This document shows positions 1 to 64,000 of a stretch of 64,000 nucleotides of DNA, one piece after another (the stretch's first letter is position 1; each line of letters begins with the position of its first letter). The translations under genes were made by a program, and so were the position numbers. The stretch comes from Myxococcota bacterium (GTDB lineage Bacteria; Myxococcota_A; UBA796; CAJQPC01). The notes below the pieces were generated by a model. It did not search any database. It worked only from the letters and a program-made list of their open reading frames with translations, and had not been told where the DNA came from. The stretch covers positions 1 through 64,000 of the forward strand of contig JAZAMN010000043.1 of the NCBI GenBank assembly GCA_036229005.1. Direction: 5' to 3'.

Positions 1-320
1 GGAGGGGGGCCAAGGGGAGGCGGCGGGGGGGAGCATGGGACGCGTGCGTCCCCATTGCAACCACAAGATATGGGGGAGGTCTTGTCAGGTCAACCCTACA
101 TGTTGTGGATGGCGCGCCAGACGGGCCATAGGCCCGCTTTGAGCGCCTGCTGGAGTGTGCCAACTCCATGCCGCCTCGACGGCGACCCTCCTTGTAGGGC
201 GCGGGGCGCGCGGTGTCGAGCAGGGGATCGGGGCGTTGACAGGCTGTGACAGGGCAGGCCCCGTGCTCGTCGAAACCCGGCGTGCTTTCAGTGGATTTCA
301 GCGTTTTCGCCAGAGGCGAA

Positions 321-351
321 GAACCCCCGATCCGGAGGGGATCGGGGGTTC
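321..351 (-). terminator. 13-bp perfect hairpin downstream of the protease gene, probable terminator
   Basis: GAACCCCCGATCC-ggagg-GGATCGGGGGTTC, 43 nt past the protease stop; weak U-tract. Confidence 0.6.
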
Positions 352-394
352 GAGCAGCCGCCCCTTGGGGGCGCGCCGGAGGGGCGAGGGGGGC

Positions 395-1471
395 TCAGGG
401 ACAGCCGGCGCCCTCGCAGGTGCCCTCGACGTAGCAGTAGCGGAGGCTGGGCTTGCCGTTGAGCTTGCCGTCGCAGTCGCTGGCGCAAGCGTCCGTGCCG
501 CTGCGGCCGTCGCAGGACTCACCGGTGCCGCAGACGCCGTCGCCGCAGTCGCTGCTGCCGGTGCCGGTGTCGGAGGTGCCGGTGTCAGTGCTGCCCGTGT
601 CTGAGGTGCCGGTGTCGGTGGTGCCCGTATCGGAGGTGCCCGTATCGCTGGTCGTGCCGACAAAGGAGCTGATCCAGGACTCGTAGGCGTCGGGGCGGGT
701 GCTCACGCCGTAGTACTGGCAGTAGGAGTCGCCGTAGCTGGTCACGCCGGCCACGTACTGGACGCCGCTGCGGGTGATGAACATGGGGCCGCCGGAGTCA
801 CCGCTGCAGGGGCCGCCGCCGGCGGTCTGGCTGTAGGAGACCTGGGTGGCGCTGTCGCCGGAGCTGGGGCAGTAGGCCACGGAGCAGCCCAGGCCGCCGA
901 TGGGGACGTCCACCTGGAGCTTCTGGTCGTAGGTGCCGTACTCGGTCTTGCCGAAGCCGACGAAGTTGCCGTCCACGCCGATGTCGGCGCTGGTCAGCCC
1001 CAGGGAGGCGGGCAGAGCGTCCACGGTGACGGCGCCGGGGACGGGGCTGGACAGGCGGACTAGGGCGATGTCGTCGGTCAGCGCGGAGCGGTTGTAGCTG
1101 GGGTGGATGAGCGTCTCGCTCACCGCGTAGATGTTGGACGCGGACATGTCCACGGTGGGGTTGTCGCCCACGTAGATCGCCAGGCTGCCGGGGCTCATCG
1201 TGGAGAAGCGCTTGCCACCCTTGGCGGTGTCCAGGCAGTGAGCGGCGGTGAGCACCACATCGTCCGCGATCAGGGTGCCTGAGCAGAAGATGTTGGTGTA
1301 CACGCTGGTGCCGGAGCGCTGGTGCAGGGAGACCACGGCCGCGTGGTGGGCGTCGGTGGCTGCGGAGCCGCCGTAGATCTTGCCGCTGGGCTGGTGGTCC
1401 CCGGAGCCCTCGACGAGCTCGATTGTGTCGGGGGAGGGGGTGCAGGCCATGGCGGCGATCAGCAAGAGCAT
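395..1471 (-). CDS. Trypsin-like (S1) serine protease, lipoprotein, with TSDTG-repeat linker and Cys-rich C-terminal domain
   Basis: TAAHC, DDIAL, GDSGGP triad motifs; IYGG activation site; MLLLIAAMAC signal; GGAG RBS. Confidence 0.93.
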   Translation of the reverse strand: MLLLIAAMACTPSPDTIELVEGSGDHQPSGKIYGGSAATDAHHAAVVSLHQRSGTSVYTNIFCSGTLIADDVVLTAAHCLDTAKGGKRFSTMSPGSLAIYVGDNPTVDMSASNIYAVSETLIHPSYNRSALTDDIALVRLSSPVPGAVTVDALPASLGLTSADIGVDGNFVGFGKTEYGTYDQKLQVDVPIGGLGCSVAYCPSSGDSATQVSYSQTAGGGPCSGDSGGPMFITRSGVQYVAGVTSYGDSYCQYYGVSTRPDAYESWISSFVGTTSDTGTSDTGTTDTGTSDTGSTDTGTSDTGTGSSDCGDGVCGTGESCDGRSGTDACASDCDGKLNGKPSLRYCYVEGTCEGAGCP

Positions 1472-1558
1472 TGGATCTCCTTACGTTTGACGCTGCGCAA
1501 TCGCCTTGCGGGGGGCCGTCGTCAATGACCTTGTCAGGTTCGTATCAGGGATTCAGGC

Positions 1559-1595
1559 ATAGGCACTGTCGATGGGTCCATCGAAAAGAATCGAT
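1559..1595. promoter_or_regulatory. LysR/OxyR-like operator upstream of aconitase
   Basis: ATAG-N7-CGAT-N6-ATCG-N8-CGAT (37 nt), resembling the OxyR ATAG-N7-CTAT-N7-ATAG-N7-CTAT pattern; contains palindrome TCGATGG-gt-CCATCGA. Confidence 0.45.
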
Positions 1596-1679
1596 TGGAC
1601 GGATGGAGTGGGCGCGCCGTAGATCCAAGACAGTCCCTGGTTAGGGATCCCTCCCAATCGCAAACCCTGGAGCCACCCC

Positions 1680-3947
1680 ATGATTGATGTCGCCGCCATC
1701 GAGAGAGTCTATGCCCGCGCTGCCGCGACGGCCGAGATCGGCCGCCGCCGCCTCGGTCGAGGCCTGACCCTTGCCGAGAAGATCCTCTTCAACCACCTGG
1801 TCGACCCCGAGAACGCCGCCTTCGAGCGCAAGAAGTCCTTCCTGGACCTGAACCCGGACCGCGTGGCCATGCAGGACGCCACCGCCCAGATGGCGCTGCT
1901 GCAGTTCATGGTGGCGGGCCGTAAGGAGGTCGCGCTCCCCAGCACGGTGCACTGCGACCACCTGATCCGCGCCTACGTGGGCGCGGAGGAGGACCTGGAG
2001 GTCGCGAACGACGAGAACGCCGAGGTCTACGAGTTCCTGCGCACCGTCTCGGCCAAGCACGGGCTGGGCTTCTGGAAGCCCGGCGCCGGAATCATCCACC
2101 AGGTGGTGCTCGAGAACTACGCCTTCCCTGGCGGCCTGATGATCGGCACCGACTCCCACACCGTGAACGCCGGTGGCCTGGGCATGGTCGCCGTGGGTGT
2201 GGGTGGGGCGGACGCGGTTGACGCCATGGTCGGCATGCCCTGGGAGGTGCTCAACCCCGGGGTGATCGGCGTGAAGCTGACCGGCAAGCTCAACGGTTGG
2301 GCCTCGGCGAAGGACGTGATCCTCAAGGTGTGCGAGATCCTGACGGTCAAGGGCGGTACGAACCACATTGTGGAGTACTTCGGTCCGGGCACCGCCTCCA
2401 TCTCCTGCACGGGCAAGGGCACCATCTGCAACATGGGCGCCGAGCACGGGGCCACCACCTCCACCTTCCCCTACGACGAGAAGATGGGGGCCTACCTGCG
2501 GGCCACCGGCCGCGCCGAGATCGCCGACCTGGCCGACAAGTACGCCGAGCACCTGCGCGCGGACGACGAGGTCTTCGAGAACCCCGAGAACTACTACGAC
2601 CGGGTCATCGAGATCGATCTGGACACCCTGGAGCCCCACGTGGTCGGGCCCCACACCCCGGACCTGGCGCGCCCCATCTCCGAGATGGCCGCAGAGGCCG
2701 ACGAGAAGGGCTATCCCCGGAACCTGACCGCCGCGCTGATCGGCTCCTGCACCAACTCCTCCTACGAGGACATCTCCCGCAGCGCCCACATCGCGCGGCA
2801 GGCCGCCGCCAAGGGCGTGAAGGCCAAGGTGCAGTACATGATCACCCCGGGCTCCGATCAGGTCTTCGAGACCATCAAGAAGAACGGGCAGGTCGCGGAC
2901 CTGGAGGCCATCGGCGGCGTGGTGCTCGCCAACGCCTGCGGCCCCTGCATCGGCCAGTGGAAGCGGGACGACATCAGCAAGGGCGATGAGAACAGCATCA
3001 TCAACTCCTTCAACCGCAACTTCCGCGGCCGCAACGACGCCAACCCCGCCACCCTCTCGTTCATCGGCTCCCCCGAGCTGGTGACCGCGCTGGCGCTCAC
3101 GGGCGACCTGGGCTTCGATCCCGCCCGCGACTCCCTGGTGGACGCCGACGGCAACGCGTTCATGCTCGAGCCGCCCGTGGGTGACGAGCTGCCCCCCGGT
3201 GGCTTTGGTGGGCCCGGCACCGGCTACCTCCCGCCCCTGCCCGAGGCGGAGCGCGGTGACGTCGAGGTGGTGATCAACCCCAGCTCCGACCGCATCGAGC
3301 GCCTCACGCCCTTCGCGGCCTGGGACGGCGAGGACTTCTCCGGCCTGCGCATCCTGGTCAAGGCCGTGGGCAAGTGCACCACCGACCACATCTCGGCCGC
3401 GGGCCCCTGGCTCAAGTACCGCGGGCACCTGACCAACATCTCCGGCAACCTGATGGCGGGCGCCAACAACGGGTTCACTGGTGAGTTCGGCAATGGCGTG
3501 AACTTCCTGACCGGCGAGAAGGACACCCACCCCAACATCGCCAAGCAGTACAAGGCCGCTGGCCAGGACTGGGTGATCTTCGGCGACGAGAACTACGGCG
3601 AGGGCTCCTCCCGTGAGCACGCCGCCATGGAGCCCCGGCACAATGGCTGCCGCGCGGTGATCGTGCGCAGCTTCGCCCGCATCCACGAGACGAACCTCAA
3701 GAAGCAGGGCGTGCTGCCCCTGTTCTTCAAGGATCCCGCGGACTACGACAAGGTCAAGGGCGACGACGTGGTGGCCATCGAGGGCATCGCCCGCATCGCC
3801 GAGGGCGGCAGCCCGACCGTGGTCCTCACCCACGCCGATGGCTCGGTGGATCGCATCGAGACCACCAACACCCTGTCGGTGGACCAGTTCGAGTGGTTCA
3901 AGGCCGGTTCCGCGCTGAACAAGATCCGCGCCGAGTTCGACGCCTGA
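1680..3947 (+). CDS. acn: Aconitate hydratase, mitochondrial-type subfamily
   Basis: DRVAMQDATAQMALLQF, HCDH, GTDSHT, GSCTNSSYED, NACGPCIGQW, TTDHIS, GEGSSREHAA. Confidence 0.96.
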   Translation: MIDVAAIERVYARAAATAEIGRRRLGRGLTLAEKILFNHLVDPENAAFERKKSFLDLNPDRVAMQDATAQMALLQFMVAGRKEVALPSTVHCDHLIRAYVGAEEDLEVANDENAEVYEFLRTVSAKHGLGFWKPGAGIIHQVVLENYAFPGGLMIGTDSHTVNAGGLGMVAVGVGGADAVDAMVGMPWEVLNPGVIGVKLTGKLNGWASAKDVILKVCEILTVKGGTNHIVEYFGPGTASISCTGKGTICNMGAEHGATTSTFPYDEKMGAYLRATGRAEIADLADKYAEHLRADDEVFENPENYYDRVIEIDLDTLEPHVVGPHTPDLARPISEMAAEADEKGYPRNLTAALIGSCTNSSYEDISRSAHIARQAAAKGVKAKVQYMITPGSDQVFETIKKNGQVADLEAIGGVVLANACGPCIGQWKRDDISKGDENSIINSFNRNFRGRNDANPATLSFIGSPELVTALALTGDLGFDPARDSLVDADGNAFMLEPPVGDELPPGGFGGPGTGYLPPLPEAERGDVEVVINPSSDRIERLTPFAAWDGEDFSGLRILVKAVGKCTTDHISAAGPWLKYRGHLTNISGNLMAGANNGFTGEFGNGVNFLTGEKDTHPNIAKQYKAAGQDWVIFGDENYGEGSSREHAAMEPRHNGCRAVIVRSFARIHETNLKKQGVLPLFFKDPADYDKVKGDDVVAIEGIARIAEGGSPTVVLTHADGSVDRIETTNTLSVDQFEWFKAGSALNKIRAEFDA

Positions 3948-4011
3948 GATTTGTGCCCTCAGGCCGGAGGGCGGTCATTTTCTGGTCGGTGTCCGTGGTT
4001 AGATCCCGGGC

Positions 4012-4833
4012 ATGTGGAACTTGACCAAGACCTTTGGCCTGATGGTGGCGCTCACCCTCCTGCTCGTGCTGGTGGGTGAGATCTGGGGCGGCAGCCAAGG
4101 CATGCTGCTCATGGTGGGGGTCTCCGGGCTGTTGAACCTGGGGGCCTTCTTCTTCTCCGACAAGATCGTGCTCCGCACCAGCGGGGCCCAGCCGGTGGAC
4201 GATCCGCGGCTGGCGTGGCTGCACGACGATCTGCAGGAGCTCTCCCAGAAGGCGGGCATCCCCACCCCCCGCCTGTACTGGGTGCCGCACGAGAGCAGCC
4301 CCAACGCCTTCGCGACGGGCCGCTCGCCCTCCAAGGGGGTGGTCGCGGTGACGGCGGGGCTGGTCAACCGCCTCTCCCGGCGGGAGGTCAAGGGCGTGCT
4401 GGCCCACGAGCTGGGGCACATCAAGCACCGGGACACCCTGACCTCGGCGGTGGCAGCCACCATGGCTGGCGCAGTGGCCTACGCGGCCCGGATGATGCTC
4501 TGGGGCCGCTCCCGCAACAAGAACCCCATCCTCCTCATCGTACTGGCGGTGGCCGCGCCGGGCGCTGCGATGCTGCTCCGGATGATGGTCTCGCGCACCC
4601 GGGAGTACGCCGCGGATGCCCGCGCTGCGCGCCTGACCGGAGACCCCGAGGGGCTGGCCCTGGCGCTGGAGCGCCTGCAGTCGGGCGTGTCCGCGAACCC
4701 CCAGCACACCGGCTCGGACGCCACCCACTACATCGTCAACGGGTTCTCCGGGGGCGGCGTGATGTCCCGGATGTTCTCGACCCATCCCCCGATCGAGGAG
4801 CGGGCAAAGCGGCTGCGGGCCATGAAGCTTTGA
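4012..4833 (+). CDS. htpX: Zinc metalloprotease HtpX (M48)
   Basis: PNAFATGR, HELGH, SRTREYAAD, FSTHPP, N-terminal TM helices. Confidence 0.93.
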   Translation: MWNLTKTFGLMVALTLLLVLVGEIWGGSQGMLLMVGVSGLLNLGAFFFSDKIVLRTSGAQPVDDPRLAWLHDDLQELSQKAGIPTPRLYWVPHESSPNAFATGRSPSKGVVAVTAGLVNRLSRREVKGVLAHELGHIKHRDTLTSAVAATMAGAVAYAARMMLWGRSRNKNPILLIVLAVAAPGAAMLLRMMVSRTREYAADARAARLTGDPEGLALALERLQSGVSANPQHTGSDATHYIVNGFSGGGVMSRMFSTHPPIEERAKRLRAMKL

Positions 4834-4873
4834 ATCCCCGAGTCCCCGAACCCCTGAATCCCTGAATTCAGGG
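4832..4873. repeat. Octamer tandem repeat ending in a palindrome between convergent genes
   Basis: GAATCCCC GAGTCCCC GAACCCCT GAATCCCT GAATTCAG; CCCTGAATTCAGGG palindrome at 4860-4873. Confidence 0.7.
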
Positions 4874-4876
4874 GGC

Positions 4877-6250
4877 TCAGGGCTCCGGGAAGAAGGGCGA
4901 GGCCCAGATGCGCTGCTCCTGGCCGTCGATCAGCATGCGGATGCGCAGGTAGCGGACCTGGCCGGACTGGACCACGAACCAGTCGGTAACCGGCTCCACG
5001 CTGCCGTCCGGGGAGACCAGCTCCAGGGTCGCGGGGTGGTCCAGCACCAGCTCGAGCTGGTAGCTGCCCACGGGCAGGCGGTCACCGGGCAGGTAGCTGT
5101 TGCCCATGTTGTCCACCGCCCGGATCTGCAGCTCCGGGAACACCTGGGTCGCGGCCACAGTGTGTCGGAGGAGCATCGCGTCGAAGAGGTCCTCCCGGCC
5201 GCCGTCGCTGTCGGGGGCGACCAGGACGCCGGTCACGCCGCCGGGGCTGTGGTGGGAGGTCAGCTTGGAGACGGGGAGGCCGCTCTCGTCCGTCTCGCTC
5301 GCGGCGACGTAGCCCGGGGCGTCCACGGAGCCGGGCCGTCCGTCGTGGGAGTCGGTGCCCCCCATGAAGCCCATCTCCAGGCCCAGGGACAGGGCGGTCT
5401 GGACGGAGCCTTCGGGGTTGTAGATGGGCTCGTTGACCTGGAAGAGGCAGCCCAGTGCGGAGAGGTCGGCGCACTCCGAGCTGCCGTGCTCGGAGTAGAT
5501 CTCGACCAGCAGCTCCTTGTCCATGAGGGAGGCGTCCACGGTCCAGTCGACCGCCGCTGGCCGGGAGTAGGCGCCGTGGTGGACGAAGGAGATCCAGCGG
5601 CCCTGGTCGGAGGCTGCGCACTCGGTGGGCCCCTCGTCCAGGAAGTCCTCGAGCTGGGCGGCGGTCAGGGAGGTCTGCTGGAAGTCGGACCAGTAGAACT
5701 CCCGCTCCCAGGCGATCTTGGGCTGCTGCCGCTCACAGGCCACCGGGCGCCAGGCGCCGCAGGCGGTCGGGGACTCCAGGAGCACCGTGCGGTGGTGCCC
5801 GGAGCGCGGCCGGGTGCCGTACTGGCAGGCGGGGGTCCACTCGTAGCCGAGCAGGCCGACGACATCGAAGTTGGGGCCCTGGGAGACGATCTCCTGGCTG
5901 CGGTCCCAGATGTCGGTGGTCTGTCCGGTCTCCAGGTCGATGAGCTCGTCGAACTCGACGTGGTCGGTGAGCCCGAACCAGTCGAGCTGGTTGCTGCGGG
6001 CCTCCTCCAGCATCCCCTCGCCGGGGAGCCCAGGGACGCGGGCGCGGCACTCGGAGCCAGCGTCCTCGCAGGAGTCGTGGGACATGCCGCTGTGGGCGTG
6101 GGGGTCGCCCCAGAGCACCCGCTGAAAAGCGGGCCCCGGAGCCGCCACGCCAGCGATCTCGCGCCCCCCGCCATGGGCGGGCGTTCCCAGGGTTTCAGCC
6201 TGCTCCAGGTCCACCTGACCGGAGCAGGAGAGAAGGGCCGCGATCCACAT
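4877..6250 (-). CDS. PHP-fold metallohydrolase lipoprotein (DUF3604 / CehA-McbA-like)
   Basis: WGDPHAHS, LTDH, GYEWT, GFMGGTDSHDGRPG motifs; MWIAALLSC signal. Confidence 0.8.
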   Translation of the reverse strand: MWIAALLSCSGQVDLEQAETLGTPAHGGGREIAGVAAPGPAFQRVLWGDPHAHSGMSHDSCEDAGSECRARVPGLPGEGMLEEARSNQLDWFGLTDHVEFDELIDLETGQTTDIWDRSQEIVSQGPNFDVVGLLGYEWTPACQYGTRPRSGHHRTVLLESPTACGAWRPVACERQQPKIAWEREFYWSDFQQTSLTAAQLEDFLDEGPTECAASDQGRWISFVHHGAYSRPAAVDWTVDASLMDKELLVEIYSEHGSSECADLSALGCLFQVNEPIYNPEGSVQTALSLGLEMGFMGGTDSHDGRPGSVDAPGYVAASETDESGLPVSKLTSHHSPGGVTGVLVAPDSDGGREDLFDAMLLRHTVAATQVFPELQIRAVDNMGNSYLPGDRLPVGSYQLELVLDHPATLELVSPDGSVEPVTDWFVVQSGQVRYLRIRMLIDGQEQRIWASPFFPEP

Positions 6251-6318
6251 GAGAACGCAGTTACCATCCTGGTCAAAGGAGCGTCAACTGCTTCAGGATT
6301 TCGCAGCATTTCAGCACC

Positions 6319-8580
6319 TTAGGGGACGTATCGCACCCGATAGCTGCGCTCCACGTCGCCGTCGATCTCCAGCACCGCCGAGCCCACCTCGACGCGCCCG
6401 CTGGTCAGGGTCACGGTGACCTCGCCGGCGGACGATCCCCCCTGCGCTGTGCGGTACACCGTGCCGTCTGATTCGGTGAAGCTCCCCCCGCTCCCGAACA
6501 CCAACAGAACCCGCTCCCCATCGACATCATCGAGGTCCAGGAGCTCCCCGGTGGACTGCCCGGTCAGGGTGTCTGGGGCGGTGGCGAAGGTGGGCACGAT
6601 GCTGCCCTCGCGGACGAACACGGGGATGGATCCCAAGGGGACCTCGACGCTTCCGGAGATCGCCTCCTCACCGGTCCACCAGTCCAGCCAGCGCGCCTCT
6701 GTGGGCAGCTCGACCACCCGCGAGGTCACCCCGGCCTCGATCACGGGGGCGATCAGCAGCGCGTCCCCGAGCATCCAGGCGTCGATCACGTCGTAGCCCT
6801 GGCTCTCGAAGAGCAGGCCCAGCGGCAGGATCATCGGGGTGCCCTGGGAGGCGGCCTTGGCGGCCAGGCCGTAGCGGTAGGGGAACAGGCGCATGTGTTC
6901 GTTCGAGAGCTCGGCCCACAGCGCCAGGGTCTGCTCGTCCTGGTCGAACTGGTGGTTGTCCTCGGCGAAGGCGCCGTGGTGGGTGCGCATGATGGGGGAG
7001 AAGGCGCCCAGTGCGGCCCAGCGCGCCCAGAGCTCGAAGTCGCTGGGGTCGTTGCCGATGGACTGGTAGCCGGCGATGTCGTGGGTGTAGATGGGCTGGC
7101 CGGACAGGGAGAGGCCCAGGCCCAGGGGGAGCACGGTGGGGAGGCCGTCGTCGGCGTCGAAGGAGGTGCGCTGGTCTCCGGCCCAGACCACGGGCGCGCG
7201 GGAGGCGGTGCCGGCCCAGCCGGAGCGGACGAAGTAGCTGCCGTCGCGGTCGGCCATGACCTCCTGGTTGAGGGCCTGCCAGTGCAGGGGCCAGACGTTG
7301 TGTTCGTCCCAGCCGCTGCCCGCGTGCGTGGCGGTCTCGACGGGGAGCCACTCGGCGTAGTCGGCCATCCAGCCGTCGAAGCCCAGGTCCAGGGCGTGGT
7401 TCATGTGCTCCAGCACGAACTCCTGGGCGGCGGGGAGCGTCAGGTCGACCATGGTCATGGTCTCGAAGGTGGGGCCGGTGAAGGTGACCAGCTCGCCCTG
7501 CTCGTCCTGGATGATGATGCCCAGGGCCTCGGCCTTGTCCCAGGTCTCCGTCTCGGCGTAGAGGAAGGGCGAGAAGTAGCCAAACCACTTGAAGCCGGCG
7601 TCCTCGAGCTCCTGCGCGAGCTGCTCGACGTCGGGGTAGAGCTCCTCGTCCACGAACCACTCGCCCTTGAGGTGGTAGCCGAAGCTGCCCTGTTCGGCGC
7701 CCTTCCAGTCCTCGGTCCAGATGACGGTGGTGCTCGCGCCGACGGCCCGCAGGTCCTGGGCCACCTGGCGCACCCGCTCGGCGCCTCGCACGGCGTCCAC
7801 CCAGGGCCCAAAGACCCAGGGCTGGGGGAGGGTGTAGCCGCCCTGGGCCTGGACGAAGTCCTCGATGACGTCCAGGGGCTCGCCGGCGAACACGCGGAGG
7901 GCCGCGCTGTCGGACCAGATCTCCAGGGTGAAGCGCTCGGGGTTCTGGCGGCAGAGGTCGACCTCGATGCGCTGGGGGGCGTCGATCCACAGGCCGGCGC
8001 GGGCCTCGGGGCGCAGCAGGAAGGGGACCGGGAAGGAGCTGGAGTGGCGGGTGCCCGTCAGGAACCAGTCGTCGGGGTAGGCGTCCTGGTCGGACTTGCC
8101 GATGCCGGGCTCGCTGACCCAGAGCGCGAAGGCCTCGCCGTGGTGATCGATGTCGAAGGCGTGGGAGCCCAGTCCCAGCATGGGCTCGTCCGCGATGCAG
8201 TCCGCGCTGAAGGCCAGGCGGTTGCCCGAGAGCCCCGAGACGCTCAGGTCCAGGCGCTCACCGGCGGGCGCGATGAGCAGCTCACCGACGGGCTCCCCGT
8301 CCTGCTCCAGGGGGACCACGATGCGGTCGTCGCTGCTGTCGGGGCGGCCGAATGCCAGGGCCGAGAGCTGCTGGCCGGACTCCTCGAAGTAGAAGGAGCC
8401 CACGTTGAACTCGGCCGTCGCGTCGGCGCTCCCGGAGCGGATCTGCAGCCCGGAGAGCAAGGGGCCGTGGGTGGCGTGGTCGATGTCCAGGCGCCCGCTG
8501 TCGCGGTCCAGCGTGACCTCGTATGCGCGCAGGGTGTCGGAGTGGGTGGAGCAGGCCAACAGGGCGAGGAGGTGGGACAT
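6319..8580 (-). CDS. Glycoside hydrolase family 31 lipoprotein, YihQ (sulfoquinovosidase)-like scaffold
   Basis: GWMADYAE nucleophile motif, WAGDQ acid/base, HDIAGY, FSPIMRTH. Confidence 0.9.
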   Translation of the reverse strand: MSHLLALLACSTHSDTLRAYEVTLDRDSGRLDIDHATHGPLLSGLQIRSGSADATAEFNVGSFYFEESGQQLSALAFGRPDSSDDRIVVPLEQDGEPVGELLIAPAGERLDLSVSGLSGNRLAFSADCIADEPMLGLGSHAFDIDHHGEAFALWVSEPGIGKSDQDAYPDDWFLTGTRHSSSFPVPFLLRPEARAGLWIDAPQRIEVDLCRQNPERFTLEIWSDSAALRVFAGEPLDVIEDFVQAQGGYTLPQPWVFGPWVDAVRGAERVRQVAQDLRAVGASTTVIWTEDWKGAEQGSFGYHLKGEWFVDEELYPDVEQLAQELEDAGFKWFGYFSPFLYAETETWDKAEALGIIIQDEQGELVTFTGPTFETMTMVDLTLPAAQEFVLEHMNHALDLGFDGWMADYAEWLPVETATHAGSGWDEHNVWPLHWQALNQEVMADRDGSYFVRSGWAGTASRAPVVWAGDQRTSFDADDGLPTVLPLGLGLSLSGQPIYTHDIAGYQSIGNDPSDFELWARWAALGAFSPIMRTHHGAFAEDNHQFDQDEQTLALWAELSNEHMRLFPYRYGLAAKAASQGTPMILPLGLLFESQGYDVIDAWMLGDALLIAPVIEAGVTSRVVELPTEARWLDWWTGEEAISGSVEVPLGSIPVFVREGSIVPTFATAPDTLTGQSTGELLDLDDVDGERVLLVFGSGGSFTESDGTVYRTAQGGSSAGEVTVTLTSGRVEVGSAVLEIDGDVERSYRVRYVP

Positions 8581-8589
8581 GGAGCGAGC

Positions 8590-9801
8590 CTACCCCAGAT
8601 CCAACCCCTCCTTTCGCTGCTCAAGCAGGCGCCTGTCGGCGGCGTTCTGGGTGAGGAGGAGGGCGCGTTCGTAGGCGGCGTTGGCCTGCTCGGGGCGGCC
8701 CAGTCGACGCAGCATGTCGGCGCGGGCGGCGTGGAAGGCCTGGTAGTCGTCCAGACCGGTGGGGAGCAGCGCGAGGCCCTGCTCGGGGCCCCGCCAGAAG
8801 GAGACGGCGACGGCGCGGTTGAGGGCGATCACGGGGTTCGGGCGCAGCTCCAGCAGGCGGTCGTAGATCAGCGCGATCTCCTGCCAGGGCGTGCTCCCGA
8901 AGTCGGGGGCCTCGATGTGGATGGCGGAGATGGCGGCCTGGAGCTGGAAGGGGCCGGGTCTGCCCCGCCGGAGGGTGCGCTGGATGCGCTGCAGGCCCTC
9001 ATCCGCCAGGGTCTGGTCCCAGAGGCGGCGGTCCTGGGTCTCCAGGGTCTGGGTGGTGCCGTCGGGGCTCAGGCGGGCCGGACTGCGCGCGTGGTTGAGC
9101 AGGAGCAGGGAGAGGAGGCCGGAGGCTTCTGGGTCGTCCGGACAAAGGGTGCACAACGCCCGGGACAGGTTGATGGCCTCAGCGCAGAGGGGCCGGTCGG
9201 TGGAGCGAGGTGCGGAGTAGCCCTGGTTGAAGATGAGGTAGACGGTGGTGAGCACGGCCTCCAGGCGGGGCTCCCAGTCTTCGCGCTCAGGGACGCGGTA
9301 GGGGATGCCGGCCAGGCGGATCTTCTTGCGGGCCCGGCTCAGCCGCTGGGCCATGGCGGGCTCCTGATCCAGGAAGGCCCGGGCGATCTCGGCGGTGCTC
9401 AAGCCGCTCAGGGTGCGCAGGGTGAGGGCGACCTGGGTCTTGGGGGCCAGCGCGGGGTGGCAGGCGGTGAAGAAGAGGGGGAGGCGGTCGTCGGGCAGGT
9501 GCTCGCCGGGGCCGGGGGGGCTGCAGTCCAGGGCGCGCAGGTGGGCGAGCTGGTCGGCGTAGCGCTCGGAGGTCTGGGCGCGGCGGAGCTGGTCGATGGC
9601 CTTGCGGCGGGCGACCTGGAGCAGCCAGCCCCGGGGATTGTGGGGCGGCTGCGCATGCCAGTGCTGGATGGCGCTCTCGAAGGCGGCGGACAGGGCGTCC
9701 TCGGCGAGCTCCAGGCTGCGGAGGTCCTTGACCAGGGTGGACAGCAGGCGCCCCCAGTCCTCGCGCATCAGGCGCGCGATCGTGGGCTGGGAGGCGCCCA
9801 C
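8590..9801 (-). CDS. ECF sigma factor with C-terminal DUF6596/TPR extension (ECF42-like)
   Basis: LAEDAL, WLLQVARRKAID, FTACHPAL, YLIFNQGY, QDRRLWD, GPFQLQAAI; adjacent DGPF protein. Confidence 0.92.
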   Translation of the reverse strand: MGASQPTIARLMREDWGRLLSTLVKDLRSLELAEDALSAAFESAIQHWHAQPPHNPRGWLLQVARRKAIDQLRRAQTSERYADQLAHLRALDCSPPGPGEHLPDDRLPLFFTACHPALAPKTQVALTLRTLSGLSTAEIARAFLDQEPAMAQRLSRARKKIRLAGIPYRVPEREDWEPRLEAVLTTVYLIFNQGYSAPRSTDRPLCAEAINLSRALCTLCPDDPEASGLLSLLLLNHARSPARLSPDGTTQTLETQDRRLWDQTLADEGLQRIQRTLRRGRPGPFQLQAAISAIHIEAPDFGSTPWQEIALIYDRLLELRPNPVIALNRAVAVSFWRGPEQGLALLPTGLDDYQAFHAARADMLRRLGRPEQANAAYERALLLTQNAADRRLLEQRKEGLDLG

Positions 9802-9804
9802 CGC

Positions 9805-10164
9805 TCAGTCCATCCCGGGGATCTCCATCAGCGGGCGGACCTCGACGGTCCCCTCCTCGCCGATGGGGATGCGGGCGGCGTGGCGGATGGCCTCGTCCAG
9901 GTCCTTGCACTCGAAGATGTAGTAGCCCCCGAGCTGCTCCTTGGTCTCGGCGAAGGGGCCGTCCATGGTCTCGGTGCGGCCGCTGCGGACCTGGACCCGA
10001 GTGGCGGTGGCCGAGGGCTGGAGGGCTGCACCACCCACGAGCACACCGGCCTCCTTGAAGTCGCGGTCGGCGGCGAACCACTGGGCCATGTAGGCGTCGA
10101 ACTCGGGGGTGCCGGGCGCGGGGCCCTCGGTCTCGGGGGCGTAGATCAGCGCGAGGTACTTCAT
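9805..10164 (-). CDS. YCII-related (DGPF) protein
   Basis: MKYLALIY...DGPFAETKEQLGGYY...VEVRP; GGAGAG RBS before ATG at 10164. Confidence 0.92.
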   Translation of the reverse strand: MKYLALIYAPETEGPAPGTPEFDAYMAQWFAADRDFKEAGVLVGGAALQPSATATRVQVRSGRTETMDGPFAETKEQLGGYYIFECKDLDEAIRHAARIPIGEEGTVEVRPLMEIPGMD

Positions 10165-10212
10165 GGTCTCTCCTTGGTGTGAAGGATGGGCCAGCGGCTC
10201 CATCACCGGACA

Positions 10213-10239
10213 GACGTCTGAGGGTCGGGCGGATCGACA
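10213..10239 (-). promoter_or_regulatory. ECF42-type promoter of the DGPF-sigma operon
   Basis: Minus strand TGTCGA-N17-CGTC, matching the -35 TGTCGA / -10 CG(A/T)C pattern I recall for ECF42 targets. Confidence 0.6.
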
Positions 10240-10280
10240 TCGGCCGCGACTTTTTTTCGGAGGACGCCCGAGGGCGCACT

Positions 10281-11165
10281 CTACGCCATCATCTCCTTGA
10301 CCTGAGGGAGCAGGGCGTAGACCTGGGCCATGTCCTCGACGAAGGCGTCCTCGTCGTAGCCCAGCAGGTCCTGGACGCGCTGCTGGAGCTCCCGTCGGCG
10401 CTGCATCCCCAGGCGCGCGGTGCCCAGGACCGCCATGCTGTCCGCCGCGGTCACCACCCTGCGCAGGGCCAGCGACTCCCGGGTCCCGGGGGCCGTCAGA
10501 GGGCGCTCGGTCCCGCAGTGGAAGGCGGCGTCGACGTAGGCCAGGGGCAGCTTCCAGGCGTAGAGGAGCTGGGCGCCCAGGGTGCTCTGGGACATCAGGC
10601 CCAGGTCCCGCTCCGCCTGGGCGTAGTCGACCTGCTTGGAGAGCATGTGCCGCCGGATGATCTCGTCCTCCTCGGGCGCGATGCGCAGGCGCAGGAGCAC
10701 GCCGATGTTGCAGAGCAGGCCGGCGGGCCAGGCCAGACCGGGCTCCAGCAGAGGCTCGTGCTGGCGCTGCATGGCCCGGGTGACCAGGGCGTTGGCGTAG
10801 GCCCCCTTGAGGAAGAGGTCCAGGGACTCCGGCGTGCTGGCGAGCGCCTGGAGGGCCACCTGGGAGATGGCGATGCGCTGCAGCTCTTCGGTGCCGATGC
10901 TGGCCACGGCCTGGACCAGCGTCCGAGGGGGCCGGGACAGCGCATACAGGGGGGATGCCGCGGTCCTGAGCACGATCGCGGCCAGCGCGGGGTCCTCACC
11001 CACCACCTCGGCGGCCTTCCTGAAGGTCAGCGCCGGGTCCCGGAGCGTCCGCTGCAGCTTGACCAGGGCCTGGGGCGCGCTGGGCAGGCTGGGGCCGTCC
11101 TGCTTCCGCAGAGTGCGGTGCAGGGCCCGGCGGTGCTGGGTCGGTGAGACGATCGCTTCGGACAA
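10281..11165 (-). CDS. HDOD domain protein
   Basis: LPSAP, DPALAAIVLRTAASPLY, AGLLCNIG (HD degenerate), LLYAWKLP. Confidence 0.85.
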   Translation of the reverse strand: MSEAIVSPTQHRRALHRTLRKQDGPSLPSAPQALVKLQRTLRDPALTFRKAAEVVGEDPALAAIVLRTAASPLYALSRPPRTLVQAVASIGTEELQRIAISQVALQALASTPESLDLFLKGAYANALVTRAMQRQHEPLLEPGLAWPAGLLCNIGVLLRLRIAPEEDEIIRRHMLSKQVDYAQAERDLGLMSQSTLGAQLLYAWKLPLAYVDAAFHCGTERPLTAPGTRESLALRRVVTAADSMAVLGTARLGMQRRRELQQRVQDLLGYDEDAFVEDMAQVYALLPQVKEMMA

Positions 11166-11229
11166 GGTTGCTCCCGTTCTGATCTTCGGTCACTGATCTC
11201 CCTGTCTTGAGCGTGATAGGGAGCGCCTG

Positions 11230-12606
11230 ATGTCTTCCAAGTCCACGCCCATGATCCTCGGTGCCGGGGCCGCTCTCGTCGGTCTCGTCGCTGCCGCCTG
11301 GCTCCTCGCCGAGCCCGAGCCCGAACCCAACGTCGTCCTGATCGTGCTCGACACGGTCCGCGCGGACCACCTGTCCGCGTGCGGCTACGAACGCGACACC
11401 TCGCCGGTCCTCAAAGGACTCCAAGAGACCCGCGACGCCGAGCTCACCTGCGGGGCGATCTCCCCAGGCTCCTGGACCCTGCCCGCGCACGCCTCCTTCT
11501 TCACCGGGGTGATGCCCGCCGAGCACCGGGCCCACTCGATCTCCAGCGGGATCGACGACTTCTCCGGCAGCGGCAACCGCGGGCGCCCCCTGGACGAGAG
11601 CCTCCCGACCCTGGCCGAAGAGTTCGCCGAGCGCGGCTACCAGACCGGGCTCTTCTCCGCGAACCCCGTCGTGAGCGACGCCGTCGGCCTGACCCGGGGC
11701 TTCCAGGACGCGGACATCGCCGACCGCTTCAGCCGCTACGGCCACACCCGCTTCGTCAAGTCCATCGACCTCTTCCTGGACCACCGGGACCGCAGCGAGC
11801 CGCAGTTCATGGTGATCAACATCGCCGACGCGCACCAGCCGTGGGCCGTCCCCAGCCCGGAGGTCGACTGGTACCGCTACGGCCAGGCGCCGACCTACGA
11901 CACCAAGGACCCCAGCGGTGAGTGGGCCCGCTTCAACAAGGGCGAGCTCGAACCCCTGATGGCCGAGGTGTTCGTCCGCAAGGCCACCGAGGCCTACGAC
12001 TACGGCATCTGGCTCGCCGACCGGAACCTGGGCTACACCCTCGGCCGCCTGGAGGAGCTGGGCTACTGCGAAGAGCGCGGCTGCCGGGTCGTCATCACCT
12101 CCGATCACGGGGAGCTGCTGGGAGAGGAGGGGAGGCTTGACCACGGCCACACGGCTCACCAAGCCAACACCCAGGTGCCCCTCATGGTGGTCAACCTTGG
12201 CCCCGACGAGGTCATCAGCGGCCTGCCCAAGCCCGCGCTCCCGGAGCTGCTCTCCGGCGTCGTGGTGCACGATCTGCTGCTGAACGGGACCCTGCCCGAG
12301 ACCATGCCCCGGGTGGAGCACATCGCCTGGCCCCACGCGCGCCGCTGCGCCAAGGTCGACGGCAAGGCCTTCTGCAACGTGCACGCCGCCCTCTGGACGG
12401 ACGACGGACAGAAGTTCACCTGGGAAGAGGGCCAGGCCCGGGTCGTCGACCTGACCGCCGACCCCCTGGAGAAGAACCCGACCGTGGTCCAGCCGGACCC
12501 CGCGCTCCAGGCACTGGCGGACATCGCCAAGGCCGAGGAGTGGGACGGCTCCGAGCCGGATCAGACGGTCATCGAGATGCTCACTGCCGCGGGGTACCTG
12601 GACTGA
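11230..12606 (+). CDS. Sulfatase-like hydrolase/transferase (alkaline phosphatase superfamily), membrane-anchored
   Basis: PNVVLIVLDTVRADH, SWTLPAHASFFTG, TSDHGE, C-terminal LTAAGYLD. Confidence 0.88.
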   Translation: MSSKSTPMILGAGAALVGLVAAAWLLAEPEPEPNVVLIVLDTVRADHLSACGYERDTSPVLKGLQETRDAELTCGAISPGSWTLPAHASFFTGVMPAEHRAHSISSGIDDFSGSGNRGRPLDESLPTLAEEFAERGYQTGLFSANPVVSDAVGLTRGFQDADIADRFSRYGHTRFVKSIDLFLDHRDRSEPQFMVINIADAHQPWAVPSPEVDWYRYGQAPTYDTKDPSGEWARFNKGELEPLMAEVFVRKATEAYDYGIWLADRNLGYTLGRLEELGYCEERGCRVVITSDHGELLGEEGRLDHGHTAHQANTQVPLMVVNLGPDEVISGLPKPALPELLSGVVVHDLLLNGTLPETMPRVEHIAWPHARRCAKVDGKAFCNVHAALWTDDGQKFTWEEGQARVVDLTADPLEKNPTVVQPDPALQALADIAKAEEWDGSEPDQTVIEMLTAAGYLD

Positions 12607-13934
12607 TGCTCACACTGCTCTCCCTGATCGCATGCACCAAGGACGCCCCCGTGGACACGGGCAGCGTCCCCACCATCCCGGACATCCCCGTGGACGCCTG
12701 CGCGTCCCACGAGTGGCTGGCCACCGACGATCTCGGCGAGCGGGTGCTCTCCTACCGCGAGGACGCCCTCAGCCTGAGCGCCCAGACCGTGAACACTCTG
12801 CTGGAGAGCAACGGCCTCACGGTCATCGAGGCCCAGTACGACGTGTCCACCTACGCCCTGCGCTACACCACGCAGGACCGCGGCGAGAAGGTCGAGGCCA
12901 CCGCCTTCGTCACCTTCCCCGACGGCGTGGAGCCCGGCGCCGAGCTGCCCGTCATCCTGTGGCTGCACCCCACCATGGGCTTCATGGACGACTGCGCGCC
13001 CACCGCGGTCGGCCTGGAGGGCGCCGCCTTCCCGGTGCTCTGGGCCTCCCAGGGCTACATCGTCGTCGCCCCCGACTACCTGGGCATGCGGGGATTCGGA
13101 GAGGGGAGCGAGGAGCTGCACCCCTACATCATCGCGGAGCCCACCGCTGTCGCATCCTTGGATGCGCTGCGCAGCCTGGATGCACTCGTGGCCCAACACG
13201 AGGTCAACGTGGTGCCCGACAAGGACCGCCTGATCCACTGGGGCCCCAGCGAGGGCGGCTTCGCCGCGCTCTGGACCGACCGCTACCAGGAGGCCTACCT
13301 CCCCGAGTACGAGACGGTGGCGGTCATCTCGGCCATCCCGCCCACGGACCTGGAGGCGCTCACGGCTCGGGGGGTCAGCAAGTTCGGCGCCACCACAGGG
13401 GGCGTGGCCGCGGCTCTGACCAGCATGCAGCAGTACTACGATGGTCCCCCCTTGGATCAGGTGCTGCAGCCCGACGTCGCCGCAGCCCTGCCTGGAGAGA
13501 TGGCCGATAGCTGCAGCGACTTCCCGGTGGCGGAGAGCATGGAGTCGATCGAGGAGATCTACACGCCCGAGGGCATCGCCGCTGCCACCAGCGGAGACTG
13601 GACCGGCCTGGAGGCGTGGCAGTGCTACCTGAACCAGGGGACCATCCGCGAGGCCCCCTTCGAGCGCGGCTCAACCGCCCCCGTGTTCGTGGTGCTCGCC
13701 GAAGACGACGACCTGGCCTGGGCGCCGCCCGCGCGCGATGACGTCGTCGCGCTCTGCGAGCAGGGCTACGTCATCGAGTACATGGAGTGCGCTGGGGCCG
13801 GTCATGTGGATGGGGCGGCCAAGAGCCTGCCCCAGCAGCTCGACTTCCTGGACCGCATGGTCAACGGCGGGGAGCCGCTGGATCCCTGTGTGATCCACGA
13901 GCCGGTGGAGTGCGAGCTGGAGGGGATCGACTGA
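12606..13934 (+). CDS. Secretory lipase-like alpha/beta hydrolase lipoprotein
   Basis: TGATG overlap with upstream stop; VVAPDYLG, WGPSEGG nucleophile elbow, GAGH. Confidence 0.82.
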   Translation: MLTLLSLIACTKDAPVDTGSVPTIPDIPVDACASHEWLATDDLGERVLSYREDALSLSAQTVNTLLESNGLTVIEAQYDVSTYALRYTTQDRGEKVEATAFVTFPDGVEPGAELPVILWLHPTMGFMDDCAPTAVGLEGAAFPVLWASQGYIVVAPDYLGMRGFGEGSEELHPYIIAEPTAVASLDALRSLDALVAQHEVNVVPDKDRLIHWGPSEGGFAALWTDRYQEAYLPEYETVAVISAIPPTDLEALTARGVSKFGATTGGVAAALTSMQQYYDGPPLDQVLQPDVAAALPGEMADSCSDFPVAESMESIEEIYTPEGIAAATSGDWTGLEAWQCYLNQGTIREAPFERGSTAPVFVVLAEDDDLAWAPPARDDVVALCEQGYVIEYMECAGAGHVDGAAKSLPQQLDFLDRMVNGGEPLDPCVIHEPVECELEGID

Positions 13935-13948
13935 GCTGGGCCGAGCGG

Positions 13949-15511
13949 TCAGAACCCGGTCCAGAAGGCACATTGGTCGGCTGCATAGGCCTGGACAGTG
14001 GACAGATCCGGTGTTGTGAACACCAGGGACTGAGGACTCTCCGAGCTGTAGGGCGGCCAGTCCGCCCCTGGAGTCCCTGTTCGCGCGAGCTCCGCCCACA
14101 TCGAACCCATCTGCCGACCCAGCGTGAGCTCCCCCTCAGACGGGATGTAGTCGTCGTAGGTGTCCAAGGTACCGAAGAGCAGCGGAAGCTCGAAGCCGTG
14201 AGCTGCACCGAACCACTTGGGGTGGAAGCTGCCCGCGTGGGTTCCGTCGTAGCTGTGGTCGTACACGTAGTGGTACACGGGAGTCCATTGACTTGCCGAC
14301 TCGGCGAACACCTGGGTTGGACAGGTGAACTGGAGGTCGGTGGTCATGGCGACAAGAGCCGCCCGGGGGCTCCCGTATGACGCCACCGGGTAGGCCGCGA
14401 GGATGTCGGTCGCGATCAGTGGAAACCAAGTGTGCACCAATCCTTCGTACGTCTCTTCGGTCAGGCCGAAGGGGATGCCGAAGAGAGGGGAGGAGGTCTC
14501 GTCCGCCGTCACCCCGATGAGCACCGGCACCGGGTGATGGCGACCGGCAGCGAGGGCATCCGCTGGGGACTCGGGCAGGAACACACCGTCGATTGTCGGT
14601 CCGGCCCAAGCGGTCACCAGTCCAGTCGCCGTGCTGGCCCGTTGAACGGCCATCAGCACATCCTCGGCGTCGGCCTCCCGCAAGCAAGCGGCTCTGTCTT
14701 GCGTGTCGCCGCATCCAACAGCATCTGCGACGGTTGACCCCATCTCCAGCATGTCGTCACGCTGGTAGCCGCCGCACCCTCCACTCATGACCCCGGCGCC
14801 GTGAAACAGCCCGTCGGCAGAAGGCGTCGCCAGCAGACCACAGACGTCCGAGGCGCCGCCCGACTCTCCGAACACCAGGACTCTGCTGGGGTCGCCTCCG
14901 AATGCCGCGATGTGGTCCTGAACCCACTGCAGGGCCGCCACCTGGTCTCTCGGCCCATAGTTGCCGGACGGTTCTGCATCATCCAGGCTGGGGTCAGCCA
15001 GATAGCCAAAGGCGTTGAGCCGATACTGCAGGGTGACCACCACCACCTCTTCCTGGGCGGCCAGTGGTCCGCCGTCGTAGAGCAAGGCCCCACTGGAGGT
15101 CTCCTCCACGGCAGAGCCGGTCACGTTCCCTCCTCCGTGGATGAACACCAGGACAGGCGCTCCTTCGGCCGGAACAGCTTGGGGCCGCCACAGGTTCAGG
15201 TACAGGCAGTCTTCGTCCCCGCGAGCCTCTTCGGCGACCGAGTCGTACTGGAGGCAAGGCTGGGGTGCGGTGTCCGCGACCCAGGTAGTCTCCCAGGCTT
15301 GGGGGGGAGCCGGGGCCTGGAAGCGGCGATCTCCGACAGGGGGCGCGGCGAAAGGCAGACCCAAGAACTGGATCGCGCCGTTCTCCTGAGAGAGCCCTTG
15401 CACGCTGCCGAGCGAGAGGACCGCGACCTCGGGGTCGAGGGGCTCCGCGCTGTCGTCAACGCGCCCTTGGGGAGTGGTGGAGCAAGCCAGGCTGCAGAGC
15501 AGTACCAACAT
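13949..15511 (-). CDS. Carboxylesterase type B lipoprotein
   Basis: FLGLPFAAPPVG, EDCLYLNLW, HGGG, FGESGG, AAHGFEL. Confidence 0.93.
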   Translation of the reverse strand: MLVLLCSLACSTTPQGRVDDSAEPLDPEVAVLSLGSVQGLSQENGAIQFLGLPFAAPPVGDRRFQAPAPPQAWETTWVADTAPQPCLQYDSVAEEARGDEDCLYLNLWRPQAVPAEGAPVLVFIHGGGNVTGSAVEETSSGALLYDGGPLAAQEEVVVVTLQYRLNAFGYLADPSLDDAEPSGNYGPRDQVAALQWVQDHIAAFGGDPSRVLVFGESGGASDVCGLLATPSADGLFHGAGVMSGGCGGYQRDDMLEMGSTVADAVGCGDTQDRAACLREADAEDVLMAVQRASTATGLVTAWAGPTIDGVFLPESPADALAAGRHHPVPVLIGVTADETSSPLFGIPFGLTEETYEGLVHTWFPLIATDILAAYPVASYGSPRAALVAMTTDLQFTCPTQVFAESASQWTPVYHYVYDHSYDGTHAGSFHPKWFGAAHGFELPLLFGTLDTYDDYIPSEGELTLGRQMGSMWAELARTGTPGADWPPYSSESPQSLVFTTPDLSTVQAYAADQCAFWTGF

Positions 15512-15598
15512 GGGGTGTCCTTCGTTGTGGCGTTGGACCCCTGGCCCAGTCCACGTCGAAAGACGCGCACGCGCAATGGGAAGATCCAGGCCCCGCCG

Positions 15599-16558
15599 CT
15601 ACCCCAGCAGCCACATCCCCAGCCACAGCCCGGCGGCCGCGGTCACCGGGATGGAGAAGTTGTCGTCCACCCGCCGGCTGTAGAGCTCGGCCAGGGCGGC
15701 GGGGGTGGCGGCCATCAAGCCCAGCACGGGGGCGCGCCAGCCGGTGAGCTCGGGGTGGAAGAGCTCCAGCACGGCCCAGGCGCTCAGGGCGCCGGTGACC
15801 ACAAAGGTCAGGGTGCCCTGGAGGCTGCGGCCGTTGACCAGCTTGATGGAGCCCCAGCGGCGGCCGACGGTGGCGGCGGCAGGGTCCGCCACGGCCAGGA
15901 CGGCGGCGGCGACGGCGCAGAGGGCGGAGTCCCCGGTGAAGGAGAGCAGCAGCAGCGCGCTGACGTACCAGGTGCTGGAGTTGACCCGGTGGGCCTCGTG
16001 GGGGTGGGCGACGCGGGAGAAGACCCACATCAGGGCGCGGTTCCAGGCGGGGCTGTAGCGGCGGCTGATCTCGAACACCCAGGCCATGCCGGCCATGGTG
16101 GCGGCGATGGGGGTGAGCCAGCCGCTGGGGATCAGACCCTCGATGAGGCCGACCACGGCCAGACCGGAGAGCAGGTGGAACACGCTGCGGTAGCTGTTGG
16201 TGGGGCGCAGGCTGGGGACGTGGATGTCCAGCTCGTCCAGGCTGGCGGCCAGGGCCTCGTACTGGGGCTGCACCTTGAGGCGGAAGGCCTGCCACTCGCG
16301 GGCCAGGTCCCGGCCCACCTTGTCGGTGTCGGGGGCCACGGACTCCAGCAGGGCGGCGAGCTCGGCGAGCTGCTGGGCCAGGGCCTGCAGCGCCTGGTCG
16401 GCGTCCAGATCCAGCAGGGCCTGGAGGCGGGCCTGGATGTCGCGGAGGCGGGACTCCAGATCCAGCTCCTCGCTCCAGCGGGCGGGGTCCAGATCCTTGA
16501 GCAGAGCGTGGAGGTCGAGCGCAATGACCTCGCTTTCGCTGGCGAGTGCTGCGGTCAT
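15599..16558 (-). CDS. Phytol/dolichol/diacylglycerol kinase-like (VTE5/SEC59/DGK1) membrane protein with N-terminal helical extension
   Basis: RSVFH, LAVADPAAATVGRRWG, RSLQG, DDNFSIP; multiple TM helices. Confidence 0.8.
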   Translation of the reverse strand: MTAALASESEVIALDLHALLKDLDPARWSEELDLESRLRDIQARLQALLDLDADQALQALAQQLAELAALLESVAPDTDKVGRDLAREWQAFRLKVQPQYEALAASLDELDIHVPSLRPTNSYRSVFHLLSGLAVVGLIEGLIPSGWLTPIAATMAGMAWVFEISRRYSPAWNRALMWVFSRVAHPHEAHRVNSSTWYVSALLLLSFTGDSALCAVAAAVLAVADPAAATVGRRWGSIKLVNGRSLQGTLTFVVTGALSAWAVLELFHPELTGWRAPVLGLMAATPAALAELYSRRVDDNFSIPVTAAAGLWLGMWLLG

Positions 16559-16923
16559 TTTGCTTTCTGCGCGAGCTCCTGGTGGTGGGCCGAGGTCTGC
16601 CCGTGCAGACGATCCACTTCATCGGACATTCGACCCATCAGGGCCAGGGAGTACATCCGGAAGTCCGCGGCCAGCGACCAGAAGGGGTAGGTGAAGGTGG
16701 CCGGCTTGTTCTTCTCGATGAAGAAGTGCCCGGCCCAGGCGAACCCGTAGGAGCTGACCAGCCCGGTGAGCAGGAAGACGGGGTTCACCGTGACCATCAG
16801 GGCCCCGACGTTGAGCAGGGCGAGGGTGGTTCCGATGTAGTGCAGGGTCCGGCAGGTCGGGTCGCGGTGCTCGCCGACGTAGTAGGGCCAGAACTCTTCG
16901 AAGCTCTCAAAGCGCTCGGACAT
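16555..16923 (-). CDS. DUF962 / Mpo1-like membrane protein
   Basis: FEEFWPYYVGEH, RTLHYIG, YGFAWAGHFFIEKNKPATFTYP. Confidence 0.9.
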   Translation of the reverse strand: MSERFESFEEFWPYYVGEHRDPTCRTLHYIGTTLALLNVGALMVTVNPVFLLTGLVSSYGFAWAGHFFIEKNKPATFTYPFWSLAADFRMYSLALMGRMSDEVDRLHGQTSAHHQELAQKAK

Positions 16924-17001
16924 CGCCGCTCCTGGCTGAGAAGACGCGGCAATGTAACGCGGCGGTGACCGGGAGCGGAAGGGCCTGGATCAGGGGCCGC
17001 C

Positions 17002-17871
17002 CTATTGCTGGGCTGCGGGGGCGTTCGCGGGGGTGTAGGCGTAGAAGACCTCGATGCCGTGGACGCCGTCGACCTGGGGCCAGGGATAGCCGTCCACGAC
17101 CTCGCAGAGGCGGCCGGAGGGCGCCCCGTCGACCTCGACCGAGCCGACCAGCACGGAGTCGCCCACGGGGCAGCCCTGTCCGTTGGGGTCGAAGGCCACG
17201 TCGAGGCGCACGCCGTGTACCTTGTCGTCCTTGGGGAGCAGGGGCGCGAGGGCCTGGATCATGCGCCCGTGATCCAATGCCATGCGGCCGGCCTGCTCCT
17301 GCCCGGCGAGCCCGGCCTGTGCCTTCTGCACGGCGACGCCTCGGGTGACGCGGTAGCCGTCCACGCTGAGCTCGGCGCCGCCCTCGCCCAGGGACTGGAG
17401 GGCCCCGCTGCCCCCGAGCAGGCTGTCGACCAGGGCCGCGCCGGTGGTGATTCCCCAGAGCTGCAGGCCCTTCTCGCGGGCGGCGACCCGGGAGGGCGCG
17501 GACTCCTTGCCGCTGCTGGTGCCGCGGCCCTTGGCGTGGAAGGCGGGCAGGGGGGCGCCGTCCACCTGGACCTGGATGAGGAAGTCCACGCTCATGGAGC
17601 CGGGGAGCTCGGTGGCGGAGCGACCCATGCCGATGGTGCGTCCGGGGACCCAGGTGGCCGGGTCGGCGGTCATGGTGACCTTCACGCTGTGGGCGCTGTC
17701 GTCCTGGCCGATGCTGAGGGTGTCGCCCTCCTGCGCGCAGGGGGCCTTGGCCTGCATGACCAGGTTGCAGAGCATCTCGGCGGCGGCGGCGGAGTCGGCC
17801 GCGGGGTCGGCGGGGATCTGCTGGGTGGTGGGGGCGGGCTCGCTGGAGCAGGCGATCAAGAGCAGCAGCAT
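17002..17871 (-). CDS. Hypothetical lipoprotein, paralog of 17879..18730
   Basis: MLLLLIAC; GAGGA RBS; collinear similarity to neighbour. Confidence 0.8.
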   Translation of the reverse strand: MLLLLIACSSEPAPTTQQIPADPAADSAAAAEMLCNLVMQAKAPCAQEGDTLSIGQDDSAHSVKVTMTADPATWVPGRTIGMGRSATELPGSMSVDFLIQVQVDGAPLPAFHAKGRGTSSGKESAPSRVAAREKGLQLWGITTGAALVDSLLGGSGALQSLGEGGAELSVDGYRVTRGVAVQKAQAGLAGQEQAGRMALDHGRMIQALAPLLPKDDKVHGVRLDVAFDPNGQGCPVGDSVLVGSVEVDGAPSGRLCEVVDGYPWPQVDGVHGIEVFYAYTPANAPAAQQ

Positions 17872-17878
17872 CGGGTCC

Positions 17879-18730
17879 TCAGGGGGCAGCGGGGGTGTAG
17901 AAGTACACCACGGAGAGGGTGTGGGTCCCCTCAACGGGCGGGAGCGCCACCGGCTGGAGGGCGGCGCAGAGGCGCTGTTGGGGAGGGGGCAGGTGTACGG
18001 CGCTGTCCGACTGCACCAAGTGCGCGCTCAGCCCCTCTCTGCAGCCCGCTTCGTTGGGGCCGAAGGTCAGGGTGAGCTGCAGGGCCTCGATCCGCGCCGA
18101 GCCCGGGGGGAGCAGCGGCGCGAGGGCGGCGGCGAGCTGGTCGTGGTCCAGGGCCACGCCCTCGGTGGGCTCGGCCTCCATCAGGCTGACCTGGCTGCGC
18201 TGGCGGGTGATGCCCCGGTGGACGCGGTAGCCGGCGACCTGTGCGCTCCAGGCCGCACCCTCCCGCTGGGCGAGGGCCCGCGGGCTGCCCAGGTGGGCGT
18301 CGACCAGAGGGACCGCGGCTTGCTCAATCCAGCGGTCCAGAGCGCCGTCCAGGGCCTCCTCGAATGCGAACTCGGCGTCCATGCCCCACCCGGCGCTCTC
18401 GCCCTCCACCCGCAGGGTCGCGAAGCGCTCGGCGGGATCGCGCACGGTGATGACGTAGTTCAGGTCCACCGCCCCCGGCAGGGTGCGCTCGCTGTCCCCC
18501 ATGCCCAGGCTGCGCCCGGGGCTCCAGATGGCCTCCTGGGCGTCCAGCTCGACCTCCAGGGTGGCGTCCTCCAGCAGGAGCGTGGCGCCCTGACGCTCGC
18601 AGGGAGCGTCGACGGACTGGAAGAGCGCGCAGAGCGCATCGGCGGCGGCCTCCGAGTTCGCGGCGGGGTCGGTGATGTGGCGCTCCGACTCGGGGAAGCG
18701 CTCGCTGCAGGCCATCAGGAGGAAGAGCAT
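17879..18730 (-). CDS. Hypothetical lipoprotein, paralog of 17002..17871
   Basis: MLFLLMAC; shared DPAAxSxAAA, WxPGRxxGMG, GYRVxRG, ALDH, YTPA. Confidence 0.8.
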   Translation of the reverse strand: MLFLLMACSERFPESERHITDPAANSEAAADALCALFQSVDAPCERQGATLLLEDATLEVELDAQEAIWSPGRSLGMGDSERTLPGAVDLNYVITVRDPAERFATLRVEGESAGWGMDAEFAFEEALDGALDRWIEQAAVPLVDAHLGSPRALAQREGAAWSAQVAGYRVHRGITRQRSQVSLMEAEPTEGVALDHDQLAAALAPLLPPGSARIEALQLTLTFGPNEAGCREGLSAHLVQSDSAVHLPPPQQRLCAALQPVALPPVEGTHTLSVVYFYTPAAP

Positions 18731-18780
18731 GCAGGTTGGGACCGCAGGCCGCGCCCCGGGTTCGTCAAGGAGCTGTTGAC

Positions 18781-19071
18781 GCGCGAGTGGTGCTGAACGC
18801 AACAACGGCGTGCGTAAGTGGCAGTGAACGCAACAGCGGCTTGCGCAAGTGGCGATGAATGCAACAACGCTCGGGTGGGTACGGGGCGGCGCTGTGCCAA
18901 GTTCTTGAAATCCCGTTCTGGCCTGGCTGGCGCGGGCGGCCATCCAGGCGGCGTTGTTGCGTTCAGCCGGACTTGCGCAGCGGGGTGTTGCGTTCAGCCG
19001 GACTTGCGCAGCGGGGTGTTGCGTTCAGCCGGACTTGCGCGGCGGGGTGTTGCGTTCAGCCGGACTTGCGC
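18781..19071. repeat. 31-bp-period inverted array, locus A (3 + 4 boxes)
   Basis: GCGCAAGT-N5-TGAACGCAACA variants at 18781, 18812, 18843; reverse complement at 18955, 18986, 19017, 19048; 88-bp core. Confidence 0.93.
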
Positions 19072-19084
19072 AGCGGGCCAACCC

Positions 19085-21427
19085 TCAGCCAGCCAGCGCC
19101 AGCGGCACGAAGGCCACCAGCACCAGCGCGATGCTCATGACGGTGAGCGGCAGCAGCAGGCGCTCGTGCTTGCGCCAGAAGGTGGTGGCGGGGACCTCTG
19201 CGGGGCCGGGGTCCTCGACCTCCTCCACGACCTGTCTGACCAGGAGGTGGTTCAGCGCGACCGGCGGGGTGAGGTACCCAAGCTCGAAGGCCACGAGCAC
19301 CACCATCCAGAAGTGCACCGGGTCGATGCCTGAGTTGTAGGCCACGTCCGCCAGGGTCGCCGAGACCAGGATCACCGCGCCGTAGGGGTCCATGGTCATG
19401 CCCACGACCACCAGTACGGCCACCAGCAGGCCCATCGCCGCCCAGGGGCTCGCGAAGCTCTCGGGGACCACGCTCATCAGCTCGGCGCGCTCCACCAGGC
19501 CACCCAGCGCCACGGACATCCCCATGAGCATGAGGAGGGCGCCGATGTGGACGGCGGCCTCGGCGGTCGCACCCTCGGTCTGGGTCAGCACCCGCGGGAT
19601 CTCTGCACCCTCCGGCAGCGGCGAGGACATCGGGTGCGCGCGCTTGCGCAGCCCGCGGTCCAGGGCCAGCATCGCCAGCAGGATCAGGGGCAGCACGATG
19701 GGGGCGCTGTGCTGGTCCAGACCGACCTCGAGCAGCAGCTTGTAGGCGCCCAGGATCACCGCGCCCAGCGCCAGCAGCAGGGCCAGGCCCTTGGCGGCGT
19801 CCAGGCTGCGGGCGCCGGCGTCGGGGGCCTTGTTCAGCTTCCAGTCGCCCTGCCGGGTGAAGAAGGTCACCACCGCGAACAGCCCGGCGGTCAGCAGGAA
19901 GACCCAGCGGCCCCAGCCAAAGAGCTCGGTGCTGGAGACCGGGTTCAGGTAGGCCACGATGACCACCAGCAGGCAGGGGGCCAGGACCACGCCCAGGCTG
20001 CCGGACATGGCGGCGCTGGCCATCGCCAGGCTCTTGCGGGAGCCAGCGGCCCGGAGCTCCTTGTAGAGGATGGCGCCCACCGCGATCACAAAGATTCCAG
20101 ACGCGCCCGAGTACGCCGTGGGCACCGCCGAGGCCACCACGACCACGATGGCCAGCAGCTCGGGGGCCATCCCCCAGGGCCGCAGGATGTCGAAGCTGCG
20201 GGTGGCGATGGAGCTGCGCTTGAGCAGCATGCCGGTCCACACGTACAGGCCCACCTGCAGGTAGAGCTGGGCGTGCTCGGTGAGCTTGTCCAGGTAGACC
20301 GCGATGCCCGAGTAGTACTGCTCGCCGATGAAGAACCAGGCGGCCGCCAGCAGGCCCATCCCCGCGTAGAGCGGCACCGTGAGCAGGGCCTGGGGCCAGG
20401 GGACCTCGGGGCCCTCCTTGGGCTTGGCCAGGTGGAAGATGTTGGCCGCGAGCATGCCCGCGAAGGTGCCCATCCAGAGCAGCGAGAGCTCGGGGTGCTC
20501 GGGCAGGATGCCGGACTCCACCCAGGCGTCCCGCTGGGCCATCAGCGAGCCCAGGACCAGGGTGTTGGCCAGGGCCTGCACGCCGGCGGAGACCTTGTCG
20601 CCGCGGGGGCCCTGGATGTTCCGCAGGGCGATGTGGTGGCGCGTCCAGCTCGCGGTCACGGCAGCCAGGCCCAGCAGCAGCACGAACAGGTGCTTGATGT
20701 GGCTGTTCACCCAGGTGATGAACTCGTCCAGGGCCATGTCGACCGCGGCGTAGCGCTTCACGGCGGGGGTGCGGCGGGCCAAGATGTCGTCGTAGCGCTC
20801 CTGCTCGCGCTCGAAGGCGGCCACCTGGCGCTCGTAGCGGGCCTGGGCGGGGTCGACCTTGGCGCTGGGCTCGCCGAGCAGGTCGCCGATGAGGTCGTTG
20901 TCGACGCCGTCTTCGGAGGAGGTGGATTCTGGGCCGGGCTCATCGGCGAGCAGGTCGCCGATGAGGTCGTCGTCCACACCGTCTGGGGAGCCGTCTGCTG
21001 CGGGCTCCTCTGCGATCGGCTCGTCGGCGAGGAGATCGCCGATGAGGTCGTCGTCGATCAGGCTGCCGTTGTCCTCGCTGGCGGCCGGATCCTCTGCGGG
21101 GTCGTCGGCCAGCAGATCCCCGATGAGGTCTGCATCGATGCCGTCGTCTGCCTCGGATCCCTCTCCCTCTCCCCCCAGAAGGTCCCCGATGAGGTCCTGA
21201 TCGACGTCCTCGTCCTGGGTCTCGGTGGGGGAGGGGGGCTCGGGGGCTTCCGGGCGGGTGGGCGCGCGGCGCAGCTCGGAGCCGTAGCCCGGCCAGAAGT
21301 GCTCGCCGGTCTGGATGACCTTGGACTGGAGCTGGGAGCCGTTCCACTGGACCAGGACGGCCAGAAGCACCGCCAGGATGGGCAGCGTGGAGGCGAAGCG
21401 ACGCAGCTTGGAGGGGGGGGCGCTCAC
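19085..21427 (-). CDS. TRAP transporter large permease (DctM-like) with acidic DLIGDLL repeat region
   Basis: TAYSGASG, SGSLGVVLAPC, GMTMDPYGA, GIDPVHFW, ELGYLTPPVALN; GTG start with GGAG RBS. Confidence 0.88.
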   Translation of the reverse strand: MSAPPSKLRRFASTLPILAVLLAVLVQWNGSQLQSKVIQTGEHFWPGYGSELRRAPTRPEAPEPPSPTETQDEDVDQDLIGDLLGGEGEGSEADDGIDADLIGDLLADDPAEDPAASEDNGSLIDDDLIGDLLADEPIAEEPAADGSPDGVDDDLIGDLLADEPGPESTSSEDGVDNDLIGDLLGEPSAKVDPAQARYERQVAAFEREQERYDDILARRTPAVKRYAAVDMALDEFITWVNSHIKHLFVLLLGLAAVTASWTRHHIALRNIQGPRGDKVSAGVQALANTLVLGSLMAQRDAWVESGILPEHPELSLLWMGTFAGMLAANIFHLAKPKEGPEVPWPQALLTVPLYAGMGLLAAAWFFIGEQYYSGIAVYLDKLTEHAQLYLQVGLYVWTGMLLKRSSIATRSFDILRPWGMAPELLAIVVVVASAVPTAYSGASGIFVIAVGAILYKELRAAGSRKSLAMASAAMSGSLGVVLAPCLLVVIVAYLNPVSSTELFGWGRWVFLLTAGLFAVVTFFTRQGDWKLNKAPDAGARSLDAAKGLALLLALGAVILGAYKLLLEVGLDQHSAPIVLPLILLAMLALDRGLRKRAHPMSSPLPEGAEIPRVLTQTEGATAEAAVHIGALLMLMGMSVALGGLVERAELMSVVPESFASPWAAMGLLVAVLVVVGMTMDPYGAVILVSATLADVAYNSGIDPVHFWMVVLVAFELGYLTPPVALNHLLVRQVVEEVEDPGPAEVPATTFWRKHERLLLPLTVMSIALVLVAFVPLALAG

Positions 21428-21540
21428 GGGGTCTCCCAGGGTGGCATCGCGGCAGGGTAGCAGGCGCGATGGGCGGGCACAGTGCTTGGCTGGCACGGTG
21501 CTTGCGAGGGTGTTCTCTGTCCCTTGTGGAGGAGACCCCG

Positions 21541-21870
21541 ATGAAGCGCCTTTCCCTGCTCGCTCTGCTGTCCCTGGCCGCCTGTGCCCCCTCCGAGGCG
21601 CAGATCGAGGCCCAGTGGGACGAGTTCCTGAGCGAGAACCAGAGCTGCGAGACCGTCGATGACTGCGTGATCGTCTACCCGGGCTGCCCCCTGGGCTGCG
21701 GGAGCGCGGTGTCGGTGGGGGCCGAGGAGGAGGCTCGGGAGCTCGCGGACTCGTTGGTCAACCGATACTCCCGGCTGCATGGGGAGTGCATGTACGACTG
21801 CATGGGGGTCGAAGCCGAGTGCAACGCGGGCGCTTGTGAGGCGGTCCCCGCGGACACGGGAATGGACTGA
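21541..21870 (+). CDS. Small Cys-rich lipoprotein
   Basis: MKRLSLLALLSLAAC; 8 further Cys; GGAGGAG RBS. Confidence 0.85.
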   Translation: MKRLSLLALLSLAACAPSEAQIEAQWDEFLSENQSCETVDDCVIVYPGCPLGCGSAVSVGAEEEARELADSLVNRYSRLHGECMYDCMGVEAECNAGACEAVPADTGMD

Positions 21871-21965
21871 GATCGCGACACCCAAGTCGCGGTTGCTGGC
21901 CCAGAGGGGGGGCTCTTGAATAGAGGGGGTGGACCGCGCGTTCTGCGCTTTGAGGAGACCCACCC

Positions 21966-22961
21966 ATGACCCTGATGCTCTCGCTGATCGCCTGTGGAAA
22001 CGGCTACCTGACCCCCGACGAGGTGCGTGAGCACCTGGACAACCCCACCGGCGCGGTGGAGGCGGGGACGCTGGGCAACGTCGCGGACGACTACTTCGAC
22101 GCGCAGATGGGCATGAACGCCCAGGACCTGGCCTTCTTCGTGAAGTCCGACCAGGGCGGCGGGAGCCGGGGGCGCGCTGAGCGCATGGCCGGGCTGCTGC
22201 GGAACTCGCCGCTGAACCAGACCCTGCCCAAGGCGACGGCTGGCGACATCTTCTGCGCGACGACCCTGGTGGCGCAGATCGCGACCTTCGACACCTGCGA
22301 GGACGAGGGGGACTGCGAGGCTGACCTGAGCATCGACGCCTGCGTGCTGCGCATGGGCGAGGGCGGGGACGAGAACGCCTCGGGCAAGCTGCACTTCTAC
22401 GTGTCGGAGCAGAGCAACGAGGAGCTGGACCGCGGCACCTTGGAGATCGAGTTCGACAAGTGGGAGTACACCGTCCAGTCGCCGAGCATCATCGACCACA
22501 CCGACGGGCTGCTGGCCTTCGAGTACAGCGACTACAAGACCGAGGGCCGCGCCGAGACCATCCTGAGCGTGGACCTGCTGCACAAGCAGTTCGACCAGGA
22601 CGCCGGCTTCTTCCGCAGCGGGGACCTGTTCGAGCACCGCAGCACCGCCGCGCTGCGCGCTGGCTTCGAGGAGACCGAGGACGGCGAGAAGGCCACCCTG
22701 GAGATCCTGGCCTTCACCGACGAGGACCGCACCGAGTCGCTGAACCTGCAGTTCGACTACGAGGCCACCTGGGTCTCCGACACCCACTCCACCTTCGAGG
22801 CGTCCATGACCGTCCTGGGCTCCAACGGCAGCTTCGTCTGCACCTGGTCCAGCGACGTGACCGAGGGCGCGGAGACCTTCTCCTACAGCTCCAACGGGAC
22901 CTGCGTGGATCAGGACGGGGAGAGCTTTGACTGGACGGGTGATCTGGTGGTGGAGGGCTGA
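21966..22961 (+). CDS. Hypothetical acidic, beta-rich lipoprotein
   Basis: MTLMLSLIAC; GAGGAG RBS; strong GC3 codon bias. Confidence 0.85.
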   Translation: MTLMLSLIACGNGYLTPDEVREHLDNPTGAVEAGTLGNVADDYFDAQMGMNAQDLAFFVKSDQGGGSRGRAERMAGLLRNSPLNQTLPKATAGDIFCATTLVAQIATFDTCEDEGDCEADLSIDACVLRMGEGGDENASGKLHFYVSEQSNEELDRGTLEIEFDKWEYTVQSPSIIDHTDGLLAFEYSDYKTEGRAETILSVDLLHKQFDQDAGFFRSGDLFEHRSTAALRAGFEETEDGEKATLEILAFTDEDRTESLNLQFDYEATWVSDTHSTFEASMTVLGSNGSFVCTWSSDVTEGAETFSYSSNGTCVDQDGESFDWTGDLVVEG

Positions 22962-22990
22962 GGCCCGCGGGGGAAACGGATCGCCCCGGG

Positions 22991-23186
22991 GGTATCAGGT
23001 ATCGGAGCTCAGGTGTCAGGGATGACGTCCTGACTGCTCCCGACGTCGGAGCTGGGCGCCGCGCTCGTAGGCTGCCAAGGCGCCCGACCCCGGCACTACC
23101 GCCATCGCCGGTAGCCGGTCGCCGGTCTCCGGTCCCCGTCCCCGAGACCTGATACCCGATACCTGAGACCTGACCCCCCGATACCC
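22991..23186. repeat. Inverted heptamer tandem-repeat element
   Basis: Left GGTATCA GGTATCG GAGCTCA GGTGTCA; right CCGGTAG CCGGTCG CCGGTCT CCGGTCC then CCGAGAC CTGATAC CCGATAC CTGAGAC CTGACCC. Confidence 0.75.
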
Positions 23187-23198
23187 CTCGGAGCCCCC

Positions 23199-23990
23199 AT
23201 GGATCGCGTCACCCTCAGCATCGACTCCGGCATCGCCGAGGTCGCCCTCAACCGGCCCGACAAGCGCAACGCCCTGGACATGGAGATGTTCCGGGCGCTC
23301 GACTCCGTGAGCCAGTCCCTGGCCGACCGCAAGGACGTGCGCGCGGTCATCCTGCGCGGTGAGGGCCCCAGCTTCTGCGCGGGCCTGGACGTCATGGCCG
23401 TCATGGGTGGCGGCCCCAAGAACATCGCCGAGCTGATCGACGAGCGGCAGGGCCCCGCCAACCTGGTCCAGCGCGTGGCCTGGAACTGGCGGCAGCTCCC
23501 CATGCCCGTCATCGCCGCGCTGCACGGCCACGTCTACGGGGGCGGCCTGCAGATCGCCCTGGGCGCCGACATCCGCATTGCCCACCCCGACGCCAAGCTG
23601 GCCGTCATGGAGATCGTCTGGGGCATCATCCCCGACATGGGCATCACCGCCACCTGGCTGCCCTGGGCTCGCCGGGACGTGATCAAGGAGCTGACCTACA
23701 CCGGCCGCGTGCTCAATGGCCCCGAGGCGCTGGAGGTCGGGCTGGTCACCAGCGTGAACCCCGAGCCCCTGGAGGCCGCCCGCCACCTGGCCCAGAGCAT
23801 CGCCGGGCGGAACCCCCACGCCATCCGGGCCGCCAAGCAGCTCCTGGACCGCGCCGCGGACATGGACGTGCACGAGGCCTTCGAGCTGGAGACCGAGCTG
23901 CAGCGCCCGCTGCTGGGCTCGCCCAACCAGATGGAGGCCTCCATGGCGCGTGTGCAGCGCCGTCCCGCGAAGTTCAAGGACCCGGAGTAG
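23199..23990 (+). CDS. Enoyl-CoA hydratase/isomerase (crotonase) family protein
   Basis: LNRPDKRNAL, SFCAGLD, GGGLQIALGADIRIA, EIVWGIIPDMG. Confidence 0.93.
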   Translation: MDRVTLSIDSGIAEVALNRPDKRNALDMEMFRALDSVSQSLADRKDVRAVILRGEGPSFCAGLDVMAVMGGGPKNIAELIDERQGPANLVQRVAWNWRQLPMPVIAALHGHVYGGGLQIALGADIRIAHPDAKLAVMEIVWGIIPDMGITATWLPWARRDVIKELTYTGRVLNGPEALEVGLVTSVNPEPLEAARHLAQSIAGRNPHAIRAAKQLLDRAADMDVHEAFELETELQRPLLGSPNQMEASMARVQRRPAKFKDPE

Positions 23991-24023
23991 GGCCGCCGCC
24001 TCCGGGGACGTTAGGGCCAGCAG

Positions 24024-26786
24024 ATGCTGGATCTGGACACCACCCTCGACAACGGCCTCCGCGTACTGCTGAGCGTTGACCGCGAGCAACCCCGCATCGC
24101 CGCCCGCGTGATGGTGGGCACAGGCGCGGCGCAGGACCCCGCCGGGTTCCAGGGGGCCGCGCACGCCCTCGAGCACCTGATGGCCAACAAGGGCACCCAG
24201 CGCCTGGGCACCCGCGACTGGGCCGCCGAGTCCCCCCTGCGCCTGCGCGAGGCCGAGCTGCTGCGCCAGCGCCGTCACCCCCAGGACAACCCCGCGCTGG
24301 AGACCGCCCTGCGGGAGCTGGAGGCCCAGGCCGACCGCTTCGTGCTGCCCGGGGCCCTCAAGGCGGCGGTGTCCGCGCTGGGCGGCAAGGGCCTGAACGC
24401 CAACACCTCCATGGACCGCACGGTCTACCTGGTGGACCTGCCGGCCAACCGCCTGAGCCAGTGGGCCGAGCTCGAGGCCGAGCGCTTCACCAACCCGGTC
24501 TTCCGCGGCTTCCGCACCGAGCTGTCCACCATCGTCCGCGAGAAGCTGCGCTCCCTGGACAGCCCCGGCCGGGCCCTCTACCAGGCCGCCATGGGCGCGC
24601 TGTTCGCCGGCCACCCCTACGCCGGCACCGTCCTTGGGGAGCTCGACCAGCTCCGGGCCCCCGACTTTGGCCTGCTCGTGGACACCCACCGCGCCTGGTA
24701 CCGCGCCTCCAACATGGCCGTGGTGCTGGCCGGCGATCTGGACGTCGACCAGACCCTGAGCATCCTCCAGGACACCCTGGGGCGCCTCCCCGGAGGCCCC
24801 CGCCCCGAGCGCCCCTTCCGCGAGCCGCCCCCCCTGAGCGCCACACAGCGCATCGAGCTCGTGCACCAGGCAGACCCCGAGCTGTGGCTGGCCTGGCGCC
24901 TCCCCCGCGGTGACCACCCCGAGCTCGAGGCCCTCATCCTGGCCGACGTGCTGCTCTCCAACGGCGCGACCGGCTCCATCGACCGCGCGCTGGTCCACCC
25001 CCAGCGCGTCCAGGACGCCGGCACCTCCCTGAGCTCCATGCGCGAGGCCGGCACCTGGATCCTCTGGGGCAACCCGCGCCCCGGCCAGAGCCACCAGGAG
25101 GTGCAGGACCTGCTCATGGACCAGCTCCAGAGCCTGCGCCAGAGCCCACCCAGCGCGGCCCAGCTCGCCGAGGTCCTCCAGGCCTTCCAGATCGGCTACG
25201 AGGTCGGGCTGGAGCGCAACGAGCGTCGCGCGGACATGCTCGTCCATGCCCTGGCCCGGGACCTGGAGCCCCAGCACGTGTTGGGGCGGAGGGAGCGGTT
25301 GGCCAAGGTGCCTGTGGACGCGATCCTCACCGCTCTGGACACCTGGACCCAGCAGGATCCCGTCACCGTGTGGCGCCTGCGAGGTGACCCGGAGCATCCC
25401 CCCGCCCAGGACGCCGAGCAGGAGTCGCGCAGCCTGGACAACCCCAACGAGCACGGCGCCTTCGTCCAGTCGCTCCTCGCGCGCGGGGTCGAGCCCCTGC
25501 CGGTGCAGTGCCTGCGGTCGGGTGTGGATTGGGTGGTCCACGATCTGCCCGCTGGACGGATCTTCTCCGCACCGAACCCCTACAACCACGTCGCACAAGT
25601 GGTCCTCCGGGTGGAGCGAGGTCATCGGCACGACGGCGTCCTGGAGCAGGCCGCCCGGGCCTGGGGGCGCTCGGGGATCGGGGCGCTGGACCTGGAGGCC
25701 GTCAACGGCGCGCTCTTCGCCAAGGGCCTCTCGATGAGCCTGGGCTGCCGGGCCTGGGCCACCGAGCTGTCCGTGCACGGCCCCGAAGAGCACCTGGCCT
25801 GGGGGCTGGAGCTCGCGCTGGAGCGCCTGCGCGCGCCGGTGTTGGACGCCGAGGACGTCAAGCGCACCCTGGCCGACGTGGTGGAGCGCCGCCGTGAAGC
25901 CAAGAACAGCCAGGGCGTGCGCAACTGGGTGCTGAACGTGGTGGGGCGGCATGGGCCTGACAGCGCGCACCTGGAGCGCCTGCCCGACGCGCAGATGCTG
26001 GCGCTGGAGCCCAAGGATCTGGCCCCGCGCCTTGCGGCCCTGACCGACCTGGAGCGCACGGTGTTCCTGACCAGTCAGGGGCTGGAGCCTGCGGCGCTTG
26101 GGCTCCCGGCCGGCACGGTGTCGGGCACGCCGCGTCCCCTCCGGGAGTTCGTCGAGCCCGCGGCCGACCGGGTGCTCGTGATGCCCTACGCGGGCGCGCA
26201 GACCCAGCTCCAGCTCCTGGTCCCGGGGGAGGCCTATGACCCCCAGCGGGTGCCGCTCTACCGTGTGCTGGATCAGCTCCTGGGCGGTTCGAACGGGCTG
26301 GTGTTCCGCGAGATCCGCGAGAAGCGGGGGCTGGCCTACGCGGCTGGCGCGAACATCGATCGGGGCGGGCTCCCTGGGGACCAGACGGCTCTGGGCCTGA
26401 GCGCACAGGTCCGCACCGACCAGGCCGCCCTGGCCGCCGAGCTCATGTGGAGCATCCTGCGCGGCGAGGTGCTTGAGAGCGCGCGCGTGGCGCAGGCCAA
26501 GGCGGTCGTGGCGGCGTCCCTGCGGGCGGAGCGCAGCGGCTTCCGGGCGGTGGCCAAGTCGGCCTGGAGCTGGGAGCGGCGCGGGCTGGCGGGCGATCCC
26601 CGGCCGGGCTGGGTGGACGCGGTCGGGGCCATCGAGGTCGCGGATCTGGAGCCTCTGTGGGCGGGACTGCGGGGTCGACCGGCGACGCTCATGGTGCTCG
26701 GGGACCCGGAGAAGCTGCCCATGGACCAGCTCGCGGGCTTGGGCGCGCTGGAGGTCCTGGCGCTGGACGATCTGCTTCCGTACTGA
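24024..26786 (+). CDS. M16 (insulinase-like) zinc peptidase, four-domain
   Basis: GAAHALEHL (HxxEH), NANTS, HPY, FREIREKRGLAY. Confidence 0.9.
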   Translation: MLDLDTTLDNGLRVLLSVDREQPRIAARVMVGTGAAQDPAGFQGAAHALEHLMANKGTQRLGTRDWAAESPLRLREAELLRQRRHPQDNPALETALRELEAQADRFVLPGALKAAVSALGGKGLNANTSMDRTVYLVDLPANRLSQWAELEAERFTNPVFRGFRTELSTIVREKLRSLDSPGRALYQAAMGALFAGHPYAGTVLGELDQLRAPDFGLLVDTHRAWYRASNMAVVLAGDLDVDQTLSILQDTLGRLPGGPRPERPFREPPPLSATQRIELVHQADPELWLAWRLPRGDHPELEALILADVLLSNGATGSIDRALVHPQRVQDAGTSLSSMREAGTWILWGNPRPGQSHQEVQDLLMDQLQSLRQSPPSAAQLAEVLQAFQIGYEVGLERNERRADMLVHALARDLEPQHVLGRRERLAKVPVDAILTALDTWTQQDPVTVWRLRGDPEHPPAQDAEQESRSLDNPNEHGAFVQSLLARGVEPLPVQCLRSGVDWVVHDLPAGRIFSAPNPYNHVAQVVLRVERGHRHDGVLEQAARAWGRSGIGALDLEAVNGALFAKGLSMSLGCRAWATELSVHGPEEHLAWGLELALERLRAPVLDAEDVKRTLADVVERRREAKNSQGVRNWVLNVVGRHGPDSAHLERLPDAQMLALEPKDLAPRLAALTDLERTVFLTSQGLEPAALGLPAGTVSGTPRPLREFVEPAADRVLVMPYAGAQTQLQLLVPGEAYDPQRVPLYRVLDQLLGGSNGLVFREIREKRGLAYAAGANIDRGGLPGDQTALGLSAQVRTDQAALAAELMWSILRGEVLESARVAQAKAVVAASLRAERSGFRAVAKSAWSWERRGLAGDPRPGWVDAVGAIEVADLEPLWAGLRGRPATLMVLGDPEKLPMDQLAGLGALEVLALDDLLPY

Positions 26787-26832
26787 GTTTTCCCGGGTGC
26801 CCGGCTGGGGCCGCTGGGGTATGTTTCAGCGC

Positions 26833-28173
26833 ATGAAACATCCTCCCTCTCACGCTCTGAGTCGTTGGCTGCGCCAGGTGGGCGCCTTCCAGGTCCTGGA
26901 TGGGCTGGGCGACGCGCTGGATGACACGGCGGTGTTCATCGTGGATGCGGACCAGGAGGTCCTGTTCTGGAGCTCCGGTGCGGAGCGGCTGCTGGGGTGG
27001 ACGCCGGACCAGGTCATCGGCCAGCACTGTCTCAAGGCGAACCGCTGCCAGCAGTGCGTCCGGACCTGCGGGGTGCGGGAATACAGCCGGGTGAACGACA
27101 TGCCTCTGACCCTGTACCGGGAGGACGGGGCGCCGGTGCGGGTGCGCAAGTCGGCGCGGGCCTTCCAGGGTGCGGACGGGGCCTTCCTGGGCGCGATCGA
27201 GGTGCTGCAGCCGGACCGCAGCCTGGCGCCTTCGGAGACCCCCGCGCTGTCGGACCCGGGCGAGGACTTCCACGGGCTGCGCTCGGCGGACCCCGCGATG
27301 CGCCAGGTGTTTCAGGTGGTCCGAAACGTGGCGGAGACAGACGCCACCATCCTGGTCCGCGGGGAGTCGGGCACGGGCAAGGAGCTGATCGCCCAGGCCA
27401 TCCACCAGGAGTCCAACCGCCAGGACCGGCCCTTCTTCTCGGTCAACTGCGCCGCCCTGGGGGGCAATCTGTTGGAGTCGGAGCTCTTTGGCTACGTCGA
27501 GGGCGCGTTCCCTGGCGCCAAGCGCCCGCGGGAGGGGCTGCTCAAGCGCGCGGACGGCGGCGTTCTCTTCCTGGACGAGGTGGCTGAGCTGCCGCTGGAG
27601 CTCCAGGCCAAGCTCCTGGACCTGATCGAACAGCGTCGCTACGTGCCGCTGGGCGGGAGCGATCCGGTCGAGGTCGACCTGCGCATCATCGCGGCGACGC
27701 ACACCTCGCTGCGGCAGGCCGTTCGGGCGGGGCGTTTCCGCGAGGACCTGATGTACCGCCTGCGCGTGGTGCCTCTGTTCCTGCCGCCGCTGCGGGACCG
27801 CCGCGCGGACATCGAGCTGCTGCTGTGGGAGTTCATCTCCCGGCACAACGAGCGCGGGCCCCGCCGCATCGTCGAGGTGCAGCCCGAGGCCATGCGGGCG
27901 TTGCTGGACCACCACTGGCCGGGCAACGTGCGCGAGCTGCAGAACGTTGTGCAGTACGCGTTCGCGGTGGGGCGAGGTCCCCAGCTACGCCTTGCCGAGC
28001 TGCCGCCAGAGTTCCGCGAAGAGGAGGGCGGCTCCACCGCGCCCCCGCTGGACGAGGGCGCCCGCATCCGCTGGGCCTTGGCGCAGAGCAACGGGCACGT
28101 GGGAAAAGCCGCCGATCTCCTCAACATGAGCCGGCCGACCTTTTGGAGGCGGCGGAAGAAGCTCGGGATCTGA
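26833..28173 (+). CDS. PAS + AAA+ (sigma-54 activator family) + Fis HTH regulator
   Basis: GESGTGKE, ESELFG, GAFPGA, FLDEV, FREDLMYRL, WPGNVREL, C-terminal HTH; alternative start 26821. Confidence 0.92.
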   Translation: MKHPPSHALSRWLRQVGAFQVLDGLGDALDDTAVFIVDADQEVLFWSSGAERLLGWTPDQVIGQHCLKANRCQQCVRTCGVREYSRVNDMPLTLYREDGAPVRVRKSARAFQGADGAFLGAIEVLQPDRSLAPSETPALSDPGEDFHGLRSADPAMRQVFQVVRNVAETDATILVRGESGTGKELIAQAIHQESNRQDRPFFSVNCAALGGNLLESELFGYVEGAFPGAKRPREGLLKRADGGVLFLDEVAELPLELQAKLLDLIEQRRYVPLGGSDPVEVDLRIIAATHTSLRQAVRAGRFREDLMYRLRVVPLFLPPLRDRRADIELLLWEFISRHNERGPRRIVEVQPEAMRALLDHHWPGNVRELQNVVQYAFAVGRGPQLRLAELPPEFREEEGGSTAPPLDEGARIRWALAQSNGHVGKAADLLNMSRPTFWRRRKKLGI

Positions 28174-28827
28174 TTTCGGGCTCGCTCGCATTCTCCGGCT
28201 TTGCCGGAGGCGAGCCCGAAATCAGATCATCTCTTCTCCGGGGGGGAACCCCCCGGAATGCCCTTCGGGCACCCCCCGATTCATAGTCCAGGATCTTGGT
28301 CGGAAGGGGCTCGCTCGCTTGTCTCCGCTCTGCGGAGGCGAGCCCCCGATCTGATTTCGGGCTCGCTCGCATTCTCCGGCTTTGCCGGAGGCGAGCCCCC
28401 GATCTGATCTCGGGCTCGCTCGCATTCTCCGGCTTTGCCGGAGGCGAGCCCGAAATCAGATCATCTTCTCTCCGGGGGGAAACCCCCCGGAATGCCCGTC
28501 GGGCACCCCCCGCTTCGTAGTCCAGGATCTTGGTCGGAAGGGGCTCGCTCGCTTGTCTCCGCTTTGCGGAGGCGAGCCCCCCAATCAGATCATCTTCTCT
28601 CCGGGGGGGGAACCCCCCGGAATGCCCTTCGGGCACCCCCCGATCTGATTTCGGGCTCGCTCGCATTCTCCGGGCTTGCCGGAGGCGAGCCCTCCAATCA
28701 GATCATCTCTTCTCCGGGGGGAACCCCCCGGAATGCCCTTCGGGCACCCCCCGCTTCGTAGTCCAGGATCTTGGCCGGAGGGGCTCGCTCGCATTCTCCG
28801 GCTTTGCCGGGGGCGCCTCCGAGATCT
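28167..28827. repeat. Mosaic array of two hairpin modules (BIME/REPIN-like)
   Basis: 7 copies of GGGCTCGC..CTCCG..CGGAG-GCGAGCCC and 4 copies of CCG(6-8)AACCCCCCGG-AATGCCCTTCGGGCA-CCCCCCG. Confidence 0.92.
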
Positions 28828-28873
28828 GCTCGCTACCTCCCCCGTGGGGGGCTCGGAGGCCTATGATGCAGGG

Positions 28874-30187
28874 ATGTTGTTGCTCTGGACGCTGTTGGGC
28901 TGTGGGACCGAGACTCTGGAGCTGGAGTCTGGGGATTTGGTGCTGATGGGGGCGCGGCTGGCTGGCGAGTCCTCGCCCGTGGATGTGGTGGTGAGTGACG
29001 GGTACATCACCGCGATGCTGGAGCCTGGGACGGAGTTTGTTGGGGGAACCCAGGTCCTCGCAGAGGGACAAGTCCTCGCTCCAGGGCTGATCGACACCCA
29101 CGTCCACATCTGGGACGAAGGAGACCTGGTGCTCCACCCAGCCCGGGGCGTCACCACGGTGCGCAACCTCAGCGGCAGCGCGCTGCACCTGGACTGGCGA
29201 GAGCAGCTCCAGACAGGAGAGCGGCTGGGGCCCCGACTCCTGAGCAGCGGGCCCATCGTGGACGGCCCGGATGCCTACTGGCCCGGCAGCGCGATCGCGC
29301 GCGATGCGCAGGAAGGCGCCGAACGGGTTCGGGACCAACACGCGGCCGGATACGACCTGATCAAGGTCTACGACGCCCTTGAGCTGGAGACCTGGGAGGG
29401 CATCCTGGCCGAAGCCCAGAGGCTGGGGATGCCGGTCGCTGGCCACGTCCCTGACGCGGTCGGACACGAGGCCGTCGTCGCGAGCTCTCAGGCCTCCATC
29501 GAGCACCTGGACGACTTCCTGGCACACGTCAGCGGACACAGCCCCGGCCTGAGCTTCTCCCCCGATGCCGGACAAGCCGCGCTCGCCGACCTGGACGACG
29601 CGCGCGCAATGGAGCTCGCCCACGTCAGCGCGGGCGACGGCGTGTTCTACGTGCCCACGCTCTCGGTGATGTCCCAGTACGGCCAGGCCTCGAGCTGGGA
29701 CTTCGACGACCCGCGCCTGGCCGCCATCAACCCCCAGGTGGTCCAGAGCTGGCGCCAGACCCAGGGCTACATCAGCCCGGAGTCAGAGGCCTGGTTCGCC
29801 GACTACAGCGAGGCGCTGTGTGGCTTCGTAGCGACACTCGACGAAGCCGGCGCGTCGCTGGCCCTGGGGACCGACACCTACAACGCCTTCGTTCTGCCCG
29901 GCTGGGCCGTGCACGAAGAGATGCAGGCGATGGTCGACTGCGGGCTCCCCATCGAGCGCGTGCTCGCGCTGGCCACCCAGGACGCCGCCGCGCTGCTGGG
30001 GCAGTCCGGAGAGCTGGGTGTGCTGGCGGTCGGAGCCCGCGCCGACATCCTGATCCTGGACCAGGATCCCGTGCTGGACCTGCAGACCCTGGCGGAGCCC
30101 GCCGCGGTGGTGCTCGGTGGGCACTACCTGAGCGCGGAAGAGCTCGCAGAGGCCGTCCAACAGGTCGAGGCCGGCTACGCTCAGTGA
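28874..30187 (+). CDS. Amidohydrolase family lipoprotein
   Basis: PGLIDTHVH, GVTTVR, IKVY, GHVP, SIEH, GTD, GARADILIL; MLLLWTLLGC. Confidence 0.9.
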   Translation: MLLLWTLLGCGTETLELESGDLVLMGARLAGESSPVDVVVSDGYITAMLEPGTEFVGGTQVLAEGQVLAPGLIDTHVHIWDEGDLVLHPARGVTTVRNLSGSALHLDWREQLQTGERLGPRLLSSGPIVDGPDAYWPGSAIARDAQEGAERVRDQHAAGYDLIKVYDALELETWEGILAEAQRLGMPVAGHVPDAVGHEAVVASSQASIEHLDDFLAHVSGHSPGLSFSPDAGQAALADLDDARAMELAHVSAGDGVFYVPTLSVMSQYGQASSWDFDDPRLAAINPQVVQSWRQTQGYISPESEAWFADYSEALCGFVATLDEAGASLALGTDTYNAFVLPGWAVHEEMQAMVDCGLPIERVLALATQDAAALLGQSGELGVLAVGARADILILDQDPVLDLQTLAEPAAVVLGGHYLSAEELAEAVQQVEAGYAQ

Positions 30188-30224
30188 GCAGCCCGGCCCG
30201 AACTCCACACGCGCGCTCCGGGTC

Positions 30225-31313
30225 TCAACGCCGGCGCCGAAGCACCAACCCCAGCACCGCCAGCAGCCCCAGCGCGCTCAGCCCCCGGCCACCAGGAAGG
30301 CTGCTGCACCCGCCACCGCCGGCGTAGCCGACCCGGGCGCTCCCGCTCTCGCTGGACTCCAGGCCGCTGGTCTCGCCGACGGGGCCCATCCAGAACTCCG
30401 CGGGAGCGCTCCAGCCGCTCTCGGCGCCGCCGGCATCCACGGCCTGGGCGCGCCAGGAATAGGCACCCTCTTCCAGAGGCTCCTCGGGGGTCCAGGCGCT
30501 GCGGTCTTCGCCCTCCTGGATGTCGGTCGCGCTCAGGATGACCTCGCCGGTGGAGTCCAGCAGCTCGAAGTCGTAGCGCAACGCATCGGCCTCGGGGTCT
30601 GCCGAGTTGCTCAGCACAAGCACCGGCTGCTCCTCCAAGGAGACCCCCTCCTTGGGAGACACCAGGACGGGCACGCTGGGCGCGCTGTTGATGTCGCTAG
30701 CCAGGATCCAGACTTCGCTGGGCTCGGACAGGCGCAGGCCGTCGCTGGCCTGGGCGCGCAGGCGGTAGAGGTGGTCCTCCTCCAGGCTCAGCGCCCAGCC
30801 GCTGGTCCCCGGGCCGGCGGTCTGGAGCTCGGTCTGGTCCAAGAGCACGCCGGTCTCGCTGTAGAGGGCCAGGAGCTGCCACTCGCCGCGCTGCTCGGCG
30901 TCCACGCCGTGCTGGATCTGGACGCTGGCCTCAGTCCCCACGATCTCGCCGACCTCCCACACGGGCGCGCTGGGCGGGTCGTTGGTGGTGGTCATGAAGA
31001 AGCAGGCGGTGTCGCTGACCGCCTCCTCGACGCCGTCGGTGGCGACGCCGTACCAGCAGGTCCAGGTGTCCTCGGCCAGGGGCTCGACCAACTGGAGGCT
31101 GGCCCAGGTGCCGTCCAGAGTCGCCGGCCCATCCAGCAGGGGGACGCCGTCCAGGGTCTCCACGTGGACGTGGTAGGTCAGCGCCAAGCCCGCGACCTGG
31201 TCCAGGCGAAGCTCGGGGGTGGGGTCCGCGATGACCGCGCCGTCCACAGGCGCTGAGATTTCGGGGGCGTCAAAGGTAGCCGCCTGGGCGGCCAGGCTCA
31301 GCAGCAGGGTCAT
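30225..31313 (-). CDS. Secreted Ig/Fn3-like repeat protein with MYXO-CTERM sorting signal
   Basis: NxxPSxP repeats, YSWRAQAVD, C-terminus GGGGCSS...LGLLAVLGLVLRRRR; GGAGGA RBS. Confidence 0.85.
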   Translation of the reverse strand: MTLLLSLAAQAATFDAPEISAPVDGAVIADPTPELRLDQVAGLALTYHVHVETLDGVPLLDGPATLDGTWASLQLVEPLAEDTWTCWYGVATDGVEEAVSDTACFFMTTTNDPPSAPVWEVGEIVGTEASVQIQHGVDAEQRGEWQLLALYSETGVLLDQTELQTAGPGTSGWALSLEEDHLYRLRAQASDGLRLSEPSEVWILASDINSAPSVPVLVSPKEGVSLEEQPVLVLSNSADPEADALRYDFELLDSTGEVILSATDIQEGEDRSAWTPEEPLEEGAYSWRAQAVDAGGAESGWSAPAEFWMGPVGETSGLESSESGSARVGYAGGGGCSSLPGGRGLSALGLLAVLGLVLRRRR

Positions 31314-31395
31314 GTTTTCCTCCTGCTCTCAGCCTTGCCGCGGGGCCTCTGGGGTGCCACTGACAACTTTCTGACAGGTAGCAGTGCCCGCAGCC

Positions 31396-31681
31396 GCGCG
31401 AGTCCCCGCGAACGCAACACGGCGCTGCGCAAGTCCCCACGAACGCAACACGGCGCTGCGCAAGTCCCCACGAACGCAACACGGCACTGCGCAAGTCCCC
31501 GCGAGTGCAACACCTGGCGGCGCCAAGACCCCAGAACAGGGCCGGGCTGTTGCGTTCACCCCCACTTGCGCGGCGGCCCGTTGCGTTCACCCCGAGTTGC
31601 GCGGCGGCCCGTTGCGTTCACCCCAACTTGCGCAGCCGCCCGTTGCGTTCACCCGCACTTGCGCGGCCACCCGTTGCGTTT
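31396..31681. repeat. 31-bp-period inverted array, locus B (4 + 4 boxes plus a partial)
   Basis: GCGCAAGT-N5-CGAACGCAACA variants at 31396, 31427, 31458, 31489; YGTTGCGTTCA-N5-ACTTGCGC at 31548, 31579, 31610, 31641, partial 31672; 35-bp core. Confidence 0.93.
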
Positions 31682-31696
31682 CCCGCTGGCGCCCGC

Positions 31697-32242
31697 TCAG
31701 ACCGGCGCCAGCACCACGATCCCGTAGACCACCGCGTCCACCTGGCCGACGCTGCCGTAGCTGTGCGGAATGTCGCCCCGAAACACACACACGTCGCCGG
31801 CGTGGGCCACGAAGGCCTGGCCGCCCACCCGCAGGTCGACCACCCCGCGCTCGCAGTGCATGTACTCCCGCGTCCCGGGCAGGTGAGGCACCCCCCGAAT
31901 GCGACTCCCGGGCGGGATCTCCATGCGCGTGATCTCGGTGCCCGGGAGGTTGTCGGGCAGCAGGTTGCGCAGGGTCGCGCGGCCGCGGGGCTCGCTGGGG
32001 AGCTCCGCCGCGGTGTAGAGCCGGCCCAGCCCAGCCGGTGCCGAGAGCAGCTCGTCGATGCGCACCTGCAGGGCCCCCGCCAGTGCACCGAGCACCACCA
32101 GCGTGGGGTTCCCCGAGCCGGTCTCCAGGTTGGCCAGAGTGGACCGGGGCAGTCCCGCGCGCTGGGCAAGGCGGGCCTGGGTGAGCCCCGCGCGCTTGCG
32201 CAGAGTCTGCAGGTTCGCGGCCAGGTTCGAGGACAGCTCCAT
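31697..32242 (-). CDS. XRE-family HTH regulator with cupin domain
   Basis: LRKRAGLTQARLA...LANLETGSGNPTL; HLPGTREY, FRGDIPHSY. Confidence 0.92.
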   Translation of the reverse strand: MELSSNLAANLQTLRKRAGLTQARLAQRAGLPRSTLANLETGSGNPTLVVLGALAGALQVRIDELLSAPAGLGRLYTAAELPSEPRGRATLRNLLPDNLPGTEITRMEIPPGSRIRGVPHLPGTREYMHCERGVVDLRVGGQAFVAHAGDVCVFRGDIPHSYGSVGQVDAVVYGIVVLAPV

Positions 32243-32260
32243 GTCCCCACAATAGCCGGA

Positions 32261-32299
32261 TGTCCAATCAAAGGACAGAAGTGTCGGCGATAGCAACAC
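32261..32299. promoter_or_regulatory. Pair of imperfect palindromes, probable XRE operators
   Basis: TGTCC-N7-GGACA followed by GTGTCG-N7-CAACAC between the divergent regulator and VOC genes. Confidence 0.5.
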
Positions 32300-32338
32300 T
32301 CCGCGCAAGATTCAGAGGGCACCCAACAGGAGCCAACC

Positions 32339-32764
32339 ATGATCTCCCAGCTCGACCACCTGAACCTCAGCATCTCCAACTTTGACGAGACGGTCTCGTG
32401 GTACCGCCGCATCCTGGGGTTCACCCCCGTGGAATCCGGGGTCCAGTCGGGACAGCGCTGGTGCATCCTGCGCGCCGGCGAGGCCATGCTCTGCCTCTAC
32501 GACGCCCCCGACACCGTGGGCCGCAGCGGCGGCTTCAACCACCTTGCCCTGCGCATCCGGGACCGCGCCGCGCTCGAGCGCTCCCTGCGCGAGCACCAGG
32601 TCCCCATCAACCACGGGGGCCTCTGGCGCCATCCCCACAGCGACGCGTACTACCTGGTCGACCCCGCCGGGAACCACCTGGAGCTGGTGCTCTGGGACCA
32701 GGACCAGGTGAGCTTCGCGGACCGGCCGGACGGGCTGGCGCTCAGCTCGGGTTCGCGTCGATGA
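32339..32764 (+). CDS. VOC/glyoxalase family protein
   Basis: LDHLNL, WYRRILGF, FNHLAL, YLVDPAGNHLEL. Confidence 0.9.
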   Translation: MISQLDHLNLSISNFDETVSWYRRILGFTPVESGVQSGQRWCILRAGEAMLCLYDAPDTVGRSGGFNHLALRIRDRAALERSLREHQVPINHGGLWRHPHSDAYYLVDPAGNHLELVLWDQDQVSFADRPDGLALSSGSRR

Positions 32765-33068
32765 ACTGCGCGCAGTCGCCGGTGATGGCGGCGTCGCAGA
32801 TGCCGTCTCCCGTTTCGCCTGTGGGGTAGTCGCAGGTGTCGAAGTCCAGGCTGCCCTGGCTCACCCGGCACTGGGGGGTGTCGAACCCGGTGCTGCAGAT
32901 GAGCGCGACTTCGCCCTGGCAGTTGCCCTCGCAGGTGGTCTCGTTGGAGCCGTAGGACCAGTTGTCTGGGTTCTTGCACCCCAGGAGCTCCTGGGGGGCG
33001 GTGTCGTCCCCAGAGGGCTCGGTCTGGTCCTTGTCGCAGGCCCCCAGAGTCAACAACAGCAGCAACAT
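32742..33068 (-). CDS. Small Cys-rich lipoprotein
   Basis: MLLLLLTLGAC, AGGAGG RBS, 8 further Cys; 23-bp convergent overlap with VOC gene. Confidence 0.78.
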   Translation of the reverse strand: MLLLLLTLGACDKDQTEPSGDDTAPQELLGCKNPDNWSYGSNETTCEGNCQGEVALICSTGFDTPQCRVSQGSLDFDTCDYPTGETGDGICDAAITGDCAQFIDANPS

Positions 33069-33133
33069 CCGCCCTCCTCCTGTGCGTCAGCGCGCTGAGT
33101 CTATGGGAGGCAAAGCCCAGGGGCAACCTGCGC

Positions 33134-35464
33134 TCAGTCCAGGTAGCCCGCCGCCCGCAGCATCTCCTCCAGCTCCTCGGGCACCTCGCCGAGCGCGCTC
33201 CCGGGGGGCAGCAGGGTCCAGGCGGGCTCCACCCAGAGCTTGCTGCCCGGCTGCCCCAATCCCCGCAGCGGCGCGTCCTCCGAGAAGGTCCCGCTGCGCG
33301 TGTCGCTGCCCTTGCGCAGGCTCAGCTCCCCGGGCGCGAGCGCCGGGAGGGTCTGCACGTACCACTCGCGGGGGTAGCGCGCGCCCGAGGTGGCCAGGTG
33401 GATCTCCGCGCCCTGCACCTCGGGGGCGCCGCTGCGTCCGCCGATGGGGTCGTAGGCCGACCAGGCCTGCAGCTCCGTGCCCTCCCCGAACACCAGGCGG
33501 CTGTCCAGCGGGGCGCCCATGCGCTTGTTGTCGCTGGGCTTGCCGTGCACCCACCAGACCTGGGCGAGCTCGCGGTCAAAAGCAGCCGCAAAATCCGACT
33601 TCCAGGCATCGTTCACCTGGGCGTGCAGGACCTGGTCAGGGTCGCCAGGGAGGGGGTAGTGCCAGGCGGAGCCGTCGTGCAGCACCCGCTTGCTCTCGGC
33701 GTCCAGCACCCCCCAGGCGTCGCGGCCGTAGAGCGTGTAGCCGACGCCCACCACCCGCTCGCTGGGGGGCGCCAGCAGGTCTTGGCCCAGCATGTCCTCG
33801 CTGGTGGGGAGGTTCAGCAGGGTGCTCAGGGTGGGCGCCAGGTCCAAGAGGTTGGCCGCGCGGTGGTCCACGCCAGGGTCCACGCCGGGCCCCTTCAGGA
33901 TCAGCGGGACCCGCAGCAGCTCGTCGTGGAGGCTGTGGCCGTGCTCGACGCCGCCGTGCTCCCAGAACTCCTCGCCGTGGTCGGAGAAGACGGCCACCCA
34001 GCTCCGCTCGGGATCCAGCGCGTCCAGCACCTGGCCCAGCTCCTTGTCCACCCAGCGGATGTTCTGGTCGTAGCGGGCCTTGAGGTAGGCCTGGACCTCC
34101 GGGTCGGCGGCGGCGCGGGGCGAGAGCTTGCGCAGAGGGTCGCGGCCCAGGGGCACACCGTCCAGCTCGGGGGGCAGCTCGGGCTCCCAGAGGCCGCGCA
34201 CCTGGGGGGGCTCCTGGTAGGGCAGATGCGGGTCCATGAAGTGCACCAGCACGGCCAGATCGCGGTCGGGCCAGCGGCGGATGAGCTCGCGGGCGCGGTC
34301 GGACTGGGGGTCGGCGCCCGGCAGGAAGTCCAGCTCGTAGCCGGAGAAGCCCTCGCCGATCCCGAACGCGGGGGAGAGGAATGCGTTGCCCACCGCGGCG
34401 TGGGTGACGAACCCGGCCTGCCGCAGCCAGGGGCCCAGGTGCTGGGTGTTGTCCCAGTGCTCCGGCATGCGGCCGGAGAGCGCGGCACGGGCGGAGGGCA
34501 GCGTCCAGGGCGCCACCGAGCGGGCCTGGGTGTAGACGCGGGCGTCCTGGGACCACGCGCTCAGGTAGGGCGTGGTGTCGCGCGCGTAGCCGTAGACGCC
34601 CATGTGGTCGGGGCGCAGGGTGTCGATGAACGCCAGCACCACCCGGCGCGGCTTGCGGGAGGGCGTGTAGACCGCGGGCTCGCGGATCAGCAGCAGGTCG
34701 GCTTCTGGGTCGCCCTGGGGGTCGGAGAGGAAGTGGAGGGTGACGGACTCCCCGGCCCACCGCCTGAGCTTGATGCGCTCCACCCGCAACGGCTCTCCAG
34801 GGACGACCGCCAGCGAGGTGACCCGGGTGCGATCCCCGCCCGCCTCGACCTCGATGTGCAGGGTCGCGCCGTCGGAGCGCGCGTCGCCCCGGGGGGGCGC
34901 CAGCAGGCCCAGCTCCAGGCCCAGGATGCCCCGCTTGGGGACGCGCACCTGTACCGAGGCGCTGGCGGGGGCGGGCAGCAGCAGGCCGCGGTGCTGGAGG
35001 TCGCCGTCGGGCACCGCGTCGGTCATGTACGCGAAGGGGGAGAGCCCGGAGCTCTCCAGGTTCAGGCGCTGCTCGGAGGCGCTGCCCAGGCGGTCCAGCA
35101 GGGTGGTGCGCTCCGGGGTGACCTCGTCGGCGAGGCAGAGGATGAGCTGGCCCTTGTGCACCCGCCAGGTGTCGGGTTGGGGTTGGGCACTCCAGGTCAC
35201 CAACCGGCCTGCTCGCTTGAGCTTGATCCCCTTGGGCGCCCGACCGGAGGAGAAGTCCACGTGCAGCCGCGCGGGGTGGGGGCGGATCCACTCCTGGCAG
35301 TCGGCGTGGCGGGTGCCGGTCTGCCAATCGGCGATCGGCAGCTCGCCGGGCAGAGCGGCCATGCTGCGGGCGGGGAGATCCACCGTCCAGGCGGCCTCGG
35401 GGAGGGTCGCCAGGTTCACCGCGGGCTCGGTGGGGACGGCGCAGGCGAGCAGCAGGGGGAGCAT
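33134..35464 (-). CDS. Sulfatase-like hydrolase/transferase lipoprotein
   Basis: FIDTLRPDH, PWTLPS, DPHLPY, FSDHGEEF, EHGH, LRAAGYLD. Confidence 0.88.
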   Translation of the reverse strand: MLPLLLACAVPTEPAVNLATLPEAAWTVDLPARSMAALPGELPIADWQTGTRHADCQEWIRPHPARLHVDFSSGRAPKGIKLKRAGRLVTWSAQPQPDTWRVHKGQLILCLADEVTPERTTLLDRLGSASEQRLNLESSGLSPFAYMTDAVPDGDLQHRGLLLPAPASASVQVRVPKRGILGLELGLLAPPRGDARSDGATLHIEVEAGGDRTRVTSLAVVPGEPLRVERIKLRRWAGESVTLHFLSDPQGDPEADLLLIREPAVYTPSRKPRRVVLAFIDTLRPDHMGVYGYARDTTPYLSAWSQDARVYTQARSVAPWTLPSARAALSGRMPEHWDNTQHLGPWLRQAGFVTHAAVGNAFLSPAFGIGEGFSGYELDFLPGADPQSDRARELIRRWPDRDLAVLVHFMDPHLPYQEPPQVRGLWEPELPPELDGVPLGRDPLRKLSPRAAADPEVQAYLKARYDQNIRWVDKELGQVLDALDPERSWVAVFSDHGEEFWEHGGVEHGHSLHDELLRVPLILKGPGVDPGVDHRAANLLDLAPTLSTLLNLPTSEDMLGQDLLAPPSERVVGVGYTLYGRDAWGVLDAESKRVLHDGSAWHYPLPGDPDQVLHAQVNDAWKSDFAAAFDRELAQVWWVHGKPSDNKRMGAPLDSRLVFGEGTELQAWSAYDPIGGRSGAPEVQGAEIHLATSGARYPREWYVQTLPALAPGELSLRKGSDTRSGTFSEDAPLRGLGQPGSKLWVEPAWTLLPPGSALGEVPEELEEMLRAAGYLD

Positions 35465-35514
35465 TGGGCGGCTTTAGCGGCCCTGAGGGGCGGGCAGCAA
35501 GTTAGGACGGCGGC

Positions 35515-36513
35515 ATGAAGGGCTTGTTGCTGTTGAATCTGGGCACCCCCGATGCCCCCGAGACCCCCGCCGTCCGGCGCTACCTGCGCGAGTTCCTGAT
35601 GGACGGGCGGGTGCTGGACATCAACCCCGTGGGGCGCTGGCTGCTGGTCAACGGCATCATCGCGCCCTTCCGCTCCCCCAAGAGCGCGGCCGCCTACAAG
35701 ACGGTGTGGATGCCCGAGGGCAGCCCGCTGCTGGTGTATGGCGAGGCCCTCAAGGAGGGCGTGCAGGCGGCGCTGGGCCAGGGCTGGAAGGTCGCGCTGG
35801 GCATGCGCTACGGCCGCCCCGGGACCCTCGCGGCGCTGCAGGAGCTGGCCGGGTGCGAGGAGATCGTGGTCCTGCCGCTCTACCCGCAGTTCGCGAGCTC
35901 CAGCAGCTCGTCGAGCCTGGAGCACGTCATGAAGCTGGCGGCCGAGATGCCGGTGCCGCCGCCGCTGCGGGTGGTGCAGGACTTCTACGCGCAGCCCTTC
36001 TTCATCCAGGCCCAGGCCGAGCTGGCGCGGGAGGCCGTCCAGGGCGCCGATCACGTGCTGTTCAGCTACCACGGCGTGCCTGAGCGCCAGGTGCAGTACA
36101 CCGACCCCACCGGCAGCCACTGCAAGTTCAATGGCTGCTGCGACGCCATCGGCCCGAACAATCGGCACTGCTACCGGGCCCAGTGCTTTGCCACCACGCG
36201 TGCGCTGATCGCGGCGTTGGACCTGGATCCTGAGCGCTGCTCCACCTCCTTCCAGTCGCGCCTGGGCCGCATCCCCTGGATCCGCCCCTACACCGACGAG
36301 GTGCTGGTCGAGCTGGGCCAGCAGGGCATCGGGACCCTGGCCGTGCTCACGCCCAGCTTCGTCTCCGACTGCCTTGAGACCATCGAGGAGATCGGCGATC
36401 GCGGCGTCGAGGAGTTCACCGGCGCCGGCGGGACCGAGCTGCGGCGGGTGCCCTGCGTGAACGCCACGGAGCCCTTTGTGCAGGGGCTGTCGGAGTTCGT
36501 GCGCGGGCTCTGA
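35515..36513 (+). CDS. hemH: Ferrochelatase with Cys-rich insertion (probable [2Fe-2S] class)
   Basis: LLNLGTP, LPLYPQF, FSYHGVP, FQSRLG, FVSDCLETIEEI; HCKFNGCC...HCY insertion. Confidence 0.95.
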   Translation: MKGLLLLNLGTPDAPETPAVRRYLREFLMDGRVLDINPVGRWLLVNGIIAPFRSPKSAAAYKTVWMPEGSPLLVYGEALKEGVQAALGQGWKVALGMRYGRPGTLAALQELAGCEEIVVLPLYPQFASSSSSSSLEHVMKLAAEMPVPPPLRVVQDFYAQPFFIQAQAELAREAVQGADHVLFSYHGVPERQVQYTDPTGSHCKFNGCCDAIGPNNRHCYRAQCFATTRALIAALDLDPERCSTSFQSRLGRIPWIRPYTDEVLVELGQQGIGTLAVLTPSFVSDCLETIEEIGDRGVEEFTGAGGTELRRVPCVNATEPFVQGLSEFVRGL

Positions 36514-36557
36514 GGGCTCGGGGGGCACGCAAAGAGCGCGTCAAGCGGGGATTGCGC

Positions 36558-36583
36558 GGAACCGGGGGGCCCCGGGGTGGTCC
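36558..36583 (+). promoter_or_regulatory. Possible ECF-type promoter
   Basis: GGAACC-N16-GTCC upstream of the ExbD-like gene. Confidence 0.3.
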
Positions 36584-36609
36584 CAACCGAGCACCCACAG
36601 GAGTGCCCG

Positions 36610-37125
36610 ATGCCGCGCCGAGCTGCCGTTGAAGAGCGGAACCTGGACCTGGTCCCCATCATGAACCTGGTCTCCATCCTGATCCCCTTCCTGCTCCTGG
36701 GGGTCAGCTACGTGGAGTACGCGGTCGTGGAGACGGAGCTGCCGGCGATCTGTGGGGTGGGGTGCGGGGACACGCAGGTGCCCGAGAAACCCGACCTCAA
36801 CATCTTCCTCCATGTGCAGTCGGACGGGGTGCTGATCAAGGGCGCCGACGAGGTGCTCGGGACCGAGCGCGAAGGCGGTGGCGTCTTTGTGCCCTGCACG
36901 ACGGAGCGCTGCGTGGTCGACGACAGCTACGACTACCAGGAGATCACGCGCCTGCTCACCCTGGTCAAGGAGGACTACCCGCACATCGAGGACCTGGTGC
37001 TGGTCCCGGAGAACCGGGTGCCCTACAAGAGCATGATCGGCGTGATGGACGCCGCCCGCGACAACCCCGAGAACGGCGGCATGCGGCTCTTCCCCTACCA
37101 GACCGTGGCCGGCGGCTCCAAGTAG
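36610..37125 (+). CDS. ExbD/TolR family protein
   Basis: LDLVPIMNLVSILIPFLLL TM segment; VPYKSMIGVMDAAR; AGGAG RBS. Confidence 0.85.
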   Translation: MPRRAAVEERNLDLVPIMNLVSILIPFLLLGVSYVEYAVVETELPAICGVGCGDTQVPEKPDLNIFLHVQSDGVLIKGADEVLGTEREGGGVFVPCTTERCVVDDSYDYQEITRLLTLVKEDYPHIEDLVLVPENRVPYKSMIGVMDAARDNPENGGMRLFPYQTVAGGSK

Positions 37126-37211
37126 CGGGGATCCGGGGGACGCGCCCGCTGGGATGCTGTGTGCCACCGAGCGCGCCTTGTGCGCCGGGAGGCCGTGGCT
37201 AAGGCCTGCAG

Positions 37212-38582
37212 ATGAACAAGCAGGACCTCACCCGCGGTCCGATCCCCGCTCACCTGCTGCGGCTGGTGGGGCCCATGGGCTTCGGCATCTTCGCCATCAT
37301 GGCCTTCAACCTGGTGGACACCTGGTTCGTCTCCAAGCTGGGCACCCAGGGGCTGGCGGCGATGACGCTCACCTTCCCGGTGGTCATGGTGGTGGGCTCG
37401 GTGTCCATGGGCCTGGGCGTCGGGGCCACCAGCGTGTTGAGTCGGGCGATTGGAGCGGGCCTGCGGGAGGAGGTACAGCGGCTCACAACACACACCCTGC
37501 TCCTGGGGGTGGCCCTGGTCACGGCCGTCAGCATCGCAGGGTGGATCCTGGTGGAGCCCATGCTCGCGGCGCTCGGTGGCGAAGGCGAGGTGCTGTCGCT
37601 CGCGGCTGGCTACCTGCGCATCTGGTTCGCCGGCGCGGGGGCCATCGTCGTCCCGATGCTGGGCATGTCGGCGATCCGCGCCGCCGGGGACACGCGCACC
37701 CCGGCCGTGGTGATGACGGCGGCCGGGGTGGCCAACGGGGTGCTGGACCCGCTGTTCATCTTTGGCTGGGGACCCATCCCCGCCATGGGGCTGGAGGGCG
37801 CGGCCATCGCGACCCTGGCCTCCCGGGCGATCACTCTGGTGGTGGCCCTCTGGGTGCTGCACTACCGCGAGCACCTGCTGCGCTTCTCCTGGCAGGAGCT
37901 GCGCTTGATCCCGGACTCCTGGGGCCGCGTCCTCAAGATCGGCGGCCCGGCGGCCTTCACCAACCTGGCCCAGCCGCTGACCATCGGCTTCCTGACGGGG
38001 CTCGCAGCGGGCTTCGGGGAGCCCGCCGTCGCGGCCTTCGGCGCGGGCGGCCGCGTGGAGATGTTCGCGCTGATCCCCGCCATGGCGGTGGGCATCGGGC
38101 TGGCGCCCTTCGTGGGGCAGAACCACGGCGCCGGCCACCACGGGCGCGTGGCCCAGGCGATGACCCTGAGCGTGGGGGCCACGGTGGGCCTGGGCCTGCT
38201 CTCCTTCGCGACGCTGGCGCTGTTCCGACACCCACTCGCGGCCGGCTTCTCGGACGACCCGCAGGTGCTGCCGCTGTTGGTTCGCTACCTGTGGATCCTG
38301 CCCATCTCGCACGTGCTGGTGGGCGCCTTCTTTGTGGCCAGCAACACCCTGAACGCCATGGGCAGGCCGCTGCCAGCGACCGCGCTCACGCTGCTGCGCA
38401 CCCCCGTGCTGCTGGGCGGCGGTGCGTGGCTGGGGGCGACCTTTGGCGGGGGACTGACCGGCTTCTTCTGGGGGACCTGCCTGGGCCTGCTGGCCAGCGG
38501 TCTGCTTGGGCTCGGGGCCGCGCTGATCCTGCGCCGGGAGCTGGGGGCGGAGCACGCCGCACCGCGCCCTGAGACCGCCTGA
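37212..38582 (+). CDS. MATE family efflux transporter
   Basis: NLVDTWFVSKLG, RAAGDTRTP, NGVLDPLFIFG, GQNHGAG; about 12 TM helices. Confidence 0.94.
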   Translation: MNKQDLTRGPIPAHLLRLVGPMGFGIFAIMAFNLVDTWFVSKLGTQGLAAMTLTFPVVMVVGSVSMGLGVGATSVLSRAIGAGLREEVQRLTTHTLLLGVALVTAVSIAGWILVEPMLAALGGEGEVLSLAAGYLRIWFAGAGAIVVPMLGMSAIRAAGDTRTPAVVMTAAGVANGVLDPLFIFGWGPIPAMGLEGAAIATLASRAITLVVALWVLHYREHLLRFSWQELRLIPDSWGRVLKIGGPAAFTNLAQPLTIGFLTGLAAGFGEPAVAAFGAGGRVEMFALIPAMAVGIGLAPFVGQNHGAGHHGRVAQAMTLSVGATVGLGLLSFATLALFRHPLAAGFSDDPQVLPLLVRYLWILPISHVLVGAFFVASNTLNAMGRPLPATALTLLRTPVLLGGGAWLGATFGGGLTGFFWGTCLGLLASGLLGLGAALILRRELGAEHAAPRPETA

Positions 38583-38622
38583 GCCGCCGGCTCCGGAGCG
38601 GAGCTGGGGACGCGCCCTGGGC

Positions 38623-39540
38623 TCAGACCCAGTCGCGCGGCTCGCGCAGCGTCTGCATCAGCCTGTCCTCGTCGGAGCCAGGGGTGGGCGAGAAGTCCGT
38701 ACGGAAGCGGGCGTTGAGCGGTAGGGACATCAGCACCGACTCCACCCGGGCCCCTGTCCTCAACCCGAAGGTGGTGCCGCGATCCCACACCAGGTTGAAC
38801 TCGACGTAGCGCCCGCGCCGCTGGAGCTGCCAGTCGCGCTGGTCGTCGGTGAAGGGGGTGTCCTTGCGGCGCTCCAGGATGGGAAGGTAGCTCGGGTTGA
38901 ACGCCGACATGCAGCGATCCGCCAGAGAGAAGAGCTGCTGGGCTTCGCGGTCCCGGAGGTCGTCGTAGAAGATGCCGCCGATGCCGCGCGACTCGCCCCG
39001 GTGACGCAGGAAGAAGTAGTCGTCGCAGCGCTTCTTGAAGTCCGGGTAGAACGCCGGGTCCACGCCGTCGCAGGCCTCCTTGAGGTGGCCGTGGAAGTGC
39101 CGCGCGTCGTCCTCGTACAGGTAGCTGGGGGTCAGGTCCGCGCCGCCGCCGAACCACCAGGCCACGGGGGCGCCCTCCGGCCCGAGCTCGAAGTAGCGGT
39201 AGTTGGCGTGGACCGTGGGCGCGTGGGGGTTCCAGGGGTGGAGCACCAGGGAGACGCCGGTGGCGAAGAAGCGCCGCTCGTCGGAGTCGATGCCCTTGCC
39301 GCGCATGCTGGCGACCGCGGCCTCGGGGAGCACGCCGTGCACGGCGGAGGTGTTGACGCCGGCCTTCTCCAGGACCCGGCCGCCCTCCATGACCCGGGTG
39401 CGCCCGCCGCCGCCGCCCGGACGCTCCCAGTGGGTCTCCACGAAGCGGGTGCCGTCGAGGGCCTCCAGGGCCCCGGTGATCTCGTCCTGGGCCGCCTTGA
39501 CCCGCTCGTGCATCTGCGTGCGCATGATCCCGCTCACCAT
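38623..39540 (-). CDS. hemF: Oxygen-dependent coproporphyrinogen III oxidase
   Basis: EKAGVN, HPWNPHAPTVHANYRYF, WWFGGGADLTP, RRGRYVEFNL. Confidence 0.97.
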   Translation of the reverse strand: MVSGIMRTQMHERVKAAQDEITGALEALDGTRFVETHWERPGGGGGRTRVMEGGRVLEKAGVNTSAVHGVLPEAAVASMRGKGIDSDERRFFATGVSLVLHPWNPHAPTVHANYRYFELGPEGAPVAWWFGGGADLTPSYLYEDDARHFHGHLKEACDGVDPAFYPDFKKRCDDYFFLRHRGESRGIGGIFYDDLRDREAQQLFSLADRCMSAFNPSYLPILERRKDTPFTDDQRDWQLQRRGRYVEFNLVWDRGTTFGLRTGARVESVLMSLPLNARFRTDFSPTPGSDEDRLMQTLREPRDWV

Positions 39541-39620
39541 CCTTTGCCTGATTGTCCCTTAAGCCGCTTCGCGGGGGGGCGCGCAGTGGGCTATCAGGCG
39601 CGCGCACCCGGAGGCTCCCG

Positions 39621-40547
39621 ATGTCCGAGTTCAGCATCCCCGTCATTGACATGGCCCTGTTCGCCGATCCCGCCACCCGCCAGGGCTTCGTGGAGGACCT
39701 GGGCGCGGCCCTGTCCGAGGTCGGCTTCGTGGCCGTCTTGAACCACGGCATCGACAAGGACCTGCTGGCCAACAGCTACGAGAGCGCGGCCGAGGTGTTC
39801 GCGCTCCCCGACAGCGTCAAGCGCCAGTACGAGACCCCCGAGAACGGCCGCCAGCGCGGCTACACCAGCTTTGGCGTGGAGCACGCCAAGGACGTCGCGG
39901 CGCCCGACCTCAAGGAGTTCTGGCACGTGGGGCGCACCCTCGCCGCCGACCACCCCCTCCACGTGGCCGGCGATGTGCCCGCGAACCTCTTCCCCGCCGA
40001 GGTCCCCGCCTTCGGGGCCAACCTCACCGAGCTGTTCTCCCAGATGGAGGACTTCGCCAACCGGCTCCTGGTCGCGTTCGGTGACTACCTGGGGCTGCCC
40101 GCGGACTACTTCACCAAGCTGATCACCGACGGGAACTCCCTGGTCCGCATCATCAACTACCCCCCCGTCCCCGAGGGCTCCCTCCAGGGGATGGTGCGGG
40201 CGGCCGCGCACGAGGACATCAACCTCATCACCGTGCTGCCCTACGCCTCCAACCCCGGGCTGCAGATCCTCACCCGCGACGGCCAGTGGCTGGACGTGAC
40301 CACGCCCCCCGACGTGATGATCTGCGACACCGGCGACATGATGGCGCTGCTCACCAACGGCCAGGTCCCCTCCTGCACCCACCGCGTGGTGAACCCCGAC
40401 GGCGACGACGGCGGCCGCATGTCCATGCCCTTCTTCCTGCACCCCCACCCGGACAAGGTGCTGACCCCCTTCCGCGAGGGAGACGCAAAGCCGGTCAAGG
40501 CCCGCGACTTCCTGCACAAGCGGCTCAAGGAGATCGGCGTCGCGTGA
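39621..40547 (+). CDS. 2OG-Fe(II) oxygenase, isopenicillin N synthase family
   Basis: RAAAHEDIN (HxD), THRVVNP, RMSMPFFLHP; GGAGG RBS. Confidence 0.93.
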   Translation: MSEFSIPVIDMALFADPATRQGFVEDLGAALSEVGFVAVLNHGIDKDLLANSYESAAEVFALPDSVKRQYETPENGRQRGYTSFGVEHAKDVAAPDLKEFWHVGRTLAADHPLHVAGDVPANLFPAEVPAFGANLTELFSQMEDFANRLLVAFGDYLGLPADYFTKLITDGNSLVRIINYPPVPEGSLQGMVRAAAHEDINLITVLPYASNPGLQILTRDGQWLDVTTPPDVMICDTGDMMALLTNGQVPSCTHRVVNPDGDDGGRMSMPFFLHPHPDKVLTPFREGDAKPVKARDFLHKRLKEIGVA

Positions 40548-40556
40548 GGGGGGTCT

Positions 40557-40861
40557 GGGGGGCATCCACCCCTGAACGCCGCTTATCGGGGGGCATCCGC
40601 CCCTGAACGCCGCTTGGCGGGGGGCATCCGCCCCTGAACGCCGCTTGTCGGGGGGCATCCCGCTCTGAACGCCCGTTTTGGCGGCGGATCCGGCCGGATT
40701 GGGGGAGCCTTGGACCTGTACCCATCCTGGGCTGACAGGATTCCAGGCACTTGGCGCGCAGGCCTCCGAAGGGCGCGGGCATTCACCCCCGGATGCCCCC
40801 GCCCGGCGTGCGTTCGCCCCCGGATGCCCCCGCCCGGCGTGCGTTCACCCCCGGATGCCCC
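40557..40861. repeat. 31-bp-period inverted array, locus C (4 + 3 boxes)
   Basis: GGGGGGCATCC-N5-TGAACGC with TGAACGC at 40573, 40604, 40635, 40666; GCRTTCR-CCCCC-GGATGCCCC at 40779, 40810, 40841. Confidence 0.93.
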
Positions 40862-40864
40862 GGT

Positions 40865-41623
40865 TCAGAGCCCCTGAACCTGCTCGACCAACTCATCTTC
40901 GGACCACTCGTTGTCCGAGGCCGCCCAGATCACCTTGCCGTCCGCGTCGATCAGCAGGGTGCGCAGGTTGTGCAGGATGTCCTTCTCCTGCTGCTCGCGG
41001 GTCACGCCGGCGTAGACCAGCAGCTCCTGCAGCTCGGCCAGCTCCACCCGCCCAAATGTCCAGACTGCGGGGTCGGCGCCCTTGTCTTGGCCGTAGGCCT
41101 GGAGCACCTCCAGGCTGTCGTTCTCCGGGTCCAGGGTCACCGCCAGGATGGTGGCCTTGCCCTGGATTCCCTCCTGGACCTTTGCGAGCTTGAACGCCAG
41201 CAATGGGCAGTAGGCGGGGAGGGGGCAGCTCGTGAACAGGAAGGTCAGGATCACCGGGCCGTCCTGGCCCACGCCCACGACCTTCTCGCCCTGCAGGGTG
41301 GGCACCGTGTGCTTGGGGAAGGGCTCGCCGAGCTGCACCGGGCGGGCCTTGCCGACGGGCGCGTGCCCCGTGACCTTGAACCCGATGGCGCGCATGCCCT
41401 GCTCGGTGTTCATCAGGTTCGCGTTCACCACGTCCCCGGGCTGCACCTTGCGGGCCAGGTTCGGGTCGACGATGAAGCTGTCCCGACCAGGCTCCATCAC
41501 GCCTTCGACCCCCTGGTGCTCCAGGACCACGGCCGTGCCGCCGGCCTCCAGGACGGTGCCTTGGGTGGCGTGCACGTCGCCGCCGTAGAAGTTGCAGGCC
41601 ATCAGCAAGGACATGAGCATCAT
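40865..41623 (-). CDS. SCO family lipoprotein with N-terminal CusF-like copper-binding domain
   Basis: FTSCPLPAYCP, TLDPEND, ILHN; N-terminal H..V.GVM motif. Confidence 0.87.
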   Translation of the reverse strand: MMLMSLLMACNFYGGDVHATQGTVLEAGGTAVVLEHQGVEGVMEPGRDSFIVDPNLARKVQPGDVVNANLMNTEQGMRAIGFKVTGHAPVGKARPVQLGEPFPKHTVPTLQGEKVVGVGQDGPVILTFLFTSCPLPAYCPLLAFKLAKVQEGIQGKATILAVTLDPENDSLEVLQAYGQDKGADPAVWTFGRVELAELQELLVYAGVTREQQEKDILHNLRTLLIDADGKVIWAASDNEWSEDELVEQVQGL

Positions 41624-41656
41624 GGGGCCCGTCTAACACCGGGTTAGGGCGGGGGC

Positions 41657-42484
41657 ATGAGGCCTTGGCTGCTCGCACTGCTGACCCTCGCGCCGGCGCT
41701 GGCTGCCCGGGTCCCCGCGGGCTTCATGCCCGGGCGCATGGCGTCCCTGGAGCTGGAGCTTGAGCGGGGGCCCTGGCAGCCGCAGCTCGCGGCGGAGTAC
41801 GGCGTGGGGCTGGCGCTCCGAGGCCAGTGCCACCTGGCGGTCGCCTATCTGGAGCCCAGCACCGCGCCCCAGGCCCAGAACGCTCTGGCCGGGTGTCTGG
41901 CGCGCACCGGGTCCCCCGAGCAGGCGTTCTCTCTGCGGGAGGAGGGGCTGCGTAGCCGCTCTCAGGGTCAGGGGCTCACCCTCCTGGAGCTTGCGGAAGA
42001 CCAACTCCTGCTCGGCGATCTCCCCGCCGTCGAGGACACGCTGGCGTGGACCGACGCCTGGATTCCGGACTCCCGCCGGGCCATGGCCCTGCACGCCGAG
42101 CTGGCCATCGCGCAGGGGGATCTGGACGCCGCCCAGGGGTGGCTGCAGCTCGCCAGCGACCAGGGGGGGCTGCTGCCGGTGGAGTGCCTGCAGGCCCAGG
42201 CGCGGCTTGGTCTGCGCCAGGGTGACCTCGCCGAGGCCGGGGTGCTGCTGGATGTGGCGCGGGACCGGCGCCGGAGGGTGAGCCAGACCGCTGCGCTCAC
42301 CGCGGAGCTCCTCGTCCTCCAGGGAGACCCTGCGGGGGCGGTCGCGCTGCTTGAGCGGCCGCGTTGGGACCACGACTACAGCCCGGAGCTGGTGGCGGCG
42401 CGGGTCCAGGCGTGGGAGGCGCTGGGGGAGCCAGCCGAGGCTGCGGCCTGGAGGGCGCTCTTGGATACGCAGTTGGGGCTGTAA
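41657..42484 (+). CDS. Secreted TPR-like protein
   Basis: Signal peptide; helical repeats AQGDLDAA, RQGDLAEA, LQGDPAGA. Confidence 0.7.
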   Translation: MRPWLLALLTLAPALAARVPAGFMPGRMASLELELERGPWQPQLAAEYGVGLALRGQCHLAVAYLEPSTAPQAQNALAGCLARTGSPEQAFSLREEGLRSRSQGQGLTLLELAEDQLLLGDLPAVEDTLAWTDAWIPDSRRAMALHAELAIAQGDLDAAQGWLQLASDQGGLLPVECLQAQARLGLRQGDLAEAGVLLDVARDRRRRVSQTAALTAELLVLQGDPAGAVALLERPRWDHDYSPELVAARVQAWEALGEPAEAAAWRALLDTQLGL

Positions 42485-42538
42485 GGGTGGTCAGCGCAAA
42501 CCCGTTGGAATATCCACCGAGACCCTACGGAGAGCCAA

Positions 42539-43225
42539 ATGCGTCGTCTGCTGCTTCCTTCCTTCCTCACCGCCTTCGCTGGCCTGGCCCTGGCCTGTGG
42601 GATGGGCGATCGCGAGGAGCCCCAGGACACCTGGCTCGTGGCCGGGGACGCCGACACGGACGCTGACAGCGACTCCGACACGGACTCCGACTCCGACGCC
42701 GACTCGGACAGCGACGCGGACTCCGACTCGGACTCCGACTCGGACGCTGACTCCGACGCCGACAGCGACGCGGATTCGGACGCGGACAGCGACGCGGACA
42801 CGGATCCGGCGCCGACGACCTACATCGGGACGGAGCGGTTCCTCTACGCGCTGGCCCCGGAACCCGGCAAGTACGAATGCGACATGCGCTGGAAGACCGC
42901 CGGTGTGCCCGTGTCGCCTTGCTCGGGGTGCGAGTTCGCGTTCGAGATCGAGGGGGTGTTCCAGAAGGGCGTCAGCGTCGTCGACGACGCCTGCAGCGGC
43001 TTGGCCACCGACATGTCCTTCTACTACGGCTACCACCCCAGCTACGGCAGCTACGGGGAGGCGCTGCTCTACAGCACGGACGGGACCACCTGGGGGGTCA
43101 TCGCGACGGACGTGAGCCTGTCGGGCACCAAGTTCGACTACAGCTGGGGCTACGAGGACAGCCCCTACGGCGAGTACTACTACTACTACACCAACAAGTG
43201 GTCGGGCACCGCGACGGTCAAGTAG
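42539..43225 (+). CDS. Lipoprotein with D(S/A/T) dipeptide repeat tract and Tyr-rich domain
   Basis: LALAC lipobox; about 50-residue DSDADS tract; CSGC. Confidence 0.85.
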
Positions 43226-43228
43226 CGC

Positions 43229-44317
43229 TCAGAACTCAAAGCCCGGCCCCCAGCCCACGCTGTATTCGGCCGCATCCTCGGCGCTGTACCCACCCTTGAG
43301 GTGCACCGACTCCGTGGACTCCACGTCGACCTGCACGGTCCTGCCGTCCTCCAGCGCCAGCTCCACCCGCTCGCCGGCCTGGACCCGCAGCAGCCTGGCG
43401 GGCGGCACGCCGACAACTTCCTGGCCCTGTGCCTGGACGATCAGGTCGCCCTCCTTGAGGCCGGCCTGGTCCGCTGGGGAGCCGGGGGTCACGTAGTCGA
43501 TGCGCCAGCCGCCGAGCTCTGCGTCCAGGCCCGGATTGGCGAGGGTGCGCATCAGGTTGATGCCCATCGCGACGTTCTGTTCGGGCAGCACCAGCTCCCC
43601 CAGGTCCCGGTCTCCGGGGCCGGCAGGGATGGGGACCTGCAGCGCGGAGTCGGGGCCCTGGATGTCCAGGATGCAGGCGCTCATGCTGCTGCGCTCGATG
43701 AAGAAGCCCTCGTCGTCGCTGTCCACCCGGCGTCCCCCGCAGCCGCTGATGCGCGCGGCCTCGACCACCTGGCCCTGGGTGTCGACCACCAGACCGTAGA
43801 GTCCGTAGGGGCCTTCGGCGGGCTCCAGCGGGGGGATGTGGCAGGCGCTGCTGCCGTCCTCGAAGACCTCCCAGGTGATCTCGACGGGCTTGTAGCCTTC
43901 GAGCTCCAGGGTGCCTTTGCTGTAGGGCTCTCGCGTGGCTCCAATGACGCGGAATCGGCCCTCGTCTCGAACGGTGAAGGTCAACTCCGAGAGCGGGACA
44001 CGCACCAGCCCCGAGGTCCCCCGCTGGACCCCAGGGGCGACGCACTGCAGCTCCCGGGCGAGCAGGGCGTCTACGGTGTTGAAGAGCTGCTCCTGTTCGG
44101 TGGGGGGCCGGTCAGGAGCTGTCGCGATGGCGTTCACGATCGTGGTTGCGACTTCGGTGCCGGAGCCAAGGGCTTGCCGACGCTCACTCTGGGGCAGTCG
44201 GTTGGTCGGATCTGCAGGCTCCTCTCTGGGCCGGATGGCGGCAACAGTGAGGAGCACTGCCACCATGCCCAACAGAAGTGCGGCCGCAGACCACAGCTTC
44301 TTGGATCGCGTTGCCAT
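43229..44317 (-). CDS. Membrane-anchored protein with carboxypeptidase-regulatory-like and PDZ domains
   Basis: GLVVDTQGQVVEAARI; VTPGSPADQAGLKEGDLI. Confidence 0.8.
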   Translation of the reverse strand: MATRSKKLWSAAALLLGMVAVLLTVAAIRPREEPADPTNRLPQSERRQALGSGTEVATTIVNAIATAPDRPPTEQEQLFNTVDALLARELQCVAPGVQRGTSGLVRVPLSELTFTVRDEGRFRVIGATREPYSKGTLELEGYKPVEITWEVFEDGSSACHIPPLEPAEGPYGLYGLVVDTQGQVVEAARISGCGGRRVDSDDEGFFIERSSMSACILDIQGPDSALQVPIPAGPGDRDLGELVLPEQNVAMGINLMRTLANPGLDAELGGWRIDYVTPGSPADQAGLKEGDLIVQAQGQEVVGVPPARLLRVQAGERVELALEDGRTVQVDVESTESVHLKGGYSAEDAAEYSVGWGPGFEF

Positions 44318-44326
44318 CGCTTCCTC

Positions 44327-44737
44327 CTAGTGGCCCAGGGTCAGCGACAACAGCTCTCTGCAGATGTTGTAGAGGCCCTGCATGTCCTCCAACTCCTCCA
44401 GTGCTGCGACGAGCGTGCGTGCTGCCGCTTCAGCTGCGGCCGGGTCCCTTTCTTCGAGGGCGTCTTCATAGGCTGCAAGGGCGTCTTGGGCCTTCTGGCG
44501 AGTGGTCTCGTACGCACGAATCGTCTCCGAGCAGAGCTTCCCGATGCTGAGGCCTCCCACCACGCCGGCTGTCTTCGACGCCGACAGCTCACAGTGCCCC
44601 TCAACTCCCACCAACTCCACCAGCTCTCCGAACTCCGCGTCCATCTCCCCACTGCTCACAGGCTCGGCCGCCTGCACAGTCCCGGTGAACACCACGCCAG
44701 CCAGCAGTACGCCGGCGACAGACAACATCTTCTTCAT
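44327..44737 (-). CDS. Hypothetical secreted helical protein
   Basis: MKKMLSVAGVLLAG...VQA signal peptide; purine-rich RBS; atypical codon usage. Confidence 0.65.
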   Translation of the reverse strand: MKKMLSVAGVLLAGVVFTGTVQAAEPVSSGEMDAEFGELVELVGVEGHCELSASKTAGVVGGLSIGKLCSETIRAYETTRQKAQDALAAYEDALEERDPAAAEAAARTLVAALEELEDMQGLYNICRELLSLTLGH

Positions 44738-44981
44738 CAGAATCCCCCCTCTCTCGAGGTGTTGCTGAGAGCCCTCCATTGGGCCCCGCTCAAGCAGTTT
44801 ACGCAGCATCCTGCCCTCCCATGTTCATGCTGCGAGGGGCAAGTGGAATCCTGTTGCTTGGTTTTATTGGAAAAACAAGGGTTATCGGAAAGTAATAGAT
44901 GCCTTGCCACAAGGATCTGCTCCACCAAGCCCCCGCAACCCAAGCCCCAGACCGTCCCGCCGCCGCGTTATCCACACCCCC

Positions 44982-45563
44982 GTGAACGCCACCGCCCCCG
45001 CGCCACGCCTGCACTTCACCGACCTCTTCAACGCGGCCGGTGCCCTCACCCTGGCGCGCATCCCGCTGGCCTTCGTGACCGCCTTCGTGATGCACGACCA
45101 CTTCTGGTTCGTCGCGGTGTTCGTGCTCGCCATGGGCAGCGACGTGCTGGACGGCCCGGTGGCCCGGTGGACGGGCAAGGGCTCGCGGGCGGGGGCCATC
45201 GCGGACGGCTGGGCCGACAAGATCTTCCTCATCAACTACGCCTGGTCCATGGAGATGATGGGCTACGCCGAGGGTTGGCACCTCTGGCTGTGGTTCCTCC
45301 GCGAGATCATCCAGGCCGCCACCATCCCCCTGGTCGCCCTGGACTACGCCTACCAGCGCAAGCCCTTCCCGCAGCCCCTCCCCGAGGGCCGCCTGGCCAC
45401 CCTCTGCATCGCCGTCGGGATGATGGCGGGGCTGGCCGGACTGGAGCCCGCCCGGGACCTGCTCACCCTCATCGGCGGGGGCATGGGGGCGGTCGCGGGG
45501 CTGCGCTATGTGGCGCGGGACCAGCCTTGGACACGCATTCGTCGCTGGCTTGCAAGGGGTTGA
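44982..45563 (+). CDS. CDP-alcohol phosphatidyltransferase family protein
   Basis: LTLARI, DVLDGPVARWTGKGSRAGAIADGWADK signature; start uncertain. Confidence 0.88.
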   Translation: MNATAPAPRLHFTDLFNAAGALTLARIPLAFVTAFVMHDHFWFVAVFVLAMGSDVLDGPVARWTGKGSRAGAIADGWADKIFLINYAWSMEMMGYAEGWHLWLWFLREIIQAATIPLVALDYAYQRKPFPQPLPEGRLATLCIAVGMMAGLAGLEPARDLLTLIGGGMGAVAGLRYVARDQPWTRIRRWLARG

Positions 45564-45629
45564 AACAGACCCGCCCTTGCCATCGGACCCGGGCGCAATA
45601 AGGGCCTGGGCTGCACTCGAGGGCCCCAC

Positions 45630-47699
45630 GTGTCTGCATCCCAGCACCCCATCGTCAAGGAGGAGATCAGCCTCCTGGACAAGATCCGCACCCAGCTCCT
45701 GGAGCGCCCCCCCAAGGAGGGCCCCTCGGAGAAGGACATCGTGGAGGAGCTGACCCGGCTCCGGGATGAGCTGCCCAACGCCAAGCAGGAGGACCTGGGC
45801 TCCCTCTTCCAGCAGTTCGACCAGCTCCACGCCCTGCTGCAGCAGCTCCGCGCCGCCCGCCGCACCGACGACGTCGACCCGGACAACCCCTACTTTGCCC
45901 ACATGCGCCTGCGGGAGGACGGCCGCGAGCGCAACCTCTACCTGGGCAAGGTCACCCGCATCGACCACGGCCTGCGCATCATCGACTGGCGCAACGCCCC
46001 CATCGCCCAGCTCTTCTACCGCTACCGCGAGGGCGATGAGTACGCGGAGGAGGTCGGCGACCGCATCCTGGAGGGCGAGATCGTCGCCCGCCGCAGCGTC
46101 TCCATCAACGGCGGCCAGCTCGAGCGCATCGACGCCCCCCAGGGCATCTTCTCCCGCCGCAACGGCGAGTGGGACCACCGCGACCCCTCCAAGGCGCGCC
46201 TGGCCGGCGGGCAGGGCTCCAGCCTGCTCAAGCACAACAACGCCACCGGCCGCACCATGGGCGGGACCGGCGCCAAGCACCGCCGCGACAAGCACCTGCC
46301 CGACATCGCCGCCCTGATCGACCAGGAGCAGTTCGAGCTCATCACCCGCCCCGACTCCGGGCTGGTCGTCATCCGCGGCATCGCCGGCTCCGGCAAGACC
46401 ACCGTGGCGCTGCACCGCGTGGCCTACCTGGCCTTCCAGGACCCCAAGCACTTCCACCCCAAGCGCATGATCATCGTCGTCTGGGGCCGGGCCCTGCGCG
46501 ACTACATCTCCAAGGTCCTGCCCTCCCTTGGCGTCGAAGGCGTCGAGGTCCACACCTGGGGCCGCTGGTCCCGCAAGCTGCGCGAGAAGCACTTCCCCTT
46601 CCTGCCCAAGAAGGTGGCCGAGGACACCCCCGAGATCGTCTCGCGCCTCAAGCTGCACCCCGCCTTCCTGGCGGTCATGGAGCACCAGATCGAGAGCGTG
46701 TCCAACCCGAGCAACGCCGATGGCGTGTTCGAGGACTTCCTGGGCATGTTCATGGATCTCGACAAGCTGGTGGAGATCATCGAGCGCAACAGCCCCGGCG
46801 CCTTCACCCGCAAGGAGCTGGAGCGCGCCTGGGACTGGGCCCGCCGCCAGCGCGCCCGCCTCACCGACTGGGTCTCCGGCGAGCGCGAGCAGCCCGCGTT
46901 CATGGACGAAGAGGACGACGCCCTGCTCCTGCGCCTCTGGCAGATGCGCGTGGGCCCTCTGCGCGGCCAGGGCAAGGCGCCGCTGCGCTACGCCCACATG
47001 GTCGTCGACGAGGTGCAGGACCTCTCCCCGCTGGAGGTCGCCGTCCTCATCGACACCCTGGACAAGCGCCACAGCATCACCCTCTCCGGCGACACCCAGC
47101 AGCACATCATCGAGCAGGCCGGGTTCACCGACTGGGAGAGCTTCCTGGGCCGCCTGGGCGTGCGCGGCAGCAGCGCCGTCAACACCCTGCGCGTGAGCTA
47201 CCGCTCCACCCACGAGATCACCAGCTTCGCCCGCAAGGTCCTGGGCCCCCTGGCCGAAGACGACGTCCCCCCCACCACCACCCGCCCCGGTGCCCCGGTC
47301 GAGCTCTTCCGCTTCACCGACCACGGCGCCTGCGTGGCCTTCCTGGCGGACGCCCTCTTCGAGCTCACCGTGCGCGAGCCCCTGGCCAGCATCGCGGTCA
47401 TCACCCCCTCCAAGGCCCTCTCGCACGTCTACGCGGACGGCCTGCGGCGCTCCGATCTGCCCCGCCTGCGGCAGGTCCAGGATCAGAAGTTCGCGTTCGC
47501 CCCCGGCATCGAGGTCGTCGAGATCTCCGAGGTCAAGGGCCTGGAGTTCGACTACGTCGTCCTGGTCGAGGTCAGCGCCAACCACTACCCCGACAACTCC
47601 CACGCCCGGCGCCTGCTCCACGTCGGCGCCACCCGCGCCGCCCACCAGCTCTGGCTCACCTGCGTCGGCTCCCCCAGCCCCATCGTCCGGGAGGACTGA
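45630..47699 (+). CDS. SF1 helicase-like ATPase, HelD-like
   Basis: PYFA, IIDWRNAPIAQLFY, GIAGSGKTTVALHRVAYL, VVDEVQD, GDTQQ, SYRST, KGLEFD. Confidence 0.88.
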   Translation: MSASQHPIVKEEISLLDKIRTQLLERPPKEGPSEKDIVEELTRLRDELPNAKQEDLGSLFQQFDQLHALLQQLRAARRTDDVDPDNPYFAHMRLREDGRERNLYLGKVTRIDHGLRIIDWRNAPIAQLFYRYREGDEYAEEVGDRILEGEIVARRSVSINGGQLERIDAPQGIFSRRNGEWDHRDPSKARLAGGQGSSLLKHNNATGRTMGGTGAKHRRDKHLPDIAALIDQEQFELITRPDSGLVVIRGIAGSGKTTVALHRVAYLAFQDPKHFHPKRMIIVVWGRALRDYISKVLPSLGVEGVEVHTWGRWSRKLREKHFPFLPKKVAEDTPEIVSRLKLHPAFLAVMEHQIESVSNPSNADGVFEDFLGMFMDLDKLVEIIERNSPGAFTRKELERAWDWARRQRARLTDWVSGEREQPAFMDEEDDALLLRLWQMRVGPLRGQGKAPLRYAHMVVDEVQDLSPLEVAVLIDTLDKRHSITLSGDTQQHIIEQAGFTDWESFLGRLGVRGSSAVNTLRVSYRSTHEITSFARKVLGPLAEDDVPPTTTRPGAPVELFRFTDHGACVAFLADALFELTVREPLASIAVITPSKALSHVYADGLRRSDLPRLRQVQDQKFAFAPGIEVVEISEVKGLEFDYVVLVEVSANHYPDNSHARRLLHVGATRAAHQLWLTCVGSPSPIVRED

Positions 47700-47794
47700 G
47701 CTCCCTTCTCCAGGGAAGTGCGGCGGGGGGGTTTACAACCTGCCTCGTCCCCACCACTCTGGGGTCAGGTCTGGGCAGGACCTGGAGGGGAGAA

Positions 47795-48610
47795 ATGGAT
47801 GCAGTCGAGGACACCCTGGCGCGGACCCGCTTTCGCGGGCCGGTGCTGTTGGGGTTGGGAGTGGGGCTCTGCACGGTGGGGGTGCTCAGTGCGTGTGGGG
47901 GGCCGACGGTGATTCCGTACCGGCCGCCGACGACACCCATCGTGGCGCTCGAGCCGCTGGACGACGGAGAGCTGGTGGTCGCCGCTGGCGTGACCAACAC
48001 GGTGATCGTGGACAGCGACGATGGCGAGTCCTTCGTGATGCTGGTCCCGGGCACCAGCTACGACCTCTTCTCGCCCGCCGGCGCCTACGCGGGGACGGCC
48101 GCTCTGGGCGTCCAGCGCTTCGAGCTGCGCGGCGCCTTCGAGCGCAACGCGCAGGACTGGATGTTCGAGGCCGGGCTGGGCTTGCGCCTGCCCAGCTTCG
48201 CCCGCTGGACCCCCGTGGTCGACGTGGCCACCGGCTACGAGGAGATCCGGGACGAGTACACCCAGCAGGCCGACACCGCGGAGGGCCTGGAGGAGGAGGA
48301 CATCGACTACGCCTACCGCGTGGTCGCGCCCAGCGCGCGCGTGCGCATGGTCTGGCAGCCCAGCGACGCCCTCAGCGTCCCCCTGAGCCTGCGGGTCTCC
48401 CACTCGCGCACCGTCGCGCTGGAGGGCCTGGAAGACCGCAAGATGCCCACCCAGACCTACGTGGATCTGGGGGCTGGCGTGGTCTACAAGCCGGGGCGGG
48501 GTTGCCTGCGCCTGGGCGCCGGCGTGGCCGTGGATCCGCGCAGCCCCACGTCCGCGCAGCTCCACGCCGCGCTCGGCTGCAACACCCAGCTCTGGGGAGG
48601 TGCCCAGTGA
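47795..48610 (+). CDS. Putative outer-membrane beta-barrel lipoprotein, paralog 1 of 4
   Basis: LSAC lipobox; alternating beta-strand pattern; C-terminal Cys pair. Confidence 0.72.
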   Translation: MDAVEDTLARTRFRGPVLLGLGVGLCTVGVLSACGGPTVIPYRPPTTPIVALEPLDDGELVVAAGVTNTVIVDSDDGESFVMLVPGTSYDLFSPAGAYAGTAALGVQRFELRGAFERNAQDWMFEAGLGLRLPSFARWTPVVDVATGYEEIRDEYTQQADTAEGLEEEDIDYAYRVVAPSARVRMVWQPSDALSVPLSLRVSHSRTVALEGLEDRKMPTQTYVDLGAGVVYKPGRGCLRLGAGVAVDPRSPTSAQLHAALGCNTQLWGGAQ

Positions 48611-49236
48611 TCATCTTCGGACTCCTGAGCTTCGCCTCCGACCTGCCCACCCCGGGCCCAGCGCCCAGCCCCGTGTTCGTGCAGCCGCTGCACGAGGGCG
48701 TGCGCTTGGGCGCGAGCGCGGAGACCCTGCTGCTGCGGGGGGACCCGGCCTTCGCCCTCAGCGGACAGATGGGCGCCCCCCAGCTCAGCCTGCAGGCGGG
48801 CTGGGCGCACGCCGACGCCCGCCTCCAGGTCTCGCGCCTGCCCTTCGGCCCCGCGCTGGATGCCGCTGTCGCCTGGCACCGCGCCCAGCAGGGCGTCGGC
48901 GGCACGGACGTGGCGCTGGGGCTGGGTGTCGCGGCGCTGCGCAGCAGCGAGACGGCGATCAATCCCGGTGACGGGGTCGCGCCCTACGCGGAGCTCCGCG
49001 CCGCGCACCACTTCGAGGGCGGCTTCTCGCTCCCGGTCTCCGCGCGCGTCGGGACGGTCTGGGAGCCGGAGGACTCCCAGTCGGGCGCCTTCGCAGAGGT
49101 CAGCGTGGGCGCCGCCTGGCAGACCGAGAGCTGCTGGGAGGTGGGCGTCGGTGTTGTGGGCAGTACAACCCTGGAGACCGGCGATCTGCGGGCCCAGGCG
49201 GGTCTTAGCTGCCGCCTGGATCAGCTCGGGGGCTGA
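48607..49236 (+). CDS. Putative beta-barrel protein, paralog 2 of 4 (no lipobox Cys)
   Basis: GTGA overlap; APYAELR, SCWEVGVG...AGLSC. Confidence 0.65.
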   Translation: MIIFGLLSFASDLPTPGPAPSPVFVQPLHEGVRLGASAETLLLRGDPAFALSGQMGAPQLSLQAGWAHADARLQVSRLPFGPALDAAVAWHRAQQGVGGTDVALGLGVAALRSSETAINPGDGVAPYAELRAAHHFEGGFSLPVSARVGTVWEPEDSQSGAFAEVSVGAAWQTESCWEVGVGVVGSTTLETGDLRAQAGLSCRLDQLGG

Positions 49237-49305
49237 GTCTGCGCGCGCAGGGTCCCGCCCCAGGCGGGGCCCTGTCTGTGCGATCCTGCTCCCCAGGAGA
49301 CGACC

Positions 49306-50103
49306 GTGCACGCGAGATCCACCCTGCCTCTGGGCCTGCCCAGCGGCCTGCACCTGGGCCTGTCGTTGGCCTTGCCGCTGGCCTTGGGCGCCTGCGTCCC
49401 AGGGCCGCTGGTCGTGGCCACCCCGCCGGGCCGTGAACCCATCACCAACCTGGACGCGATGGAGGACGGGCAGACCGAACTCAGCGGCGCGCTGGGCGCC
49501 AGCGTGCTCCTGGACGACGACGGGCCCAGCGCACTCTTCCTGGACGCGGCCACCCTGGGCCCTCCGTGGACCTTGGCCGCTGCGCACAGCATCGACCGCT
49601 TCGAGCTGCGGGCGGCGTGGAACAAGACCATCCTGTGGAACCAGGGGAACCTGGGCGTGGGGGTGCGCCTTCCCTCCTTGGGCGCCTGGGATTTCGCGAT
49701 CGACGGCGGCTACGCCTTCGGCGGCTACGCCGACACCTTCACCATCGAAGAGGGCGACGAGAGCGAAGCCGCCGAGCTCCGCGAGCCAGGCACCTACAGC
49801 TACGCCTACCGCATGCACGCCCCCTACGGCCGGGCGCGGGCGGTCTACCGCGTGCGCGACGGCGTCTCCATCCCGCTGGCCCTGCGCATGTCCCACGCGT
49901 GGACCCAGAACCAGGGCGGCGTGCTCCCCCAGGAGCTCCAGCAGCAGAGCTTCCCGGAGCTCAGCGTGGGCGTGATCCTCACGCCGCCGCGCACCTGCCT
50001 GCAGGCCGGGGTCGGCATCCACTACACCGTCCTCCCCGACGTCTACGCGCCGATGGTGCAGGGCGCGCTGTCCTGCGTGTTCGCGGTCAAGGAGCGCACC
50101 TGA
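49306..50103 (+). CDS. Putative beta-barrel lipoprotein, paralog 3 of 4
   Basis: LGAC; YAYRMHAPYGRAR; TCLQAGVG...QGALSC; AGGAG RBS. Confidence 0.78.
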   Translation: MHARSTLPLGLPSGLHLGLSLALPLALGACVPGPLVVATPPGREPITNLDAMEDGQTELSGALGASVLLDDDGPSALFLDAATLGPPWTLAAAHSIDRFELRAAWNKTILWNQGNLGVGVRLPSLGAWDFAIDGGYAFGGYADTFTIEEGDESEAAELREPGTYSYAYRMHAPYGRARAVYRVRDGVSIPLALRMSHAWTQNQGGVLPQELQQQSFPELSVGVILTPPRTCLQAGVGIHYTVLPDVYAPMVQGALSCVFAVKERT

Positions 50104-50165
50104 GCGCTTGTGGTCCACCTGGGTTTGTGGCAGGTTCCAGGGGTCAGGGCCCCTTGGGGGCGAAC

Positions 50166-50903
50166 ATGGTCAAATCACTGCCCGCCGCGCTGGCTCTGCT
50201 GGGGCTGGGCGCCTGCGTCTCGGGGCCCACCGTGCTGGTGACCGCCCCCGCGCGGGAGCCCGTCTCGAACCTGGATGCGATGGCGCCGGGTCAGACGGAG
50301 CTGAGCGGCTCGCTGGGGGTCTCGCTCTACGCAGACGACAAGACGGTGGCGGTCTATCCGCTGGATCTCCCCACCCTGGGCAGCCCCTGGACCCTGGCGG
50401 CTGCGCACTCCGTGGGGCCCGTCGAGCTGCGGGGCGCCTACAACCGCAGCCTGCTCTGGGACCAGGGCAATGTTGGGGTGGGGCTGCGGCTCCCCTCGCC
50501 AGGACCCTGGGACTTTGTGGTGGACGGGGGCTACGCCTTCGGCGGCTACGCCGGCAGCTACAGCGTCGGCGAGGAGGACGACGCTCGAGAGGTCCCCTAC
50601 GCCTATCGCATGCACGCTCCCTACGGCCGGGCGCGCGTCGTCCGCTCGGTGGGGGACATCCTCTCGGTGGTCGGCGCCCTGCGGGTGGCCCACGCCTGGA
50701 CCCAGCCCGTTGAGGGCGTCAGCGCGCAGAACATGGAGCAGCAGACCTTCCCCGAGCTCAGCCTGGGGCTGGTCCACAGCGCCCCAAAGACCTGCCTGCA
50801 GGTGGGTGTGGGTGGGCACTATGTGCCCGTCGAACAGGTGCACAGCGTGCAGCTGCAGGGGGCCCTGTCGTGTGCGTTCGACGTGGGGAGCTGGAGGCGC
50901 TGA
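50166..50903 (+). CDS. Putative beta-barrel lipoprotein, paralog 4 of 4
   Basis: LGAC; highly similar to 49306..50103. Confidence 0.78.
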   Translation: MVKSLPAALALLGLGACVSGPTVLVTAPAREPVSNLDAMAPGQTELSGSLGVSLYADDKTVAVYPLDLPTLGSPWTLAAAHSVGPVELRGAYNRSLLWDQGNVGVGLRLPSPGPWDFVVDGGYAFGGYAGSYSVGEEDDAREVPYAYRMHAPYGRARVVRSVGDILSVVGALRVAHAWTQPVEGVSAQNMEQQTFPELSLGLVHSAPKTCLQVGVGGHYVPVEQVHSVQLQGALSCAFDVGSWRR

Positions 50904-50931
50904 ACCGGTGGATTCAGGCCTCCAGCAGAGC

Positions 50932-51099
50932 TCACAGCTCGGGCCGGCGGAGGGCGGCAGGTGGTTGGAGTTCCCGAGCGAGGGTGATGCCCGCCGCGCT
51001 CAGGAATGCGTAGATGCCCATGCTCGCGAAGAGCAGCGCCATTCCGCGCATCACCCAGAGCTCCTTGGCCTTGAGGGTGCGGAGCTTCGCTCGGACCAT
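50932..51099 (-). CDS. Small (55 aa) single-TM protein, below the ORF-track cut-off
   Basis: MVRAKLRTLKAKELWVMRGMALLFASMGIYAFLSAAGITLARELQPPAALRRPEL; fills the intergenic gap. Confidence 0.5.
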   Translation of the reverse strand: MVRAKLRTLKAKELWVMRGMALLFASMGIYAFLSAAGITLARELQPPAALRRPEL

Positions 51100-51158
51100 C
51101 CAGGCCCCGCCGCCAAAGCAGAGGGGGGCCCGAATCGACGCAGCCGCTACGATTCCCC

Positions 51159-52637
51159 ATGCGCCCGGATCTCCTCCTGCTGGACGTCGGCGGTGTGCTC
51201 CTGCAGCCCGCCGAGCCCGTCGACGCCACCTACCTCCGCATGGGCCGCCCCCACGGGGTGGAGCAGGTCGACTTCCGCCGCGCCTTCGCCCAGGTCTCCG
51301 GCCGCCAGCTCATGGACGGCCGCCCCTACTGGCGCGCGGTGGTGCGCGAGGCCACCGGCTGCGCGGACCCCACTTACTTCGAGGCCCTCTACCAGCACTA
51401 CGCCCAGCCCCAGGCCTGGCGCGTCGCGCCGGGCGCTCTGCCCCTCATCGACACCCTCCGCGCGCAGGGCACCCCCGTCGCCCTGGTCTCCAACTGGGAC
51501 ACCCGCCTGCGCGGCACCCTCCGCGCCATGGGTCTGCTCGACCGCGTCGACGCGCTCTTCGTCTCCGGCGAGCTGGGCGTCGAGAAGCCCGATCCCCGCA
51601 TCTTCCACCTGGCCTGCCGCCGCTTCGGTGTGCCCCCCAGCCGCGCCCTGATGGTCGGCGACTCCTGGTCCAAGGACGTCCACGGCGCCATCTTCGCGGG
51701 CGTGCCCGGGCTCCACTTTGGCGCACAGGTCAGCGACTTCCGCGACCTGGCGCGTTGGCTGGAGCGCCCTCCTTGGCACGCAGACGCGGTGCTCACGCTG
51801 CCCCAGGCCCGAGCCGTCGCCGCCGGCATCCCCGAGCTCGCGGACCAGCCCGTCGCGCCGCTCGGCCAGGGCTGGGACAGCACGGTCTACTCCGTGGGGG
51901 CCCAAGCAGTTCTGCGCGCGCCCCGCCGCCCCTTGGGGGCCGTCAGCCTGCACACCGAGCTGCAGGTCCTGCGCGCCCTGGATCTCCCCGGGGTCCCGAA
52001 GCTGCTCAGGGTGACCTCGCCGGTGGAGGGGTTTCCCTACGCGGTGGCGTGCTTTGAGCGGGTCGGAGGGGTGAGTCTCGAGCGCTGGGAGGGCCCCGAT
52101 CGCCGCCTCCTGGCCCACAGCCTCGGAGAGTTCTTGAGGGCGCTGCATGGGCAGGTGGACGCGCGGGCCGGGCCCGACACTCTGGGTCGCTTGGAGCCCC
52201 AGAGACTCCAGCGATCCATCCACCAGCGAGGACAGGCTGCCGTGGACGACGGCTGGCTCTCACAGCCCCCCGTCGCGCCCCCGGTCGAGTCCGTGGAGCA
52301 CGCTACCGCTCTGGTCCACGGGGACCTCTACGCCCGGCACATCCACGTGGACGCAGCGGGCGCGCTGGTCGGGCTGGTGGACTGGGGCGATGTGCACCTG
52401 GGCCACCCCGCGGTGGACCTGGCCGGTGTGCTGGGCGTGCTCCCGCCGACCCTGCGCTCGGTGTTCCTGGACGCCTACGGCTCCGTGTCACCCGGGACCC
52501 TGGCGCTGGCGCGCCTGCGGGGCATGCACCACCAGTTGGGGGTGCTCGCCTACGCGATGGACATCGGGGATCGGCCTCTGGCGCACACAGCGCGGCTGGC
52601 GCTGGGGTGGCTGGGGGAGGCTACGACCTCTGAGTGA
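51159..52637 (+). CDS. HAD-like hydrolase fused to an APH/choline-kinase-like phosphotransferase
   Basis: LLDVGGVL, VSNWD, EKPDPRIF, MVGDS; then LGQGWD, LVHGDL, LVDWGD. Confidence 0.88.
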   Translation: MRPDLLLLDVGGVLLQPAEPVDATYLRMGRPHGVEQVDFRRAFAQVSGRQLMDGRPYWRAVVREATGCADPTYFEALYQHYAQPQAWRVAPGALPLIDTLRAQGTPVALVSNWDTRLRGTLRAMGLLDRVDALFVSGELGVEKPDPRIFHLACRRFGVPPSRALMVGDSWSKDVHGAIFAGVPGLHFGAQVSDFRDLARWLERPPWHADAVLTLPQARAVAAGIPELADQPVAPLGQGWDSTVYSVGAQAVLRAPRRPLGAVSLHTELQVLRALDLPGVPKLLRVTSPVEGFPYAVACFERVGGVSLERWEGPDRRLLAHSLGEFLRALHGQVDARAGPDTLGRLEPQRLQRSIHQRGQAAVDDGWLSQPPVAPPVESVEHATALVHGDLYARHIHVDAAGALVGLVDWGDVHLGHPAVDLAGVLGVLPPTLRSVFLDAYGSVSPGTLALARLRGMHHQLGVLAYAMDIGDRPLAHTARLALGWLGEATTSE

Positions 52638-52885
52638 GCGGGGAGGGGAGGCTACGCCCCCTGGATGAGCGATGTTCTGAGGCTACGCCCCACCAGTGAG
52701 CGCTCGGGCCACCGATCAGGCCCTGAAGCGGCCAATTTCCGGCCGATTTCCACTGTTCTGGGCCCAGATTGCCCCCAAAGCAGCCGATTCGGTCACCCGA
52801 TCGCTCACTGAGCACCCGTAGCCGCGACAGACCGCTCACTCGGACCCGGTAGCCACCCCCCTGCGCTCACTTAGCCCCGGTAGCC
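52619..52885. repeat. 31-bp-period inverted array, locus D (3 + 3 boxes)
   Basis: GGCTAC-N8-RRTGAGCG at 52619, 52650, 52681; CGCTCACT-N8-GTAGCC at 52802, 52833, 52864; 99-bp core. Confidence 0.9.
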
Positions 52886-52903
52886 ACCCCAGAAACGCCA
52901 GAG

Positions 52904-54280
52904 TCAGCGCACAAAGCGCGCCACCACCTCGATGTGCCCGGTCTGAGGGAAGAGGTCGACGGCCTGCAGCCACTCCAGGGTCCAGCCGGCCGCCTCGAAC
53001 ACGGCGCGGTCCCGGGCCAGGGACTCGGGCTTGCAGGCCACGTAGACCAGGGTGCTCAGGCCGGAGTTCGCCAGGTACTCCGCGACCTTGGGGTGGAGGC
53101 CCGCCCGCGGCGGGTCCACGATGGCGATGTCGTCGTCGCGGAGCGCGGGCAGGTTGTCCTCGACCTTGCCGGCCTTGTACTGGATGTTGGAGCGCTCGTT
53201 GCGCTGGGCGTTGAGCCGGGCGTCTGCGACCGCCGCCTCGTTCATCTCGATCCCCAGGACCTCCTGGAAGCGGTCGCCCAGGTAGAGGCCGATCGCGCCG
53301 GTCCCGCAGTAGAGATCCAGCACGCGCCGTCCGCTGCCGGCGGCCTCGGCGACCACGTCGTAGAGCACCTCGGCGCCGGCGGTGTTGGTCTGGAAGAAGG
53401 CGGTCGCGGAGAGCTGGTAGCGGACGGGACCCAGGGCCTCGTCGATGGTGGTCTGGCCGGCCAGGACCTCGCGCAGAGGGCCGATGGCGGCGTCGGCCAC
53501 GCGCTCGTTGACGAACCAGAGCACGCCGTCGGCGGGGAGGGTGGCGGCGAGGGCGCGGAGCTCGTCTTCGATCTGCTCCACGGGCGCGTCTTGGGCTTCT
53601 GGGGGGGCTGTGTAGAGGGCGACCAGGACCTGCCCCACGCTGGAGGCCCGCACCACCAGGTGCTTGAGGAAGCCCACGTGCTCCCGTACATCCCAGGGCG
53701 CCAGCGAGGTCTGACTGTACCAGCCCTTCACCGCGGAGATCACGGCGTTCATCCGCGGGTCGGCGATCTCGCAGCGCTCCACGTCGACCACCCGGTCAAA
53801 GCGCCCGGGGGCGTGGAAGCCCAGGAAGCGCCCGTGGATGGACTTGCCGGCGGCGTTGTCGGCCTCGGTCAGGAAGCAGCGGGTGCCGAAGCTCAGCTCC
53901 ACCTTGTTGCGGTAGCCGAACGCGGCGGGGGCGCCGGCGATGGGGCGGGGGACCACGCCGGGGAACAGGCCGATGATGCGGCGCTGCTTCTCGCGGCGCT
54001 GGGCCTGCAGGTTGAGCTCCTGGAGGCTGCAGCCGCCGCAGAGGCCGAAGGCGGTGCAGGGAGGCTCCTGGTAGTCGGCGGGGCGCTCGACCATGTGGAC
54101 GCGGCGCGCGTGGATCACGCCCTGCTTGCGCTTGAAGGGGACCACGTGGACCACGGCGCCCGGGGGGGCGCTGCGGACCATGACCTCCTGGCCGTCGTGG
54201 GTGCCCACGGCGCAGCTCTTGGGACCCAGGCGGTCCAGGGTCAGGTCAAAGGGCGGGGTGTGTCGACGTCGGCGAGCCAT
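52904..54280 (-). CDS. rlmD: 23S rRNA (uracil-C5)-methyltransferase RlmD/TrmA family
   Basis: CxxFGLCGGCSLQ, YRNK, FFQTN, DLYCGTG, VDPPRAG, YVAC, VDLFPQTGHIE. Confidence 0.93.
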   Translation of the reverse strand: MARRRRHTPPFDLTLDRLGPKSCAVGTHDGQEVMVRSAPPGAVVHVVPFKRKQGVIHARRVHMVERPADYQEPPCTAFGLCGGCSLQELNLQAQRREKQRRIIGLFPGVVPRPIAGAPAAFGYRNKVELSFGTRCFLTEADNAAGKSIHGRFLGFHAPGRFDRVVDVERCEIADPRMNAVISAVKGWYSQTSLAPWDVREHVGFLKHLVVRASSVGQVLVALYTAPPEAQDAPVEQIEDELRALAATLPADGVLWFVNERVADAAIGPLREVLAGQTTIDEALGPVRYQLSATAFFQTNTAGAEVLYDVVAEAAGSGRRVLDLYCGTGAIGLYLGDRFQEVLGIEMNEAAVADARLNAQRNERSNIQYKAGKVEDNLPALRDDDIAIVDPPRAGLHPKVAEYLANSGLSTLVYVACKPESLARDRAVFEAAGWTLEWLQAVDLFPQTGHIEVVARFVR

Positions 54281-54304
54281 GGCCCCCGGCTAACCCAGGG
54301 GGGA

Positions 54305-54958
54305 TCACTCGGCGCTGAAACGGAGCCACATGCGGTATACCCGGCCGTCTCCGGCCTCCGCGCCAATGGGCGTCAGGCCGTAGCGCTCCATGCGCTTGAA
54401 GGTCTCCGTCGCGAAGGGCTCCGGGCAGTCGACCCACTGGACGTTCTCGGGCGTTCCGCGCTTGGCGACCTGCAGGTCGGCCACGCAGGTCAGCTCCGTG
54501 AGCCAGTGCTCGGCCATATACTGCTTCATCTCGCGGGTCACCCGCGGCGGCGAGGGCCAGTCCAGCCGGGCCATGGGCTCCAAGCGCACCAGGCGGGTCT
54601 TCTGGGGCAGCGGAACGGTCGTCTTCACCAGGCTGGCCACGTAGACGAAGGTGACCTCGTACTGGCCGGGGACGGCCAGATCCTGGTGCACCGCCGGGTG
54701 GAACTTCCAGCCGCGCACCGCGGCGCTGCTGGTGGCGGCGAGGTCATCGGGGCACTCACCCACGACCACGTCCGTCAGGACACCGAAGCGGTCCACCAGG
54801 GCGGTCACGCTGCAGGCGTGCAGCTCGCGGGGGCGCGACTCCACAAAGACCTGCGCCCGCAGGTCGGGGCTGGGGATGGGGTTGTGGTAGGGGCGCGTGC
54901 GGGGGCGCTCCGTGGTGCTGGTATCGGCCAGCAGCAACATGGCCAGCAGCGGGGTCAA
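54305..54958 (-). CDS. Protein with tandem TonB C-terminal-like domains
   Basis: VDRFGVLTDVVV...AVRGWKFHPA; second repeat VAKRGTPENV; TTGA overlap with upstream stop. Confidence 0.65.
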   Translation of the reverse strand: MTPLLAMLLLADTSTTERPRTRPYHNPIPSPDLRAQVFVESRPRELHACSVTALVDRFGVLTDVVVGECPDDLAATSSAAVRGWKFHPAVHQDLAVPGQYEVTFVYVASLVKTTVPLPQKTRLVRLEPMARLDWPSPPRVTREMKQYMAEHWLTELTCVADLQVAKRGTPENVQWVDCPEPFATETFKRMERYGLTPIGAEAGDGRVYRMWLRFSAE

Positions 54959-55476
54959 CGCTGCCCCCAGGCCATGCCTCCCTGCTGGGCGATGGAGGCG
55001 AGCTGGATGAGCCCCTCGCTGGCGCCGCGGCGGTAGGAGACACCCAGGCGCATGGGCAACATGCCCAGGGCCACCAAGCCCGGATCCCGGCCTTCTTCGT
55101 TGATCTTGTTCGCCACCCGCAGGACCTCGCTGGGGCCGTCATCGTAGCGATCGCGGTGTCCAAAGGCGATGTATTCGCGGAGCACCTGGTTCAGCGGCTG
55201 CCAGCGATCCTCCTCTCCCTGAGCCAGCAGCACCCCCACACCCGCGTGCAGGTACAGCTCGGTCGCCAGCTCGGCGTCAGGGCAACCCAGGGCCGCCCGA
55301 AAGTCTTGGGAGATCGCGAACATATCCTGCTCCACCAGGCCGCGAAGCGCGCGGACCGCACCCTCTGCATCGGATGCCTGCGCGATCTCCTGGACCCTGG
55401 ACGCGAGCTTTTCTTCCGCCGCGGCGTCGATGGACACCGGGGGCAGGGGCCTGCGGAGCCGGTCGATCCAGCGCAC
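54955..55476 (-). CDS. Hypothetical protein
   Basis: ORF abutting neighbours on both sides; plausible globular composition. Confidence 0.7.
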   Translation of the reverse strand: MRWIDRLRRPLPPVSIDAAAEEKLASRVQEIAQASDAEGAVRALRGLVEQDMFAISQDFRAALGCPDAELATELYLHAGVGVLLAQGEEDRWQPLNQVLREYIAFGHRDRYDDGPSEVLRVANKINEEGRDPGLVALGMLPMRLGVSYRRGASEGLIQLASIAQQGGMAWGQR

Positions 55477-56436
55477 TCAGCCGGCCACCAGGGCGGAGAG
55501 CCAGGCGGCGAAAGCGGGGCTCTCCACGACCTGACGGCTCTGCTTGAGCAGCAGCTCCTGCAGGGGGGGGCGCCAGGACTGCTCCAGACCGGAGCCGGCC
55601 AGGAAGCTGCGGGCGCTCTGGCTGCCCTGCTCGTCCACGAGCTGCTGCAGGCCGTCGCGGAGCATGGACTCGAGCTCAGAGGAGTGCACCGCGACCTTGA
55701 GCAGGGCGTGGACGTCGTCGATCAGGGCGTCCGGGTCCAGCTTGTCCAGCTCAGCGACCCACATCTTGACCGGGAAGGCCAGGGCGACGTCCACCATGTC
55801 CGAGCGCATCTGCCCGTATTCCTTGGCGTTCTCGGGCTTGGCCATGTGGTTGACCGCGTTCCCGATGGCGTGGCTGATGGCCCCGTCCACGAAGGTCTGG
55901 ATGCGGCCCTCAAGCTGGCGCTCGACCTCGGAGCCCACCATCTTGGCGGCCACGGTCGCGGCCCCGGCCCACTGCGCCAGCCGGCCCTTGCCCAGGTTGG
56001 CCGTGGGCGGCTTGATCATGGACGCAAAGTCCGTCAGCGAGGCCGTCAGCACCACCCGCATCAGGTTGCGCATGGCCTTGTGGTCCACCAGCGCCCGCAG
56101 CATGTGCGGGTCGGGCGAGTAGGGGCGCGAGAGCAGATCCTTGACCGGGGGGAGGGCGTCCATGGGGACCCGGTGCATCAGCGTGCCGGGCTCCTGGCGA
56201 ACCCGCTCCAGGGCCGCGCGCACCTGGTCGCGGAGCCACTCGCGGGTCTCGTCCTGGTCCACGCTGGCGCGCATGCCGGCCACCAGCGCGTCGGCCATGG
56301 GCTCGGGGTCCACCAGCTCCGCCAGGGGGCGCTCCAGCAGGTCTTCCAGCACCAGGTCGACCAGGGCCTCCATGTGCTGGGGCTCCTGTCGCAGGCGGTT
56401 GATGAGGACCTCGGCGTCGACCACGGGTTTCTCCAA
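55477..56436 (-). CDS. Hypothetical all-alpha protein
   Basis: Strong GC3 bias; GGAG RBS; operonic with two downstream genes. Confidence 0.8.
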   Translation of the reverse strand: MEKPVVDAEVLINRLRQEPQHMEALVDLVLEDLLERPLAELVDPEPMADALVAGMRASVDQDETREWLRDQVRAALERVRQEPGTLMHRVPMDALPPVKDLLSRPYSPDPHMLRALVDHKAMRNLMRVVLTASLTDFASMIKPPTANLGKGRLAQWAGAATVAAKMVGSEVERQLEGRIQTFVDGAISHAIGNAVNHMAKPENAKEYGQMRSDMVDVALAFPVKMWVAELDKLDPDALIDDVHALLKVAVHSSELESMLRDGLQQLVDEQGSQSARSFLAGSGLEQSWRPPLQELLLKQSRQVVESPAFAAWLSALVAG

Positions 56437-56474
56437 GCTCCCAGACCGAATAACCCCAGAGGGTGTTGGAGCAC

Positions 56475-56801
56475 ATGCAGCCGGGCGGCAGAGGTCGCCT
56501 CGTCATCGATCGCAGGGCCCTGCTCGGGGCCATCGCCGGCATGTTGGCGGTCTTCCTGGTGCTGGCCGCGGGCGTGTCCTGGGTGCTGCACAGTGTCGGC
56601 CTTGTGCCCTCCGAGCCCGAGCCCGTCAGCGTCAGCTACGACCCCTACGACGACGGCGTCCCCTTGGAGGCGCGCCTGCCCGAGGGCGTCCCCGAGCGCC
56701 TGACCCCGCTGGAGCGCTGGGAGGCGCTGGTCTTTGGGGAGGAGGAGGACCCGGAGCCCCCTACACCTGCGCCCGCACCGCCGGAGCCCGCAGGGCCCTG
56801 A
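56475..56801 (+). CDS. Small single-TM hypothetical protein
   Basis: GGAG RBS, TM segment, Pro/Glu-rich tail; 41-bp convergent overlap with the MFS gene. Confidence 0.6.
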   Translation: MQPGGRGRLVIDRRALLGAIAGMLAVFLVLAAGVSWVLHSVGLVPSEPEPVSVSYDPYDDGVPLEARLPEGVPERLTPLERWEALVFGEEEDPEPPTPAPAPPEPAGP

Positions 56802-57912
56802 GACACGCCAAGGCAGCGACAATCGCCAGCGAGGACATGCTGGCGCTGAACGCAAAGAGCCAGTGGGTGTCCGCGCCACTGTCCACGATCAGCGAGCCAC
56901 CCAGGTTGCCCAGGCCCGACCCCACGCCACCCACCGCGGCCGAGAGCAGGCCCAGGCCGCTGGTGCGCAGGTCCTTGGGAGCGCGCTCCTGGACCAGCGA
57001 CACGCCCGCCACCCAGAAGGCCCCGAAGGTGATGCCGTGGACCGCCTGCAGCGCGATGGTCAGGGGCAGGCTGTCCGTCCACGCGCTGAGCACCCACCGG
57101 GGCAGCGCCAGCAACATGGCGCCCAGCAGCAGGCGATGGGAGCCGAAGCGGGCCAGCAGGCGGGGGCCCAGGGCCAGCACGCCGACCTCCACGCCAACAC
57201 CCAGGATCACCGCCACCCCCACCCACAGGCTGTCATGGCCCTGCGCGTCGATGTGCACCGAGAAGAAGGAGTCGTAGACCGCGTGCCCCGCGAAGTGCAG
57301 GCCCGAGGCCAGCAGCAGCAGCAGGAAACCGGGATCCCGGCCCAGGGAGAGCAGCGCCGGCAGCAGGCGGCGGCGGGGACCTGTGGGGGCGGCTGCCTTG
57401 GGCATGCTCGCGGCGACCACCAGCATGCCGAGGCCGGCCGCGCTGCCCAGCCACAGGGGGGAGAGGCCCTTGTCGCGGCCCCAGCCGGCCCCGAAGGCGG
57501 CGATCAGGAAGCCCACCGAGCCCCAGAGGCGCACCCGGCCGTAGTCGTCGGCGCGATCCTTGAGGGCGGTCAGCGTGAGGCCGTCCACCAGCGGGCCGGA
57601 GCCCGTGCGGCCGATGCCCAGGGCGAGCACCCCCAGCAGGGCGAGCGCCGGCGGCAGGCCCAGCAGCGCCAGGCAGCCCCCCAGCGCCATCCCGGCGGCC
57701 AACATCACCACCCAGGTGGCGCCGTTGACCCGGTCCGAGAGCAGCCCCCAGGCCGGGCCCAGCAGCAGCCGCAGCGCCGGGGTGGCCGTCATCGCGACGG
57801 TCAGCGCCAGCCCCGAGACCTGGCGGTCCTGGAGCTCCAGGGCCAGATAGGGGAAGACCGCCCCCAGCATCGCCAGGGAGAGGCCTTGCAGTATCGCGAG
57901 GCGGGTGAGCAT
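56761..57912 (-). CDS. MFS transporter (HcaT/nucleoside:H+ symporter-like)
   Basis: PAWGLLSDR, DYGRVRLWGSVGF, LQAVHGITFG; about 12 TM helices. Confidence 0.9.
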   Translation of the reverse strand: MLTRLAILQGLSLAMLGAVFPYLALELQDRQVSGLALTVAMTATPALRLLLGPAWGLLSDRVNGATWVVMLAAGMALGGCLALLGLPPALALLGVLALGIGRTGSGPLVDGLTLTALKDRADDYGRVRLWGSVGFLIAAFGAGWGRDKGLSPLWLGSAAGLGMLVVAASMPKAAAPTGPRRRLLPALLSLGRDPGFLLLLLASGLHFAGHAVYDSFFSVHIDAQGHDSLWVGVAVILGVGVEVGVLALGPRLLARFGSHRLLLGAMLLALPRWVLSAWTDSLPLTIALQAVHGITFGAFWVAGVSLVQERAPKDLRTSGLGLLSAAVGGVGSGLGNLGGSLIVDSGADTHWLFAFSASMSSLAIVAALACLRALRAPAVRAQV

Positions 57913-58028
57913 TGGCGGCGGCGTCTAACGCAGCCGCGCGGCAGAGCCCGTGTCAGCTCTGCGCCGCATCGGAGCCCAGCGGGGATCGCAGCGGGGTTCC
58001 AGCGGCGCCGCTGGCCCTTTGTGGGGCG

Positions 58029-59564
58029 TCAGTCCTGGGGGGGGCGCAGCGCCACGACAGAGGTGCCGGTCACCACAAAGTCACCCTGCTGCACCGGCGC
58101 GATGGGGTCCACGCGGCGCAGGGGCGTGCCTTCGCTGTAGATGTAGGTCGGGCAGCGCTCGTGGAGGCTGCGCAGGGTGGCGTTGCCCTGGGGGCCCACC
58201 TCGACCGCGGCCTGGCGGCGTCCGGCCAGAGCGCGGTCCAGGGTGAAGCCGCCCTGGCGGGCGCGGGCTGCGCGGGAGCCGGAGCACCAGCGGATGTTGT
58301 CCTGGCCGCGGCGGTCGGGGAGCGCCAGGCCGGGGTGGTTGGGCTCGCGGCCCAGCTCGGTGACCTGGCCGATGCCCACGCCCATGCGCAGGGGAGAGTC
58401 GGAGACCATCAGGCCGGCGTAGGGGCCGTTCTCCAGGCGGTAGAAGGTCACCCGCCCCGAGGGGGTCATGATGGTCGCGCCGTGCTGCAGGGCCACCGAG
58501 GCGCCCGGGGGCAGGGAGCGGCCGTCCACCGCGATGCCGTGCTGCAGCGGGCCCATGCGCACGCCGTCGCGGGACACGTCCACGCGCAGGACAGCCCGGT
58601 CGGAGCGGTTCACCCAGCGGCCGTCAGGCAGCAGGTCGTAGGTGTAGCCGGCGACCACCTCGGCCATGGGGACCGCGGGGAGCGCCAGCCCGGACATGAC
58701 CAGGTCGAGCTCGGAGCTCTGGCCCATGTCCAGGATGATCGTGTTGCTGCCGCTGGGCTTGGTGACCGCGGCGCGGACCTCCGCGATGGCGCTGGCCAGC
58801 GCGTCGGGGGTGCCCATCACCAGCCCGTGTCCGGCCTCTTGCCAGGCGAAGCGGTCGGCCGGCGCGATGTGGTAGGCGCTGAGGAAGAGGCGGTTGGGAT
58901 CCAGCACAGGCAGGGAGTCCACCGCCCGGGACAGGGCCTCGCTTCCGGGCCGGAAGCCCTCCAGCAGCACGATGGGATCGGGGGGCAGCGAGGGTTGTGG
59001 ATCGCCCTTCTGGATGCGCACCAGGGTGTTGCCCTTGACCGCGCTGATGACCTGCTGGGGGAGCCAGCAGCGGGTGCGGCCCACGGCGCGGTAGCAGGCG
59101 GTGGAGCCCACCAGGCCCTTGAGCGTGAACACGCCCACGGACTCGAAGGGCAGCTCCGACTGGTTCATGCAGATCCGGGTGGACTCGCTGAACCAGAACT
59201 CCCCGGCGGGGGTCTTGGAGTTGATCCGCGCGGCCAGGTTCACCGCGTCGCCGAAGGCGTCGCCGTCGATCTCCTCGACGTCACCGGTGGCGCAGGAGAC
59301 GCGGATGATCAGGGTGCCGGTGCTGGCGACCTTCTCCACCACGTCCAGGCCGGCGCGGGCAGCGTCCGTCGCCGAGTCGAACAGCGCCATGTAGGCGTCG
59401 CCCAGGCTCTTGACGATGCGGCCGCCGCGGCGGGTCAGGATGGGATGAACGAACTTCTCGTGCGCCGCCAGCAGGTTTCGGAGCTCCTGCCGGTCCGCGC
59501 GCGAGACGGTCGCCGTGTAGTTCGCCATGTCCGTGAACAGGACGGTCCGGGTCCGGGTCGCCAC
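58029..59564 (-). CDS. Class III adenylate/guanylate cyclase with C-terminal FHA-like domains
   Basis: VLFTDMANYT, IVKSLGDA, GDAFGDAVNLAARI, LKG; ELGREP and beta-sandwich tails; GTG start with GGAGG RBS. Confidence 0.87.
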   Translation of the reverse strand: MATRTRTVLFTDMANYTATVSRADRQELRNLLAAHEKFVHPILTRRGGRIVKSLGDAYMALFDSATDAARAGLDVVEKVASTGTLIIRVSCATGDVEEIDGDAFGDAVNLAARINSKTPAGEFWFSESTRICMNQSELPFESVGVFTLKGLVGSTACYRAVGRTRCWLPQQVISAVKGNTLVRIQKGDPQPSLPPDPIVLLEGFRPGSEALSRAVDSLPVLDPNRLFLSAYHIAPADRFAWQEAGHGLVMGTPDALASAIAEVRAAVTKPSGSNTIILDMGQSSELDLVMSGLALPAVPMAEVVAGYTYDLLPDGRWVNRSDRAVLRVDVSRDGVRMGPLQHGIAVDGRSLPPGASVALQHGATIMTPSGRVTFYRLENGPYAGLMVSDSPLRMGVGIGQVTELGREPNHPGLALPDRRGQDNIRWCSGSRAARARQGGFTLDRALAGRRQAAVEVGPQGNATLRSLHERCPTYIYSEGTPLRRVDPIAPVQQGDFVVTGTSVVALRPPQD

Positions 59565-59654
59565 CTGGCGCCTCCACGCTGCGGGCAACTCTACCAGAGG
59601 TGGACCCTGCGCGTCCCGGTTGCCGGGTTAAGGGCGGCCGCCTCCGGAGGCCCC

Positions 59655-61289
59655 ATGACCACCCGCTGTCGCTTCGCTCCCTCGCCCACTGGCCGGCTCC
59701 ACGTGGGCGGCGCCCGCACCGCGCTGTTCAACTACCTGTTCGCCCGCGCGACGGACGGAAAGTTCGTCCTGCGCATCGAGGACACCGACCGCGCGCGCTC
59801 CAGCCTGGAGTCCGAGCGCGGCATCCAGGACGACCTGCGCTGGCTGGGCATCGACTGGGACGAGGGCCCCGAGATCGGCGGCCCCGGCGCCCCCTACCGC
59901 CAGAGCGAGCGCCTGGAGATCTACGAGCAGCACCTCCAGCGGCTGGTCGATGAGGGCAAGGCCTACTGGGCCTACGAGACCCCCGATGAGCTGGGGGTGC
60001 TCCGCAAGGCCGCGGAGGCCGCGAAGACCTCCTTCCGCTACCGCAAGCCCGACTACAGCGCCGAGCAGCTCGCCCGCTTCGAGGCCGAGGGCCGCGAGCC
60101 CGTGCTGCGCTTCCACACCCCCCCGGGCCGCGAGGTCGCCATCCACGACCAGATCCTGGGCGAGGTCATCGTGGGCCCCGGCGACCTGGACGACTTCGTG
60201 ATCCGGAAGGCCGACGGCTTCCCCACCTACCACTTCGCCGTGGTGGTGGACGACCACTACATGCAGGTCACCCACGTGCTCCGCGCCCAGGAGCACCTGA
60301 TGAACACCGCGCGCCACATCCTGCTCTACGAGGCCTTTGGCTGGGAGCTGCCCGAGCACGCGCACATGCCCCTGATCTTCTCCCTCAGCGGCGGCAAGAT
60401 GTCCAAGCGGGACAAGGCCAAGGCGGCGCGCGAGTCCGCTCGCACGGCAGGCTGGAAGGCCGAGACCCTGGCCAGCGAGCTGGGCCTGGACGCCGCCACC
60501 GCGACCGCGTTCATGAAGAAGAAGAACTCGGACGTGGAGATCGCCATCGCCATCGCCGAGAAGCTGGGCACCGAGCTCCCCGAGATCGACGTCGAGGACT
60601 TCCGCGTCAGCGGCTACCTGCCGGAGGCCTTGCGCAACTACCTGGCCCTTCTGGGCTGGAGCAACGGCGATGACCGCGAGATCTGGAGCCTGCCCGAGCT
60701 CGAGGCCGCCTTCGACGTCAAGCGCATCGGCACCGCCGCCGCCCGCTTCGACCGGGAGAAGCTGCGCTGGATGAACGGCCAGTACGTGCGCGCCTCCAGC
60801 GTCGAGCGCCTGGTCGAGGCCTGCGCCGACTACCTGGCCCGCAACCCCGACGGCGTCCTGGCAGCCCTGGGCGACAAGCTCCCCGCCGTGCTGGGGCTCT
60901 ACCACGAGCGCTTCTCCACCTTCGCCGAGTTGGAGGACAGCGTGCGCTGGATCCTGGAGGCGCCCACCACCTACGGGCCCGCCAAGGCCATCAAGAAGCA
61001 CGTGGTCAAGGGCGACGGTCAGGAGCGCCTGGCCGCCTGTGTCGACATCGTCGCGGGCATCACGGACTGGACCCCCGCGGGGATCGAGGCCGGCCTCCAG
61101 GCCGCCGCGGACGCTCACTATGAGGGTCGGGTAGGGAAGCTGGCTCAGCCCCTGCGCGTGGCCATGACGGGCACCCCCGTCAGCCCTGGTATCGGAGACA
61201 CCCTCGCGATCCTGGACCCCAGCGAGGTCACCCGCCGCGTGCAGGCGGCCGTGGCCTGGTTCGCTGAGAACCACCCCGCCCAGGGCTGA
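59655..61289 (+). CDS. gltX: Glutamate--tRNA ligase
   Basis: RFAPSPTG, HVGG, LRIEDTD, VVDDH, KMSKR, anticodon domain PLRVAMTG. Confidence 0.96.
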   Translation: MTTRCRFAPSPTGRLHVGGARTALFNYLFARATDGKFVLRIEDTDRARSSLESERGIQDDLRWLGIDWDEGPEIGGPGAPYRQSERLEIYEQHLQRLVDEGKAYWAYETPDELGVLRKAAEAAKTSFRYRKPDYSAEQLARFEAEGREPVLRFHTPPGREVAIHDQILGEVIVGPGDLDDFVIRKADGFPTYHFAVVVDDHYMQVTHVLRAQEHLMNTARHILLYEAFGWELPEHAHMPLIFSLSGGKMSKRDKAKAARESARTAGWKAETLASELGLDAATATAFMKKKNSDVEIAIAIAEKLGTELPEIDVEDFRVSGYLPEALRNYLALLGWSNGDDREIWSLPELEAAFDVKRIGTAAARFDREKLRWMNGQYVRASSVERLVEACADYLARNPDGVLAALGDKLPAVLGLYHERFSTFAELEDSVRWILEAPTTYGPAKAIKKHVVKGDGQERLAACVDIVAGITDWTPAGIEAGLQAAADAHYEGRVGKLAQPLRVAMTGTPVSPGIGDTLAILDPSEVTRRVQAAVAWFAENHPAQG

Positions 61290-61292
61290 GCG

Positions 61293-62027
61293 GTGTCCAG
61301 ACCCCTGCGCGTCCACTTTGTCCACGGCCTGGAGTCCGGCCCCACCAGCGGGAAGGTCTCCGGCATGAAGGACCTGGGCCTGGAGGTCAGCGCGCCGGAC
61401 ATGCACATGTCCATCTGGCGCATGGACAAGCGCAACTCCATGGTCCGGAACCTGCTGCGCATGTGGCAGCCCTGGACCGCTGCGCTGATGCTGCTGGGCG
61501 CCCTGCCCATGGCCATCTGGGGCAACCCCTGGTCCGCCGGGGCGATGTTCCTGGGGGCCATCCTGTGGGGCCGCCTGCGCAACAAGGCCTGGGTCGCCCA
61601 GGCTCTGGACCGCAGCAGGAGCGCCTGCGTGGAGATCCAGAAGTCGGTGTTGAAGCAGGCGTCTCCCGACGTGGTGGTCGGCAGCTCATGGGGCGGCGCG
61701 GTGCTCATCGAGCTGGTGCTCCAGGGCGCCTGGGAGGGCCCCGTGCTGCTCATGGCGCCCGCGCTGGAGCGCGTCGAGGGCCGCATCAACCCCGCCGCCG
61801 CCGCCAAGAAGCGCGCGCGCCTGCACCAGCACCCGCACCCCATCCGCATCCTCCACGCCCCCGAGGACGAGGTCGTGCCCTACGCCGACTCCGAGCTGCT
61901 GGCCCACGGCGACATCGTGCTCACGCCGGTGCCCGGGGATGACCACCGGCTGCTGGGGACCCTGCAGTCCGGGGTGCTGATCCGGGAGCTGGAGGCGCTT
62001 GCCGGGCGGGAGCACGGGGCGGGCTGA
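61293..62027 (+). CDS. YqiA-like alpha/beta hydrolase with inserted hydrophobic hairpin
   Basis: FVHGLES, VGSSWGG, DEVVP, DDHRL. Confidence 0.82.
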   Translation: MSRPLRVHFVHGLESGPTSGKVSGMKDLGLEVSAPDMHMSIWRMDKRNSMVRNLLRMWQPWTAALMLLGALPMAIWGNPWSAGAMFLGAILWGRLRNKAWVAQALDRSRSACVEIQKSVLKQASPDVVVGSSWGGAVLIELVLQGAWEGPVLLMAPALERVEGRINPAAAAKKRARLHQHPHPIRILHAPEDEVVPYADSELLAHGDIVLTPVPGDDHRLLGTLQSGVLIRELEALAGREHGAG

Positions 62028-62066
62028 ACAGGCCCAGCCGCACCTCGCTGATGGGAGGGGTGTAGA

Positions 62067-63074
62067 TCAGGTGTTACGGGCCACGTGTGTGTCGAGGTGT
62101 ACCGGCCGACCGGAGGGCGCCATCCAGTCCACTTGGGGCCCCGTAGGCACGATGCGGTGGGGGTTGATGGTGTTGTGGCTGTAGTGGTAGTGCCGCGAGA
62201 TGTGCCAGAAGTCGGTGGTCTCGGCGACGCCGGGGATCTGGTAGAGGGCGCGGGTGTAGGCCCACAGGCGGGGCAGGTCGACGATGCGCTTGCGGTTGCA
62301 CTTGAAGTGGCCGTGGTAGACCAGATCGAAGCGCGCCAGGGTGGTGAACAGGCGCCAGTCGGCCTCGGTGAGCAGCTCGCCGGCCACGAAGGGGTGCCGC
62401 TCCAGGCGGGCCTCCAGCCACTCCAGGGTGTCGAAGAGGGGGCCGACGTTCTCGTCGTAGGCCTGCTGGGTGGTGGCGAAGCCGCACTTGTAGACGCCGT
62501 TGTTGAGGGTGTCGTAGACGCGCTCGTTGACGGCGTCGATCTCGCTGCGCAGGGACGCGGGGTTGAAGTCCAGGGGGCTGTCCACGATGCCCTGGAAGGC
62601 GCCGTTGAACATGCGGATGATCTCGCTGGACTCGTTGGAGACGATGCGGCCCTGCTGCTTGTCCCAGAGCACGGGGACGGTCACGCGGCTGCTTATCCCC
62701 GGATCCTGGCGGGTGTAGAGCTGGTGCATGAAGTCCAGGCCAAAGAGGGGGTCGCCCACCTCGGCGCGGCCCTGGGGATCGAAGGTCCAGCCCTGGTCCA
62801 GCATGTCGGGGTGCACGATCGAGACGTCGATGTGCGGCTCCAGGCCCTTGAGCTTGCGGAAGATCAAGGTGCGGTGGGCCCAGGGGCAGGCCAGGCTGAC
62901 GTACAGGTGGTAGCGGCCGCTCTCGGCCTTGAAGCCGCCCTCGCCGCTGGGGCCGGGGCTGCCGTCGGCGGTCACCCAGCTCCGGAACTGGGCCATCTGC
63001 CGCTGAAAGTGGCCACCGGTGCTCTTGGTGTCGTACCAGCGGTCGCGCCACTTGCCGTCAACGAGCAGTCCCAT
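62067..63074 (-). CDS. yqjG: Glutathionyl-hydroquinone reductase (GST omega/Xi class)
   Basis: MGLLVDGKW, YVSLACPWAHR, VTVPVLWDK, SNESSEI, NNGVYKCGFA, HFKCN. Confidence 0.95.
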   Translation of the reverse strand: MGLLVDGKWRDRWYDTKSTGGHFQRQMAQFRSWVTADGSPGPSGEGGFKAESGRYHLYVSLACPWAHRTLIFRKLKGLEPHIDVSIVHPDMLDQGWTFDPQGRAEVGDPLFGLDFMHQLYTRQDPGISSRVTVPVLWDKQQGRIVSNESSEIIRMFNGAFQGIVDSPLDFNPASLRSEIDAVNERVYDTLNNGVYKCGFATTQQAYDENVGPLFDTLEWLEARLERHPFVAGELLTEADWRLFTTLARFDLVYHGHFKCNRKRIVDLPRLWAYTRALYQIPGVAETTDFWHISRHYHYSHNTINPHRIVPTGPQVDWMAPSGRPVHLDTHVARNT

Positions 63075-63171
63075 CGTGTTCTCCTGGTCTGGGCCCCAGG
63101 GGTAGCCGAGCGACCAGGGGTGGGACAACCATTCGCGGGGGAAGAGACTGTCCCAGAATCTGGACTCTTGC

Positions 63172-63999
63172 TCAGTGGCGCACCTGGAAGAGCACCTGGG
63201 GCTCGAAGCCGCGCATCTCCAGGCCGGTCTGGCGCTCCAGCTTCCCAGGGTCCGCCAGGTCGTCCTGGTCGGCGGTGGCCAAGAGGTCGGCGTCCATGTC
63301 GGGCATGAAGCGGGCGGCCTGGGTGAGCAGCGGGACGGGAACGGGCACGCGCAGGCGGTGGGTGCCCAGGTGGTGGCCGATGCGCTGGACGATGCGGTGG
63401 AAGGGCAGGGCCTCGGCGCCGCCGGCGTCAAAGGCGCGGTCGGGCAGGCCTTGGTCCAGCAGGGCCAGGATGGCGCCGCCGAAGTCGTCCACGTGGATGG
63501 GCTGTCGCATGGCCCGACCCCAGCCCACCAGGGGCACGACGGGCGAGCGCTTCACGAGATCGGCCAGGGTGTGGAAGGACTCGCGGTGTCCGGGCTGGTG
63601 GTCGCCCAGGCGGGGCCCGTAGGGCGCGGAGGGCCGCAGAGTGGCCCAGGGGAGGCCGGAGGCTGCCAGCCTGTCCTCGTCTTCACGGCGCTGCGCTGCG
63701 TAGCCCGAGAGGCCCTGCCAGTGGACGCAGGTGGAGGACGCATAGACCGTGGGGACCGCCACCTCCAGGACCCGATCCATCATGGCCCGGTCCAGGTCCA
63801 TCGCTGGGGTTCGGCCGCGACCGTCGCCGGTGCCCATGACCTTGCAGGCCAGGTGGATGATCGCGTCGGGCTCGGGCAGGGAGGCGAGGTGCTTGGCGGC
63901 CTGCGGGCTGCCCAGGTCCACCGCCTGGGATCGCACCCCAGTCACATTCAGCGGGGTCTTGTGGTGCAAGGCGAGGACATCGTGGCCCGCGTCCCGCGC
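63172..63999 (-). CDS. NAD(P)-dependent epimerase/dehydratase (atypical SDR), 5' end outside the window
   Basis: GHDVLAL, IIHLA, VYASS, LRPSAPYGP, QPIHVDD. Confidence 0.85.
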   Translation of the reverse strand, partial: ARDAGHDVLALHHKTPLNVTGVRSQAVDLGSPQAAKHLASLPEPDAIIHLACKVMGTGDGRGRTPAMDLDRAMMDRVLEVAVPTVYASSTCVHWQGLSGYAAQRREDEDRLAASGLPWATLRPSAPYGPRLGDHQPGHRESFHTLADLVKRSPVVPLVGWGRAMRQPIHVDDFGGAILALLDQGLPDRAFDAGGAEALPFHRIVQRIGHHLGTHRLRVPVPVPLLTQAARFMPDMDADLLATADQDDLADPGKLERQTGLEMRGFEPQVLFQVRH

Positions 64000-64000
64000 C

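Follow-up and report, generated by a model that had tools for sequence, protein, structure and literature searches.

The window, a stretch of 64,000 nucleotides from one contig of a marine bacterium, contains four members (elements A to D) of a family of about 118 to 120 two-armed intergenic elements found in the genome. Each element consists of two inward-facing arms of bipartite boxes, one box per 31 bp, and the boxes fall into five classes. The family is likely made up of non-autonomous elements that are bound as duplex DNA and spread by a HUH/Y1 transposase-like protein, whose C terminus carries an HTH and whose gene adjoins a member of the class. The best reading is that this transposase is of the TIRYT type (subclass 2.1.2-like), as judged by domain content, and that the elements may be its repeats.

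Two-armed elements in the window and in the genome

Box mapping placed all four loci where an original prediction had put them (Table 1), and all 20 of the 20 intervals between adjacent boxes are exactly 31 bp, as it had claimed. Its claim that each element abuts the 3' end of a gene also stood, since such an end lies within 33 bp of every one of the four; the first box of element D encloses the stop codon (TGA) of the HAD/phosphotransferase gene that lies upstream. The prediction had further proposed a hexamer common to all boxes, YGARYG. A common hexamer exists, at unit positions 16 to 21, but its consensus is YSARYG. In element D, the TGAGCG that the prediction named is found 4 bp beyond the homologous hexamer, which is TGAGTG or TCAGTG; in the homologous register, YGARYG fails to match four of the six D boxes. 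The core of element D carries A/T tracts phased at about 10.4 to 10.5 bp and has inverted ends of the CACCGAT type.

Table 1. Elements and adjoining host genes in the window, numbered from its first letter
Feature	Position	Strand	Description
Element A left arm	18781..18865	+	Three class-A boxes (GCGCAAG-N7-SAACGCAAC), period 31; centres 18791, 18822, 18853
Element A core	18866..18955	.	Centre distance between arms 115 bp = 11 helical turns
IHF-like motif, A core	18898..18911	+	Putative; 45 bp from innermost left box centre
Element A right arm	18956..19071	-	Four class-A boxes; centres 18968, 18999, 19030, 19061
Host gene, TRAP DctM	19085..21427	-	3' end adjoins element A; outside element
Element B left arm	31396..31511	+	Four class-A boxes; centres 31406, 31437, 31468, 31499
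Element B short core	31512..31548	.	Centre distance 62 bp = 6 turns
Element B right arm	31549..31681	-	Four class-A boxes and a partial fifth; centres 31561, 31592, 31623, 31654
Host gene, HTH-cupin regulator	31697..32242	-	3' end adjoins element B; outside element
Host gene, 2OG-Fe(II) oxygenase	39621..40547	+	Convergent onto element C
Element C left arm	40560..40675	+	Four class-C boxes (GGGCATC-N7-SAACGCCC); centres 40570, 40601, 40632, 40663
Element C core	40676..40775	.	Centre distance 125 bp = 12 turns
IHF-like motif, C core	40740..40753	-	Putative; 35 bp from innermost right box centre
Element C right arm	40776..40860	-	Three class-C boxes; centres 40788, 40819, 40850
Host gene, SCO1/SenC	40865..41623	-	Convergent onto element C
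Host gene, HAD + APH	51159..52637	+	Convergent onto element D; ends in its first box
Element D left arm	52619..52702	+	Three class-D boxes (GGCTAC-N7-SARTGAGCG); centres 52628, 52659, 52690
Element D core	52703..52801	.	Centre distance 124 bp = 12 turns
Element D right arm	52802..52885	-	Three class-D boxes; centres 52814, 52845, 52876
Host gene, RNA uracil-5 methyltransferase, RlmD-like	52904..54280	-	Convergent onto element D

The pattern greatly exceeds chance expectation: a scan of the genome yielded 181 period-31 arrays, compared with 0 at periods of 29, 32, and 34. Exact boxes number 566 in the genome and 0 in the reversed genome, and close same-strand box spacings are 31, 62, or 93 bp in 334 of 342 cases. 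Neighboring arm pairs face inward in 110 of 117 instances. The resulting 110 paired elements contain 744 boxes, with 2 to 7 boxes per arm, and both arms belong to one class in 109 of them. The expectation of a dispersed family with several specificity classes was thus borne out, at about 118 elements. Only 207 of 5,320 genes have an arm within 300 bp. Most elements (85/110) lie within 60 bp of a gene 3' end, and 55 of the 99 with two called neighbors are in a convergent-gene setting, versus 844 of 5,246 gene pairs.

An autonomous parent with an open reading frame in its core had been suggested, and none was found among the 110 paired elements, in which centre distances were limited to less than 250 bp. 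Several unpaired arms have degenerate partners in BLAST output or lie at contig ends, and a collapsed long copy may exist. The idea of transposon-type ends was not supported. No class has conserved letters beyond the outermost box, no word is enriched at the 103 element ends that do not adjoin a stop codon, and there is no excess of target duplications (longest shared flank word of 4.87, versus 4.71 in shuffled pairs, across 110 elements with approximate ends). Nothing in the analysis pointed to a partition role like that of P1 parS.

Helical phasing, probable partner proteins, and likely spread

In 110 of 110 elements, the distance between the arms is no more than 2 bp off a 10.35-bp lattice (about 39% expected for each by chance), and 10.35 bp is the best lattice period (R = 0.95). 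The same lattice was found in other genomes for 27/27, 17/17, and 4/4 distances, the count of 27 leaving out six twice-fetched congener loci and one (+,+) pair. Anchoring on YSARY mis-registered several 32-bp families (e.g., distances of 92, 93, and 119 or of 95 and 96), so that YSARY-anchored distances are weaker evidence than the sets from this genome, G008, G021, and G283. Measured between centres, cores span 41 to 176 bp, and for most of them BLAST found no similar core. The 31-bp period and the whole-turn lattice agree with the earlier proposal that the boxes lie on one helical face.

Long cores carry putative IHF sites or phased A/T tracts, and the centre is likely bent. An IHF-like motif is present in 11 of 13 long A/C/E cores, as the comparison with IHF-bound elements in the original prediction had implied, in 1 of 45 short cores, and in 1 of 40 long D/F cores; the pattern used was a consensus adjusted after the cores were seen. 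The motif stands at equal helical phase relative to the boxes in 11 of 11 cases, and the genome has seven HU/IHF-family genes. In 30 D cores, the A/T-tract amplitude at 10.35 bp is 387, compared with a maximum of 60 in 500 shuffles.

The genome encodes five TnpA(Y1)/RAYT-like HUH paralogues, each adjoining a box class different from the others, although three of the five were found through adjoining elements, so that only those on C21 and C27 are independent tests of the pairing. At C27, just one D box is present, where the contig ends. Elements lie directly on both sides of one of the five genes and on one side of three, and a contig end cuts the fifth. All seven aligned proteins have HVH or HIH at positions 43 to 45 and Y99-I-H-L-N-P, and across 96 homologues the catalytic residues of the HUH motif and the Tyr show little or no variation. 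A search of the genome with the PF01797 profile gave no match, and the partner protein therefore escapes the standard profile. With NF047646, the paralogues score 31 to 37 bits against a cut-off of 80; at about 260 amino acids, they are about 100 residues longer than NF047646-type proteins.

The predicted fold is a TnpA_REP-like core joined to a DnaA-domain-IV-like HTH. The model (pLDDT of 97) has 4ER8 as its best Foldseek match (E = 5e-5), with a Z score of 11.2 and an rmsd of 2.5 Å over 132 residues. The C-terminal part (residues 167 to 244) gives middling Z scores of 4.6 to 4.8 against DnaA domain IV, the best match being 1j1v (Z = 4.8; rmsd of 2.1 Å over 76 residues). HTH_23 was detected at an E value of ≤0.05 in 19 of 96 members (best, 2.7e-5), and Pfam HTH matches were below the cut-off. 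When the HTH has Arg220, one position of the half-box is C in 16 of 17 cases, compared with 5 of 18 without Arg220; with phylogenetic correction, this link comes down to four independent pairs and is not significant (median P = 0.25), a comparison that is underpowered. A partial Mantel P value of 0.009 was one among 24 tests.

Boxes and protein occur together in other genomes. The box pattern was found in 4 of 40 relatives, all 4 of which also have the protein; the congener G003, which is 95% complete, has neither. Outside the genus, in other genomes of the order, 27 of 39 homologous loci are flanked by their own two-armed elements with a period of 31 or 32 bp, compared with 0 of 89 control stretches that reached the two-armed score; the other 12 loci have no element at the threshold used. 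Among further close homologues, 17 of 25 have a two-armed element and 8 have none at that threshold, versus 0 of 44 distant homologues, and some metagenome loci among the close ones duplicate loci already counted in genomes. Elements are on both sides of the gene in 4 of 32 positive homologous loci, and G008, G021, and G283 contain two-armed copies without an adjoining gene. Actinomycetota matches from the scan of the genome collection were left out, since each is one array built from a different 31-bp unit, which is palindromic, and lacks a second arm.

Element sites are not common to congeners. The orthologous sites of A and C lack the element in three of three congeners, and site B lacks it in G001. 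These element-free sites and the cognate enzyme genes support the alternative of a non-autonomous mobile element, which had been raised beside that of a chromosome-organizing site. Site D was rejected as a clean empty site, since about 4 kb of other genes is located there in G001. Elements A and B were both recovered from the related strains sequenced in runs X2 and X3 and no empty site was found at either, so that neither is polymorphic for presence or absence within the species there. The cores of sister copies from different contigs are 81 to 95% alike, and variable positions are 56 to 84% identical within arms versus 35 to 56% between elements. The left arm of element B in the run X3 strain is missing exactly one 31-bp unit. 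The C57 block between two class-E elements has low cover in runs X2 and X3, and no contig joins across it.

Proposed mechanism and rival explanations

In the proposed mechanism, the HTH would read the inner half-box in duplex DNA and thereby set the class, and several protomers would align on one DNA face, one every three turns. IHF or intrinsic curvature would fold the core back so that the two arms meet in one complex; we propose that core length is quantized because both arms must meet there. The HUH domain would then nick and rejoin a locally unpaired strand via a 5'-phosphotyrosine in the fashion of TnpA_REP, the element would be copied near gene 3' ends, and arms would gain or lose whole 31-bp units. 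Escherichia coli TnpA_REP is described as not binding double-stranded substrates (PMC3333891), and action on duplex DNA would thus depart from the studied enzyme. Rather tentatively, this branch of Y1 enzymes may have moved from single-strand hairpins to assembling, on duplex DNA, a complex that resembles an origin or a relaxosome. Such a complex would combine a DnaA-like HTH that has a readable residue-to-base code, protomers every three helical turns, and arms joined by IHF or curvature, and it would itself open and nick the DNA with no need for a replication fork. The 51/52-bp arrays of a sister clade would be a second geometry on the same principle.

The elements might instead be domesticated chromosome-architecture sites, at which the HUH-HTH proteins, with IHF, form a looped complex kept by the host, copying being rare or ancient. 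A topological insulator between convergent genes is one role of this kind, and REPs are reported to act both as topological insulators and as sites for IHF and gyrase (PMC3333891). The convergent-gene bias, the retention of A and B in related strains, and a lattice held in every paired copy though most cores have no detectable common sequence all fit this reading, which is compatible with the preferred one. As the main explanation it is nonetheless unlikely: occurrence is patchy, to the point that G003 has neither boxes nor protein, sites differ between congeners, the catalytic residues are conserved, and five classes per genome suit repeat-enzyme turnover better than one host function. Selection against insertions elsewhere would also lead to a 3'-end bias. 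Even less probable is a REPIN-like fold-back, in which pairing of the arms within one DNA or RNA strand gives the long hairpin that serves as substrate, with helical phasing as a by-product. Long arm-to-arm single-strand hairpins can be folded from all four window elements (z of -3.7 to -11.2), the placement just after stop codons is REP-like, and the Y1 enzymes studied are described as requiring single-stranded DNA (PMC6006769, PMC3333891). However, a single-stranded hairpin loop is free of helical constraint, yet these loops are whole turns with duplex bending signals. Spacers match those of the partner arm worse than those of other elements (0.36 versus 0.49; P = 8e-11), the opposite of selection for pairing, although local strand skew could also lower this match. 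A GT[AG]G foot plus stem was found in only five matches in the 110 elements with 744 boxes, and an Rfam search of the window gave 0 matches at the gathering score.

Lrp-type wrapping regulators have sites about 31 bp apart, and a period of 31 with three to five boxes per arm would suit a wrapping oligomer. An unrelated binder, either such a regulator or a multi-site DDE transposase, with the HUH genes as mere neighbors, is nevertheless highly improbable. There is one class per HUH paralogue, a pairing that recurs in other genomes, where the box sequences differ; conserved termini and target duplications are absent; and no other protein family recurs beside elements in several genomes, common host families excepted.

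For the preferred reading of elements spread by the HUH-HTH protein, the lattice gives a sharp prediction: adding 5 bp to the core should break function and adding 10 bp should restore it. The family supplies candidate substrates for subclass 2.1, with dozens of natural enzyme-box pairs that differ in sequence, five of them in one genome. If duplex, phase-dependent recognition is true, the view of Y1 transposases as readers of single-strand hairpins only would change, and a small predicted nickase (about 260 amino acids) would provide a recognition code for an HTH as found in nature. It would also be a tractable model for the birth, homogenization, and perhaps domestication of dispersed bacterial repeats.

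Comparison with known systems

Like these elements, the MITEs of DDE insertion sequences are short, noncoding, and multicopy, with inverted symmetry, and are presumably moved in trans. Classical MITEs were rejected, since the elements show neither a conserved terminal inverted repeat nor a target-duplication excess and the partner is a tyrosine HUH enzyme. In relaxosomes (F oriT with IHF) and in AAV Rep on its binding element, duplex sites and bending position an HUH nickase, which then nicks one strand. Those enzymes belong to different HUH families, and the present system lacks a helicase domain and transfer genes, as well as a conserved nick site.

REP, BIME, and REPIN sequences with TnpA_REP (RAYT groups 2 and 3; the E. 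coli REPtron, PDB 4ER8) share the catalytic fold. They too are multicopy, intergenic, and located behind stop codons, with one repeat family per enzyme gene and locally homogenized tandem units of variable copy number. In place of their GTAG/GTGG-footed hairpin unit, the elements described here have direct-repeat arms with duplex phasing. Canonical REPs were rejected, as the boxes lack the GT[AG]G-foot hairpin and the proteins score below the NF047646 and PF01797 cut-offs. BIME-1/RIB of E. coli has inverted repeats around an IHF-type site at gene 3' ends, with a well-conserved linker and one REP per arm (PMC3333891); elements with a putative IHF site in the core would resemble it in layout. 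In contrast, the cores found here are unrelated in sequence but quantized in length, and many have A/T tracts in place of the IHF-like motif.

The closest likeness is to TIRtrons and TIRYTs, and the novelty assumed in the original prediction is reduced to this extent: the partners fall within a superfamily already described, TnpA(Y1) class 2, and are similar to TIRYTs (PMC3733652). No account of the phased duplex geometry itself turned up in a search of open-access main text. TIRYT is probably TnpA(Y1) subclass 2.1, subgroup 2.1.2 (PMC3733652, PMC6006769); subclass 2.1 is equated with RAYT group 1 (bioRxiv 10.1101/2020.03.09.984088) and occurs in 14.9% of surveyed strains (PMC6006769). The latter account reports no REP-like target for subclass 2.1 and leaves the role of the DnaA-like domain open, and the HTH target of TIRYT-type proteins is given as unknown in published accounts (PMC3733652, PMC6006769). 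As described there, the systems share an HUH and Y---NP core, the class signature in PMC6006769, with a C-terminal DnaA_C/HTH_23-like domain, a lack of canonical REPs, and a gene accompanied by inverted repeats, which for TIRYTs can form dispersed families as dimers or clusters (PMC3733652). The TIRtron motif GGGGWSAS has 22 exact and 121 one-mismatch matches in 752 units, with all exact matches at unit position 12. It overlaps the boxes only at the spacer and the class-invariant YSAR, and most boxes have no exact match. The descriptive passages of these accounts mention no tandem bipartite boxes, fixed 31-bp period, quantized core, or IHF or A-tract core. Compared with the TIRtron, the element described here is a self-contained two-armed repeat that in most cases adjoins just one side of the gene, present in about 120 copies and in five paralogue-specific classes.

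Element family and genomic setting

The original prediction described four window loci with inward-facing arms of boxes, an exact 31-bp period, and a gene 3' end at each. This description held: elements A, B, C, and D have 7, 8, 7, and 6 complete boxes, respectively, in inward arms, 20 of 20 intervals are 31 bp, and a 3' end lies within 33 bp of all four. The genome under study is 6.4 Mb, 70% G+C, and 94% complete, and the sequencing runs containing the window stretch are seawater or marine metagenomes. The window covers positions 1 to 64000 of contig C43. Taxonomic labels of homologues and related loci, though mutually inconsistent, suggest Myxococcota.

A genome scan for the period had been proposed. 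Carried out without regard to box sequence, it gave 181 arrays with a period of 31 bp versus 0 at periods 29, 32, and 34; a second scan found 215 segments grouped in 118 loci. The repeat unit is bipartite, comprising half-box 1, a 7-bp G/C spacer, half-box 2, and a linker. There are five box classes, and half-box 2 opens with SARYG in all of them. Exact boxes number 566 (0 in the reversed genome), and 334 of 342 close box spacings are 31, 62, or 93 bp. Neighboring arms face inward in 110 of 117 pairs, and a single class is common to both arms in 109 of 110 elements.

Box classes, adjoining partner genes, and other features (C, contigs of the genome under study; L, retrieved loci)
Feature	Box (half-boxes)	Location	Observation
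Class A	GCGCAAG/SAACGCAAC	C32:32302-33138	Window elements A and B belong here
Class C	GGGCATC/SAACGCCCG	C24:38089-38889	Elements on both sides
Class D	GGCTAC/SARTGAGCG	C27:37209-37985	One box at contig end
Class E	GCGCAAC/GARTGCACC	C21:19780-20583	
Class F	GAGCTAC/SARTGCGCG	C52:40968-41744	
Tandem paralogues		window 17002-18730	Two genes versus one in congeners; additional copy adjoins element A
Palindromic repeat cluster		window 28160-28880	Perfect arms of 19 bp, recurring at 53, 111, and 234 bp
Direct repeat CTGACA-N7-CTGACA		window 31360-31378	Upstream of gene 30225-31313
Coding repeat		window 42623-42820	6/12 bp, Asp/Ser-rich
Tandem paralogous genes		window 49306-50903	821 bp apart
Block with two class E elements		L122:7700-13800 (C57:100199-106321)	Two genes with the first ~84 residues in common, an element before each
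Palindromic words, genome G002		L073:2353-2427, L120:1824-1876	25-bp period, directly upstream of two HUH-HTH genes
Actinomycetota 31-bp arrays		L016, L017, L022, L025-L027, L035, L038, L040, L047, L048, and others	3 to 9 copies, without a second arm

With genes called by a codon model built in this analysis, convergent gene pairs hold 55 of the 99 elements with two called neighbors (background, 844/5,246). A gene 3' end lies within 60 bp of 85 of 110 elements, and a stop codon falls inside an arm in 13. No conserved terminus was found at the outer ends of the elements, and target duplications, which the prediction had proposed to check, showed no excess over expectation at element flanks.

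Orthologous sites were compared, as also proposed, and element-free ones were found in syntenic congener regions. At site C, the flanking gene ends lie ~6 to 19 bp apart in all three congener genomes; site A is element-free in all three, and site B is element-free in congener G001. At site D (window 52637-52904), where the genome under study has element D, G001 has ~4 kb of genes between the HAD/APH and RlmD-like genes. A search of the sequence retrieved from G001 (54 kb) and congener G003 (30 kb) found no 31/32-bp arrays. Gain in the studied lineage is a simpler reading than loss elsewhere, in a comparison that is unrooted. The CTGACA direct repeat, possibly an operator, is retained in G001 beside an element-free site.

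Identity at variable positions is 0.56 to 0.84 within an arm versus 0.35 to 0.56 between elements. Elements A and B are present in related strains in two sequencing runs (X2 and X3), except that exactly one 31-bp unit of B is absent in the X3 strain. A few cores have sister copies on other contigs (81 to 95% identity). The C57 block between two class E elements has low cover in both runs, hinting at duplication or deletion at elements.

Two other repeat types were noticed. The core word of the window palindromic cluster occurs five times in the genome, always within that cluster, and the X2 and X3 strains skip 364 bp of it. In Pseudonocardia and other Actinomycetota, a separate family has a palindromic unit of 31 bp repeated in tandem as one array, located at the 3' ends of genes.

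Partner protein and its pairing with elements

When reading frames beside elements were clustered, one family recurred in the studied genome and two congeners. A profile search found exactly five copies in the studied genome, each adjoining a different box class; three were profile seeds, and the two independent ones filled the two missing classes (arms lie this near to 3.9% of genes). The proteins are 258 to 278 amino acids long, share 52 to 69% identity, and contain HuH, Y---NP, and WPWS motifs. NF047646 scores and HTH matches are weak. In the predicted structure (pLDDT 97), residues 1 to 151 match Escherichia coli TnpA_REP (Z, 11.2) and residues 167 to 242 match DnaA domain IV with a middling Z of 4.8.

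The proposed scan of relatives found the box pattern in 4 of 40, all four with the partner; 10 more have the partner without this pattern, and G003 has neither. Homologues numbered 1,157. Beside 39 outside the genus, lag-31 word matches numbered 283 upstream and 195 downstream; lags that were neither 31 nor 32 gave 9 to 87, and distant control stretches gave 46. Elements that have two arms, box sequences of their own, and a period of 31 or 32 lie beside 32 of 46 homologous loci; outside the genus, the figure is 27 of 39. Of 89 control stretches, searched in a slightly narrower window, none scored up to the threshold. In a further set, elements were found at 17 of 25 close, 4 of 32 middle-tier, and 0 of 44 distant homologues, the four middle-tier positives having odd periods and scores at threshold. 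Middle-tier homologues also have palindromic arrays of period 51 (10/32) or 52 (6/32), five turns, versus 2 of 44 distant loci.

Tandem palindromic units with a period of 51/52 bp flank sister-clade HUH-HTH genes at L141, L144, L145, L149, L152, L180, L181, and L188. At L141, arrays on the two sides of the gene are inverted relative to each other, and each unit resembles two class A/E-type boxes head to head. The words with a 25-bp period in G002 may be operators or another repeat type.

With overall similarity removed, recognition-helix similarity tracks half-box 2 (partial r, 0.19; P = 0.009, from a set of 24 tests). A C at one half-box position accompanies Arg220 in 16 of 17 cases versus 5 of 18 without it, a difference that is not significant on the four independent pairs.

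Helical phasing and mechanism

Centre distances, measured between innermost boxes across the core, cluster at 41, 51/52, 62, 72, 83, 93, 103, 113/114, 124, 134, 144, 155, and 176 bp. The best-fitting period is 10.35 bp (R = 0.95), and 110 of 110 distances lie within 2 bp of this lattice. An overlooked inner box cannot generate it, because the resulting shift is 31 bp, or three turns. Gene-less copies in other genomes fall on the same lattice: 15 arm pairs in G008 (13 of them distant from every listed paralogue), 2 in G021, and 4 in G283.

CAAG-N4-TGAAAT-like words, which we take to resemble the IHF consensus, occur in 11 of 13 long A/C/E cores; the corresponding counts are 1 of 45 for short cores and 1 of 40 for long D/F cores. 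The pattern was tuned after the cores had been inspected. These words are offset by 0.35 to 0.41 turn from a box centre in 11 of 11, and the genome has seven HU/IHF-family genes. In their place, D cores carry A/T tracts at 10.4 to 10.5 bp (amplitude, 387 versus ≤60 across 500 shuffles; 30 D cores).

We consider it probable that the family consists of nonautonomous elements on which the cognate HUH-HTH protein acts. The HTH would recognize half-box 2 in duplex DNA, with protomers aligned on one face, one every three turns. The core would make a U-turn through IHF or curvature, and the HUH domain could nick and rejoin a locally unpaired strand. Elements may insert near stop codons and arms may grow unit by unit, as modeled for BIMEs (PMC3333891).

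A domesticated architectural role, compatible with nonautonomous elements, is rather unlikely. Single-strand fold-back would draw on the hairpins that window elements can form; spacers match their own partner arm less (0.36) than foreign arms (0.49), and the lattice, IHF-like words, and phased A/T tracts are properties of duplex DNA. We regard it as improbable. That an unrelated protein binds the boxes seems most improbable, given the one-to-one adjacency of paralogues and classes.

Comparison with known systems

Canonical REPs and MITEs were rejected as identities, the elements having failed the tests for each. The partner likely belongs to subclass 2.1.2, which carries DnaA_C/HTH tails, is equated with TIRYT, and had no REP-like sequences found nearby (PMC6006769). 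As described in PMC3733652, TIRtrons have a GGGGWSAS motif, and some TIR families are dispersed. This motif matches the units at position 12 only (22/752), which suggests common descent of the box. Group 1 RAYTs have low-copy flanking 16-mers (PMC5581495), and no inverted repeats were found beside picocyanobacterial group 1 genes (bioRxiv 10.1101/2020.03.09.984088). The literature searched yielded no description of arms with a 31-bp period, of cores measuring whole turns, or of paralogue-specific classes.

The system appears to work like a REPtron or TIRtron, with TIR anatomy compared from main texts, whose figures may show closer likeness. The biochemistry of REP-associated enzymes in PMC3333891 and PMC8266576 is on single strands. 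The system points to duplex DNA as the form recognized, against a general rule of single strands, and a widespread, uncharacterized transposase subgroup gains concrete candidate substrates and a sharp test.
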